DNA of 64,000 nucleotides from Tubulanus polymorphus (taxonomy: Eukaryota > Animalia > Nemertea), in assembly GCF_964204645.1 (NCBI RefSeq), contig NC_134032.1, positions 11,396,275-11,460,274 of the forward strand. Reading direction: 5' to 3'. Position numbers and translations under genes: made by a program. Below, piece after piece: positions 1 through 64,000 of this stretch (the stretch's first letter is position 1; each line of letters begins with the position of its first letter). The notes under the pieces were generated by a model. That model worked only from the letters and a program-made list of their open reading frames with translations. It was not told the origin of the DNA and did not search any database.

Positions 1-229
1 CAGACGACGTATCTAAACGGTCGTTCTCCGGTATGGACGACGAGATGTCAATTCAACTTCGACGGGGTTCGGAAACTTTTGAAGCAGAACTGACACGAAT
101 AGCCGTTGGGTAATTGCGGAGCGGTCTCGAGGAGTCGAGCTCCGGGTCGCTGCTCTACATGTCCTGCTGGTTGGTAGGAACTCCGATGCAGCACCTTAAC
201 GGAGTCTTGGCGGCGAGATTTGCAGCGGC
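1..229 (-). pseudogene. Two-finger C2H2 alternative terminal exon, duplicate copy with premature stop (runs off window start)
   Basis: Copy of 3807-4035. Acceptor gtgcag|GC (phase 1) at 229. CQFCFKSFRTPSKLN is followed by TGA where the other copy has CGA (Arg). Confidence 0.7.
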
Positions 230-1014
230 CTGCACGTTGCAAAATAGTAACACCGTCGCAAATATACTATACGGTGTTACATATCCTACGTCGGAACAAA
301 GAGCATGTTTTTGTCTGACTGGCAATGTGTACACGATGTGTGCTGGTACGCACACTGATTGCATATGAATCAGTTTCCAAGGTGGGAGTTTGTGAGAAAA
401 ACGGAAGAGCATTTAGTTGCTATATTTAAAATAAAAGGATTTTTAAGGGATGGTTAGCGTAGTCCGGGAGGTAGTAGAATGGTAGTAGCAGGGATTGAAC
501 ATACCAAATAGGGTAAGGTTAGAAGCGGGTGAGGTCATGGTTTAGGAATTTGAAAAAAATGTACAAATTCCCATATAAGTCTAAGGTTTTTGCGTTAGAG
601 GAAGAGAAATCAGAAAGAAATGTAACAACAAGAAAAGAAAATAAGGAAATCATTCCAGATAGAAGTGCTAGTATTTAATAATCTACTCTTGAGGAAGAGG
701 CAGATCAGCGAAAAGAACCAGGTACATAGAAGATCCAGCGGTACAACATTAGTGAGAACAACGATAGATGACACAACGAGTGGTGGAGGTCTTCGTGAGA
801 CCAACAACTGGAGGAGAATTGAATAACAATTGGTTTTTTTTACAGATTGTTAAATGCCATTACAGTGGAGATTGTATAGTCGCATTACAGTAGGAGCTAC
901 GGATAAATGACGACGTAAACTTGACGTACAAAATACAAAATACAATTTACAAAATCAGAAACATTTTTCTTCTGAACAGACATCTTTCCGATAAATCATC
1001 CAAAATGAAAGTTG

Positions 1015-2106
1015 TTACCCGTGAACACCATTTGAATCGCTGCTCTGTCGTCTTGAACAGCGACACTTACTCCAAAAATTTTTGAATATTCTTATCGCTT
1101 CGGCCCTGAATCTGTCGTTAGTCCCGCAATATACGAATTAATTGACGCTCGAATCTAACGGGGTCATCACGTCAGACCCAAAAGATGATATACGGATAAG
1201 TGTATTCCGAACTTCATTGCCAACCGGCTTCGGTACACCTAAGTCAAATAGCATAACTCCATAAACCCAAAGCGAAGAAGGAAACTCTAAAATGATGAAT
1301 AAAATGACAATAGCGAGCGCCATTTTAGTCGCTTTTCGGTCGAGATTGCTTAACTTCGAATCTTGGGTGCCAAGATTTTGTCTATTTTTACCAATTCGTT
1401 TCAGCAAATATATTAGAACGACATTGAGGGTTATAAGCAATAGAATCGGTATCAGACTCGTCAAAAGTGTCGTTAAAATCAATTCTCCCCAATAATGAAG
1501 ACCGAACTGAATATCAGTTAATCCCCTTCGGGCCAGTATTGGAACGTAAAATTTTGTACACGTATCAAACCAATAGAATAAATGGCTTATATTCACAAAA
1601 TAAGGAAGACCGAAGAAAGCGAAGAAAATGTATTGCAAGCAAACGCATATCAATAAGCGTCGTTTGGTGATGTGAGCCTGCGCGAAGAGCGGGAAACTAA
1701 GACTTATAACCCGCTCCGTCGCTATCAGAACCGTTATCCAGTTCCTCGTCAATTTCGTAGACCGGTTTAGGATAAACATACCAAAATACATCCAATAAAA
1801 CCCGATAAAATTTGAACTATGATGAACCTCGGCGCGTTGAATTGAAACCCCGTAAACTAATATATTCAGCCACGGACGCAGGACGTCGCGAAAGAATTTG
1901 ACAGAGAGATAAGAAATATCAGCGACGGCCAAAGCTTCGAGCAGAAAGAGCGACCGGTGCTGCGACGATTGTCGTTTCAGGATCACGATACTGAGACTGT
2001 TGAAGAAAATACCGAACGTTATCGACATGGGTAGAAATGTGACTCGCTGTATGAATACACTTGTTAACTCAAGTTTTTCGCCGCACTTTGATTCATTTGT
2101 CGACAT
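1015..2106 (-). pseudogene. Intronless rhodopsin-class (class A) peptide GPCR, copy 1, nonsense codon in TM7
   Basis: 7TM hydrophobic pattern: N in TM1, LAVAD in TM2, ERV after TM3, EFP in TM6. TAT>TAA at ~1138 in the DSSVNYFVY motif relative to copy 2. Confidence 0.85.
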
Positions 2107-3713
2107 TGCGTATCAGGTGCCGCATTAGAAAATATGCATTACCGTCACGAATTTGATATATACCACGAATCAGCGGTTCGGTTAGTCTGAACACCAGACG
2201 ATGTACGAGTTCTCCTACGCGTCAGGAACAACTGCTGTGGATACTATACAGTTCGGATCTTGGATTGAAGAACTGATTATCTAAACGCGCGTCTAAAATT
2301 CCGATGCATTATCCGTTTCCCTAATGCTCTTTTTTATATTAAGTTAGTACATTATTTTTGATGTACCGGACTGCCTGAAAAGTAAATATATACATATACA
2401 CCACGTGTCATGTGTATTCAAGCCGGAAACATGAATAGATATGAACGTGCGTATCTAACACGTTATAATTAGCGAGACTAAAAACTTTCCGCATATGTAA
2501 TTCAAATATGTCATTCAATCAGTTGAAGCCGTTCAGTTTTTGTGATTTGATTGATGTTTTTGCGTATTCTGTCTTTGTTTAGTTGAACCGGAGAACCGAA
2601 ACTTCCGATTTTATGTACTTCGATTTCAACGAAAGAATTCTGTAATTCCGACCGCCGATGATCACACATCTATATCTGTACTTCGACCATTTCCGATTTA
2701 AAAAAATTAAACTCCCTGTTTTCCTCCCGACAAGTGCAGCGCGTTTGTACGGGACACCACATCTAAACGAATCAAACCCAGGGACAGTACCTGTTCTAAG
2801 ATCAAGAAAACCCGAATTTGATTATGATTCTGTTCTATATAAATGACCTTACACTAGACTCCGCTCAATTCGGAACAAATTAATTCGGATCAGTTCGTTG
2901 AAATATTTTTGCCAAATTGCGTCACTGTATATGAGATACAGTGTTTATAACATTCAACTCAGATATCATTGAGGTCGTAACACATTTTCAAGCTCATTAT
3001 GATCTAATCATCTAAGTGTAGGCTTGCTGAAAAAGTACATCTATATTAGATACCAATTTTGTTGATAAGTATACAAGTATTACTGCGATAAAGGCATTTT
3101 ACTCGAGTGCCCGTCCTCTACCCCTAGCCTTATCTAAAAAAAATTATTTATGAACAAAAATGGCTTACGCGGCTTTTTACCGGTTATTACAGAATCTACA
3201 ACAGAATTGGAACATCAAGAATCAACTAGATTTGGTAAAAACCTATACAGTAGTACAAAATTCCCAACTCCACATTTCCGGACTCCAACTCCAATTCCCA
3301 ACTCCACATTACTCCACATCATCCGATTTTCAAATGACGCCCAGGGCCCAGTTTTGTGCGGTCGTGACTTGAGACCAGAATTGAGCACGAAAAGGTAAAA
3401 CCCTTGTGATTAGAGATTCATCAACAACTCCTTTCTCGTATAAATCTTTCTCTTTTCATTCTTCAAATTGGCTAAATTTCTAGGCAATGCAAATGACAAA
3501 ACATAAATATTCTTACGTAAGCTTTATTGACAAAATGGTTTATTTTCAAGCCGTTTTACTAAGACATGCTCCCCATGATATATACAATGAACAAAAATAC
3601 ATACATGTACATATAGAAAATAAAACTTCCATAGATATAACTAGCGCTTGGGACCCGGTCTTGCATTTGGACATTAGGTATAAACAATATCTTAAAAGGG
3701 TTCAAAGGCCGTT

Positions 3714-4035
3714 ATAAATTGATCTGACATCGGTCCAAATCGAAGTTCGGATGCGCCCGTTTGATATGATTGGTTAAACTATACCTTCTGACTATAAGAC
3801 TTCGGGCAGACGACGCATCTAAACGGTCGTTCTCCGGTGTGGACGACGAGATGTCGATTCAACTTCGACGGGGTTCGGAAACTTTTGAAGCAGAACTGAC
3901 ACGAATAGCCGTTGGGCAAATGCGGAGCGGTCTCGAGGAGTCGAGCTCTGGGTCGCTGCTCTACATGTCCTGCTGGTTGGTAGGAACTCCGATGCAGCAC
4001 CTTAACGGAGTCTTGGCGGCGAGATTTGCAGCGGC
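3714..4035 (-). CDS. Two-finger C2H2 alternative terminal exon with a 1-bp frameshift in finger 2
   Basis: Phase-1 acceptor ttttgcaacgtgcag|GC. Encodes [38 protein letters not shown]; after the extra base it continues YSLTNHIKRAHPNFDLDRCQINL*. Confidence 0.65.
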
Positions 4036-4820
4036 CTGCACGTTGCAAAATAGTAACACCGTCGCAAATATACTATACGATGTTACATATCCTACGTCGG
4101 AACAAAGAGCATGTTTTTGTCTGACTGGCAATGTGTACACGATGTGTGCTGGTACGCACACTGATTGCATATGAATCAGTTTCCAAGGTGGGAGTTTGCG
4201 AGAAAGACGGAAGAGCATTTAGTTGCTATATTTAAAATAAAAGGATTTTTAAGGGATGGTTAGCGTAGTCCGGGAGGTAGTAGAATGGTAGTAGCAGGGA
4301 TTGAACATACCAAATAGGGTAAGGTTAGAAGCGGGTGAGGTCATGGTTTAGGAATTTGAAAAAAATGTACAAATTCCCATATAAGTCTAAGGTTTTTGCG
4401 TTAGAGGAAGAGAAATCAGAAAGAAATGTAACAACAAGAAAAGAAAATAAGGAAATCATTCCAGATAGAAGTGCTAGTATTTAATAATCTACTCTTGAGG
4501 AAGAGGCAGATCAGCGAAAAGAACCAGGTACATAGAAGATCCAGCGGTACAACATTAGTGAGAACAACGATAGATGACACAACGAGTGGTGGAGGTCTTC
4601 GTGAGACCAACAACTGGAGGAGAATTGAATAACAATTGGTTTTTTTTACAGATTGTTAAGTGCCATTACAGTGGAGATTGTATAGTCGCATTACAGTAGG
4701 AGCTACGGATAAATGACGACGTAAACTTGACGTACAAAATACAAAATACAATTTACAAAATCAGAAACATTTTTCTTCTGAACAGACATCTTTCCGATGA
4801 ATCATCAAAAATGAAAGTTG

Positions 4821-5903
4821 TTACCCGTGAACACCATTTGAATCGCTGCTCTGTCGTCTTGAACAGCGACACTTACTCCAAAAATTTTTGAATATTCTTA
4901 TCGCTTCGGCCCTAAATCTGTCGTTAGTCCCGCAATATACGAAATAATTGACGCTCGAATCTAACGGGGTCATCACGTCAGACCCAAAAGATGATATACG
5001 GATTAGTGTATTCCGAACTTCATTGCCAACCGGCTTCGGTACACCTAAGTCAAATAGCATAACTCCATAAACCCAAAGCGAAGAAGGAAACTCTAAAATG
5101 ATGAATAAAATGACAATAGCGAGCGCCATTTTAGTCGCTTTTCGGTCGAGATTGCTTAACTTCGAATCTTGGGTGCCAAGATTTTGTCTATTTTTACCAA
5201 TTCGTTTCAGCAAATATATTAGAACGACATTGAGGGTTATAAGCAATAGAATCGGTATCAGACTCGTCAAAAGTGTCGTTAAAATCAGTTCTCCCCAATA
5301 ATGAAGACCGAACTGAATATCTGTTAATCCCCTTCGGGCCAGTATTGGAACGTAAAATTTTGTACATGTATCAAACCAATAGAGTAAATGGCTTATATTC
5401 ACAAAATAAGGAAGACCGAAGAAAGCGAAGAAAATGTATTGCAAGCAAACGCATATCAATAAGCGTCGTTTGGTGATGTGAGCCTGCGCGAACAGCGGGA
5501 AACTAAGACTTATAACCCGCTCCGTCGCTATCATAACCGTTATCCAGTTCCTCGTCAATTTCGTAGACCGGTTTAGGATAAACATACCAAAATACATCCA
5601 ATAAAACCCGATAAAACTTGAATCATAATGAACCTCGGCGCGTTGAATTGAAACCCCGTAAACTAATATATTCAGCCACGGACGCAGGACGTCGCGAAAG
5701 AATTTGACAGTGAGATAAGAAATATCAGCGACGGCCAAAGCTTCGAGCAGAAAGAGCGACCGGTGCTGCGACGATTGTCGTTTCAGGATCACGATACTGA
5801 GACTGTTGAAGAAAATACCGAACGTTATCGACATGGGTAGAAATGTGACTTGCTGTATGAATACACTTGTAAACTCGAAGTTTTTCGCCGCACTTTGATT
5901 CAT
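4821..5903 (-). CDS. Intronless rhodopsin-class peptide GPCR (FMRFamide/sex-peptide-receptor-like clade), copy 2
   Basis: 360-aa ORF with 7 hydrophobic segments, LAVAD, ERV, DSSVNYFVY and helix-8 FR motifs, and an N-terminal NQS sequon. Confidence 0.85.
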   Translation of the reverse strand: MNQSAAKNFEFTSVFIQQVTFLPMSITFGIFFNSLSIVILKRQSSQHRSLFLLEALAVADISYLTVKFFRDVLRPWLNILVYGVSIQRAEVHYDSSFIGFYWMYFGMFILNRSTKLTRNWITVMIATERVISLSFPLFAQAHITKRRLLICVCLQYIFFAFFGLPYFVNISHLLYWFDTCTKFYVPILARRGLTDIQFGLHYWGELILTTLLTSLIPILLLITLNVVLIYLLKRIGKNRQNLGTQDSKLSNLDRKATKMALAIVILFIILEFPSSLWVYGVMLFDLGVPKPVGNEVRNTLIRISSFGSDVMTPLDSSVNYFVYCGTNDRFRAEAIRIFKNFWSKCRCSRRQSSDSNGVHG

Positions 5904-7329
5904 TTTTCGACATTGCGTATCAGGTGCCGCATTAGAAAATATGCATTACCGTTACGAATTTGATATATACCACGAATCAGCGGTTCGGTTAGTCTGAACA
6001 CCAGACCCTGTACGAGTTCTCCTACACGTTAGGAACAACTGCTGTGGATACTATACAGTTCGGATCTTCGATTGAAAAACTGATTATCTAAACGCGCGTC
6101 TAAAATTCCGATGCATTATCCGTTTCTCTAATGCTGTTTTTTTTAAATATTAAGTTAGTACATTATTTTTGATGTACCGGACTGCCTGAAAAGTAAATAT
6201 ATACATATACATACGCACCACGCGTCATGTGTATTCAAGCCGGAAACATGAATAGATATGAACGTGCGTATCTAACAGGTTATAATTAGCGAGACTAAAA
6301 ACTTTCCGCATATGTAATTCAAATATGTCATTCAATCAGTTGAAGCCGTTCAGTTTTTGTGATTTGATTGATGTTTTTGCGTATTCTGTCTTTGTTTAGT
6401 TGAACCGGAGAACCGAAACTTCCGATTTTATGTACTTCGATTTCAACGACTGCTGTGGATACTATACAGTTCGGATCTTAGATTGAAAAACTGATTATCT
6501 AAACGCGCGTCTAAAATTCCGATGCATTATCCGTTCCCCTACTGCTGTTTTTAATATTAAGTTAGTACATTATTGTTGATGTACCGGACTGTCTGAAAAG
6601 TAAATATATACATATACATACGCACCACGCGTCATGTGTATTCAAGCCGGAAACATGAATAGATATGAACGTGCGTATCTAACAGGTTATAATTGCCAGG
6701 ACTCAAAAAAACTTTTTCCGCACATTATTAATGCATTCATTATTAAAATATGTCATTCAATCAGTTGAAACCCGTTTGTCGACCTTCCTTTCATAAAACC
6801 ATGTTAACCGTTGAACAGGATTCTAAATTCCCCTCATTTTCATAGCATGGTGGGGATGTTATAGCAGACGTACATTCGATCGTGGTCGACACAGACAAGA
6901 TCAAGAATACGAACAAGACTGTGCAGAAAACCCGTTATCGCTGCTTTGCAGCTATATTAAAAATCTATTTTTCAATCAGTTGAAACCGTTCAGTATTGTG
7001 ATTTGATTGATTGATGTCAGTAGGGCCTACGTACGTTTTTGCGTCTTCTGTCTTTGTTTACATGAACCAATTATGTACTTAGATTTCATTTGCATGAACT
7101 GTTTAAAGACAAACACGAACAACTTGGTTTTCAATCTTATTTATTACATAAATCTTACATCTTTTACTTGCAGGAGAAACAAACGAACAGATCGCTGTTG
7201 TATACAATGCCATTAGTCGTCTTCGTAGAAAACTGATATAATGTCAGTTTTCGCAAAAGGTTAGTGCCGCAAGGCTTCGTCGGCAAACCTGCGCTGAACT
7301 TGCGCACCCGGGCGAGTGTCTAGTGTGGC

Positions 7330-7386
7330 AGGGCTTCGTGCCGTGGCTGAGTTTAGTGATGCCATCAGGTTCGAATCCCGAGGACG
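7330..7386 (+). mobile_element. tRNA-derived (SINE-like) fragment; copies at ~9295-9345, ~38925-38975 and ~53715-53765
   Basis: A-box-like TGGCTGAGT and B-box GGTTCGAATCCC; no complete cloverleaf. Confidence 0.45.
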
Positions 7387-7485
7387 GAGGATGGTCTGGG
7401 TATGATCTGCGGGGTGAAAAAAAAACTTTATTGAAAAATAAATTCTGATGATATCGATGATGATCCGTGTCAACTAACATCGAAT

Positions 7486-8210
7486 CTAGAAATCAAATGT
7501 GTTTGGGTCGACGTTATGAATGCGCTTCATGTGCTGTTTGCAGTTATATTTCAGATTAAAACGTTGCTCGCACATCGGACATTTAATCGGTTTTTCGCCG
7601 GTGTGAATTCGCTCGTGTATCGCCAAATTTACGCTAGTTTTCATCCTTTTACCGCAAAACTGACATTTAAACGGTCGTTCATCTAAATGAACTAGATTCA
7701 TGTGCTGTTTACAATGTGATTTCAGCGCGAAACATTTCTCACAAGTCGGGCATTTAAATGGTCGTTCATCGGTATGAACCAGTTTCATGTGCCGTTTACG
7801 GTTCGATTTCTGAGTAAAACATTGCTCGCACATTAAACATTTAAACGGTTTATCCCCGGTGTGAATTCGCTCGTGTTGTTTACATAATGCGGGAATATTA
7901 AACCATTTATCACAAAACTGACATTTGTATTTTTTACTATTGCCAGCCTTGAATTTCTCAGATGATACATGGCTATTCGGGCAAACATTGTGAACCTGCT
8001 TCATGTGCCGGTCACAGCTCGACTTCACCATGAAACATTGCTCGCACGTCAGACATTTAAACGGTTTTTTGCCGGTACTACCAGGCTCAATGTTACCCCC
8101 TTTACATCCTGTTGCTATTTTCAATCGACCTTGAGCATTGACCTTACCAGCGGGAAGACGACTCAGTTCAACAGACGGCAGTAATTCATTCGGCACGTCG
8201 TATCCGACAC
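7486..8210 (-). CDS. Variable terminal ZF exon, unit A, 6 C2H2 fingers
   Basis: Acceptor tttgtag|GTGTCGGATAC at 8210. Intact ORF ending DPNTFDF*. AATAAA on the minus strand at 7427-7432. Confidence 0.85.
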
Positions 8211-9444
8211 CTACAAAGAAACATTAGAATCAAATTTAAGCCTCATCTTCACAATTCCGCCTCTGAATCCATTGAGAATTGAACAACTGGTGGAATAATA
8301 AAGGGTAACAGAGATTGAAGACAAATATCATCCTGAAGAAACTAATTCGTTCCTTACGAAGTTATGATGGACTGTGGCAATCGAGGATTCCACTTGTGGC
8401 AAGCGAAGATCCACCTGTTCGCTAGTGCGCATTCAGACAATTCCCAAATTTCTCCTCAGATTCAATTAAAATCTATCCATAATTTCTCATATTCTATGAA
8501 TGGTGATTAATAAAATTCACGCTATATATCAACCTAAAGATCATCTGAGTTTATCAAGAGTAATGATTTGCCAAATTTCTGATGAGGGATGCTAAATATC
8601 TAGATAAAAGTTCATTCATCGAAAATGAACTAGACTTTGACGGGGTTGTCGCACTGATACACACGTCATCCTGGTGGGATGTCTAGCTGGTGGCACAGGA
8701 GTCCTCATTAACGGTTTTCTTTCTGATTAAAATATTGCTCAGAAATCGACTAGTGAATCGGTTTTTCATATGCACGAACTATCAAAAGACTAACACGAAA
8801 AACTTGGTTTTCAATCTTATTTATTTGGATAAATCTTACATCTTATACTCGAAGGAATAACATATGAACAGATCGCTGTTGCATTAGTCATCTTCGTAGA
8901 AAAGTGATATAATGTCAGTTTTCTTTCCAGCTAAAATGTTCCCCATTCCAACAAACTAACGAATTCGCGACAAAAATCTGTGCGAAAAATACATTTAAAA
9001 AAATTAAATTTTGGAAGCATTTTTTTCATCAAAAGGAAGGACTAAGAGTAAAAATAAAGACGATGTTTGTCCAAACTGATTGCAAAAGAAGCCCGACACT
9101 AGCACGAGTGCGTAGCTAATGACGTCATCTACGAGATTATGTCATTATTAGCCAATCAGAAATCCCGTTTTATATTTGCCAGGCTTTCTCCGTTATCCGT
9201 GAAATTGTGCAATCATAATAATAATCAGCGCGACTATACAACAGGCAATCTGGATTGGTGCCGCATGTACTTGCGCACCCGGTCTAGTGTGGCAGAGCTT
9301 CGTGCCGTGGCTGAGTTATAAGCGATGCCATCAGGTTCGAATCCCTGCTGATGGTGTTGAGTATGATCTGCAAGGTATAAAAACCTTTACTGAAAAATCA
9401 AATCTGATGATAACAATGATGATCCGTTTTAAGTAACATCAAAT

Positions 9445-10340
9445 TTAGAAATCAAACGTGTTTGGGTCGACGTCATGAATGCGTTTCATGTGCTGTTTAC
9501 GGTTATATTTCACATTAAAACACTCCTCGCACATCGGACATTTAAACGGTTTTTCGCCGGTGTGAATTCGCTCGTGTACCTCCAAATTTACCCTAGTTTT
9601 CATCCTTTTACCGCAAAACTGACATTTAAACGGTCGTTCATCTGAATGAACCAGTTTCACGTGCTGTTTACACTGTGATTTCAGCGCGAAACATTTCCCA
9701 CACACCTCACATTTAAACGGTTTTTCATCGGTATGAACCAGTTTCATGTGCACTTTACAGTTAGATTTCCACGTAAAACACGACTCGCACATTGGACATT
9801 TGAACGGTTTTTCGCCGGTGTGAATTCGCTCGTGTCGTTTAATGTCTGAGAGAAAAGTAAACCCTTGATCGCAAAAACGGCATTTAAACGGTCGTTCATC
9901 GGTATGAACCAGTCTCATGTGCGTTTTACGGTTTGATTTCTGAGTAAAACGTTGCTCGCACATCTGACATTTAAACGGTTTATCACCGGTGTGAATTCGC
10001 TCGTGTGTTTTACGTGATGCGGGAAAACTAAACCACTTATCGCAAAACCGACATTTGTACTTTTTACTATAGCGAGCCTTGACCTTCTCAGATGAAACAT
10101 GGCTATTCGGGCAAACATTATGAACCTGTTTCATGTGCCGGTCACAGCTTGATTTTACCATAAAACGTTTCTGACATGTCGGACATTTGAATGGTTTTTT
10201 GCAGTTACTTCCAGGGTCAATGTTACCCCCTTTACATCTTGTTGCTATTTTCAATCGACCTTGAGCATCAAACTTTCCAGCGGGCAGACGACTCAGTTCA
10301 ACAGACGGCAGTAATTCATATGGCACGACGTATCCGACAC
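9445..10340 (-). CDS. Variable terminal ZF exon, unit A, 8 C2H2 fingers
   Basis: Same phase-1 acceptor at 10340; intact ORF with TGEKPF-type linkers. Confidence 0.85.
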
Positions 10341-11064
10341 CTACAAAGAGTCATTAGAATCAAATTTAAGGTTCATCTTCACAATTCCGCGTCTGAATCC
10401 AGTGAGAATTGAACGACTGGTGAAATAATAAACAGAGCTTGAAGACAAATATCATCCTGAAGAAACTAATTCGTTCCTTACGAAGTTATGATGGTGTTTC
10501 ACGTGCAATGAGGACTCGTTCGACTGTGGCAATCGAGGATTCCACTTGTGGCAAGCAAACATCCACCTGTTCGTTAGTGTGCATTCAGACAACAATTCCC
10601 GAATTTCTCCTCAGATTCAATTAACTCTATCCATAATTTCTCATATTCTATGAATGGTGATTAATAAAATTCATGCTATATATGAACCTAAAGATCATCT
10701 GAGTTTATCGAGAAGAGTGATTTGCCTAATTTCGGATGGAGGCTAAAAATCTAGATAAAAGTTCATTCACTGAAAATGAACTAGATTTTGACAGGTTGTG
10801 ACACTGATACACACGTTATCAAGTGGGAGAGCTGGTGGCACGGAGTCCTCATTAACGGTTTTCATTCTGATTGAAATATTGCTCACACTTCGAATGTTAA
10901 AATGGTTTTTCATTTGCGTGAACTATCAAAGACAAACCCGGAGGTAATTTTGGTTTTCAATTAATTTATTTCTTATTCATTTCTTATTTATTTGATTAAT
11001 CTTACATCTTATATTCGCTTTTGTGACATATTAACAATTAACCATCTTCATAGAAAAACGATAA

Positions 11065-11650
11065 GTTTATATAAGTATAATTACAAAATATGATATCTTG
11101 ATATAAGTTTCCATGAGTATATACATGACCGGATATACTGGTAGCCCGATGTGGCTGAAACCCTAAAATAGGGCAGTGTAACCGTTAAAAAAGGAGTAGA
11201 TGATAAAAAGAATAAGGTGATAGATGACGAAATGAAGCTTACACTTATGCTGAATGATAGCAAGTCTGCGTATATGGCCAAAATAACAGAAATTTATAAG
11301 AAATTAATGTAAAATAATGTGTTATTAATGATTATAGGGAATCAGCTTGATTGGATGTATCGGCATAGAAATAAGTTAACACGAATGGAAGGTTAATTTT
11401 CTAAACTGTTATCTGGGTTGGGGAGTTCTTTATGTCATCACAGCTGTTCTACCAGACTGTTGGTATTTTACCTAAGAAGGATCCGGAAAGAGGTATGAGG
11501 TGCAAGTCTAGGGTGATTTTTACATCGGGTATTGTAATCATGATAGGCTGCATTTTTCTCAAAGATGTTCAGGATGGGGGATGGGAGGTCTGTCTTACAA
11601 AATTTGTATCCAGATTAAATCAATTCAGGGTTTACAAGATCATCGAAAAA
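11065..11650 (-). mobile_element. 5'-truncated LINE fragment (CR1/L2-type ORF2 C-terminus)
   Basis: Minus strand reads KFCKTDLPSPILNIFEKNAAYHDYNTRCKNHP, with the HxYNTR motif of CR1/L2-group ORF2 ends. Absent from paralogous spacers. Confidence 0.55.
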
Positions 11651-12047
11651 AATCTTACATCTCATACTGGCTTTTGTAACGTACTATCAATTAATCATCT
11701 CCATAGAAAAATTATTTGAAAAAAGTTTTCCAGCCACTTCTTTTGAATCCAATACTGAAATACTAAAATTTCTCTAAAACTTTGCGGAAAGAAAACAATA
11801 GTGTTTCAGATCTATAAAATTACTCATGAACCCTGTATATAATACATTGTATCAACTTTATAAGTTAACTGAATTATTTTCCGATCTATAGAATCCAAGT
11901 CTGTTTAAACTTAAACCTAACTTGAACCGAACATTCTACAAAACCTCACATAGGCTAACTAAAACTCCTTTTGACATTCAATCAACTTTTCAAAAATCTG
12001 ATGCCTTCCGGTCGGAATCATGAATCCATTTGAACCACAGTCAACCC

Positions 12048-12176
12048 CCGATATACCGACACCCCGCCTACCGCCAGGTTTTCCCAATGTTCATCTCTAT
12101 ACAAATTCATAGTATAACACCCTTACCGCCGAAATCGTTCAGTACCGATGTGGGCGGTATATCGGGGGTCGACTGT
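12048..12176. mobile_element. Tc1/mariner-like MITE; related copies at ~22692-22871, 25325-25490, 31935-32073, 40634-40821, 42984-43121, 55550-55736, 60823-60940
   Basis: TIRs cagtcaacccccgatataccg ... cggtatatcgggggtcgactg with TA flanks in most copies. Propagated with the exon duplications. Confidence 0.75.
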
Positions 12177-12349
12177 AGTTTCAAGCGTTCTTCTGTTACA
12201 GTTTCCTTACAGTCAGAACTGTTTTTGGTTTTTCATTGGTTTGTATCAGCATGTGTTAGGTGTGATCTGATATATAAGGAAAAACCTTTCACTAAAATTC
12301 AACTTCGATGATAACTAACGACGATGATCAACTTCAACTAACATTAAAT

Positions 12350-13336
12350 TAAGAAATCGAATGTTTGGCTCATGAATGCTTTTCATGTGTTGTTTACAGT
12401 TATATTTTCGATTGAATTGATCGAACATTTAAACGGTTTTTCGCCGGTGTGCACGCGCTCGTGTCGCTTCAAATGGTAACTAGTTTTCATCCATTTATCG
12501 CAAACATTTGAACGGTCGTTCATCGGAATGAACTTGTCTAATGTGCACTGTACAGGATCCTTTCCGACTAAAGCGTTGCCCGCACGTCGGACATTTAAAC
12601 GGTTTTTCACCGGTGTGAATTTGCTCGTGTTGCTTCAATTGGGTGCGATTTTTTATCCGTTTAGTGCAAAATTGACATCTAAACGGTCTTTCATTGGAGT
12701 GAACTTCTTTTATGTGCGTTTGACATGTTGATTTCTGCGTAAAACGTTGCTCGCGCGTCGGACATTTAAACGGTTTTTCGCCGGTGTGAATTCGCTCGTG
12801 TACCTTCAAACCGTAGCGAGTTTTCATCCATTTATAGCAAAACTGACATTTAAATGGTCTTTCATCGGTATGAACAAGTTTCATGTGCATGTTACAGTTC
12901 GATTTCCGAGTGAAAGCTTTCTTGCATATCGGACATTTGAACGGTTTTTTGCCGGAGTGAGTTCGCTCGTGTATATTCAAATAGTTGCGAGTTTTTAACC
13001 GTTTATCGCAAAACCGACATTTAAACAGTCTTTCATCCGTATGAACACGTTTAAAATGCACCTCACGGCTTCTTTTGAGCCTAAAACATTTCTCACATGT
13101 CGGACATTTAAACGGTTTTTCACTGGTGTGTGTTCGCTCACGCCGTGTACAATCTGCAGTCATCAACGCGTTAGACTTAGATCTATAGGCGGCTTCACTA
13201 GAACTAACAGGTTCGATGTTAACCTTTTCACATCCTGTCGCTATTCTAAATCGACCTTGAGCATTGTCCTTTCCAATTGGCAGACGACTCAGTTCAACCG
13301 ACGGCAATAACTTGCGCGGCACGTCGTATCCGACAC
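12350..13336 (-). CDS. Variable terminal ZF exon, unit A, ~7 fingers in frame then frameshifted tail (decaying)
   Basis: Acceptor at 13336; ORF to 12495. One Cys>Arg finger. A deletion near 12505 shifts further fingers out of frame. Confidence 0.7.
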
Positions 13337-13477
13337 CTACAAAGAGTTGTAAGAGAATCCAGATTTTAATTTATGGCGCATCAACATTTCAAACATCGTA
13401 TTTCGAGGTTGAATGAACAAAGCTGAAACAACGAAATAGATTCATGATCGGAGAATAAAATCAATAGATGCTACTCG

Positions 13478-14397
13478 TGAAAACCGTCTGCTAGTTTGTG
13501 AAATCAGTCTGCTAGTTAGTGAAATCAGTCTGCTAGCTTGTGAAATCAGTCTGCTAGTTTATGAAATCAATCTGCTAGTTTATGAAATCAGTCTGCTAGT
13601 TTATGAAATCAGTCTGCTGGTTTGTGAAATCAGCTTGCTAGTTTATGAAATCAGTCTGCTAGTTTGTGAAATCAGTCTGCTAGTTTGTGAAATCAGTCAG
13701 CTAGTTTGTGAAATCAGTCTGCTAGTTTGTGGAATCAGTCTGCTAGTTTGTGAAATCAGTCCGCTAGATTGTGAAATCAGTCTGCTAGTTTATGAAATCA
13801 ATCTGCTAGTTTATGAAATCAGTCTGCTAGTTTATGAAATCAGTCTGCTGGTTTGTGAAATCAGTCTGCTAGTTTGTGAAATCAGTCTGCTAGTTTGTGA
13901 AATCAGTCTGCTAGCTTGTGAAATCAGTCTGCTAGTTTATGAAATCAATCTGCTAGTTTATGAAATCAGTCTGCTAGTTTATGAAATCAGTCTGCTGGTT
14001 TGTGAAATCAGCTTGCTAGTTTATGAAATCAGTCTGCTAGTTTGTGAAATCAGTCTGCTAGTTTGTGAAATCAGTCAGCTAGTTTGTGAAATCAGTCTGC
14101 TAGTTTGTGGAATCAGTCTGCTAGTTTGTGAAATCAGTCTGCTAGTTTATGGAATCAGTCTGCTAGTTTATGGAATCAGCCTGCTAGTTTGTGAAATCAG
14201 TCTGCTAGTTCATGGAATCAGCCTGCTAGTTTATGGAATCAGCCTGCTAGTTTGTGAAATCAGCCTGCTAGTTTGTGAAATCAGTCCGCTAGATTGTGAA
14301 ATCAGTCTACTAGTTTATGGAATCAGTCTGCTAGTTTATGGAATCAGCCTGCTAGATTGTGAAATCAGTCTGCTAGTTTGTGAATCAGTCCGCTAGT
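13478..14397. repeat. 21-bp minisatellite (gaaatcagtctgctagtttgt), ~44 units
   Basis: Directly visible tandem repeat with variant units and repeated higher-order blocks. Confidence 0.98.
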
Positions 14398-14761
14398 TTC
14401 CAAGTTCCTGAATCGCGAATGTTTCCATGTTGAAGTTATGACGACATTTTAGGCGACATTTACAATGAGCTTTCTGCGTGAATCTCAAATCGCAATTGGA
14501 CATTTAAACGGACGTTCGCCGGTGTGCACGCATTCGTGTCGCGTTAAATCAATAAATCCTTTGAACAGCTTCCCACAAAACTGACATCTATGTTTCATGG
14601 TTGTGTCACCAGGTGGGGTATTTCCGTACTCAATGTAGAGATATATTTGCCAGTTCCGTCGATTTTGGTTTTTCGTTGTGACGCGGTATTTTTACGGCTG
14701 ACAGTCAACCATTTAGTACCAGAAATCGTCGGTTCCCTGGGCTCATCGGTGAAAGCGCCAC
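14393..14761 (-). pseudogene. Degenerate two-finger variable exon
   Basis: Acceptor ctctttccag|GT at 14761. Contains [34 protein letters not shown] and [10 protein letters not shown] in shifted frames. Confidence 0.65.
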
Positions 14762-16032
14762 CTGGAAAGAGCCATGAGAACCGATGATATGCGTGCGTTT
14801 AGATAATGACGTTACGTACGAAAGGGGGTCAGAACAAATTTCCGAGGACACAAACTAGAGCGGCGTTTAAACGACTTAAACCTAAAAATGTCGGTTTGAA
14901 GAGAAAAACTAGATATTCCGCATCCTTGGAAAAACAACAATGACGAGACCTAGAAAAATCCTGTTCCTCGCAGCTGACATCAAATATAATGGAGAGTCAT
15001 GGAATATTAACAGTTGCTAAAAAGGGTCACCTGAAATACAAACATTTATGGGCCTGGTTCCACAACAGGACTTAAGATCTAAAATTGAGGTTTGAGACTC
15101 TTTGAATCAAACTCAATCTTGTTCTGATATCACATCATCACTGTGGAACCAGCTCCGCAGTAAGTTCCTTTATAAAGTATGTTTGTTCTGGTACGCTCAC
15201 TTTTCCTTAACGCCTGCAAAATTGATTTTTCCCCAGTTCCCGCGCTCTAACATAGCTGAGGTTCATGCATACTTTATTAAACTAGGGTTCCAGGAACTTG
15301 GAAAGTGGTTTGACATCAGAAAATGTCAATATTCAACACCCCTCAGTGAACTGACATGCGTGCTGTGTCCGGTTTAAAAGTTGTCGCCGAAATCCAGACT
15401 ATTGAGGCGAATTTCTAGTTGTAGTCGAACAGGGAGATCGAATTGAAATAAATTTTCAATGATTTCAAATTCAAAATCAAGTGACAACTTTAGAACGATG
15501 GCCTTAAATCTATGTCTAATACTGTTAGGTTAGGTAGATGATAAGCCTAGCCTAGTTGCAACCATATATTGTTGATAATGGATCGCTCACATCAAAGTGT
15601 ATGACAGTGATTGAGAACTAGCTGCTCAAAAGTAGAACAGGGGCAACTGGCTGGAACTGGAGATAGATGGACGTTAACCAGTCGTAACCTAGCTCTCATT
15701 GACACATTCAAGCAATTGATTGTATCCAGCCAGTTGCTCTTGTGCGTCAAAAACTGCCCGGCAACAAGTTGTCTCCGACCAATCTCAGTGTTGATGTAGG
15801 CTAGGCTTTAAATTAACCGTCTTATATCAATCAGATATTTTTCAAAAATCAAAACGGAATATAACTCTTATTTTTCAGCTCTCAAAAACCACAGAAATTC
15901 TTTCTTCAATTAACAAGGCAAAACTGTACGGGTGGCAAAAGATTTGAGACTTTTGTTTTTTGAGTGGAATGCGCAAAATGTGGTGTTTAAAAACTGGACA
16001 AGTGAATTGATAGAATGGCTGTTAACACCTAC

Positions 16033-17226
16033 CTGACTGATCAAAATCTCCACTTGTTCCCGGTTGTGGATCGTGCTGTTGTTGTTGCACGATCTGTTGA
16101 GTTGAATAATTTTCATCATCGTCGCTTCCTGACGATATTTCAACCGGTTCTATTTTCATCAGTACATTCTTAACATCACCGTTACCTTGGTGATGTGATT
16201 GTTCGAATGGAAGCGTATTGATATCAGCGGTATTCGTATCAGTTAATTGTTCACTGTATTTGAGTTCGACTTTTTCAGGATTGGTGGCGCCACTAAAAAG
16301 TTCTAATTGTTCAAATGACGGAGAAGAACCTACGATCGATTCTAATTGTTCTAACTTGTAATCGCAGCTAGAGACCGCCGGGGGCGGGGGTATCGATAAT
16401 CCACTTTCACTCGACTGTTCAACGTTAGTCTCATTTCTAATTGTTGATGCTTTGTCAGCGTTTGAATCATCAGGAATCGTAGAATCATCCGATTCCTCCT
16501 CGGCATTTTTAATTCTTTTTAAAGTTGATTCGATTTCGGCGCTCGATAATATTTCACAACTGTTTGAATTAAGAACTGAGAAATTGACGGTTTCTGCCGA
16601 TGCTGAGCTGACCGGAGCTGTTGCCACCAATGACACAACATTCTCAGATTCATTCAATTGTTGCTGCGATGCAATATCAGTTACCGATGGTTTCAAGCCG
16701 ATTCCTGATTGTAACGATATTATCGGTGATTCACCACCAGGTGGAGCTGGTTTAACGGGTGTTGTTTGCGTAATAGGCTGGGTTGGTGTTTTCTGTTGTT
16801 GAAACTGAATATCAAGATTATGAACACTATTAGCCGGTGATATTTGACGGACTCCGGATTGGTTTCCCATATTCATAGGAGGAATGTTGATAGCCGGTGA
16901 AACGTGTTGAGGAGGTAAACCTCGTCCTCTTCCGCGACCTCCTCGATTGGGCGTCATTCTCTGTTGAGCTGGTAACAGACCGATCGGTTGCTGCCCGACA
17001 GCCGTCATTGTTTGTGATTGAACTCGTTGCTGTGGTAACGTCCCCTGTATAGCTGCACCTCCTCTCCGACGTTTCACAGCTTTTAAAACGTTCTGAGCGA
17101 CAGTTTTTGTTCTGCTTTGAACTTCAAATCGTCTTTGTTTTCCGGTTTTTGATTGATTCGTACCGATGTACATAACACCTCCATCTCCGGACATTTGATC
17201 TAGGCCAATTTGTCCTCTTTTCTGAT
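16033..17226 (-). CDS. Unit A constant exon 3 (Q/P/S-rich, RGG, acidic linker)
   Basis: Acceptor tttttgtgttcag|AT and donor TCAG|gtaggt; 1194 nt, phase 1-1. Confidence 0.8.
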
Positions 17227-17383
17227 CTGAACACAAAAAGTATATATTTACAGGGAATAAACCAATATTTAGACAATTTTAACCCTTTACTATTCCGATA
17301 GTGCCTTAGTGAGTTTTATTAGTTAATATAAGATTAAGCCAATCTAATCACTGAATTTGAGGATATAGTTTTTAAAGACGAAC

Positions 17384-17531
17384 CTTTAGTTTGACGTCGA
17401 GACATCCATCTAAACCAGGTATTATCATCAGCATCAATAACTAATTCATCTAACCAATCCATGTGTCGACGCAGACATTTTTTAAATGCATCCTCACGTA
17501 CGTGCACCTCGACACCTTCCAACAGCAACAT
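17384..17531 (-). CDS. Unit A constant exon 2 coding part: 49-aa N-terminal domain (exon starts at 17565)
   Basis: Acceptor ctaatttttcag| at 17565, AAAATG start, donor AAAG|gttcgt in phase 1. Peptide conserved in three copies up to the donor. Confidence 0.75.
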
Positions 17532-17876
17532 TTTAACGTCACTTCTCTAACTATCTATCTTACTCCTGAAAAATTAGAAATATTTTTGAGTTCAGTGGCC
17601 TAACTGCAGTAACAGTCACTTCTACTGTGTCGTGCTGGTATTATTATATAATAGAGTGAATGTAGTGAATGCGTCTCAGGGTTTTTTCGGGGAGTTCGTT
17701 TTTGGGAAGAGAGGGTATCTGAGGGTTCCTCCCCCAGGAAATTTCGCGCAAGCAGGCGCGTTCTAGTGCAATCTGAGGCGGATAGGTAGACTGGTTTTAC
17801 CATTTACTTTGCATTGTGCGATTTTATTTTGCTAATCTAGCAAATACGGACCAAGTGCCGAAGTGTGAAAATTTGA

Positions 17877-18331
17877 AGTGGATATTTAACCATTTACTAC
17901 CGCTATTTTACCGTACATTATTACTATATATATATAGTATTTAACTAATAATAAAAGTAACAATAAAATCATTATATTGGGTTTAGGATCAGGGTTTCGA
18001 TAGGTTTAGTGTCGAGAGGGCGAGAAGAGAAACCAGAGGGTTCCGTTTTACCCCTAGGGATAGGATTAGGGTAAGATGAGTATCTATAGTTAGATAAAAC
18101 ATTCGATTGGTTTTCAGCGAGCTCGGTGGTCTAATGGTATAACGCTGCGCTAGTAATTTACTGGCCCGGGTTCGAGTCTCGCTCTATCCGCTCTAACTCT
18201 GTTCTCCACACTTTCCTAGAATTTTCTAAGTCGTGCACCTCTGTGCGCATGCGCTGCGTAAATAAGCCAATCAGCGACAATGTACAGTAAAATAGCGGAA
18301 ATACTCAGCTGTATGCGGTAAAATATCCACT
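17877..18331. mobile_element. TIR element (MITE) containing a tRNA-like segment at 18116-18183
   Basis: TIRs agtggatatttaacc ... ggtaaaatatccact. Internal TGGTCTAATGG (A-box) and GGTTCGAGTC (B-box) with agcgag/ctcgct ends. Confidence 0.55.
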
Positions 18332-18553
18332 GTGTTGAAAACTCAAATCGGATTCGTTCGAACTACCGAACCCCCGCCCTAGGGACGCCCATGTGATGCA
18401 TAATCATAAGAACACCTTAACTGAACTGCAGTCGCTCGGACACTAAACTAAAGATTAATTAATTGAATTGAATTAGCAATACCAAAATATCGTGGATCGT
18501 TAATTCTCCCCTCAGGGAAATATCACTCTGCGTCAGTAATAATACCTACGTAC

Positions 18554-18700
18554 CGATTCCGAGTTATATTCATCAATTCACAGGCTCAATTAAGCGTGAA
18601 AACGGCGTTGAAACGAGGCAGACCCTTTGATTTTCGATCTCTCAGCTGTGTTCAGCGGGCACCAGTCTTAGAAGATGGCGCCAACGTACGGTAGAGCGAA
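18554..18700 (-). promoter_or_regulatory. Unit A putative non-coding exon 1 / TSS region
   Basis: Homologous to 36673-36830 and 51470-51630. Donor CG|gtacgt. YY1-like CGCCATCTT at ~18672-18681; CCAAT boxes and TGACGTCA further upstream (18875-18996). Confidence 0.55.
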
Positions 18701-20139
18701 GTCGATTCAACTCAAATGTCCTTTATTTTAATCTAAATTTCGATATTTATCTACGGTCCCATGCCCATCTTCACCCGTCAAGGGATTCGAACCCACTACG
18801 CTAAAGCTGTTCGCCGAACCCCTTGACCTCACGAGTCGTTGGAGTCGTTACTAGCCGACCAGAATCCGGTCGTACCAATCACAGCGCTTGTTACAAACGA
18901 CTTTAGGCTTAGTCTATTGGTTTTCCCGTTAAATAGACCAATCAGCGAACGTTTTACTGAACAAGGAAGTATTTCGCAAATCGATATGTGACGTCATGCG
19001 CAACAGCGCCAGTAATGAAATCACGCTTCGTGAGGCCAGGGGGCTGGTGGAAGCGAGTTCGGGAGTAATACCTGACCCCTGGCAAGCGAGGATGTCCCAT
19101 GCCCCACTCGGCCGGCGGGTCTGGAATAAAAACTGATTTAGGTCCGAAGCTGCCAGTAGTCCCTTCTGGTCGTAGTAAAACTTTTATCGGTTATGTACCA
19201 CCAAAACTGACTGAGCTAGGCCATCTGGTATGCTCTCGAGTCAAGTTGAAATAGATATTAGACATTAGTCGAATGGCCAAATTATGTAACATAACAATCA
19301 AGATTCTCGGGAAACTTTTCTTGTAAATCGATATTTCCACGAAACGTGTTCATAGTCATGATTTAGATAGAGAAAAAAGAAGAAGAATCACAGAACGGAA
19401 CTTGTCCCTGTCAATATTTTCGGCGTCAAGAGAGGAAACCTTGTTAAAACGCCGTAGAAATTCTTACATATCCATCTATTCCAATATATATTGTTTATAT
19501 ATCTCTGAATAACAGGCACACATTGGTGTGGACAAATATCTGGTCTCAGCTGCAAATTTGATTGAAAAAGGTCAGTTTTTTACCGGTCAAAAAGAATGCA
19601 CAATATGTGTTACTCACGATTACTGTATTAACGACGAACTTAACGATGTATATGTAATTTGTATTTACCCATCTGTATTCGTAGGTAATGTTTCACGGAA
19701 AAAAATATGTTTAAAAAAAACTTATTTCACATATGGAAACAAAAAGCGTCGTAAGCATGGGTGTCGATTTTATTTTGCTCATTTAACAAATGCAGACCAT
19801 GTGTGTCGCCGGTCACCGACGTTTGAAAATTAAAGAACCCCCCCCCCCTCGTTAGGTTAAATGAATAATCCAATAGGGCTGGATTCGGGAAAACAAGATC
19901 CAAGCGACGTAAAGCCAAAACAAACAAACAAACAAACAAACAGCATTTGGAGGACTGCTAGACATGATTTTTGTTTTTTCAATCTAATATATTATATTCT
20001 ACAATAAAAGAATTTAAAATATCGAATTATACAATTTGATTCCAACTCAAGATTTTACCTGATCTTGATTTAGATTATTAACATAAAAGCAGAACATAAG
20101 AGAACCGATGAATAATCATTATCAGAGGTACATCAAATT

Positions 20140-20365
20140 TAGAAATCAAACGTTTGGCTGAAAATCATGAATGTGTTTCATGTTTTTTTTTGCAATTTCC
20201 TTTCTGAGTGAAACGTTTCTCGCCATATCGAACATTTAAACAGTTTTGCTGCAAATGGTCGTGAGTTTTCATCAGTTTTTCACAAAACTGACATTTAAAC
20301 GGTCGTTCCTCGGCATGAAAACGTTTCTCATGCAATGTACAATCTGATATCCGATTAAAACATTT
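20140..20365 (-). pseudogene. ZF exon relic (3' end only)
   Basis: HEKRFHAEERPFKCQFCEK-like remnants; homologous to 37240-37475 and 52032-52272. Confidence 0.65.
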
Positions 20366-20803
20366 GAACTAGTTTCAAGCACTCATCGATTACAGTTTCC
20401 TTACAGTTGGAACTGTTTGAATGGTATGAATAAATGTATATAATACATTTTATCGACTTCATAAGTTAACCCAATTATCTTTTCAACCTATAAATAATTC
20501 AAGTCTGTTTGAACTTAAACCTAACCTCAACCTAACATTCTACAAAACAAACCGCACGTAACTCAAACTCCTTTTGACATTCAATCGAGTTTTCAAATAT
20601 CTGATGCGTTCCGGTCGAGATCATGAATCCATTTGTTTCAAGCACTCATCGATTACAGTTTCCGTACAGTCGGAAGTGTTTGGATGGTTTTTCTCTGGTT
20701 TGTATCAGCATGTTATAACCAAGCACGCTAAAATTCAACTTTGGTGACAGCTACCGACGATGATCAACTTCAACTAAAATTTAATCTAGAAGTCGAATGA
20801 GTT

Positions 20804-21926
20804 TCATTGGTGATGTACATATTTCATGTGCTTATTACAGCTTGATGTCTGCGAAAATGTTTCTCCCATATAGAATATTTAAACGGTTTTTCGCATAGTG
20901 TGTGAATTCGCTCGGGTTGTTTCAAATGGAAACTAGTTTTCATTCGTTTATCGCAAAACTGACATTTAAACGGTCGTTCAACGGTAAGAACCTGTTTCAA
21001 GTGAATGTACCAGCATGATTTCCAATGCAAAACATCGCTCACACTTTGAACCTTTTAACAGTTTTTCGACGGTGTGTTGGGTCAATTCGGCTCGACCACT
21101 TAATTTTTTATCGCAAAATTTACACTTAACGGTTGTTCATCGTTATGAACACGTTTCATGTGCGCTTTACAGTTTCCTTTCACCGCAAAACATCGCCCAC
21201 ACTTTGAACACTTAAACGGTTTTTCGCCGGTGTGAATTCGCTCGTGTCGTTTAATGTCTGTGAGAGAAGTAAACCCTTGATCACAAAACTGACATTTAAA
21301 CGGTCGTTCATCGGTATGAACCATTTTCATGTGGTGTTTACATTTTGATTTATGCCTAAAACATCGCTCACACTTTGAACATTTAAACGGTTTTTCGCCG
21401 GTGTGAATTCGCTCATGTAGTTTCAAATTTAAACTAGTTTTCATCCTTTTATCGCAAAACTGACATTTAGATGGTCGTTCATCGGTATGAACCCGTTTCA
21501 TGTGCGTTTTAAGGTTCGATTTCTGAGTAAAACATTTCTCACACTTTGAACATTTAAACGGTTTTTCGCCGGTGTGAATTCGCTCGTGTATTTTACGTAA
21601 TGCGGGAATATTAAACCATTTATCGCAAAACTGACATTTGTACTTGACCTTGTACTTGCCAGCCTTGACCTTCTCAGATGACACATGGCTTTTCGGGCAA
21701 ACATCATGAACCTGTTTCATGTGCCCGTCACAGCTTGATTTTACCGTGAAACATTTCTTGCACGTTAGACGTTTAAACGGTCTTTTGCCGGTACTTCCAG
21801 GGCCATTGTTATCCCATTCAAATCCTGTTGCTATTTTCAATCGACCTTCAGCATCAACTTCTCCAGCTGGCAGACGACTCAGTTCAACAGACGGCAACAA
21901 TTCACGCGGCACGTCGTATCCGACAC
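20804..21926 (-). CDS. Variable terminal ZF exon, unit B, ~7 fingers in frame then degenerate tail
   Basis: Acceptor at 21926; ORF to 21100. First finger has Cys>Arg. Frameshifted, decayed fingers continue to the HHQ* end at ~20804. Confidence 0.7.
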
Positions 21927-23286
21927 CTACAAAGAGTCATTAGAATCAAATTTAAGCCTCATCTTCACAATTCCGCCTCTGAATCCTGTGAGAATTGAAC
22001 AATTGGTGAAATGATAAAAGGTAACAGAGATTGAAGACAAATATCATCCTGAAAGAAACTAATTCGTTCCTTACGAAGTTATGATGGTGTTTCACGTGCA
22101 ATGAGGACTCGTTCGACTGTGGCAATCGAGGATTCCACTCGTGATAAGCGAAGATCCACCTGTTCGCTAGTGTGCATTCAGACAACAATTCCCGAATTTC
22201 TTCTCAATTAAAATCAATTCAATTCAATTAAAATCTACCCATAATTTCTCATATTATGGGTAAATAATATGATTAGTGGTGAAATGAACTAGATTTTGAC
22301 AGGGTTGTTGCAATGACACCCACGTTATCTAGTGGGAGAGCTGGTGGCACGGAGTCCTTATTAACGGTTTTCTTTCTGACTGAAATATTGCTCACACTTT
22401 GAATGTTAAAATGGTTTTTCATTTGCATGAACTGTCAAAGACAAACACAAAGATAATTTTGGTTTTCAATTTATTTCTTGTTTATTTCTTATTATTCTAT
22501 TTTTTTTTCTTATTTACTTGATAAATCTTACATCTCATCGCTTTTGTAACGTACTATCAATTAATCATCTCCATAGAAAAATTATTTAAAAAAAGTTTTC
22601 CAGCCACTTATTTTGAATCCAATACTGAAATACTTAAAATAACTCTCAAACTTTGCAGAAAAAAACTGCGGTGTTTCATATCTATAAATTACAGTGAACC
22701 CCAGATAAACCTCATCCCATTTACCGCCACCCCCGCCTACCACCAGGTTTTCCTAAATTGCATTTTTATACAAATACAACATTAAATAAAACACCCCCGA
22801 TATACCACCATACTCTCTACACAGGTAAAATCATTCTGCACCGATGTGGGCGGTATATCGGGGGCTGACTGTATTCTTAAACCCTGTATATAATAAATTT
22901 TATTAACTTCATAAGTTAACCCAATTATCTTTTCAACCTATAAATAATTCAAGTCTGTTTAAACTTAAACCTAACCTCAACCTAACATTCTACAAAACAA
23001 ACAGCACGTAACTCAAAGTCCTTTTGACATTCGACTTTTCAAAAATCTGATGCGTTCCGGTCGAGATCATAAATCCATTTGTTTCAAGCACTTATCGATT
23101 ACAGTTTCATTACAGTCCGAAGTGTTTGAATGGTTTTTCACTGGTTTGATGACAACTAACGACGATGATCAACTTCAACTAAAATTTGACCTAGAAATCG
23201 AATGAGTTTGGATCGTTATGAATACATTTCATGTGCTGTTAACCATTATATATCCGATTGAATTGATCGGAAATTTGAACGGTCTT

Positions 23287-24473
23287 TCATTGGTGATGTA
23301 CATATTTCATGTGCTTTTTACAGTTTGATGTCTGCGAAAAATGTTTCTCGCATATCGGACATTTAAACGGTTTTTCGCCGGTGTGAATTCGCTCGTGCTG
23401 CTGCAAAGTAAAGATAGTTTGCATCCGTTTGTCGCAGAACTGACATTTGAATGGTCGTTCATCGGAATGAACAGTTTTCATATGCCGTTCACAGTTCCCT
23501 TTCTGATTAAAACGTAGCCCGCACATTAAACATTCAAACGGTGTTTCACCGGTGTGAATTCGCTCGTGTTGTTTACATAATGCGGAATTATTAAACCATC
23601 TATCGCAAAAGTGACATTTGTACTTTTTACTATAGCCAGCTTTGACCTTCTCAGATGACACATGGCTATTTGAGCAAACATTATGAACTTGTTTCATATG
23701 CCGGTCACAGCTTGATTTCCACGTAAAACATCGCTCACACTTTGAACATTTTAACGGTTTTTCGCTGGTGTGAATTCGCTCGTGTTGTTTCAAATCTAAA
23801 CTAGTTATCATTCGTTTATCGCAAAACTGGCATTTAAACGGTCGTTCATTGGTATGAACCTGTTTCATGTGAATGTAACGGTTTGATGACTGCGAAAAAT
23901 GTTTCTCGCATATCGAACATTTAAACGGTTTTTCGCCAGTGTGAGTTCGCTCGTGTGTTTTACGTGATGTGGGAAAACGAAACCATTTATCGCAAAACTG
24001 GCATTTAAACGGTCGTTTAAACGGTCGTTTAACGGTATGAACCTGTTTCATGTGAAGGTTACAGCTTGATGACTGCGAAAAATGTTTCTCGCATATTGAA
24101 CATTTAAACGGTTTTTCGCCGGTGTGAATTCGCTCGTGTGTTTTACGAAATGCGGGAAAACGAAACCATTTATCGCAAAACTGACATTTGTACTTTTTAC
24201 TATGGCCAGTCTTGAATTTCTCAGATGGAACATGGCTATTCAGGCAAACATTATGAACAAGTTTCATGTGCCAGTCACAGCTTGATTTTACTTGGAAACG
24301 TTTCTCGCACGTCAGACATTTAAACGGTTTTTGGCCGGTACTTCCAGGGTCAATGTTACCCCCTTTACACCCTGTTGCTATTTTCAATCGACCTTGAGCA
24401 TCGACCATTCCAGCGGGCAGACGACTCAGTTCAACAGACGGCAGTAATTCATTCGGCACAACGTATCCGACAC
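23287..24473 (-). CDS. Variable terminal ZF exon, unit B, 11 fingers
   Basis: Acceptor at 24473; intact ORF. Confidence 0.85.
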
Positions 24474-25957
24474 CTACAAAGAGTCATTAGAATCAAATTT
24501 AAGCCTCATCTTCACAATTCCGCCTCTGAATCCATTGAGAATTGGACAACTGGTGAAATAATAAACAGAGCTTGAAGACAAATATCATCCTGAAGAAACT
24601 AGTTCGTTCCTTACGAAGTTATGATGGTGTTTCACGTGCAATGAGGACTCGTTCGACTGTGGCAATCGAGGATTCCACTCGTGGCAAGCGAACATCCACC
24701 TGTTCGCTAGTGTGCATTCAGACAACAATTACCGAATTTCTTCTCAATCAAAATCAATTCAATTCAATAAAAATCTACCCATGATTTCTCAAATTATGGG
24801 TAGATAATATGATTAGTGGTGATTCTAATATATGGTGATTAGTGAAATTCACGCTATATATGAACCTAAAGATCATCTGAGTTTATCAAGAGGAGTGATT
24901 AATTTGCCTAATTTCTGATGATGGGGGCTAAAAATCTAGATAAAAGTTAATTCACCGAAAATGAACTAGATTTTGACAGGGTTGTCGCACTGACACCCAC
25001 GTCATCTAGTGGGAGAGCTGGCGGCACAGAGTCCTCATTAATGGTTTTCTTTTTGACTGAAATTATGCTCACACTTTGAATGTTAATGGTTTTTCATTTG
25101 CATGAACTGTCAAAGACAAACACAGAGATAATTTTAGTTTTCAATTTATTTCTTCATTATTTCTTATTATCTTATTTTTTTCTTATTTATTTGATATATC
25201 TTACATCTTATACTCGCTTTTGTAACGTATTATCAATTAATCATCTCCGTAGAAAAATGATTTAAAAAAGTTTTCCAGCCACTTATTTTGAATCCAATTC
25301 TGAAATACTTAAAATAACTCTCAGATAAACCGTCATCCCATTTACCGCCACCCCCGCCTACCACCAGGTTTTCTTAATATGCATTTTTATACAAATACAA
25401 CATAATAAAACACCCCCGATATACCACCATACTCTCTACACAGGTAAAATCATTCTGCACCGATGTGGGCGGTATATCGGGGGCTGACTGTACTTTTAAA
25501 CCCTGTATATAATACATTTTATCAACTTCATAAGTTAACCCAATTATCTTTTCAACCTATAAATAATTCAAGTCTGTTTAAACTTAACCCTAACCTCAAC
25601 CTAACATTCTACAAAACAAACCGCACGTAACTCAAACTCCTTTTGACATTCAATCGACTTTTCAAAAATCTGATGCGTTCCGGTCGAGATCATGAATCCA
25701 CTTGTATCAAGCACTCATCGATTACAGTTTCCTTATAGTCTGAACTGTTTGAATGGTTTTTCACTGGTTTGTATCAGCATGTTATAACCAAGCACGTTAA
25801 AATTCAACTTCGATGATAACTAACGACGATGATCAACTTCAAATAGAATTTAATCTAGAAATCGAATGAGTTTTGGTCGTTATGAATACGTTTCATGTGC
25901 TGTTAACCATTATATATCCGATGGAATTGATCGGACATTTAAACATTAAACGGTCTT

Positions 25958-27187
25958 TCATTGGTGATGTACATATTTCATGTGCCTTTTACCGCTTGAT
26001 GTCCATGTAAAATGTTTCTCGCATATCGAACATTTAGACGGTTTTTCGCCGGTTTGAATTCGCTCGTGTTGTTTCAAATGGAATCTAGTTTTCATTCCTT
26101 TATCGCAAAACTGACATTTAAACGGTCGTTCATCTAAATGAACCTGTTTCATGTGTTGTTGACAGCTTGACGTCTGCGTAAAACGTTGCTCGCACATTGG
26201 ACATTTAAATCGTTTTTACACCGGTGTGAATTCGCTCGTGTTGTTTCAATTGGGAACTAGTTTTCATTCCTTTATCGCAAAACTGACATTTAAACGGTCG
26301 TTCATTGGAATGAACCCGTTTCATGTGCGCTTGACAATGTGATTTCAGCACGAAACATTTCTCACACGTCGGGCATTTAAACGGTCGCTCATCGGTATGA
26401 GAACGTTTCATGTGAATGTTACGGGTTGAAATCTGCGTAAAATGTTTCTCGCATATTGAACATTTAAACGGTTTTTCGCCTGTGTGAATTCGCTCGTGTT
26501 GTTTCAAATAGAAACTAGTTTTCATTCGTTTATCGCAAAACTGACATTTAAACGGTCGTTCATCGGTATGAACCCGTTCAATGTGCCGTTTACAGCTTGT
26601 TTTCCACAAAAAACATTTCTCACACTTTGAACATTTAAACGGTTTTTCGCCGGTGTGAATTCGTTCGTGTAGTTTCAAATGGTAACTAGTTTGCATTCCT
26701 TTATCGCAAAACTGACATTTAAACGGTCGTTTAAACGGTTGTTTAACGGTATGAACCTGTTTCATGTGAAGGTTACAGTGTGATGACTGCGAAAAATGTT
26801 TCTCGCATATTGAACATTTAAACGGGTTTTCGCCGGTGTGAATTCGCTCGTGTATTTTACGTAATGCGGGAAAACGAAACCATTTATCGCAAAACTGACA
26901 TTTGCACTTTTTACTATTGCCAGCCTTGAATTTCTCAGATGGAACATGGCTATTCAGGCAAACATTATGAACAAGTTTCATGTGCCAGTCACAGCTTGAT
27001 TTTACTGTGAAACGTTTCTCGCACGTCAGACATTTAAACGGTTTTTGGCCTGTACTTCCAGGACGAATGTTACCCCCTTTACACCCTGTTGCTATTTTCA
27101 ATCGACCTTGAGCATCGACCCTTCCAGCGGGCAGACGACTCAGTTCAACAGACGGCAGTAATTCATTCGGCACAACGTATCCGACAC
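25958..27187 (-). CDS. Variable terminal ZF exon, unit B, 9 fingers plus 3 more after a 1-bp frameshift
   Basis: Acceptor at 27187. ACC GGT GTA AAA ACG (extra T) at ~26218 splits ORFs 26205-27173 and 25958-26197. Confidence 0.75.
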
Positions 27188-30100
27188 CTACAAAGAGTCA
27201 TTAGAATCAAATTTAAGCCTCATCTTCACAATTCCGCCTCTGAATCGATTGAGAATTGAACAACTGGTGAAATAATAAAGGGTAACAGAGATTGAAGACA
27301 AATATCATCCTGAAGAAACTAATTCATTCCTTACGAAGTTATGATGGTTTTTCACGTGCAATGAGGACTTGTTCGATTGTGGCAATCGAGGATTCCACCA
27401 GGTTCGCAACAATTCCCGGATTTTTTCTCAAGATTCAATAAAATCTACCCATTATTTCTCATATTCTTTGAATGGTGATTAGTAAAATTCACTCTATATA
27501 TGAACCTAAAGATCATCTGAGTTTATCGAGAGGAGTGATTAATTTGCCTAATTTCTGATGAGGGAGGCTAAAAATCTAGATATCTTGTTCATTTTCAATG
27601 AACTAGATTTTAACAGGTTGTGACACTGACGCGGATGGTTGAAATCATTTTCGGCTTAAATTTATCGCCAGTTTTAGGACCTTAATGAATTTCACGAAAC
27701 CATGATCCTTAAAATGAGTCAATTGGTTAATTCTATTCGTAAATCAATTTACTACATTTGGCTACATTTCCTGAAGATTTCTGGCTCGATTCAACGTAAA
27801 TATGGACAGAAAACGTATTTTCATACGGAATTTTACTACCGCATTCACTCAACGACTCAGATCAATGACAACGACAGCAGATTATACGTAATTTAAGGTG
27901 AGAATCCGTAAACCAGGGAATGTTTCATATGATTTCTTTATAATATTAGTACATGTGGTGGCAAATGAGTACTCGGTGAAGCAATGATCATTGTTGGCTA
28001 GCTACTTTACCTAGCTATTTTGGGGGGATACACCTAGAATAGGCACTAAATGTAGTGAATAGAGACAGTGGAAAGCCTAAGTTGTTAGTAAGGGGCTGGT
28101 TTACACTTATGTGTACGACTATTTATTTCGATTACTTTCTTTCCAGCTATTATTCGTGGAATGAACTGGTCACTACGGTCCTCAATTCCTTTTCCAACTC
28201 TTGCAGCTGGTGGGAAATAAATTTAAACCACAGTGTGCAAGTGTACATTCTAAATCAAGCTTTTTCGTCATTGTCGTAACTTAAGCGCAACTGTCTCAGA
28301 TGCTGTAAGTACTTGACGTTTTATGCAATTGTTATTTTTTCAGTTGCCATGTTTACAATATTTGGATAAGTAATCAGTTATTTTACTTTCTTTCACTCCT
28401 CTATGATATTATATAACCGAGTAATTATTACATTTCATTTCTTGATTACAGGTGGAAAGAGGTCAGATGGCATGAAAATCGACTGTAGCTGACTAATTGG
28501 TGCGATTAGATCAGGCGTTGATGTTTCAAAAGGTGTAGCCAAAAAGCTTGTATCATCAGGGGGTAGACAAATATCCGAAGATAAATGAAAACTTCACCTC
28601 GTTGATCATCAGTTGATTTTGCTGTAATTTTTTCGCCTGGATAAATCAACATGTCAGTCAGTTCAAAATCTGTGTTCAGTAGAATTCCTTTCAATAAAAT
28701 GAAAACTTAATTGACTTATTTTTATGTATTCAAGATTGAAATTGAATGGATCTTAAAACCAGAGAAAGCATTTTTCAGAAATTTAAATAAAGGTCCAATG
28801 GCCCTGTGGCTCACCATTAAATCATTGAGTGCAAATATTGTCAAAAATATTATACTAAATATGAATCAATTTGGATTAGAAAAGTATGACAATTTATGCG
28901 CCTGCAGATGTGTGAGAGTGCTGTGTATACTATAATTGCCTATATATAGACTCGCTCAGGTGCTTACTAACACACCACAAACTGTAACCTATATTCGCAC
29001 ACACACGGCTGACAGCTGACGCGCCGGCTGACAGCTGACTTGCGTATATACAAATGTACTAGCGACGCAGTATTAGATTGACCGCAATTTCACAAGTCAG
29101 AATCCATCCATCGACAAAATGTAAATAATACAAACATCAGACTTTTTTCTAGAAATCAAAACAAATACAATAAGATGCGCGCCATTTTGTTTTCGGTTTC
29201 ACATTAGGCTTTCCCAATGACATCAGAAACGGCAAAATTCCCGGAATGTCCCGTATATCCCACAAACAGCCAATCACATTCATTGTAGCTCGGGTTACAA
29301 GGTCAACTCAAATAAATAGAAGCGAGGAAATTTAGGGGGTTTATACAGTGAGGGCCTGTAGGTCGAAAAGTACATTGAGATCAGTCGAACTAAAAACGGC
29401 AACACTTCCAGGAAGGATTGAACTTTTACATATTTCAATTGCAAGCATGCAAATTGTCATATGTAAAAACGTGCCATTACTTAGTGCTAAAAAGCAGGGT
29501 TTTTGCGTGTTTTTCAAGAATAAGTCCCCTAAAAATAACTCGATCACTATGAAATTTTTGTGGGCTCGAGAACTCATTAAGCCAAACCATGACACCAAAA
29601 ATATACACTATTGGTTCAACAGCCTATATATGTTTGTGCCTTGTTGACACACCGGTACTCTATTCATTTTCAATGAAAACTGCTTCATCAGACCGTTTGC
29701 ATAGGCAAACCTACGGTTCGCCAAAAATCCAAGACTTATAATCAAATTCTGTGAAGTCAGTTAAGGTCTTTTGCTTGAATCAAGCCGAGGGCTCAGATGG
29801 CTAAAATTCAACTCCTCAATGTCCTAGGACTCCTAAGCAAAAGGACTCCTAAGCAAGATGACCTGCCAAATCAAATGTAAATTAAGAAAGAAAACAACAC
29901 AATTGATCAGTCAATGACTTGCGTCTTCAAAAAAATTTTCCCGGAAATATTTCTTTTTCTGGCCACCACCTGCCTCGACACGCGACATTCAAGTTGATAC
30001 AACTGCCGGCACCGGGGGACCATATCTTCGGTATCCTCAAAGCCATTTTGATTAGACTTGGTACATAAGTACTTTTTACATGGTAGCCCTTTTGGATCCA

Positions 30101-30451
30101 CATAATCCAGCATATTGTTGACCCAGGTTGCGCTTCTTGGAAATAGTCCTATGTTACGGACGGATTTGAATAATTTCGATGAAATCTTTTTTACGCTTCC
30201 CGTTGCAACATATGAACCAGTTAGGCAGAAACCCGTTATCGATGCTATGCAGCTATATTTTATTTCTTATTATTTTATTACTGGCTTTTGTAACGTACTA
30301 TCAATTAATCATCTCCATAGAAAAAAATGATTTTAAAAAAGTTTTCCAGCCACTTATTTTGAATCTAATACTGAAATACTAAAATTACTCTCAAACTTTG
30401 CGGAAAGAAAACAATGGTGTTTCAGATCTAAAAAATTACTCTTGAACCCTG

Positions 30452-31739
30452 TGTAGCCTAGTATATTAATTAAGTACGTTAGTTTCAGTAGAGGAAGGAC
30501 CACTCAGTATTTCGTTTCAGTTATCCCTTGGTGGTTTAAATTAGACTTTCAGGATGTAGTGATACATTTCAAATTCTCATCAGCAGTTCAAAATACTGAG
30601 AAATGGATTTGTCATTAGCAATAACCTTATCATTTTTGATAAGCCATGTGCCTCCAGATTGCATCTGCCCACATTTAAAACTTTAAAATATTAAGATTCA
30701 TCAGACTATAGTAAACTTCAATTATCAACTTTATCAGGTGCAGTTGGTGGGAGTGTTGTAATGTTTATTTTCAATTAAGAATAGTTTTCAAAGGTTTAAT
30801 TCTATATTTTGGATGGTACTATTTTTCCTGAGTAGTTTCAGGAACGGGGGGGTAATTTAGATTGGAATTTCCTGTTGTTGAATTTTAGTCAGGGAGAAGA
30901 AAAAGGGATCTCATGATCGAGAGGAGGGCAGTTATTGTCCTCTCTTTTATAAGTTTATTCTTTATTAAAAACCAACAAGGTTTCTAATTTTATGAAAGCT
31001 TTAGCTCTCGCAGTGGATCTGGAAAAAAATTAGCAATTGCTCATCGCTGATTTTTGAGTAATTAAGGAGTTACTGCTGATTTAACTTTTGTGGAAGCGTA
31101 ATTTTTACGGACGATACAAATATTGAAGTGCAATTTGTTCGATCAGGAACAGAAGTTTTACTATTTGTGAATTACAAATAAAACAGAGTACTGCAGCTTG
31201 CGGAACTTTTGTATTAATTTTTTCTTTGCAAGAAGAATATAAAATATAATCGAGAATATAATCGAAAGTATTCAAACGGATTGATTTACCGGAAATTATG
31301 GTGACATTCCGGAATTGGATTTAAAGCTACTTTTATTTTGGCGACGTATGTGGATTGGTGAGCGATGTGGTTTGGTTTATTTCATGTGTATTGGCTGTTG
31401 AGAATGATTCGGTAACTTTGTAATGCAGATGGAAAATTGGAAAGTGAATTTATTGTGTTAAGTGAAAAAACAAACTGACTGACATTATCGAATAATTTGA
31501 ATGAAGTGGCTGTAAAGAAACTGTGTAAATTAACACTAATTGGACATTAAGTTATCGTTGATTCGTGTAAGTTCGGAATGGACAACCAAAAAAGCAGGTC
31601 GTATGATAAAATCTTTTTAGGAAAACTATTTAATACATATTCAGTTCAGTCCTAGTATTTCTCTCTGACATTTGTTCCAAAACCCACCGTGGCGACTTTG
31701 GTTTTCTGGTAATTCAGTGTAGCAAGTGGGTATTTTACA
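30452..31739. mobile_element. Probable solo LTR (4-bp TSD, Gypsy-like)
   Basis: TGTAG...TTACA termini flanked by cctg/cctg. Interrupts a spacer that is contiguous in paralogous copies (e.g. ~11830). Confidence 0.7.
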
Positions 31740-32349
31740 CCTGTAATCCATTGTATCAACTTAAGTTAACCGAATTATCTTTTCGATCTATAGAATCCAA
31801 GTGTGTAAAAACTCAAACCTAACTCCAAAAAATTCTACAAAACAAACTACACGTAACTAAAACACCTTCTGACATTCAATCGACTTTTCAAAAATCTGAT
31901 GCGTTCCAGTTGAGATCATGAATCCATTTGAACTACAGTCCACCCCCGATATACCGACACCCCGCCTACCACCAGGTTTTCCCGATGTTCATCTCCATAC
32001 AAATTCATAGTAAAACACCCTTACCGCCGAAATCGTACTGCACCGATGTGGGCGGTATATCGGGGATCGACTGTAGCTTCAAGATTCTTCTGTTAAAGTT
32101 TCCTTACAGTCGGAACTGTTTTGGTTTTTTACTAGTTTGTATCAGCATGTGTTTATCAGATCAGATGCCGGTGGCAATAAATACGAGACTTTGTTTTACG
32201 AATGCGCAAAATGAGGTTTTTAAAAATGGAGCCTAAATAAATCGATAATTGAATAAACAAAATGGCTGTTCAAACCAGCATTTTGAATGCGCAAAATGTA
32301 GTTTTTAAGACTCGCCAAATGATTAGATGAAATCAGTGTTAATGCCTAC

Positions 32350-33711
32350 CTGACTGAAAAAAATCTCCACTTGTTCCCGGTTGTCGATCGTGTTGTTGTT
32401 GTACAATTGGTTGAGTTGAATAATCTTCATCATCGTCGCTTCCTGACGATATTTCAACCGGTTCTATTTTCATCGGTCCATTTTTAACGCTGTCGTAACC
32501 TTGGTGATGATGTGATTGTTGGAATGGAAGCGTATTGATATCAGCGGTATTTGTATCAGTTAATTGTTCACTGTTTTCAAGTTCCACTTTTTCGGGATTG
32601 GCGGCGCCACTAAATAGTTCTAATTGTTCAAACGACGGAGCGGAATTGACGATCGATTCTAATTGTTCTAACCCGTTATTGCAGTTGGAGACAGCCAGGA
32701 GCGGGGTCGTCGATAATCCATCGTTTAATTGTTCACTGTATTTTCGTTCGATGTTTTCGCCAACAGTGGCGCTGCTAGATATTTGTAACTGTTCAAACGA
32801 CGGAGCGGAATTTACGATTGATTCTAATTGTTCTAATGTGTTATCGCAGCTGGAGACCGCCAGTGGCAGGGGTGTCCATAATCCACTTTCCCTCGGCAGT
32901 TCCACGTAAATTTCTTTTTCATTTGCTGACGACACATTGTCCTGTGAATTGGCAGGAATCGTAGAATCATCCGATTCCTCAACAGCATTTTTAATACTTT
33001 CTAAAGTTGATTCAATTTCGGCGCTCGATACAATTTCACAACCATTTGAATCTAGAACTGTGAAGTTGACGGTTTCCACCGATGCTGAGCTGACCGGAGC
33101 TGTTGCTATGGATGACACAACATTCTCAGATTCATTCAATTGTTGCTGTGATGCAATATCAGTTACCAATGGTTTCAAGCCGATTCCTGATTGTAACGAT
33201 ATTATCGGTGATTCACCACCAGGTGGAGCTGGTTTAACAGGTGTTGTTTGCGTGATAGGCTGGGTTGGCGTTTTCTGTTGTTGAAACTGATTATTAAGAT
33301 TATGATCACTACCAGCCAGTGATATATGACGGACTCCGGATTGGTTTCCCATATTCATAGGAGGAATGTCGATAGCCATTAAAACGTGACGAGGAGGTAA
33401 ACCTCGTCCTCTTCCTCTTCCGCGACCTCCTCGATTGGGCGTCATTCTCTGTTGAGCTGGTAACAGACCGATCGGTTGCTGCCCGACAGCCGTCATTGTT
33501 TGTGATTGTTGAACTCGTTGCTGCGGTAGCGCCCCCTGTACAGCTGCACCTCCTCTGCTACTTTTCACAGCTTTTAAAACATTCTGAGCGACAGTTTTTG
33601 TTCTGCTTTGAACTTCAAATCGTCTTTTTTGTCCGGTTTTTGATTGATTTGTGCCGATGTACATAACATCTCCATCTCCGGACCTTTGATTCATTTGTCC
33701 TCCCGTCTGAT
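32350..33711 (-). CDS. Unit B constant exon 3
   Basis: Acceptor ttcccttttgtattcag|AT and donor TCAG|gtaggc; 1362 nt, phase 1-1. Confidence 0.8.
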
Positions 33712-33849
33712 CTGAATACAAAAAGGGAACAAACCAGACAATTTTAACCCTTTACTATTCTGAAACTGCCTTCAGTGAGTTTTATTAGTTAATATAAGAT
33801 TTAACCAATTCAATCGCTGAATTTGAGGATTGAGATTTTGAAGACAAAC

Positions 33850-33997
33850 CATTAGTTTGACGTCGAGACATCCATCTAAACCAGGTATTATCATCAGCAT
33901 CAATAACTAATTCATCTAACCAATCCATGTGTCGACGCAGACAATTTTTAAATGCATCCTCGCGTACGTGCACCTCAACACCTTCCAACAGCAACAT
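33850..33997 (-). CDS. Unit B constant exon 2 coding part (exon starts at 34027)
   Basis: Acceptor ttttctattttcag|, ATG at 33997, donor AATG|gtttgt in phase 1. Confidence 0.75.
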
Positions 33998-34909
33998 TTT
34001 AACGTCAGTTCTCTTACTAAACTTCAACTGAAAATAGAAAACATTTTTGAGTTCGGCGGTCTTACTGCAGTTAAGGTCACCTTTCTACAGTGTGGTGCTA
34101 GTATCTGGATCAGCACCCGCCCCGAGTTTAAGGGTCGCCCGGAGTTTTTTAAATATTTTATATATAAAATATAAACTACCGCAGTAATTGTAAATATATG
34201 TATCTAAATCAAAGGTCGAGAAAAAACAAGGTGCCCATGGGCACGGTCGAGAAAAAACAAGGTGCCCATGGGCATGGTTAGATTCAACGCAGAAATTAGT
34301 GAATTGAAGAATTTAATCATATCTCTCATAATAGACCATACATTGGTTTTAGTAAGGCGCTCTATCAGCTTATACTTGATGAGAAGGAAATGCATGTTAT
34401 AAAAGTGAAAGGTAATTAGATTTTAAATGACAAAGAGTTGTTTATACAAGGAAGAGAAGGTAAATACATAATACATTTTAAGTAGGCCTAATAGATTTTG
34501 AAATGAAATACATATAATCAAAATAAATTATAAGCCTCCTGATAAATCATAAGGTTTCGTTAAATCAAAAGCATCTCGGATGTTATATTTATATTTTTGT
34601 TGCTGAAGCTGAAATCAGAAGCTGTAGCGGGAGATGAGAAAGTATTCTAAGTTCCATACAGGATTTTCAAGATTCAAAGCCAAGACCTAAGGCAAAAAAT
34701 TGATACCTTGACCCTCCACTCTTTGCCGAGCTTAATAGTTGACTCAGTCGACCACCTATCTATCCCTGTACATTACTTCTTTAAACTATGATCAACGCAT
34801 AATCTATGATAATTATTTCAAGTACTAATAAATATAAAGATATATTCTTTATGTACTAGAAGTACTAAAGACATTATGACACAGGAGGGTATTATTTGAA
34901 ATGTCTTTT

Positions 34910-35400
34910 ATTGATATTGTTTCATAAATTCATATTCATATGGAAATTGAAGTCTCAGAAATAATTTGGAACCTTTATTATCTTTTAATTTATTCATATA
35001 TTCATCATGAATTCAGTAGGTATAGTTCGATTTGCTTCCAGAGATTTTTGCATAGATTTTTTATCTTCGTTATAAAATAACACTAAAAACCCATATTGTT
35101 ATTCCAAAATGTCTACCCGACAACATAGCTAGATAACATAATTCTGATTCTCTAATTTTCGAATCATGTAAATTTGCACAATCATCTATAATACAGTGTT
35201 TTCAATAAGAGCCAGGTCCCAGGTCCCAGACCTGTCTGTCATTTGTAAAGGACCCGCCTGTTTTTTCAAACCAGCTTTCGTTTCAGGGACAGTGACATAT
35301 TATGGGACCCCCCTGTTTTTCAAAGGGACCTGGCTTGTTAATTTCTTATTGAAAACACTGTAATATATAATGTATCAGATCCTTTATAAACATCTAGTGC
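34910..35400 (-). pseudogene. Polinton/Maverick-type (A32/FtsK-HerA-like) packaging ATPase fossil, split by a MITE; copy at ~49735-50228
   Basis: Removing the MITE and its TSD restores ALDVYKGSDTLYIIDDCANLHDSKIRESELCYLAMLSGRHFGITIWVF (Walker B and GRH arginine-finger motifs). Confidence 0.7.
35194..35360. mobile_element. MITE with 17-bp TIRs and 5-bp TSD (taata); copy at 50021-50187
   Basis: cagtgttttcaataaga ... tcttattgaaaacactg. Confidence 0.85.
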
Positions 35401-35864
35401 AATATACAATATACAATATACAATATAAAATATACAATATACAATATACATATATATGCACACACATACATATGCTGTTGAAGCCTCAGTATAATAGCTA
35501 CCAAATTTCAGGACGCCTTGTATGAAATCGCTACAAAGATGTTTCTAACATAAATTTACCTCTCAAACTGAAAACGCCGGATTATATCACGAAATGCGAG
35601 TGTTGACTAAAACCTGTGCATGCACGCGTGTATATGAAACTTCCAGTTATTCACTCAACACCATCGTCCATTGTCATGATGGTAACATATGGTTCGATCC
35701 TTAATCATTCTAACAATAACTCGATAATTACGTGTAAGCGTGAGTCAGATGTTTTCATGTACAGGCAATATCACAGAGAAATTATCAGGCTGCTGTTGCT
35801 GTTATTCTATTCGATAACTTTGTGAATTTTTCAGCTTTTGCTAACTGTTTATCATACAATTTCA

Positions 35865-36105
35865 TATCTAGTTTATTTCCTTTATGTCTATTTTGTAATT
35901 CTGATAATGTTTGAATATTTTTCTAATTACATATTGTTTTTATTTCAGTTTCTTCTTTTATTGATGATAACGGAATAACTTGATCCAACTCCCAATATTC
36001 TCCACGATTCTCAAATTTCAAGTTATCATCGAACTGATATTCTATCCATGCTTTAAAAAATTCTATTGCGCATCCTAAATATTTCGAAAATAGAGAATGT
36101 TTTGT
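35865..36105 (-). pseudogene. Viral-type HNH/endonuclease-VII-like nuclease fossil; copy at ~50672-50905
   Basis: YLGCAIEFFKAWIEYQFDDNLKFENRGEYWELDQVIPLSS...CN*KNIQTLSELQNRHKGNK resembles the GC..W.IDH..P..NW.NLQPL..N..K pattern of large-dsDNA-virus HNH proteins (recognised from memory). Confidence 0.65.
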
Positions 36106-36672
36106 GCGTTTGAAACCCTCGATCATCAAAATCGGTGAAGGATTTCGTGTCGAACTCGAAAACGTTTTAAATTTCGAAATCGGCAAAAACTGGCGTTATA
36201 GCATTTTCGACCCAGGCGATTTTGGGCCCTAATTTCACATTCACGAACTATTCATTGGAAGTTAACGGGATTAGTTTGGTTAGAAGCAGGAAGCTATAAG
36301 AAGCTTTCATAATCTATCATGCCTGGATGGATTATCGAAATTGAATGAGAAATAACGAGGTAGTAAGGGACTGAAGTTGAGTAGTGTGTGAACGTCGTAA
36401 GCCCTCTTGTTATTTTATAGGCATTATTGGATTAACAGATTATCGTTTTTACGATTACCTACAACTCTGATACGAACCCCTGTGTTTTATATGGCCTTAC
36501 CAGTCCATGAACACTTCAACTGCAGTCGCTCGGACTAGGCCTAAATAAGATTAATTGTCAATTGAATTGAATTAATGCCGAAATGAAATTGGCAAAATAT
36601 CGTATCGTTAATTCTCCTTAAAGGAGAATATCAGGGAAATCTCACTCTGCATCGTCAATAATACCGACTTAC

Positions 36673-36830
36673 CGGTTACGAGTTATAGTCATCAATTCAC
36701 AAGCTTAATTAAGCGTGAAAACGGCGTTGAACCGAGACAGTCCAATTCGTTTTTCCACCCTTTCTCAGTTCTGTACGGCACCAGTCTGCAGATGGCGCCA
36801 ACGTACGGTAGAGCATAGTCAATTCAACTC
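36673..36830 (-). promoter_or_regulatory. Unit B putative non-coding exon 1 / TSS region
   Basis: Canonical donor CG|gtaagt at 36673; GCGCCATCT motif; conserved in all three complete units. Confidence 0.6.
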
Positions 36831-37239
36831 AAATGCCCTTTATTTCAATTTCAATTTCGATATTTATGGTACGATAACCACACTCAAACGTGGTGAACAG
36901 ATCAATAAGATGAAAACCCACCATGTACAAATTAAAGCAATTTTAAAATCGAGAATTTATTTATTCAAATAATCTAATATATTAATTACACGACGTTTTG
37001 ATCTCACCCTAGAGATCACCGACGAACTAAACACAGGGGTGTAGCCCTGTTTTTCTCGGCGTTTTTCTGTATATATATATATACAGATGAGAACCTGTAT
37101 ATCCTCTGTATATATACAGAGGAGAACAGGTTAATTGAGTAGATTAGTGAGTAAGTAATAAGTGTTTGGCAAGGCATGAAGTAATATACTTAGAAAGCGC
37201 TTGGACTGGACTGCTAGACTGCAAGAGGTACATCAAATT

Positions 37240-37475
37240 TAGAAATCAAACGTGGATGAAAATCATGAATGTTTCATGTTTTTTTTTGCAATTTCCTTTC
37301 TGAGTGAAGTGTTTCTCGCATATCGCACATTTAAACAGTTTTGCTTCAAATGGTCGTGAGTTTTCATCCGTTTTTCACAAAACTGACATTTAAACGGTCG
37401 TTCCTCGGCATGAAAACGTTTCTCATGCAATGAATCTGATATCCGATTAAAACATTTCTCGCACGTCGGACATTT
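37240..37475 (-). pseudogene. ZF exon relic (copy at 52032-52272)
   Basis: CPTCEKCF...HAEERPFKCQFCEKRMKTHDHLKQ with deletions and no acceptor. Confidence 0.7.
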
Positions 37476-38459
37476 ACATGATGCATGAATAGATATGAAC
37501 GCACGTATCAAACAGGTTATAATTAGCGAGACTCAAAACTGTCAACATATGTAATTAAAATCTGTACTGTCTTTCAATCAGTTGAAGCCGTTCAGTTTTT
37601 GTGATTTGATTGATGTTTTTGCATTTTTTGTCTTTGTTTACGTGAACTGGGGAACCGAAACTTCCAATTTTTTTGTACTTCGATTTCAACGAAATCATTC
37701 TGTAATTCCGACCGCCGATGATCACACAACTATATCTCTACTTCGACCATTTCCGATTTCAAAACATTACACTCCTTGCTTTCCTCCCGGCAGGTTCAGT
37801 GCGCTTGTACGGGAAACCAAATCGAAACGATTCAAACCCAATCTACCAATAAAGAAAAAGAAACAGGGACGGTACCTGTTTTAAGACCAATAAAACCCGA
37901 ATTTGATAATGATTCTGTTCTATATGAATGACCCTACACTACTGGGCTCCGCTCAATTCGGATCAAATTAACTCGGATCAGTTCAGTTCGTTGAAATATT
38001 TTTGCCAAATTGGTGAAACTTTATATGAGATACAGTGTTTATAACATTCAACTCAGATATCATTGAGGTCGGAACAAATTTTTACGTCCATCATGCTCTA
38101 ATCATCTTAGTGGAGGCTTGCTGAAAAAGCGCATCTATATTAGATACCAATTTTGTTGATAAGTATACAAGTATTACTGCGATAAAGGCATTTTACTCGA
38201 GTGCCCGTCCTCCACCCCTAGCCTTATTAAAAGAAAATTCTTCATGAAGATAAAAGGCTAACGCGGCTTCATACCGGTTATTACAGAATCTACAACAGAA
38301 TTGAAACATCAAGAATCACCTAAATTTGGTATAAACCTATACAGTCGTACAAAATTCCCAACTCCACATTACTGAAAGAACTGAACTAAAATTCATAATC
38401 GTTTTTTTAATTCAAATTAATGCTGGAATATCTGTTCTGGTCGGAATTATGAAAACTTT

Positions 38460-38592
38460 TCACGCACAGATGGCACCACTAGTGCTACCCTGTTGCACGT
38501 TAACTCTTTCATATCGGGTTGCTACATTAAATCGACCTTGAGCAGTAATCGTCCCGTTGGACAGCTGACTAATGGCGACTTGAATAGAGAAC
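38460..38592 (-). pseudogene. Finger-less relic of a divergent variable-exon leader (copy at ~53250-53382)
   Basis: Acceptor gttgcag|GT. A shifted frame gives SQLSNGTITAQGRFNVATRYERVN, similar to the leader SRLPIGKDNAQGRFRIATGCEKVN. Confidence 0.55.
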
Positions 38593-39083
38593 CTGCAACA
38601 TGGATAGCGATATTCTGAGAATTCAGATTTTATCACTTTTCATGAATCATTTTCAATGAAATTCTTTCATTTTCAAAGACGATGTTTGTCCAAACTGATT
38701 CCAAAAGAAGCTGAACACAAGCCTAAATGCGCAGCTAATGACATCACCTACGATATAATGTCATTATTAGCCAATCAGAAATCCCGTTTTATATTCGCCA
38801 GGCTTTCTCCGTTATCCGTGAAATTTTGCAATCATAATAATAATCAGCGCGACTATACAACAGGCAATCTGGATTAGTGCCGCATGTACTTGCGCACCCG
38901 GTCCAGCTAGTGTCTAGTCTGGCAGGGCTTCGCGCCGTGGCTGAGTTCAGCGATGCCATCAGGTTCGAATCCCTACTGAGGGACGATGGTGTTGAGTATG
39001 ATATGCAGGGTAAAAAAAAAACCTTTACTGAAAAATCAAATCTGATGATAACAATGATGATCCGTTTTAACTAACATCAAATT

Positions 39084-40122
39084 TAGAAATCAAACGTGTT
39101 TGGGTCGACGTTATGAATGCGTTTCATGTGCTGTTTACGGTTATATTTCACATTAAAACATCTCGCACATCGGACATTTAAACTGTCGTTCATCGGTATG
39201 AACAAGTCAGGGCCGGCGGAAGGTATAAACTATTGGTACGGCCACCCCAAACCGTACCTAATAGGCAGAAGCGAGTAGCGCGCTCTGGTTCGTCGCAATT
39301 AATAACTGCGCGGAAAATTTTGAAAAATTTACTTATGATACACATCATGGAGCATTTCAGAATGCATTTTAATAGTCAATTTTGCCGGTTCGTTTCCACC
39401 AAGCTCCAATAGCGGTGTCCCGTGCACCGAAAATATTCGAGGTCAAAATTTGCTGGTTCTATAGCCACACACCAAGAAATTGTCATGGCCGCCATCGACA
39501 TTGTGGCGATTTGTTGGGGAGATACTTGAAGGTAGTTAAAATTAGAAGGTTGCTAAACTGGATTTAGAAATCTATAGACACAAAACCGGTTTTTTAATAT
39601 CGCGATGAATCAATGTACAAGATTGGGATATGCAAACTTGAAAATATCGTAAACAGGATTATCTTGAGCTGCTATATTATGGAATTACTACATGTTTATA
39701 ATATCAGAAATATACCAATTAAAACTTGTGAAACTATGAAACACACATTTACTATCAGTCGACGAGAGATAACTGTAAATTACTCAGACTACTGAATGAT
39801 ACCACCAATGACCAAAGTTATTTTCATGTGCGGTTTTAAGTTCGATTTCTGAGTAAAACGTTGCTCGCACATCGGACATTTAAACGGTTTTTCGCCGGTG
39901 TGAATTCGCTCGTGTTGTTTACGTAATGCGGGAATATTAACTGTGAAACGTTGCTCACACGTCGGACATATAAACGTATTTTGCCAGTACTTCCAGGGCC
40001 AATGTTACCCCCTTTACATCCTATTGCTGTTTTCAATCGACCTTGAGCATCGACTTATCCAGCGGACAGACGACTCAGTTCAACAGATGGTAATAATTCA
40101 AACGGCGCGTCGTATCTGACAC
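39084..40122 (-). pseudogene. Dead variable ZF exon of unit C (early TAA, ~610-bp insertion, internal deletion)
   Basis: Acceptor at 40122; GGA TAA in the leader. Insertion 39208-~39821 starts cagggccggcggaagg. Confidence 0.8.
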
Positions 40123-41259
40123 CTACAGAGTCATTAGAATCAATTTAAGCTACATCTTCACAATTCCGCCTCTGAATCCAGTGAGAATTGAATAATTGGT
40201 GAAAAAATTTAGGGAAATAGAGATTAGAAGAAGACAAACATCATCCTTATGAAAGACTGAAGGAACTAATTCATTCCTTAAGTTATGAATGATGGCGTTT
40301 CATGCGATTGAAATATTCCCAACGCTTCGAATGTTAAAATGGTTTTTCATTTTACATGAACTGTCAAAGACAAACACAGAGATAATTTTGGTTTTTCAAT
40401 CTTATTTATTACATAAATCTTACATCTAATACTCGCTTATTTAACGTATTATCAAATTGCAGCTCCTGAACTCCATGAAACGACAGGCAATTATTGCACA
40501 GTGCGCACATCTTCACCAAAAAAAAGATTTTTAAATGTTTTGCAGCCTCTTATTTTGAATCCAATACTGAAATACTAAAAATAATTCTCAAACTTTGCGG
40601 AAAAAAACTGCGGTGTTTCAGATCTATAAATTACAGTGAACCCCAGATAAACCGTCATCCCATTTACCGCCACCCCCGCCTGCCGCCAGGTTTTCTTAAT
40701 ATGCATTTTTATACATATACAACATAATAAAACACCCCCGATATACCGCCATACTCTCTATACCGCTAAAATCATTCTGCACCGATGTGGGCGGTATATC
40801 GGGGGGGGGGGGGGCTGACTGTACTCTTAAACCCTGTATATAATACATTTTATCAACTTCATAAGTTAACCCAATTATCTTTTCAACCTATAAATAATTC
40901 AAGTCTGTTTAAACTTAAACCTAACCTCAACCTAACATTCTACAAAACAAACTGCACGTAACTCAAACTCCTTTTGACATTCAATCGAGTTTTCAAATAT
41001 CTGATGCGTTCCGGTCGAGATCATGAATCCATTTGTTTCAAGCACTCATCGATTACAGTTTCATTACAGTCGGAAGAGTTTTTTGGTTTTTCACTGGTTT
41101 GTACCAACATGTTATAACCAAGCACGCGCCAAAAATTTAACTTTGATGATAACTAATGACGATGACATGATCGAATGTGTTTGGGTTGTTATGAATACGT
41201 TTCATGTGCTGTTAACCATTATATATCCGATTGAATTGATCGGACATTTAAACTGTCTT

Positions 41260-42488
41260 TCATTGGTGATGTACATATTTCATGTGCTTTTTACAGTTTG
41301 TTGCCTGCGAAAAATGTTTCTCGCATATCGGACATTTAAACGGTTTTTCGCCGGTGTGAATTCGCTCGTGTTGTTTCAAATAGGAACTAGTTTTCATTCG
41401 TTTATCGCAAAACTGACATTTAAATGGTCGTTCACCGGTATGAACACGTTTCATGTGAAGGTTACACTGTGATTGCACTGCGAAACATTTCTCACACGTC
41501 GGACATTTAAACGGTTTTTCGCCGGTGTGAATTCGCTCGTGCTGCTGCAAAGTAAAGAGAGTTTTCATTCGTTTATCGCAAAACTGACATTTAAACGGTC
41601 GTTCATCAGAATGAACCAGTTTCATGTGCCGTTTACACTCTGATTGCACTGCGAAACATTTCTCACACGTCGGGCATTTAAACGGTCGTTCATTGGTATG
41701 AACTAATTTCATGTGAAGGTTACAGTGTGATGCCTGCGAAAAATGTTTCTCGCATATTGAACATTTAAACGGTTTTTCGCCGGTGTGAATTCGCTCGTGT
41801 CGTTTCAAATCTAAACGAGTTTTCATTCGTTTATCGCAAAACTGACATTTAAATGGTCGTTCATCGGTATGAACCAATTTCATGTGAAGGTTACAGCTTG
41901 ATGACTGCGAAAAATGTTTCTCGCATATTGAACATTTAAACGGTTTTTTGCCGGTGTGAATTCGCTCGTGTGTTTTACGTGATGTGGGAAAACGAAACCA
42001 TTTATCGCAAAAATGGCATTTAAACGGTCGTTTAAACGGTCGTTTAACGGTATGAACCTGTTTCATGTGAATGTTACGGTTTGATGACTGCGAAAAATGT
42101 TTCTCGCATATTGAACATTTAAACGGTTTTTCGCCGGTGTGAATTCGCTCGTGTGTTTTACGTGATGCGGGAAAACGAAACCATTTATCGCAAAACTGAC
42201 ATTTGTACTTTTTACTATCGCCAGCCTTGAATTTCTCAGATGAAACATGGCTATTCAGGCAAACGTTATGAACAAGTTTCAAGTGCCAGTCACAGCTTGA
42301 TTTTACTGTGAAACGTTTCTCGCACGTCGGACATTTAAACGGTTTTTGGCTGGTACTTCCAGGGTCAATGTTACCCCCTTTACATCCTGTTGCTATTTTC
42401 AATCGACCTTGAGCATCGACCGTTCCAGCGGGCAGACGACTCAGTTCAACAGACGGCAGTAATTCATTCGGTACGACGTATCCGACAC
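41260..42488 (-). CDS. Variable terminal ZF exon, unit C, 12 fingers
   Basis: Acceptor at 42488; intact ORF ending HHQ*. Confidence 0.85.
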
Positions 42489-43426
42489 CTACAAAGAGTC
42501 ATTAGAATCAAATTTAAGCCTCATCTTCACAATTCCGCCTCTGAATCGATTGAGAATTGAATGTTAAAATGGTTTTTCATTTGCATGAACTGTCAAAGAC
42601 AAACACAGAGATAATTTTGGTTTTCAATCTATTTCTTGTTTATTTATTATTTTATTTCTATTCTTATTTATTTGATAAATCTAACATCTCATACTGGCTT
42701 TTGTAACGTACTATCAATTAATCATCTCCATAGAAAAATGATTTAAAAAAAGTTTCCCAGCCACTTATTTTGAATCTAATACTAAAATACTAAAATTACT
42801 CTCAAACTTTGCGGATAGAAAACAGCTGTGTTTCAGATCTAAAAAATTACTCTTAAAAACTCAATCCTAACTTCAAAAAATTCTACAAAACAAACCTCAC
42901 GTAACTAAAACACCTTCTGACATTCAATCGACTTTTCAAAAATCTGATGCGTTCCGGTCGAGATCATGAATCCATTTGAACTACAGTCAACCCCCGATAT
43001 ACCGACACCCCGCCTACCGCCAGGTTTTCCCAATGTTCATCTCTATACAAATTCATAGTAAAACACCCTTACCGCCGAAATCGTTCTGCACCGATTTGGG
43101 CGGTATGTCGGGGGTCGACTGTAGCTTCAAGCATTCTTCTGTTACAGTTTCCTTACAGTCGGAACTGTTTTGGTTTTTCACTGGTTTGTATCAGCACGCG
43201 TTTATCAGATCACATGCTGATTTTAGTAAATTAGATTTTTTTCAATGCTCAGTAAATTAGATTTTAGTAAATTTTAGTAAGTTTTTTTTTTCATACATGA
43301 AAAACTCTTGAGGCGAATTTTTAGTTGTAGTCGAACAGCGAGATCAAATTGAAATAAATTTTCAATGATTTCAAATTCAAAATCAAAATCAAGTGACAAC
43401 TTTAAAACAATGGCCTTGAATCGAAG

Positions 43427-43712
43427 TTAGATCCTATAATAACCGACTTGTCGCGCATGCGCATTGACTGTCTGGACTTAAAGTGTAATCGTAATGTTTT
43501 CACACAGCGCTAGCGTTGCTAGCTTCCGGAACCACAGATTTTATAACTACATGACGTAGCCTTAGCCTAAGCTACCTTATAGAAATGAACCCTAAACCCT
43601 ACCCTACCGCCAACCCTAAATCATGTTGATGATAATCCTTCTGATCATCATATCTAGTTTCATCGGTTGGAATATCTGCCATTTTGTGTACGACTCGGTT
43701 ATAGGATCTAAC
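43427..43712. mobile_element. MITE (copy at 61190-61482)
   Basis: TIRs gttagatcctataa...ccga / tcggttataggatctaac. Confidence 0.7.
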
Positions 43713-44265
43713 ATTTACCGTCTAATATTCATCCAATATTTTTCAAAAATTGAAACGGAATTTAACTAGAATGTCGCTGAAGACGACTGATGCCCCCACA
43801 TCAGATGAAACGCCTGAGAGTAAAGTACACCTTGAGGATATCCGTATATTGAATTGTATATGAAGCCGCAAAATAGAGTAAAGTAACTCAATAGGAATAG
43901 GCGAATAGTGAACGAATAACTGATCAGCAAAAATAGAGTTAAGTAACTCAACAGGAATAGTTTGAATAAGGAAATACTCCCTGAGTTAATGTACAGAGCA
44001 TTCGTTGTTTGACAATTCTGGAAATATGCAACCATTAAAATTATTGAAGGCATATCATATAGTCACTAACATTAATGCTTGCCTGTAAACTTGATCAGGA
44101 CTTATATCAGTTACCCACTTCTTCGACCTGTGACATTGAACTTTGACCTACACTACTCAAATTGAATCAGTTAGGCCTACTTATAGTCACATGATTAATT
44201 CATTAATTATTTTACATAGTAATCGTAAACATTCAATGAATTAGAGCCCGGAAATGAAAATTCAA

Positions 44266-46538
44266 CTAGGGGTCCAGGGACACCATGCCCATTTGGGAAG
44301 TGGTTCCAAATGCTCAACAATCTAACAATTTCAATATTCAACGCCCCCTGGTGACCATATACAGAATCCAATGCCCTTGAAACTCACCACAATCATAGAA
44401 CATGTCAGCAGCTACGATTTTGTAATTGATTGTGATAACAAAATATGCCTCGTTACCACTTTAATATTGAAATACTAAGTTATTCTACTATTCAACGCCC
44501 CCTGGTGACCATATTCAAAACCCAATGACCTTGAAACTCACCACAATCATAGAGCATGAACTATAACTTTGTAATTGATCATGGTAGCAAAATATGCCTA
44601 GGTACCAATATAATAAGTGAATACTAAGTTATTCTACTATTCAACACCCCCTGGTGACCATATAGAAAAACTAATGGCCTTAAAACTTGCCATAATCATA
44701 GATGACGTCATGAGCTACAACTTTGCAATTGACTGTGGTTACAAAATATGCATTGATACGAATATAATATAGAAATACTAAGATATTGCATTATTCAACG
44801 CCCCCTGGTGGCCATATACAAAAACCAATGACCTTGAAACTCACCACAATCATAGAACACGTTATGAGCTACAACTTTCTAAATGATTGTGGTAACAAAA
44901 TACGCTTAGGTATCAATATAATGTGGAAAAACTTTTTCCCACTTACGAATAAGTACTGCTGACACCAAGATGGCCGCCAATTGCGTCATAATTGGCTGAT
45001 GAAAAATACCTGTCTCAGGTATAAAACATCCCTATCCAAAGAATACCCATCACAAATTGCAATGAGAAATGATAAACCAGTAAGAAGCTACAGGACTCAG
45101 AATTTGGGCCAAAATTTACATTTTTGGGGACTAAAAAAGGTCAAAGGACGGCCATCTTGAGTCCGATCGACCCAATTTTTGTTATGCTGATGGGCCCTGG
45201 GGGAATTCACATATATCCGAAAGATAAAGGTAATTGATCAAAGCTTCTTCAAAATTTCCCTCAAAAAGTTAAAAAATGTGTATCTAGGGGTCCAGGGACA
45301 CCATGCCCACTTGGGAAGTGGTTTCAAATGCTCAAAAATCTAACAATTTCAACATTCAACGTCCCCTGGTGACCATTTACAAAAACCAATGACCTTGAAA
45401 CTCGTCACAATCATAGAACATGTCAGCAGCTACGATTTTGTAATTGATTGTGATAACAAAATATGCCTCGTTACCAATTTGATATGGAAATACTAAGTCA
45501 TTCTACTATTCAACGCCCCCTGGTGACCATATTCAAAACCCAATGACCTCAAAACTCACCACAATCATAGAACATGTCATGAACTACAACTTTGCAATTG
45601 ATCATGGTAACAAAATATGCCTAGGTACCAATATAATAAGGAAATACTAAGTTATTCTACTATTCAACGCCCCCTGGTGACCATAAAGAAAAACTTATGT
45701 CCTTAAAACTCGAAACAATCATACATGATGCCATGAGCTACAACTTTCCAATTGATTGTGGTTACAAAATATGCATAGGTACGAATATAATAAAGAAATG
45801 CTGAGATATTGTATTATTCAACGCCCCCTGATGGCCATATACGAAATCCAATTACCTTGAAACTCACCACAATCATAGAACACGTTATGAGCTACAACTT
45901 TCTTATTAATTGTGGTAGCAAAATATGCTTAGGTATCAATATAATGTGGAAAAACTTTTTCCCACTTACGAATGAGTACTGGTGACACCAAGATGGCCGC
46001 CAATTGCGTCATAATTGGCTGATGAAAAATACCTGTCTCAGGTATAAAACATCCCTTTCCAAAGAGTACCCATCACAAATTGCAATGAGAAATGGTAAAC
46101 CAGTAGGAAGCTACAGGACTCGTAATTCGGGCCAAAATTAACATTTTTGGGCACTAAAAAGGTCATAGGACGGCCATCTTAAGTCCGATCGACCCAATTT
46201 TTGTTATGCTGATGGGCCCTGGGGGGATTCATATATATCCGAAAGATCAAGGTAATTGATCAAAGCGTCAAATTTCCCTCAATAAGTTCAAAAATGTGTA
46301 AAAAGTGCTGATTTTGGCGAACAACAATGGCTGCCAGTCGGCCATCTTGATTCTGATAGGGCCAGTTTTTGGGCTGAAGATATGTCTAGGGTAGATACAT
46401 GTGTAACCCAAATATCAAGACATTACCTTGAAGCGTCTTCAAAACTTCCCAAAATAACTGGATTCCGTCTACGGACGGACGAACGACGGACGAAAAGTGA
46501 ACGCAATAGCCCGCTGGGACTAAGGTCCCAAGTGGGCT
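44266..46538 (-). mobile_element. Helentron-type non-autonomous element (HINE/DINE-1-like) with internal ~155-bp repeats and a 1018-bp duplication
   Basis: Absent at the paralogous site 62043. Inserted in an A/T run without TSD. Hairpin tagcccgctgggac-taag-gtcccaagtgggcta, GTCC microsatellite, sub-terminal IR gcccatttggga, CTAG end. Confidence 0.75.
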
Positions 46539-47128
46539 AAAAACAACTTCTGTTGACCTTGACCTTTGACCTACAGGACCCAACATCTAATCAGTTATCT
46601 ATTTGCTCTAGGACAATCCATCAATTTAATTTCACCAAGTTATCTTAAACCATTTATGAGTTATAGCCCGAAAATGAAAATAGCAAAATAACTTCTGGTG
46701 ACCTTGACCTTAGACCTACAGGACCCGATATGTAAGCAGTCACTGAAGGTCTCTAGGGTAACCCATCCATAAAATTTCAGCAAGTTATCTTAAATCGTTC
46801 ATGAGTTAGAGCCCTGAAATTAGACGGACTGATGACGAAATGAATATAGTATGCCCCTCTCCCACAACGTGTTGTGGGGGCAAATTTATTTTTCAGCTTT
46901 CAAAAACCCCAGAAATTCTTTATTCAATTAACAAGGGAAAACTGAACGGATGGCAATAAATGCGAGACTTAGTTTTACGAATGCGCAAAATGAGGTTTTT
47001 AAAACTGGAGCCTAAATAAATCGATAATTGAATAAACAAAATGGCTGTTCAAACCAGCATTTTGAATGCGCAAAATGTAGTTTTTAAGACTCGTCAAATG
47101 AACAGATGAAATCAGTGTTAACGCCTAC

Positions 47129-48538
47129 CTGACTGATCAAAATCTCCACTTGTTCCCGGTTGTCGATCATGTTGTTGTTGTTGTTGTACAATTGGTTGAG
47201 TTGAATAATCTTCATCATCGTCGCTTCCTGACGATATTTCAACCGGTTCTATTTTCGTAAGTTTATTTTTAACACCTTCTCCATAACCTTGGTGATGATG
47301 CGATTGTTGGAACGGAAGCGTATTGATATCAGCAGTATTCGTATCAGTTAATTGTTCACTGTATTTTAGTTCCACTTTTTCGGGATTGACGACGCCACTT
47401 AAAAGTTCAAATTGTTCAAACGACGGAGCTGAATTTACGATCGATTCTAATTGTTCTAACCCGTTATTGCAGCTGGAGACCGCCGGGGGCGGGGGTGTGG
47501 ATAATCCACTTTCACTCGGCTGTTCCACGTAAGTTTCATTTGTCGATGTCGCATCAACGTTTAATTGTTCATTGTATTTTAGTTCGATGTTTTCGCCAAC
47601 AGTGGCGCTGCTAGATATTTCTAATTGTTCGGACGTCGGAGCGGAATTTACGATCGATTCTAATCGTTCTAAGGTGTTATCGCAGCTGGAGACTGCCAGG
47701 GGCAGGGGTGTCCGTAATCCACTTTCACTCGGCAGTTCCACGTAAATTTCATTTTCATTTGCTGACGACACGTTGTCCTTTGAATTGTCAGGAATCGTAG
47801 AATCATCCGATTCCTCAGCAGCATTTTTAATACTTTCTAAAGTTGATTCGATTTCAGCGCTCGATAAAATTTCACAACCATTTGAATCTAGAACTGTGAA
47901 ATTGACGGTTTCCACCGATGCTGAGCTGACCGGAGCTGTTGCTATGGACGACACAACATTCTCAGATTCATTCAATTGTTGCTGCGATGCAACATTAGTT
48001 ACCAATGGTTTCAAGCCGATTCCTGATTGTAACGATATTATCGTTGACTCACCACCAGGTGGAGCTGGTTTAACAGGTGTTATTTGTTTAATAGGCTGGG
48101 TTGGCGTTTTCTGTTGTTGAAACTGATTAAGATTACGATCACTACCAGCCGGTGATATATGACGGACTCCAGATTGGTTTCCCATATTCATAGGAGGAAT
48201 GTCGATAGCCATTAAAACATGACGAGGAGGTAAACCTCGTCCTCTTCCTCTTCCGCGACCTCCTCGATTGAGCGTCATTCTCTGTTGAGTTGGTAACAGA
48301 CCGATTGGTTGCTGCCCGACAGCCGTCATTGTTTGTGATTGAACTCGTTGCTGCGGTAACGTCCCCTGTACAGCTGCACCTGTTCTGCTACTTTGCACAG
48401 CTTTTAAAACATTCTGAGGGACGGTTCTAGTTCTTTGAACTTCAAATCGTCTTTTTTGTCCGGTTTTTGATTGATTCGTGCCGATGTACATAACATCTCC
48501 ATCTCCGGACATTTGATTCATTTGTCCTCCCGTCTGAC
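47129..48538 (-). CDS. Unit C constant exon 3
   Basis: Acceptor tttttgtattcag|GT and donor TCAG|gtaggc; 1410 nt, phase 1-1. Confidence 0.8.
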
Positions 48539-48695
48539 CTGAATACAAAAAGTATATATTTACAGAGAATAAACCAATATTTAGAAAATTTTAACCCTTT
48601 ACTATTCCGAAACCGGCTTAGTGAGTTTGATTAGTTAATATAAGATTTAATCAATTCAATCGCTGAATTTGAGGGTTGAGATTTTAAAAAGAAAC

Positions 48696-48843
48696 CTTTA
48701 GTTTGGCGTCGAGACATCCATCTAAACCAGGTATTATCATCAGCATCAATAACTAATTCATCTAAGCAATCCATGTGTCGACGCAGACAACTTTTAAATG
48801 CATCCTCGCGTACGTGCACCTCGACACCTTCCAACAGCAACAT
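48696..48843 (-). CDS. Unit C constant exon 2 coding part (acceptor mutated cag>ccg)
   Basis: Paralog of 33850-33997; donor AAAG|gtttct. Confidence 0.65.
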
Positions 48844-51469
48844 TTTAACGTCAGTTCTTATACTAAACTTCAACGGAAAATAGAAAACATTTTTGAGTTC
48901 GGTGGTCTTACTGCAGTTAAGGTCACCTTTCTACAGTGTGGTGCTAGTATCTGGATCAGCACCCGCCCCGAGTTTAACGGGCGCCTGGTGTTTTTTAAAT
49001 ATTTTATATATAAAATATAAACGTATCTAAATCAAAGGTCGAGAAATCACAAGGTGCCCATGGGCACTGTTAGATTCAGCGCAGAAGTTGGTGAATTGAA
49101 GGAGTTAATCATATCCCTCATAATAGACCATACATTGGTTTTAGTAAGGCGTTCTATCAGCTTTTACTTGACGAGAAGGAAATGCATGTTATAAAAGTAA
49201 AAGGTAATTAGTTTTTAAGTGACAAACAGTTGTTTATACAAGGAAGAGGAGGTAAATACGTAACACATTTTAAGTAGGCCTAATAGATTTTGAAATGAAA
49301 TACATATAATCAAAATAAATTATAAGCCTCCTAATAAATCATAAGGTTTTGTTAAATCAAAAGCATCTCGGATGTTATATTTATATTTTTGTTGCTGAAG
49401 CTGAAATCAAATCTAGCTGTATCGGGAGATGAGAAAGTATTCTAAGTTCCATACAGGATTTTCAAGATTCAAAGCCATGACCTAAGGCAAAAAATTGATA
49501 CCTTGACCCTCCATTCTTTGCCGATCTTAATAGTTGACTCAGTCGTCCACCTATCTATCCCTGTACATTACTTATTTAAACCATGATCAATGATGTATCA
49601 AAAACGTTTTATTTGACGCATAATCTATGATACGGTAATAATTTCAAGTACTAATAAATATAAAGATATATTCTTTATTTTACTAGAAGTACTAAAGACA
49701 TAAAGACACAGGAGGGTATTATTTGAAATATCTTTTATTGATATTGTTTCATAAATTCATATTCATATGGAAATTGAAGTCTCAGAAATAATTTGGAACC
49801 TTTATTATCTTTTAATTTATTCATATATTCATCATGAATTCAGTAGGTATAGTTTGATTTTCTTCCAGAGATTTTTGCATAGATTTTTTATCTTCGTTAT
49901 AAAATAACACTAAAAACCCATATTGTTATTCCAAAATGTCTACCCGACAACATAGCTAGATAACATAATTCTGATTCTCTAATTTTCGAATCATGTAAAT
50001 TTGCACAATCATCTATAATACAGTGTTTTCAATAAGAGCCAGGTCCCAGGTCCCAGACCTGTCTGTCATTTGTAAAGGACCCGCCTGTTTTTTCAAACCA
50101 GCTTTCGTTTCAGGGACAGTGACATATTATGGGACCCTCCTGTTTTTCAAAGGGACCTGGCTTGTTAATTTCTTATTGAAAACACTGTAATATATAATGT
50201 ATCAGATCCTTTATAAATATCTAGTGCAATATACAATATACAATATACATATACATATATATGCACACACATACATATGCTGTTGAAGCCTCAGTATAAT
50301 AGCTACCAAATTTCAGGACGCCTTGTATGAAATCGCTACAAAGATGTTTCTAACATAAATTTACCTCTCAAACTGAAAAAGCTGAATTATATCACGAAAT
50401 GCGAGTGTTGACTAAATCCTGTGCATGCACGCGTGTATATGAAACTTCCAGTTATTCACTCAACACCATCGTCCATTGTCATGATGGTAACATATGGTTC
50501 GATCCTTAATCATTCTAACAATAACTCGATAATTACGTGTAAGCGTGAGTCAGATGTTTTCATGTACAGGCAATATCACAGAGAAATTATCAGGCTGCTG
50601 TTGCTGTTATTCTATTCGATAACTTTGTGAATTTTTCAGCTTTTGCTAACTGTTTATCATACAATTTCATATCTAGTTTATTTCCTTTATGTCTATTTTG
50701 TAATTCTGATAATGTTTGAATATTTTTCTAATTACATATTGTTTTTATTTCAGTTTCTTCTTTTATTGATGATAACGGAATAACTTGATCCAACTCCCAA
50801 TATTCTCCACGATTCTCAAATTTCAAGTTATCATCGAACTGATATTCATGCTTTAAAAAATTCTATTGCGCATCCTAAATATTTCGAAAATAGAGAATGT
50901 TTTGTGCGTTTGAAACCCTCGATCATCAAAATCGGTGAAGGATTTCGTGTCGAACTCGAAAACGTTTTAAATTTCGAAATCGGCAAAAACTGGCGTTATA
51001 GCATTTTCGACCCAGGCGATTTTGGGCCCTAATTTCACATTCACGAACTATTCATTGGAAGTTAACGGGATTAGTTTGGTTAGAAGCAGGAAGCTATAAG
51101 AAGCTTTCATAATCTATCATGCCTGGATGGATTATCGAAATTGAATGAGAAATAACGAGGTAGTAAGCGACTGAAGTTGAGTAGTGTGTGAACGTCGTAA
51201 GCCCTCTTGTTATTTTATAGGCATTGGATTAACAGATTATCGTTTTTACGATTACCTACAACTCTGATACGAACCCCTGTGTTTTATATGGCCTTACCAG
51301 TCCATGAACACTTCAACTGCAGTCGCTCGGACTAGGCCTAAATAAGATTAATTGTCAATTGAATTGAATTAATGCCGAAATGAAATTGGCAAAATATCGT
51401 ATCGTTAATTCTCCTTAAAGGAGAATATCAGGGAAATCTCACTCTGCATCGTCAATAATACCGACTTAC

Positions 51470-51630
51470 CGGTTACGAGTTATAGTCATCAACTCACAAG
51501 CTTAATTAAGCGTGAAAACGGCGTTGAACCGAGACAGTCCAATTCGTTTTTCCACCCTTTCTCAGTTCTGTACGGCACCAGTCTGCAGATGGCGCCAACG
51601 TACGGTAGAGCATAGTCAATTCAACTCAAA
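51470..51630 (-). promoter_or_regulatory. Unit C putative non-coding exon 1 / TSS region
   Basis: Donor CG|gtaagt at 51470; near-identical to unit B. Confidence 0.55.
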
Positions 51631-53872
51631 TGCCCTTTATTTCAATTTCAATTTCGATATTTATGGTACGATAACCACACTCAAACGTGGTGAACAGATC
51701 AATAAGATGAAAACCCACTATGTACAAATTAAAGCAATTTTAAAATCGAGAATTTATTTATTCAAATAATCTAATATATTAATTACACGACGTTTTGATC
51801 TCACCCTAGAGATCACCGACGAACTAAACACAGGGGTGTAGCCCTGTTTTTCTCGGCGTTTTTCTGTATATATATACAGATGAGAACCTGTATATCCTCT
51901 GTATATATACAGAGGAGAACAGGTTAATTGAGTAGATTAGTGAGTAAGTAATAAGTGTTTGGCAAGGCATGAAGTAATATACTTAGAAAGCGCTTGGACT
52001 GGACTGCTAGACTGCAAGAGGTACATCAAATTTAGAAATCAAACGTGTTTGGCTGAAAATCATGAATGTTTCATGTTTTTTTTGCAATTTCCTTTCTGAG
52101 TGAAGTGTTTCTCGCATATCGCACATTTAAACAGTTTTGCTTCAAATGGTCGTGAGTTTTCATCCGTTTTTCACAAAACTGACATTTAAACGGTCGTTCT
52201 TCGGCATGAAAACGTTTCTCATGCAATGAATCTGATATCCGATTAAAACATTTCTCGCACGTCGGACATTTACATGATGCATGAATAGATATGAACGCAC
52301 GTATCAAACAGGTTATAATTAGCGAGACTCAAAACTGTCAACATATGTAATTAAAATCTGTACTGTCTTTCAATCAGTTGAAGCCGTTCAGTTTTTGTGA
52401 TTTGATTGATGTTTTTGCATTTTTTGTCTTTGTTTACGTGAACTGGGGAAGCGAAACTTCCAATTTTTTTGTACTTCGATTTCAACGAAATCATTCTGTA
52501 ATTCCGACCGCCGATGATCACACAACTATATCTCTACTTCGACCATTTCCGATTTCAAAACATTACACTCCTTGCTTTCCTCCCGGCAGGTTCAGTGCGC
52601 TTGTACGGGAAACCAAATCTAAACGATTCAAACCCATTCTACCAATAAAGAAAAAGAAACAGGGACGGTACCTGTTTTAAGACCAATAAAACCCGAATTT
52701 GATAATGATTCTGTTCTATATGAATGACCCTACACTACTGGGCTCCGCTCAATTCGGATCAAATTAACTCGGATCAGTTCAGTTCGTTGAAATATTTTTG
52801 CCAAATTGGTGACACTTTATATGAGATACAGTGTTAATAACATTCAACTCAGATATCATTGAGGTCGGAACAAATTTTTACGTCCATCATGCTCTAATCA
52901 TCTTAGTGGAGGCTTGCTGAAAAAGCGCATCTATATTAGATACCAATTTTGTTGATAAGTATACAAGTATTACTGCGATAAAGGCATTTTACTCGAGTGC
53001 CCGTCCTCCACCCCTAGCCTTAGAAAATTCTTCATGAAGATAAAAGGCTAACGCGGCTTCATACCGGTTATTACAGAATCTACAACAGAATTGAAACATC
53101 AAGAATCACCTAAATTTGGTATAAACCTATACAGTCGTACAAAATTCCCAACTCCACATTACTGAAAGAACTGAACTAAAATTCATAATCGTTTTTTTAA
53201 TTCAAATTAATGCTGGAATATCTGTTCTGGTCGGAATTATGAAAACTTTTCACGCACAGATGGCACCACTAGTGCTACCCTGTTGCACGTTAACTCTTTC
53301 ATATCGGGTTGCTACATTAAATCGACCTTGAGCAGTAATCGTCCCGTTGGACAGCTGACTAATGGCAACTTGAATAGAGAACCTGCAACATGGATAGCGA
53401 TATTCTGAGGATTCAGATTTTATCACTTTTCATGAATCATTTTCAATGAAATTCTTTCATTTTCAAAGACGATGTTTGTCCAAACTGATTCCAAAAGAAG
53501 CTGAACACAAGCCTAAATGCGCAGCTAATGACATCACCTACGATATAATGTCATTATTAGCCAATCAGAAATCCCGTTTTATATTCGCCAGGCTTTCTCC
53601 GTTATCCGTGAAATTTTGCAATCATAATAATAATCAGCGCGACTATACAACAGGCAATCTGGATTAGTGCCGCATGTACTTGCGCACCCGGTCTAGCTAG
53701 TGTCTAGTCTGGCAGGGCTTCGCGCCGTGGCTGAGTTCAGCGATGCCATCAGGTTCGAATCCCTACTGAGGGACGATGGTGTTGAGTATGATATGCAGGG
53801 TAAAAAAAAACCTTTACTGAAAAATCAAATCTGATGATAACAATGATGATCCGTTTTAACTAACATCAAATT

Positions 53873-55037
53873 TAGAAATCAAACGTGTTTGGGTCGACGT
53901 TATGAATGCGTTTCATGTGCTGTTTACGGTTATATTTCACATTAAAACATCTCGCACATCGGACATTTAAACTGTCGTTCATCGGTATGAACAAGTCAGG
54001 GCCGGCGGAAGGTATAAACTATTGGTACGGCCACCCCAAACCGTACCTAATAGGCAGAAGCGAGTAGCGCACTCTGGTTCGTCGCAATTAATAACTGCGC
54101 GGAAAATTTTGAAAAATTTACTTATGATACACATCATGGAGCATTTCAGAATGCATTTTAATAGTCAATTTTGCCGGTTCGTTTCCACCAAGCTCCAATA
54201 GCGGTGTCCCGTGCACCGAAAATATTCGAGGTCAAAATTTGCTGGTTCTTTAGCCACACATCAAAGAATTGTCATGGCCGCCATCGACATTGTGGCGATT
54301 TGTTGGGGAGATACTTGAAGGTAGTTAAAATTGGAAGGTTGCTAAACTGGATTTAGAAATCTATAGACACAAAACCGGTTTTTTAATATCGCGATGAATC
54401 AATGTACAAGACTGGGATATGCAAACTTGAAAATATCGTAAACAGGATTATCTTGAGCTGCTATATTATGGAATTACTACATGTTTATAATATCAGAAAT
54501 ACACCAATTAAAACTTGTGAAACTATGAAACACACATTTACTATCAGTCGACGAGAGATAACTGTAAATTACTCAGACTACTGAATGATACCACCAATGA
54601 CCTAAGTTATTTTCATGTGCGGTTTTAAGTTCGATTTCTGAGTAAAACGTTGCTCGCACATCGGACATTTAAACGGTTTTTCGCCGGTGTGAATTCGCTC
54701 GTGTTGTTTACGTAATGCGGGAATATTAAACCATTTATCGCAAAACTGACATTTGTAATTTTTACTATGGCCAGCATTGACCTTCTCAGATGAAACATGG
54801 CTATTCGGGCAAACTTTATGAACCTGTTTCATGTGCCAGTCACAGCTTGATTTTACTGTATAACGTTGCTCACACGTCGGACATATAAACGTATTTTGCC
54901 AGTACTTCCAGGGCCAATGTTACCCCCTTTACATCCTATTGCTGTTTTCAATCGACCTTGAGCATCGACTTATCCAGCGGACAGACGACTCAGTTCAACA
55001 GATGGTAATAATTCAAACGGCGCGTCGTATCTGACAC
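53873..55037 (-). pseudogene. Dead variable ZF exon of unit D
   Basis: Acceptor at 55037. Same TAA and same insertion as 39084-40122, but without that copy's internal deletion. Confidence 0.8.
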
Positions 55038-56181
55038 CTACAGAGTCATTAGAATCAAATTTAAGCTACATCTTCACAATTCCGCCTCTGAATCCAGTGA
55101 GAATTGAACAATTGGTGAAAAAATTTAGGGAAATAGAGATTAGAAGAAGACAAACATCATCCTTATGAAAGACTGAAGGAACTAATTCATTCCTTAAGTT
55201 ATGAATGATGGCGTTTCATGCGATTGAAATATTCCCAACGCTTCGAATGTTAAAATGGTTTTTCATTTTACATGAACTGTCAAAGACAAACACAGAGATA
55301 ATTTTGGTTTTTCAATCTTATTTATTACATAAATCTTACATCTAATACTCGCTTATTTAACGTATTATCAAATTGCAGCTCCTGAACTCCATGAAACGAC
55401 AGGCAATTATTGCACAGTGCGCACATCTTCACAGAAAAAAAGATTTTTAAATGTTTTGCAGCCTCTTATTTTGAATCCAATACTGAAATACTTAAAATAA
55501 TTCTCAAACTTTGCGGAAAAAAACTGCAGTGTTTCAGATCTATAAATTACAGAGAACCCCAGATAAACCGTCATCCCATTTACCGCCACCCCCGCCTGCC
55601 ACCAGGTTTTCTTAGTATGCATTTTTATACATATACAACATAATAAAACACCCCCGATATACCGCCATACTCTCTATACCGCTAAAATCATTCTGCACCG
55701 ATGTGGGCGGTATATCGGGGGGGGGGGGGGCTGACTGTACTCTTAAACCCTGTATATAATACATTGTATCAACTTCATAAGTTAACCCAATTATCTTTTC
55801 AACCTATAAATAATTCAAGTCTGTTTAAACTTAAACCTAACCTCAACCTAACATTCTACAAAACAAACTGCACGTAACTCAAACTCCTTTAGACATTCAA
55901 TCGAGTTTTCAAATATCTGATGCGTTCCGGTCGAGATCATGAATCCATTTGTTTCAAGCACTCATCGATTACAGTTTCATTACAGTCGGAAGAGTTTTTT
56001 GGTTTTTCACTGGTTTGTATCAACATGTTATAACCAAGCACGCGCCAAAAATTTAACTTAGATGATAACTAATGACGATGACATGATCGAATGTGTTTGG
56101 GTTGTTATGAATACGTTTCATGTGCTGTTAACCATTATATATCCGATTGAATCTATTGGACATTTAAACGTTAAACTGTCT

Positions 56182-58772
56182 TTCATTGGTGATGTACATA
56201 TTTCATGTGCTTTTTACAGCCTGATGTCTGCGTAAAATGTTTCTCGCATATCGGACATTTAAACGGTTTTCGCCGGTGTGAATTCGCTCATGTTGTTTCA
56301 AAAGGTAATTAGTTTTCATTCGTTTATCGCAAAACTGACATTTAAACGGTCGTTCACCGGTATGAACACGTTTCATGTGAAGGTTACACTGTGATTGCAC
56401 TGCGAAACATTTCTCACACGTCGGACATTTAAACGGTTTTTCGCCAGTGTGAATTCGCTCGTGTTGTTTTAAATAGGAACTAGTTTTCATTCGTTTATCG
56501 CAAAACCGACATTTAAACGGTCGTTCATCGGAATGAACCAGTTTCATGTGCGCTTGACAACGTGATTTCAGCACGAAACATTTCTCACAAGTCGGGCATT
56601 TAAACGGTCGTTCATCGGTATGAACCCGTTTCATGTGCTGTTTACAGCTTGTTTTCCACGAAAAACATTTCTCGCACATCGGACATTTAAACAGTTTTTC
56701 ACCGGTGTGAATTCGCTCGTGTTGTTTCAAATAGGAACTAGTTTTCATTCGTTTATCGCAAAACCGACATTTAAACGGTCGTTCATCGGTATGAACCCGT
56801 TTCATGTGCTTTTTACAGCTTGTTTTCCACGTAAAACATTTCTCGCACATCGGACATTTAAACGGTTTTTCACCGGTGTGCATGTGCTCGTGTAGTTTCA
56901 AATAGAAACTAGTTTTCATTCCTTTATCGCAGAACTGACATTTAAACGGTCGTTCATCGGAATGAACCTGTTTCATGTGAACGTCACGGTGTGACGTCTG
57001 CTTAAAATGTTTCTCGCAAATCGAACATTTAAATCGTTTTTCGCCGGTGTGAATTCGCTCGTGTTGTTTCAATTGGGAACTAGTTTTCATTCCATTATCG
57101 CAAAACTGACATTTAAACGGTCGTTCATCGGTATGAACCCGTTTCATGTGCGCTTGACAATGTGATTTCAGCGCAAAACATTTCTCACACGTCGGGCATT
57201 TAAATGGTCGTTCATTGGTATGAACCAATTTCATGTGATTTTTACAGGTTGATGACTGCGAAAAATGTTTCTCGCATATTGAACATTTAAACGGTTTTTC
57301 GCCGGTGTGAATTCGCTCGTGTAGTTTCAAATGGGACCTAGTTATCATTCGTTTATCGCAAAACTGGCATTTAAACGGTCGTTCATCGGAATGAACCAGT
57401 TTCACGTGCTGTTTACAATGTGCTTTCAGCACGAAACATTTCTCACACGTCGGGCATTTAAATGGTCGTTCCTCTGTATGAACCAGTTTCATGTGAAGGT
57501 TACAGCTTGCTGACCTCGAAAAATGTTTCTCGCATATTGAACATTTAAACGGTTTTTCGCCTGTGTGAATTCGCTCGTGTAGTTTCAAATGGGACCTAGT
57601 TATCATTCGTTTATCGCAAAACTGGCATTTAAACGGTCGTTCGTCGGAATGAACCAGTTTCACGTGCTGTTTACATTGTGCTTTCAGCACGAAACATTTC
57701 TCACACGTCGGGCATTTAAATGGTCGTTCCTCTGTATGAACCAGTTTCATGTGAAGGTTACAGCTTGCTGACCTCGAAAAATGTTTCTCGCATATTGAAC
57801 ATTTAAACGGTTTTTCGCCGGTGTGAATTCGCTCGTGTCGGGTCATATCATTGTGATATTTCATTCGTTTATCGCAAAACTGGCATTTAAACGGTCGTTC
57901 ATCGGAATGAACCAGTTTCACGTGCTGTTTACAATGTGCTTTCAGCACGAAACATTTCTCACACGTCGGGCATTTAAATGGTCGTTCCTCTGTATGAACC
58001 AGTTTGATGTGAAGGTTACAGCTTGCTGACCTCGAAAAATGTTTCTCGCATATTGAACATTTAAACGGTTTTTCGCCGGTGTGAATTCGCTCGTGTCGTT
58101 TAATGTCTGAGAGAAAATTAAACCCTTGATCGCAAAACTGGCATTTAAACGGTCGTTCATCGGTATGAACCTGTTTCATGTGAATGTTACGGTTTGATGA
58201 CCTCGAAAAATGTTTCTCGCATATTGAACATTTAAACGGTTTTTCGCCGGTGTGAATTCGCTCGTGTAGTTTCAAATGGGACCTAGTTATCATTCGTTTA
58301 TCGCAAAACTGGCATTTAAACGGTCGTTCATCGGTATGAACCTGTTTCATGTGAATGTTACGGTTTGATGACCTCGAAAAATGTTTCTCGCATATTGAAC
58401 ATTTAAACGGTTTTTCGCTGGTGTGAATTCGCTCGTGTGTTTTACGTAATGTGGGAAAACGAAACCATTTATCGCAAAACTGACATTTGTACTTTTTACT
58501 ATTGCCAGCCTTGAATTTCTCAGATGAAACATGGCTATTCAGGCAAACATTATGAACAAGTTTCATGTGCCAGTCACAGCTTGATTTTACTGTGAAACGT
58601 TTCTCGCACGTCGGACATTTAAACGGTTTTTGGCCGGTACTTCCAGGGTCAATATTACCCCCTTTACATCCTGTTGCTATTTTCAATCGACCTTGAGCAT
58701 CGACCGTTCCAGCGGGCAGACGACTCAGTTCAACAGACAGCAGTAATTCATTCGGTACGACGTATCCGACAC
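56182..58772 (-). CDS. Variable terminal ZF exon, unit D, 27 fingers in frame plus 1 after a frameshift
   Basis: Acceptor at 58772; 827-aa ORF. A 1-bp loss in a T-run at ~56268 precedes the last finger. Confidence 0.85.
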
Positions 58773-59162
58773 CTACAAAGAGTCATTAGAATCAAATTTA
58801 AGCCTCATCTTCACAATTCCGCCTCTGAATCGATTGAGAATTGAATGTTAAAATGGTTTTTCATTTGCATGAACTGTCAAATACAAACACAGAGATAATT
58901 TTGGTTTTCAATCTATTTCTTGTTTATTTATTATTTTATTTCTATTCTTATTTATTTGATAAATCTAACATCTCATACTGGCTTTTGTAACGTACTATCA
59001 ATTAATCATCTCCATAGAAAAATTATTTTAAAAAAAGTTTCCCAGCCACTTATTTTGAATCTAATACTAAAAAACTAAAATTACTCTCAAACTCTGCGGA
59101 TAGAAAACAGCTGTGTTTCAGATCTAAAAAATTACTCTTAAAAACTCAAACCTAACTTCAAA

Positions 59163-60714
59163 CTAGAAAGAAACTTTAAAAGAGGACGTTCATTTGTGAA
59201 ACGCATGTAGACCCAGACATCTCCCACATTGATAGGAAAATTTGAATACCAGCTATTCAAGTGTCATCCTACTGTGTAATTCAAAAATTATTCTTTGGGA
59301 TTCAAAAATCGAGGAATCAACCATAAATTCTGCCATAAGTTTTACATTTATTCAAAAAATTGAGTAGGAGGCCGGTGAAGGTTTTAACGTTGAGACTGAA
59401 TGCAAGTGGATTTAGGGGTTGGACTAGTCCTAGCCTTCAGAATTTGAATGTGCCCGCCAAAAAGTATTAGAATAGATTTTCTAAGCAAAAATAAATCCAA
59501 ATGGCATAAAATACCCCTTTTGGTCCTATATATTCGGAGGGCCAAAGGAACCCCACCAATGTTTGCCTTGCACTTAGATAACCATAAAATAAAAGTAGTC
59601 AGGAAGTATTAATGGCAAGAAAACTTATGAGTAAAATATTTATTAAACACATTTTATAACAGGATATGATCTGTAGTCAAATGTGTGTCTGCCAGATGAT
59701 GTTTCTTCTAGGCTGTTTATATCCTAAAAATAAAAAAAACCAAAAACAACGATAATAGATATTTCAATACATGTCCCCTGGACAAGAATTATTTCAGAGA
59801 GAGTCTATAACACGTAAATACTTGATTGTACAATCTAATGGCATAGCAGTTGGCTCCAGTTGAAAAATCATCGGACAAAAGAAAAAATCAAAAAAGTTTT
59901 GGCGCCAAAAAATCTAATTTGTTGTCAGGTTTGTTTACACATGTGCGCGATGCACGTGGTTATATCATTGTTTACATCTGACGTCATCGGCAGATCGCAA
60001 GCCCCGCCCCACGTGTCAATCAAATGGCTCATAGGCAAAATGTTAAAAGAACCCTACTAAAAAAACTATGCAGTGTAACAATCCGGGATTTTGGTACAGA
60101 ATCCGACGCCAAATACCTTTCTCTTAAAGGTTTTTTGGTGTATATCGGATAAATAATGATTATGATATTCACTTCATAAAATTTGAAGTGGATTGCTTCT
60201 GATTCATGGCAGCTGTATTTAGTCACGTAGGTCAAACTGACAGCATGTGTGTGCGTGTCGAGCGGACCATTGCGTTATTTTCAATGCTGCGAACGTCTCT
60301 AGATTCTCACTGGGCCTCTGTGCGCTCACAAAGAATTAAGTTAAGTCACCATATGTTGACACTCACCTTTAAAGAGACTTCGTACGGTCCTCTAAAGTTA
60401 ACATCCACGATACAACGATTTTAAAAATGGCACTTCTGTCGATCACTATATTCTCTACGTCATAAGCAACACGTGATGTGTGATGTCACATAAACGGCGT
60501 GAAGAGCATTTTTTCAAGAGGGCACAGCAAAAACTAACCAACTATTTTCAACCAAATTCAATCCCAACTTGAAGACACCATTTCTGATGCGGAATTTGAG
60601 GAAATCTCTAACTAACTGACTTTAAAACGACCTTAAACGTCTGTCAACCAAATCGGAAGTGCGTCATCAACCGGCAAACTGATCACATAAGGACGTTCGT
60701 CTAACGAACGTCCT
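59163..60714 (-). mobile_element. Helentron-type non-autonomous element
   Basis: Absent at the paralogous site ~42877. Inserted in an A-run. CTAG end with sub-terminal aggacgttc, and hairpin aggacgttcgt-cta-acgaacgtcct at the other end. Confidence 0.75.
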
Positions 60715-61859
60715 AAAAATTCTACAAAACAAACCTCACGTAACTAAAACACCTTCTGACATTCAATCGACTTTTCAAAAATCTGATGCGTTCCGGTTGA
60801 GATCATGAATCCATTTGAACTACAGTCAACCCCCGATATACCGACGCCCCGCCTACCACCAGGTTTTCCCAATGTTCATCTCTATACAAATTCATAGTTA
60901 AACACCCTTACCGCCGAAATCGTTCTGCACCGATGTGGGAACTGTTGTCGGAACTGTTTTTTGTGTTTATCAGATCACATGCTGATTTTAGTAAATAAGA
61001 TTTTTTTCGATGCTCAGTAAATTAGATTTTAGTAAATTTTAGTAAGTTTTTTTTTCATATATGAAAAACTCTTGAGGCGAATTTTTAGTTGTAGTCGAAC
61101 AGCGAGATCAAATTGAGATAAATTTTCAATGATTTCAAATTCAAAATCAAAATCAAGTGACAACTTTAAAACAATGGCCTTGAATCGAAGTTAGATCCTA
61201 TAATAACCGACTTGTCGCGCATGCGCATTGACTGTCTGGACTTAAAGTGTAATCGTAATGTTTTCACACAGCGCTAGCGTTGCTAGCTTCCGGAACCACA
61301 GATTTTATAACTACATGACGTAGCCTTAGCCTAAGCTACCTTATAGGCCTAGTAATGAACCCTAAACCCTACCCTACCACCAACCCTAAATCATGTTGAT
61401 GCTAATCCTTCTGATCATCATATCTAGTTTCATCGGTTGGAGAATCTGCCATTTTGTGTACGACTCGGTTATAGGATCTAACATTTACCGTCTAATATTC
61501 ATCCAATATTTTTCAAAAATTGAAACGGAATTTGACGCTTAACTAGAATGTCGCTGAACACGACTGATGCCCCCACATCAGGTGAAACGCCTGAGAGTAA
61601 AGTACACCTTGAGGATATCCGTATATTGAATTGTATATGAAGCCACAAAAATAGAGTAAAGTAACTCAATAGGAATAGGCGAATAGTGAACGAATATTTG
61701 ATCAGCAAAAATAGAGTTAAGTTACTCAACAGGAATAGTTTGAATAAGGAAATACTCCCTGAGTTAATGTACAGAGCATTCGTTGTTTGACAATTCTGGA
61801 AATATGCAACCATTAAGATTATTGAAGGCATATCATATAGTCACTAACATTAATGCTTG

Positions 61860-62395
61860 CCTGTAAACTCGATCAGGACTTATATCAGTTACCCACTTCT
61901 TCGACCTGTGACATTAAACTTTGACCTACTCTACTCAAAATTGAATCAGTTAGGCCTACTTATAGTCACATGATTAATTCATTAATTATTTTACATAGTA
62001 ATCGTAAACAATCAATGAATTAGAGCCCGGAAATGACAATTCAAAAACAACTTCTGTTGACCTTGACCTTTGACCTACAGGACCCAACATCTAATCAGTT
62101 ATCTATTTGCTCTAGGACAATCCATCAATTTAATTTCACCAAGTTATCTTAAACCATTCATGAGTTATAGCCCGAAAATGAAAATAGCAAAATAACTTCT
62201 GGTGACCTTGACCTTAGATCTACAGGACCCGATATGTAAGCAGTCACTGAAGGTCTCTAGGGTAACCCATCCATAAAATTTCAGCAAGTTATCTTAAATC
62301 GTTCATGAGTTAGAGCCCGGAAATTAAAAACAGACAGACTGACGACGAAGTGAATATAGTATGCCCGTCTCCCACAACGCGTTGTGGGGGCATAA
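61860..62395 (-). mobile_element. Short HINE-like element with gacctt(t)gacct repeats (the paralogous copy hosts the 44266-46538 insertion)
   Basis: Terminal hairpin cccacaac-gc-gttgtggg, GTCT-type microsatellite, internal repeats. Left boundary approximate. Confidence 0.55.
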
Positions 62396-62400
62396 AAATT

Positions 62401-63522
62401 CAGGGAGGAAAGTCACCATAGAAGAAAAATCCGGAAAATGAACATTTATTCATCTGCCCCACCTTGCGAGCGCCGAAGGCGCGAAGCAACCCTTAAGCCG
62501 CGGACACACTGGGCGATTTCGTCGGCCGACGAAATCGCCCAGGCCGCCGATTTTATGACCGATTTGATCGCCGACAGACCCAGACACACTGGGCGATTTC
62601 GTCGGCTGACGAAATCGGCGAACAGCGCCGCTTATTTTGAAACGACCAGCTGCTAGCGCCACCTTTAATAAATCAAGAGCCGTGATTGGCTGGTTAATAC
62701 GGCGCTCGAGGCGACTGATCGTCGTACCCGGACACACAGGGCGATTCTGTCGCCGGCGACGAAATCGCCGGCGACAGAATCCAACATATTGGATTCAGGC
62801 CATTTCGTCGGCCGACTAAATCGCCGAAGGCGATTGCCCGGACACACTGGGCGATTTCGTCGCTTCTTCGGGCGACGAAATCGGGCGACGAAATTTCCCA
62901 GTGTGTCCAGGCCTTTAGGGGGTTTGGGGGGCCTCCCCTAAGAAAACTTTTGAAATTACAAGCGTTTTCCGAGCACTAGAGCGATCTTGAACCCATGAAC
63001 GATCACCATATTTTGAAAGTAATGTCCATTTCCAATGCGGCACATCCACATTTCACTAACAATCAGCATCTCAAGCAGTAGAGGTCGAACCCCTAAATAA
63101 GAGAACATTGTGCATTGCGCACCGCGCTTCCCGAATGACTGTATTGAGTATAGACACTCGAGACACGACGACCCTTTGTTTTCTCACTATACATACTCAT
63201 AATAGTGGCTATAAATAGACGTAGCCTACACGTCGTACAAATGAGGTCACGTCACATAGGTGCACGGCTATCACCGAAAGATCGATAATCGTAACAGAAG
63301 GAAATTATACACTTGTTAAACGTCAGTAATAGAATCTAACTGTAAAACGAAATAAATGTTGTCCGATCTGCGGCGCTTTTACAGCCACCGGTACCAACAA
63401 ACTTTCGAATAAACCCTAACACCCCCCTCACATTTTCCCATCGTTTTTAAGCTTTTCAGAAAAATGACCCTGGACTTAAAAAATCCGAAATTCTGGATAA
63501 ATCCGGAAAACTTTCCTCCCTG
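62401..63522. mobile_element. Non-autonomous TIR element (hAT-like CAGGG ends)
   Basis: cagggaggaaagt ... actttcctccctg; absent at the paralogous site ~46883. Confidence 0.75.
62496..62914. mobile_element. PIF/Harbinger-like MITE nested in the TIR element
   Basis: TTA TSD; TIRs agccgcggacacactggg ... cccagtgtgtccaggcct; internal palindromic repeats. Confidence 0.8.
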
Positions 63523-63770
63523 TAAATTTATTTTTCAGCTTTCAAAAACCTCAGAAATTCTTTATTCAATTAACAAGGGAAAACTGAACGGATGGCAATA
63601 AACGCGAGACTTTGTTTTACGAATGCGCAAAATGAGGTTTTAAAAAATGGAGCCTAAATAAATCGATAATTGAATAAACAAAATGGCTGTTCAAACCAGC
63701 ATTTTGAATGCGCAAAATGTAGTTTTTAAGACTCGCCAAATGAATAGATGAAATCAGTGTTAACGCCTAC

Positions 63771-64000
63771 CTGACTGATCAAAATCTCCACTTGTTCCCG
63801 GTTGTCGATCATGTTGTTGTTGTTGTTGTTGTTGTTGTTGTACAATTGGTTGAGTTGAATAATCTTCATCATCGTCGCTTCCAGAAGATATTTCAACCAG
63901 TTCTATTTTCGTAAGTTTATTTCTAACACCTTCTCTGCAACCTTGGTGATGATGCGATTGTTTGAATGGAAGCGTATTGATATCAGCAGTAATTGAATCA
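63771..64000 (-). CDS. Unit D constant exon 3, 3' end (partial)
   Basis: Encodes ...KIELVEISSGSDDDEDYSTQPIV(Q)9HDRQPGTSGDFDQS with donor G|gtaggc. Confidence 0.8.

Follow-up and report, generated by a model that had tools for sequence, protein, structure and literature searches.

The zinc-finger (ZF) locus of the nemertean Tubulanus polymorphus described here raises the question of whether its numerous C2H2 exons belong to separate genes, are chained into giant proteins, or share a constant 5' part which is joined to one of them at a time. The window, i.e. the whole stretch of 64,000 nucleotides that was analysed, contains on its minus strand four units (A to D) of one ZF family, arranged in tandem, and forms the left end of a single two-armed cluster of 245 kb. 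In the whole cluster there are 15 constant modules as against 99 finger ORFs, up to 35 of which stand behind one module, and the strand of each ORF is that of its arm. We consider the locus to be probably an alternative-last-exon system like that of lola, with a shared head and swappable finger tails. Such a lola-like system is real: RNA demonstrates it for one unit, and we infer it for the others.

The initial annotation had described a module of three exons, amplified four times. Units A to D do exist, but the module of unit D lies mostly past the window end. The ATG exon of unit A (17384..17531; this and all features listed below are on the minus strand) encodes a 49-aa N-terminal domain (MLLLEGVEVHV...RRQTK), which exactly matches residues 1-49 of the RefSeq protein P0010, and ends in phase 1. 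The constant exon of this unit (16033..17226, 1194 nt, phase 1-1) is of low complexity and has the donor CAG|GTAGG at 16033. Unit B consists of an ATG exon (33850..33997) ending in QTN, not QTK, and a constant exon of 1362 nt (32350..33711, phase 1-1) with its donor at 32350; in unit C, the acceptor upstream of the ATG exon (48696..48843) is mutated from cag to ccg, and the constant exon (47129..48538, phase 1-1) comprises 1410 nt. The constant exon of unit D, whose ATG exon is frameshifted, enters the window with its 3' end (63771..64000, donor at 63771); the complete exon (65348-63771) has 1578 nt, most of which lie outside. A third exon per module is plausible, as a conserved acceptor that precedes the ATG by approximately 30 nt implies an additional exon in the 5'UTR.

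Pfam searches with the ATG exon and the constant exon gave nothing at E ≤ 1 except noise; neither a BTB nor another recognised N-terminal effector or oligomerisation domain (KRAB, SCAN, ZAD) was matched. With the constant part as query, phmmer matched only 14 proteins among 1.84 billion representatives; none of these carries a BTB, and the six looked up by name are all from Tubulanus polymorphus. Both searches agree with the earlier description of the constant part as BTB-less, and the ZF family is specific to the Tubulanus lineage. An AlphaFold model of the N-terminal domain (pLDDT 76) consists of a β-hairpin and two helices, for which Foldseek found no match in the PDB. Reading of the constant exon suggests an RGG box and basic KRRR runs; a conserved KIEP...SSGSDDDED patch looks like a SUMO site with an acidic SIM behind it.

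The splice sites proposed in the initial annotation were confirmed throughout. All four donors (16033, 32350, 47129, 63771) have the minus-strand sequence ...CAGTCAG|GTAGG, and ten acceptors (8210, 10340, 13336, 21926, 24473, 27187, 40122, 42488, 55037, 58772) share the form ...ctcttt(g)tag|GTGTCRGATACG, preceded by about 75 nt of conserved intron; the five acceptors regarded as divergent (229, 4035, 14761, 38592, 53382) possess AG|G on the same strand. These copies are paralogous and not chance matches, and the order of exon types is repeated across different units. Every intron of the system is in phase 1. Since all four constant exons are of phase 1-1, with lengths that are multiples of 3, and the ATG exon ends in phase 1, any donor can indeed be joined to any acceptor in frame. 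An in-frame stop is located 4-12 codons upstream of the ten near-identical acceptors; thus, no reading frame enters from upstream. Each exon has its own stop codon, as had been claimed; the lack of an ATG before finger 1 applies to five of the eight intact exons, but not to the other three. Poly(A) hexamers occur downstream of the stops at a frequency not above chance.

Eight of the 15 exons listed originally are intact finger arrays, but five are dead or finger-less. A regex count gave 6 to 27 fingers per intact exon; these are tandem C-x2-4-C-x12-H-x3-5-H fingers with TGEKP-type linkers, which identifies them as C2H2 (PF00096 / PF13465), and Pfam's zf-H2C2_2 matches them with E-values of 5e-46 to 1e-58. 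The array of unit A comprises exon 14761 (14502..14761), exon 13336 (11040..13336; coding 12495-13336, 6 fingers, 3'UTR of about 1.3-1.45 kb), exon 10340 (9445..10340; 8 fingers), whose start is unique in the genome, and exon 8210 (7486..8210; 6 fingers). Exon 14761 is of the GAFTDEP type and has a 55-codon tail with a stop at 14595, behind which a frameshifted one-finger remnant lies out of frame; in units G, I, and K, the array begins with an intact two-finger paralogue of this type. Unit B contains exons 27187 (26205..27187; 9-10 fingers), 24473 (23287..24473; 11 fingers), and 21926 (21100..21926; 6 intact fingers, the first finger being degenerate), followed by decayed finger fragments at 20165-21042. 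The longer arrays are those of exon 42488 (41260..42488; 12 fingers) and exon 58772 (56203..58772; 27 fingers); the latter contains a 258-bp three-finger tandem repeat in 4.8 copies with 90% identity. Exon 40122 (38600..40122) is dead: an intact acceptor is followed by a stop after 22 codons and then by frameshifts, with a remnant of the ...NVDPNTFDF tail being kept. Its 97% twin, exon 55037 (53500..55037), is likewise dead and stops after 22 codons.

In order to assess splicing, four sequencing runs were compared over a 6-kb stretch of unit A that includes acceptors 10340, 13336, and 14761. Runs X1, X3, and X4 are DNA-like; X2 is RNA-like and most likely represents RNA. The RNA was donated by sample S2, whereas the likely source of the assembly is S1, and the evidence consists of assembled contigs of this one run. 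Two joints in X2, 13334->16031 and 14759->16031 (both cut +2), link a constant end to exons 13336 and 14761, and their GT..AG ends on the minus strand fall precisely where predicted. Each includes 29 nt of the constant end, and as units A, C, and D do not differ in these, the donor unit is ambiguous. Neither joint was found in X1, X3, or X4. In addition, the depth of X2 is 0 in the intron bins 13440-13839, 14240-14439, and 15040-15439 and 0.87 in bin 14840-15039, all of which are covered by X1, X3, and X4. A contig at 14502-14759 covers exon 14761; another (11233-12449, without differences) extends past the stop of exon 13336, giving about 1.3 kb of unbroken RNA beyond it before depth falls to 0 in bin 10840-11039. 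Just upstream of acceptor 13336 the depth of X2 is zero, and there is accordingly no sign of a private start. The acceptor of exon 10340 is in use as well (joint 10342->16050, with 15 letters between). However, the predicted junction from 16033 was not seen in X2: the constant end joined here (...CACTGTTAATCATACAG) is absent from the assembly, all of whose copies differ from it in at least 2 of 28 bases; the assembled copies most closely related to it are situated about 220 kb away, on the plus arm. The joint is carried by a single contig and is indistinguishable from structural variation between individuals. The proposed splicing of the constant exon to alternative downstream exons therefore stands for 13336 and 14761, but not for the pair 16033>10340. 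Altogether, one common donor type is joined to several 3' exons in mRNA, two to three of the predicted junctions being covered.

The 10340 joint has some bearing on trans-splicing in the manner of mod(mdg4), in which finger exons with promoters of their own would be joined in trans, possibly between opposite arms. There is precedent in mod(mdg4) and lola (PMC13490949), and in favour of it stands the connection of a genome-unique exon start with a constant end whose nearest assembled relatives lie on the other arm. An unassembled or allelic constant copy in the S2 animal is the simpler reading of this one contig, though, and the zero depth upstream of 13336 as well as the lack of complementarity between donor and acceptor introns, which was looked for, make trans-splicing highly improbable. 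The RefSeq models point in another direction. The initial annotation had expected ORF-level annotation to give about 10 separate genes; instead, RefSeq chains finger exons into giant proteins, namely P0010 in unit A (13336 > mini-exon 12466-12434 > 10065-9454 > 8208-7504 > 4072-3782) and P0011, which is unit F running across unit E. Finger exons might accordingly be spliced serially via weak internal donors before their stops, yielding one giant protein per unit, and some of the junctions of such a chain are compatible with GT..AG. Yet the first long "intron" of the chain is crossed by X2 RNA without interruption (12449 to 11233), the donors that the chain requires are weak (GTGCAC, GTTTAA), the boundary mapped at 7504 shows no GT, and P0011 has stretches resembling translated non-coding spacer. 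Moreover, every exon retains a stop codon of its own as well as a lead-in of 45 codons under selection (dN/dS 0.37-0.54), part of which is left out by the chain, and a chain has no need of the canonical constant-to-finger joints. We regard chaining as quite unlikely; the current RefSeq models of the cluster probably need revision, all the more as the constant exon of unit B is contained in no database protein and this unit has no model.

More conventionally, the locus could be an ordinary tandem family, in which each module uses the nearest finger exon only and the extra exons are relics without 5' parts. The dead copies 40122, 55037, and 14761, the damaged ATG exons of units C and D, and the rampant segmental duplication are what one would expect of such a family. 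Against this, RNA joins one type of constant end to two exons and uses a third acceptor, and 99 finger ORFs with conserved acceptors lie on the correct strand behind 15 modules. The finger scaffold is under purifying selection (dN/dS 0.15-0.38), also in the distal exons (0.15 for 8210 versus 10340), whereas the DNA-contact residues -1, 2, 3, and 6 are diversifying (0.8-3.5). This pattern indicates that exons 8210 and 10340 are kept as coding without a module of their own, and an ordinary tandem family appears improbable.

In the alternative-last-exon system which we favour, a unit would consist of the ATG exon, the large low-complexity constant exon, and a downstream array of last exons, each with a conserved phase-1 acceptor, the 45-codon lead-in, a C2H2 array, a stop, and a 3'UTR. 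A transcript would begin at the promoter of the unit, have its constant donor spliced to one last exon, and end there; one effector part would thereby be delivered to different DNA targets. The remaining acceptors are presumably used, splice sites and poly(A) sites may compete to determine which exon is chosen, and the finger exons are likely to differ in DNA specificity. The RefSeq chains, the missing 16033>10340 joint, the chance level of poly(A) hexamers, and the absence of the unit B constant exon from database proteins speak against this reading. Because every intron is in phase 1, constant exons can serve as cassettes that preserve the frame, and hybrids would arise when a transcript continues into the next unit. 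The arrays turn over fast, by duplication of exons and fingers and by decay. The database model P0009 contains the expected pairing of the unit D donor at 63771 with exon 58772 as last exon; model P0006, with the same donor, leads from the D constant exon via the C constant exon as a cassette to 42488 as last exon. The units are thus not cleanly separate, as D reads into C. The uniform phase would even permit picking across units, and the whole 245-kb two-armed cluster could be one combinatorial locus, any of whose 15 promoters would select exons of other units or of the other arm by read-through or trans-splicing. This is unlikely, albeit hinted at by the foreign constant end joined to exon 10340 and by the D>C hybrid; if true, the matrix of constant-by-finger factors would be far larger than in lola or mod(mdg4).

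In Drosophila, lola joins common 5' exons to alternative 3' C2H2 exons, giving up to about twenty transcription factor isoforms that share one effector part (10.1101/132027; PMC13490949), and its TTK-type BTB domain is described as arthropod-specific (PMC11426971). The Tubulanus cluster also splices common 5' exons to alternative C2H2 3' exons, but an unrecognised 49-aa domain and a disordered exon take the place of the BTB. The variable exons of lola have 1-2 fingers, whereas those of the window have 6-27 and those in the rest of the cluster 2-8, and the constant module is present in 15 copies here. Drosophila mod(mdg4) has been reported to combine constitutive exons with over 30 alternative 3' exons, part of which lie on the opposite strand (PMC13490949). 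This two-strand layout is similar; the Tubulanus arms, however, each have their own constant modules, and cis-splicing is the simpler reading. All mod(mdg4) mRNAs are trans-spliced from independent promoters, and their variable parts do not consist of polydactyl C2H2 arrays. The BTB-ZF genes fruitless, broad, and tramtrack have a few alternative 3' finger exons, which yield isoforms with distinct targets (PMC3969260, PMC7027472). They share such exons with the Tubulanus cluster, which differs in being amplified and fast-evolving. These three are BTB-dependent, conserved single genes with few variants.

Clustered protocadherins, UGT1A, and chelicerate sDscam combine tandem alternative exons with shared constant exons (PMC9258826). 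Their arrays are likewise joined to constant exons, but the layout is the mirror image of the one found here. In these non-transcription-factor genes, variable first exons with own promoters precede constant 3' exons. Vertebrate KRAB-ZNF genes are lineage-specific tandem polydactyl C2H2 genes with the selection pattern also found in Tubulanus, i.e. a purified scaffold and diversifying contact residues; they possess one finger exon per gene plus a KRAB effector, whereas here several finger exons serve one effector module. To our knowledge, the textbook cases of loci with one effector and many DNA-binding last exons come essentially from arthropod BTB genes. The logic of fly lola and mod(mdg4) has apparently been reinvented in a nemertean without BTB, and an independent version would show that such an architecture arises convergently and is not peculiar to BTB genes. 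This version has a different, unrecognised N-terminal domain, long fast-evolving arrays, 15 modules, and approximately 100 finger exons. The cluster offers a natural system for studying the choice of last exons and for asking whether exons are shuffled more readily between tandem genes when all introns share one phase.

The remaining divergent sites belong to small features. Behind the AG|G site at 38592, a finger-less open frame of 23 codons (38522..38592) is a candidate exon only; its twin 53382 (53312..53382) also has 23 codons without fingers. Exon 4035 (3779..4035) encodes one and a half divergent fingers and is of a type that recurs towards the end of the unit G array; exon 229 (48..229) is a 95-98% copy of it with an internal stop. 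Exon 4035 sits between duplicated GPCR genes.

Within the window, which corresponds to C8:11396275-11460274 of the 268-Mb assembly, the genes considered are all on the minus strand. In the databases, the large minus-strand ORFs are best matched by RefSeq proteins of Tubulanus polymorphus, all encoded on one 16.68-Mb contig; according to the database match flag, two of the matched proteins are encoded by the window itself. Spliced models were judged exon by exon or by means of proteins returned from the database. The ATG exon, which opens each of the tandem units, contributes 148 coding nt (MLLLEGVEVHV...RRQTK) and ends in phase 1 (AAAG/gt; slashes mark exon borders). It precedes a constant exon, located on the minus strand at 17226-16033 in unit A (1194 nt), 33711-32350 in unit B (1362 nt), 48538-47129 in unit C (1410 nt) and 65348-63771 in unit D (1578 nt). 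The lengths of these four exons are all multiples of three, and each is entered and left in phase 1; thus, every intron of the system is in phase 1. Units C and D constitute a 14.8-kb tandem duplication with 92-97% identity. In unit C, the acceptor of the ATG exon is lost (cag to ccg); models of unit D begin at an internal MDWLDEL, because the ATG exon of this unit is frameshifted. A conserved ttttcag acceptor, situated some 30 nt ahead of the ATG, is present in 13 of the cluster's 15 units. Therefore, an untranslated first exon must exist, which makes the three-exon module of the initial annotation plausible.

The splice sites named there were all found: the four constant donors read ...CAGTCAG/GTAGG, ten acceptors are nearly alike (...ctcttt(g)tag/GTGTCRGATACG, preceded by about 75 nt of conserved intron), and AG/G is also present at the five divergent ones. 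Sequence ahead of the acceptors is clearly conserved for about 75-100 nt only; further upstream the alignment is too gappy for private promoters to be argued from conservation. The first 110 nt or so of the intron behind the constant donors (GTAGGTGTTAACAG... and further blocks) are nearly as strongly conserved as the exon itself at all 17 constant-exon ends of the cluster (e.g. window 15920-16032). This stretch could serve to control splicing, or gene conversion alone could account for its conservation. A Dscam-like docking/selector pairing of this intron start with the 150 conserved nt that precede the acceptors was rejected, as duplex energies were no better than those of shuffled sequences (z near 0 for all cognate pairs, -2 to -3.4 for a few non-cognate ones).

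Translated as phase-1 exons, eight of the finger exons, named by their acceptors, contain an intact array with its own stop, all on the minus strand: 58772 (27 fingers), 42488 (12), 24473 (11), 27187 (9-10), 10340 (8), and 21926, 13336 and 8210 (6 each). Five other minus-strand exons that had been listed as finger exons with a stop of their own did not hold up: 40122 and 55037 have a stop after 22 codons followed by many frameshifts, 38592 and 53382 consist of 23 codons without fingers, and 14761 encodes a 55-codon tail with one finger out of frame past the stop. In all eight intact exons, the reading frame is closed by a stop 4-12 codons ahead of the acceptor. An ATG before the first intact finger, said to be missing from every finger ORF, is missing from five of the eight, but not from the other three. 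Inside the 27-finger exon, a 258-bp tandem repeat corresponding to three fingers (window 56939-58182, 4.8 copies, 90% identity) indicates that the array has expanded recently.

At least two alternative exons are spliced to a shared phase-1 donor end, and one of them, with its long 3'UTR, behaves as a last exon. This result is based on four sequencing runs (X1-X4) of one 2024 study, the library type being unrecorded for all, which were compared over window 10240-16239, the sole stretch of at most 6 kb comprising a donor and several acceptors. In X1, X3 and X4, introns and exons are covered alike, whereas the depth of X2 is zero at 13440-13839, 14240-14439 and 15040-15439, and 0.87 at 14840-15039, all of them intron bins; due to these empty or nearly empty bins, we take X2 to be RNA. 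Among the four runs, the joints 13334>16031 and 14759>16031 occur in X2 only. Both are cut +2 with CT..AC ends and correspond to the GT..AG introns 16032-13337 and 16032-14762 of the minus strand; hence, the anticipated junction 16033>13336 is found at the exact predicted sites, and so is a joint of the constant end to 14761. Each joint contig holds 29 nt of the constant end, as results from a k=31 graph in which one exon end continues into several exons. Units A, C and D do not differ in these 29 nt; the donor is thus of the A, C or D type, A being the nearest upstream. The X2 contig 11233-12449 has zero differences from the assembly, and X2 depth is 0 in 10840-11039; therefore, the RNA of exon 13336 ends about 1.3-1.45 kb past the stop, as that of a last exon would. 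The first AATAAA downstream of this stop is at 10992. Poly(A) hexamers follow each stop, but are rarer than expected by chance (about one per 560 nt, estimated from base composition) and are consequently no evidence for exon ends. In the DNA-like runs, summed contig depth is in the thousands at window 10440-10640, 12040-12240 and 15440-15840, versus tens elsewhere; these stretches are probably high-copy repeats within introns and the 3'UTR.

A third X2 joint, 10342>16050 with 15 letters between, attaches a constant-type end (...CACTGTTAATCATACAG) to exon 10340, whose start is unique in the genome. The proposed junction 16033>10340 is therefore borne out with respect to the acceptor, which is used at its canonical site, but not with respect to the donor: the spliced constant end reads ...AAGTGGCACTGTTAATCATACAG and has no match among the assembled constant ends, the nearest copies, some 220 kb distant on the plus arm, having at least two mismatches in 28 bases. 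The simplest reading is a constant copy that is present in the RNA donor animal and absent from the assembly; instead of such structural variation between animals, trans-splicing could be the cause. The database models offer further paths. P0009 and P0006, both encoded by the window, share the unit-D constant exon, from whose donor they lead either to 58772, in agreement with the predicted junction 63771>58772, or via the unit-C constant exon to 42488. In the RefSeq models P0010 (unit A) and P0011 (unit F), several finger exons are chained via internal donors just before each stop; we regard such chains as at most minor forms, because the X2 contig crosses the first long chain intron. No assembled contigs encoding P0006 or P0010 are on record, and the unit-B constant exon occurs in no database protein of the size ranges searched.

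Pairwise Nei-Gojobori estimates gave dN/dS values of 0.25-0.75 for the finger exons overall, 0.15-0.38 for the finger scaffold and 0.37-0.54 for the 45-codon lead-in. On the basis of these values, exons such as 8210 and 10340, which are distal and lack their own module, are retained as coding exons; they differ in their recognition helices. For the contact residues -1, 2, 3 and 6, dN/dS is 0.8-3.5, values possibly inflated by the alignment of non-orthologous fingers.

The family is limited to one cluster; 200 kb of sequence around the window were surveyed. The initial annotation had the module amplified four times, which is true of the window, but in the whole cluster the minus arm has six constant modules (A-F) and the plus arm nine (G-O), 15 in all, with F and G head to head. 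Of 99 stop-to-stop ORFs with at least two fingers, 24 are on the minus and 75 on the plus strand, none on the wrong strand of its arm (A 3, B 4, C 1, D 2, E 4, F 10; G 35, H 5, I 18, J 1, K 3, L 4, M 1, O 8). Exon types recur in the same order between units: the 14761 type comes first behind the G, I and K modules, there with two intact fingers, and the 4035/229 type is found again near the end of the unit G array. In unit N (P0002; window coordinates 235365-240027, plus arm, about 171-176 kb past the window end), the same ATG and constant exons are joined to three non-finger exons. For the constant part, and likewise for the P0002 non-finger tail, Pfam gave only sub-threshold Myb/SANT-like matches (E about 0.07); the constant module may also be joined to other kinds of DNA-binding end.

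Anatomy, selection and cluster statistics suggest that the remaining acceptors are spliced likewise. Exon choice would then be a competition of splice sites with polyadenylation, the isoforms would aim at different DNA targets, and the uniform phase would permit constant exons as cassettes as well as read-through hybrids. The cluster works like lola, fruitless and broad, and resembles mod(mdg4) in its two-strand layout (PMC13490949). It does not belong to these families, because a test for the BTB domain that defines them was, as anticipated, negative: Pfam found no domain in the constant part. A literature search on Tubulanus polymorphus genome work covering this cluster family returned nothing relevant. 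With the constant part as query, a full phmmer scan matched 14 proteins among 1.84 billion representatives; the six whose names were checked come from T. polymorphus, and the rest are so named in other searches or are the window's own. Distant paralogues (P0013, P0014, P0016) are among these matches. For the N-terminal part, AlphaFold2 predicted from ten sequences a beta-hairpin and two helices (pLDDT 76), a model without match in the PDB according to Foldseek. A homodimer prediction of the 60-residue N-terminal part scored 0.00 without controls, which speaks neither for nor against binding. The 49-residue N-terminal domain also heads distant paralogues ending in two fingers (P0013, P0014) at other loci of the same genome, and in P0016 it precedes what reads as a homeodomain; P0015 and P0016 are annotated as isoform X2.

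Several repeats accompany the units. Between exon 14761 and acceptor 13336, the intron contains a 21-bp minisatellite (window 13477-14399, 44 copies, 91% matches), which yields a spurious plus-strand ORF of 253 residues. The constant-to-finger introns of units C and D carry 145-bp repeats (window 46540-46819 and 61997-62329), and a 1-kb tandem duplication (window 44266-46300, 92%) holds about four copies of a 154-bp repeat. Finger exons of the 4035/229 type, with a third copy about 3.7 kb before the window start, are interleaved with two rhodopsin/Srw-like 7TM receptor genes (window 1138-2106 and 4821-5903, minus strand; Pfam 7TM_GPCR_Srw, E 6e-14). Both receptor copies belong to a tandem repeat (about 3.8 kb, 98% identity; 1-2632 = 3807-6449), and the RefSeq model P0010 spans one of them.

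Follow-up and report, generated by a model that had tools for sequence, protein, structure and literature searches.

What large zinc-finger families do is decided by heads such as KRAB, SCAN, ZAD, FiNZ and BTB, and each of these heads has opened a field of study. A 64,000-nucleotide stretch of the genome of the palaeonemertean ribbon worm Tubulanus polymorphus (the window, in what follows) raises the question of whether a further head of this kind exists, as the original prediction singled out in it an unrecognised 49-residue N-terminal domain, encoded on an exon of its own and offered as an analogue of KRAB, ZAD or BTB. Is this peptide a genuine domain, which genes carry it and what might it do in them? 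The explanation that we consider best, with a probability of roughly 0.6 for the whole, is that the exon codes for a selectively maintained domain of ~45-50 residues, in which a hydrophobic N-terminal arm would be followed by an acidic three-helix module with two invariant tryptophans. This domain would mark a family of about 49 T. polymorphus loci, in which it always opens the constant part of a transcription factor, at the very N-terminus. It would be followed by a long disordered linker with a psi-K-x-E-P/acidic motif of the SUMO-consensus type and, last, by the presumed DNA-binding part, namely C2H2 arrays that often reside on alternative, phase-matched terminal exons or, in one gene, a homeodomain. 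In this setting the domain would serve the constant region as a module for protein-protein interaction, with self- or hetero-association of isoforms and paralogs as the favoured mode.

The exon in question is the first coding exon of the unit that we call A, and its position, 17384-17531 on the minus strand, was given exactly by the original prediction. It comprises 49 codons and one additional base, from an ATG at 17531 to a last full codon AAA at 17387-17385, and translation of 17385-17531 yields the 49 residues that had been quoted. The G at 17384 opens a split codon and is followed by a GT donor at 17383-17382, making the intron one of phase 1. The acceptor of this intron (ttgtgttcAG) ends at 17227, and exon 2, beginning at 17226, completes the split codon as Asp (G+AT) and continues in frame into a long open frame of 1.2 kb. 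A plus-strand reading of 17384-17531 is ruled out by its many stops. Exon 1 corresponds with 100% identity to residues 1-49 of the RefSeq protein XP_074657197.1 (P0005, LOC141910362). It is preceded by a short conserved 5' leader (17532-17567, minus strand) with an acceptor-like site, attttcAG, whose AG lies at 17567-17566. This leader of ~35 nt and the acceptor-like motif are kept in most of 14 copies from the genomic cluster to which the window belongs, unlike the sequence farther upstream, and on these grounds the coding exon of the cluster copies probably follows a non-coding upstream exon. A signal peptide was considered and rejected, as acidic residues come after the four hydrophobic ones, in proteins of the nuclear type.

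A tblastn search of the window with the peptide yields three minus-strand copies, at 17385-17531, 33851-33997 and 48697-48843. The near-invariance that had been noted between units A, B and C is real, with the domain exons of unit B (33850-33997, minus strand; K18N, K49N) and unit C (48696-48843, minus strand; K18S, W26C) each differing from that of unit A by two substitutions. The accompanying claim, that the surroundings have diverged, also withstands a wider comparison: across the 14 cluster copies the DNA identity of exon 1 is 96.5%, against 47% in the 300 bp upstream and 57% in the first 160 bp of intron 1. The pooled dN/dS of exon 1 in these copies is 0.28, below 1. Between units A, B and C, exon 1 has a dN of 0.017-0.026 and a dS of 0.072, values that derive from small counts (2 synonymous and 2-3 non-synonymous differences per pair), and exon 2 has a dN of 0.05-0.10 and a dS of 0.13-0.21 with 22-80 gapped columns, placing the dN of exon 1 4-5 times below that of exon 2. 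The dS of exon 1 (0.07-0.085) is itself 2-3 times lower than that of exon 2, which suggests that gene conversion or nucleotide-level constraint may add to the near-identity inside the cluster.

Taken to its extreme, this would mean that no folded functional domain is involved, and that the near-identity stems from gene conversion or from a function at the nucleotide level, be it the context of the translation start, splicing signals or a Met-hydrophobic degron at the N-terminus. The depressed dS in the same units would be in keeping with such a view, as would the conservation, in the cluster copies, of the short 5' leader and the first bases of intron 1 and the retention of the M-Phi-Phi-Phi start even where it occupies a micro-exon of its own. 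We nevertheless judge it highly improbable, since dN is well under dS, the fold prediction presented below is confident and reproducible, and paralogs on 10 contigs, with ~18-60% protein identity, keep both the residue pattern and open frames, which conversion cannot explain. It is the survival of this pattern in dispersed paralogs of low identity that we take as the decisive sign of a probable constraint at the protein level, and hence return to the reading of the exon as a maintained domain.

The extent of the family became apparent from searches of the whole 268-Mb assembly. A six-frame search with the single peptide gives 37 loci, a number that rises to 49, spread over 10 contigs, with a 27-sequence profile (E<=0.01); this is a family far beyond chance, and the best 29 loci contain no internal stops. 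Fifteen near-identical copies form a single 230-kb cluster (contig C8, 11.41-11.64 Mb) that includes the window, itself C8:11396275-11460274, and the remaining 34 loci are dispersed and ~18-60% identical to the window copy. Their alignments (A1-A3) share the pattern V.E..LK.CL..H.D.LDEIV..AD..TW.RW...R, in which W39 and W42 are invariant down to ~18% identity with the window copy and D35 and R46 are nearly so, and which is preceded by a conserved hydrophobic N-terminus, M-Phi-Phi-Phi-(D/E). The description of the peptide as Trp-rich is thus apt, as the cluster copies have three tryptophans, of which two are invariant family-wide. Individual members measure 44-51 residues, with 7-11 D/E and 2-3 Trp each, and are acidic: the net charge has a median of -3, which falls to -5 once the basic tail, formed by the last seven residues, is excluded. 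A single Cys (C19) is conserved, and 3 of 27 members have none at all. HMMER finds two stretches in P0013 / P0020 (locus L030/L045), where the domain appears to have undergone a duplication of its N-terminal half, with MILLDLSEVHILESALRHALQRD ahead of a second, complete copy. In all the members examined, the domain exon ends in phase 1, a few residues past R46. The notion of a domain on its own phase 1 exon holds for the window copies, which stand at the N-terminus of zinc-finger genes, but it needs amendment for many of the dispersed paralogs, where a separate upstream micro-exon encodes the initial 4-5 residues (for example MLFL or MILL) and the domain exon is of the symmetric phase 1-1 type.

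To which organisms and proteins does this domain extend? A 17-sequence profile run with HMMER against 1.84 billion representative proteins retrieves 31 proteins at E<=0.001, of which 30 are genuine; P0031 was dismissed as a repeat artefact. Every genuine match carries the domain at residues 1-49 or right after a short leader. Eighteen of the 20 matches that were looked up have a source name, and all 18 are T. polymorphus entries annotated as 'uncharacterized protein'. P0017, a 78-residue ORF of the assembly GCA_044232415.1, is only 75-79% identical to the nearest T. polymorphus locus, which implies that at least one other genome carries the domain. As far as this exhaustive profile search shows, the domain appears to be restricted to T. 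polymorphus and this ORF, and the proposal of a lineage-specific module is upheld within that reach; the apparent restriction may in part be due to the difficulty of detecting relatives with a 49-residue profile and to the small number of annotated nemertean proteomes. Of two word searches, one with alignment A2 returned P0017 only, and one with residues 1-50 of P0012 returned only the isoforms of that protein; the blank result of the latter is uninformative, as it missed known paralogs.

Searches against known domains were consistently negative. Pfam gives no match for the window peptide, for 17 members taken singly (E<=1) or for the N-termini of nine full proteins, and a PAH row (E 0.046, in one member) and an ABC_membrane row (E 0.37) were discounted as chance level. 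Sequence searches of the PDB with the peptide and with the 27-sequence profile return nothing beyond chance rows; a designed repeat protein (E 4e-5) was dismissed for want of a passing stretch. Foldseek against the PDB gives no match for the model of the window protein and a single one at E 3.9 for the P0012 model (nothing at E<=0.001). VIA-align finds no match for the domain, and the ESM Atlas gives no usable match by features and, by shape, a TM of <=0.53 to unrelated bacterial and viral proteins. With regard to individual candidates, KRAB (PF01352) produces no row for the window peptide, the 17 members (E<=1) or the full-length paralogs. The BTB/POZ profile (PF00651) is not matched by this domain of 44-51 residues and three predicted helices, nor is the SCAN profile (PF02023), and no SCAN structure occurs among the fold matches listed. 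The four zinc-coordinating cysteines of ZAD (PF07776; C-x2-C ... C-x2-C) are absent, and there is no zf-AD match. The original prediction had recognised no BTB, KRAB, SCAN, ZAD or SET domain, and the Pfam, PDB sequence and fold searches are at one with it. It had also named a known domain or a transposon protein as the outcome that would overturn it; no clear match to either emerged, and an origin from a transposon is ruled out by the exhaustive profile search, which matched no transposase or other known family. In the literature we found no description of the domain, and the nearest concept is FiNZ, a cyprinid-restricted, 28-residue, Glu-rich N-terminal motif that is dissimilar to known domains (Wells et al., 10.1101/2022.11.29.518450).

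The domain might instead be a strongly diverged member of a known family, such as an ancestral KRAB, a SCAN, a fragment of BTB, the F-box D domain or the TFIIS N-terminal domain, that is too short to be recognised. Matches to short helical domains are indeed hard to obtain, and ancestral KRAB-like motifs are reported from invertebrates (PMC8835667). However, no Pfam family is matched at E<=1 by the 17 members save for the two chance-level rows, the 27-sequence profile is without a PDB sequence match, and the search of 1.84 billion proteins matched no protein of a known family. As for the D (dimerisation) domain of the F-box proteins beta-TrCP and Cdc4, its scores fall below the stated noise level of the tool, the identity is 7-9% and the protein context is unrelated. 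We therefore regard a disguised known family as quite improbable, and consider it very probable that this is a real new domain family attached to transcription factors.

Structure prediction adds a further dimension to the family. AlphaFold2, supplied with the family alignment, models residues 1-62 of the window protein with a pLDDT of 82.7, with helices at 13-22, 25-31 and from 36 onwards and a weak beta hairpin at 2-9. For residues 1-50 of the paralog P0012, which is 33% identical, the pLDDT is 86.7, rising above 90 from residue 11, and the helices lie at 13-22, 24-33 and 36-49. The monomer models that had been suggested as a check on the domain are thus confident in two divergent paralogs, and predict a compact three-helix module preceded by a hydrophobic arm that is modelled at lower confidence. 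W39, W42, the conserved hydrophobic positions and D35, a probable helix cap, look structural, and indicate no particular partner surface. A three-helix topology, together with a TW.RW...RR motif that ends in basic residues, also brings to mind an accessory nucleic-acid-binding helix-turn-helix of the Myb/SANT or homeodomain kind, with Trp and a basic tail, and the weak rows of the fold search include DNA-binding helical proteins (STPR, HMG box). Such a role is nonetheless very doubtful, since the acidity of the domain noted above argues against DNA binding, the domain has no HTH, Myb or homeodomain match in Pfam, helices 1 and 2 are just 7-10 residues long and the proteins already possess dedicated DNA-binding domains.

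What follows the domain is a long linker. Exon 2 of unit A (16033-17226, minus strand) encodes ~400 residues of low complexity, is of phase 1 at both ends and is 100% identical to residues 50-448 of P0005; a Pfam search of it finds no domain. The corresponding exons of units B and C lie at 32350-33711 and 47129-48538, both on the minus strand. Within exon 2 of unit A is a SUMO-consensus, acidic motif, MKIEPVEISSGSDDDE, at 16112-16159, which recurs at 32426-32473 (both minus strand). The consensus for SUMO acceptor sites is psi-K-x-E with acidic residues after it, and of 30 domain-bearing proteins 22 have psi-K-x-E-[PD] in the linker, compared with a mean of 0.77 and a maximum of 4 in shuffled linkers. 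Going by its sequence, the linker motif would be used as a SUMO acceptor. It may even be the actual repression motif of these factors, and could supply an effector function that frees the N-terminal domain for assembly.

Beyond the linkers, the window contains eight finger exons (7489-58782, minus strand), three or four behind each domain exon, which have a common tttgtAG acceptor and a common phase. All eight are preceded by a conserved intron block of ~120 bp and open with a 45-residue lead-in, VGYDVP..LPSVELSRLPAG..GRLKIATG. In unit A the first finger exon of the standard type (12498-13337) has the conserved acceptor, the VGYDVP...GRLKIATG segment and 6 fingers; those at 9448-10341 (8 fingers) and 7489-8214 (6 fingers) have the same acceptor and phase. 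Three such exons of unit B lie within 21103-27188 (ORFs 26208-27197, 23290-24483 and 21103-21936, with 9, 11 and 6 fingers, respectively), one of unit C lies at 41263-42489 (12 fingers), and that of the next unit upstream, the end of whose exon 2 is seen at 63706-64000, lies at 56206-58773 (27 fingers); all are on the minus strand. Finger number accordingly ranges from 6 to 27 across equivalent exons, with 12 versus 27 at equivalent positions. Interleaved with the finger exons of unit A are two single-exon ORFs, 1141-2112 and 4824-5945 on the minus strand, that match Srw-type / rhodopsin-family 7TM receptors (PF10324, E ~5e-14).

The exon that had been designated exon 3 of unit A (14595-14761, minus strand) departs from this scheme, as in frame it encodes 55 residues without a finger, ending at a TGA (14597-14595), and a single finger is found in another frame. 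It could be a decayed finger exon that now gives rise to a finger-less, possibly dominant-negative isoform. Just downstream of it and its lone decayed finger is a 21-bp minisatellite (44 copies, 91% match; window 13477-14399), which is absent in units B and C. Contigs of four public runs, whose kind is not recorded, were compared with window positions 14450-17600. Those of run X2 cover the exons and not the intron between exons 2 and 3, and one RNA-like X2 contig connects exon 2 with the exon that begins at 14761; the intron thus spanned has GT..AG ends when read on the minus strand. The junction of exons 1 and 2 is not seen in these contigs, which are short, so that this observation neither supports nor refutes it. 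A loose end in run X3 at the exon 2 donor finds no placement within the window.

RefSeq models join the domain exon to exon 2 and the finger exons, and P0005 is the model for unit A. It chains four finger exons, with the lead-in repeated in the middle of the protein, which may be a prediction artefact. Another model of this type, P0025, runs from exon 2 of the unit beyond C (63766-63999) to exon 2 of unit C and then to the finger exon of unit C, skipping the 27-finger exon and the domain exon of unit C. The automatic gene models in the cluster, P0025 and P0005 among them, are probably in part chimeric.

The association of the domain with DNA-binding proteins is not confined to the cluster. At all 20 dispersed loci that were fetched, the ~9 kb downstream contain C2H2 motifs, exclusively on the strand of the domain, and of 30 domain-bearing proteins with an intact N-terminus 24 contain fingers by the C2H2 pattern. 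Among the others, P0015 (contig C7, locus L039/L024) shows that the domain does not always precede zinc-finger arrays, as it combines the domain with a homeodomain (PF00046, E 8e-20) and is without a finger in its representative isoform. The homeodomain of P0015 suggests that the domain is a head for DNA-binding transcription factors generally. Finger exons are also present downstream in the P0015 locus, and this gene may switch between classes of DNA-binding domain.

The architecture of the paralogs clarifies what kind of genes these are. In LOC141908711 (locus L042), isoforms X1, X2 and X5 have residues 1-297 in common and then diverge into three different terminal finger exons, which is the combination of common 5' exons with alternative terminal exons that typifies lola and mod(mdg4), and LOC141901926 has two alternative terminal endings. 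For the window units the picture is more equivocal, as their finger exons have acceptor and phase in common, yet P0005 chains them and the X2 contig ends in the finger-less exon 3. No BTB, the constant-region domain of the lola/mod(mdg4) type, is present in the domain-bearing proteins scanned. The gene layout of the paralogs is therefore of the lola type and not of the KRAB-ZFP type. The parallel that had been drawn with KRAB-ZFPs, in which a small domain exon is followed by a single-exon finger array, does not survive, since a linker exon of ~400 residues intervenes, each unit has several phase-matched finger exons and paralogs use alternative ends. A different ending is seen in P0009 (the unit at C8:11631639), whose long alternative C-terminus (residues ~560-827) is rich in Cys and His and contains no classical fingers and no Pfam match.

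What, then, might the domain do? We think it likely that it is a protein-interaction module. Somewhat tentatively, and with less than even confidence, we favour self- or hetero-association as the specific mode, because this layout is paired with BTB in insects, because the conserved residues look structural rather than like the surface for one partner, because the monomer models are less confident in the conserved hydrophobic N-terminal arm and because the linker already holds a candidate effector motif. The main competing possibility is that the domain is a cofactor-recruiting effector, an analogue of KRAB or FiNZ that docks a common corepressor or, as an acidic activation domain, binds a coactivator. 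Its acidity combined with bulky hydrophobic residues (D/E 7-11, 2-3 Trp) is as seen in many activation domains, and an acidic helix rich in Trp, Phe and Leu also fits an activation or cofactor-docking domain. The polar residues D35, T38 and R46 are kept across paralogs that are ~18-40% identical, as expected if all of them had one common partner, and finger genes with a lineage-specific repressor exon at the N-terminus have a precedent in FiNZ (10.1101/2022.11.29.518450). Against this, the conserved SUMO-type motif of the linker could already provide repression. Moreover, predictions for an isolated activation or KRAB-type domain usually come out disordered, whereas the present domain is confidently compact in two divergent paralogs, and the lola-like layout classically goes with an oligomerisation domain. 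Hence we hold the effector role to be rather unlikely, though clearly the most serious of the alternatives, and retain association of isoforms and paralogs as the preferred function.

Comparison with established systems helps to separate what is new from what is familiar. The BTB/POZ domains of lola, mod(mdg4), fruitless and broad are likewise constant N-terminal modules encoded by common exons that are spliced to alternative finger-set exons, and such lola-like ends are shown in LOC141908711 and, in the window, suggested by the 3-4 phase-matched finger exons of each unit. BTB in lola and mod(mdg4), like ZAD or SCAN in other finger families, mediates self- or hetero-association. However, the Tubulanus domain has no BTB match, spans 49 residues rather than ~95-120, is predicted to be three-helical rather than alpha/beta, occurs in Nemertea rather than insects and counts one homeodomain protein among its members. 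ZAD of arthropods and SCAN of vertebrates are lineage-specific N-terminal dimerisation domains of finger proteins, which is the function favoured here, but ZAD requires four zinc-binding cysteines where the Tubulanus domain has one conserved Cys, SCAN is an 80-residue domain of five helices, and neither is matched in Pfam. The KRAB domain of tetrapod KZFPs is similarly small, N-terminal and encoded by a separate exon, and its genes too are clustered, duplicate rapidly and vary in finger number; in contrast to it, no member here has a KRAB match in Pfam, the sequence pattern is another one, and there are a long linker and several finger exons. To our knowledge, the Tubulanus domain has no TRIM28-type partner. 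FiNZ of cyprinid fish is, as here, lineage-restricted, short, N-terminal, borne on its own exon upstream of the fingers and found in tandem clusters; on a comparison by description alone, it differs in being 28 residues long, Glu-rich and joined directly to a single finger exon (10.1101/2022.11.29.518450), where the Tubulanus domain has ~49 residues, a predicted fold, a linker exon of ~400 residues and, in addition, old dispersed paralogs and a homeodomain protein. What is new is thus the domain family, and what is of known kinds is the use of lineage-specific N-terminal domains in finger factors and of lola-type genes with variable ends.

In Tubulanus this domain seems to take the place of the BTB, KRAB or ZAD of other animals. 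The broader proposition, for which we see about an even chance, is that a new, small domain with an assembly or effector role arose in nemerteans, or at the least in Tubulanus, to head the constant region of every gene in a family of modular transcription factors. The DNA-binding ends of these genes, be they different finger sets or even a homeodomain, would be chosen through alternative terminal exons, in what would amount to an independent, BTB-free re-invention of lola and mod(mdg4) combined with tandem amplification like that of KZFPs. The domain is a candidate for a further N-terminal domain of this kind, from a phylum with almost no functional genomics, and comes with about 49 genes, a confident predicted fold, an unusual set of partners (fingers and a homeodomain) and a layout that mirrors insect lola. 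It would justify a new Pfam entry, ending the 'uncharacterized' annotation of the proteins that carry it. More generally, the family offers a test of repeated convergence on the combination of an interaction head, a SUMO-type linker and a variable DNA reader, and is a worthwhile and testable addition to the study of transcription-factor evolution.
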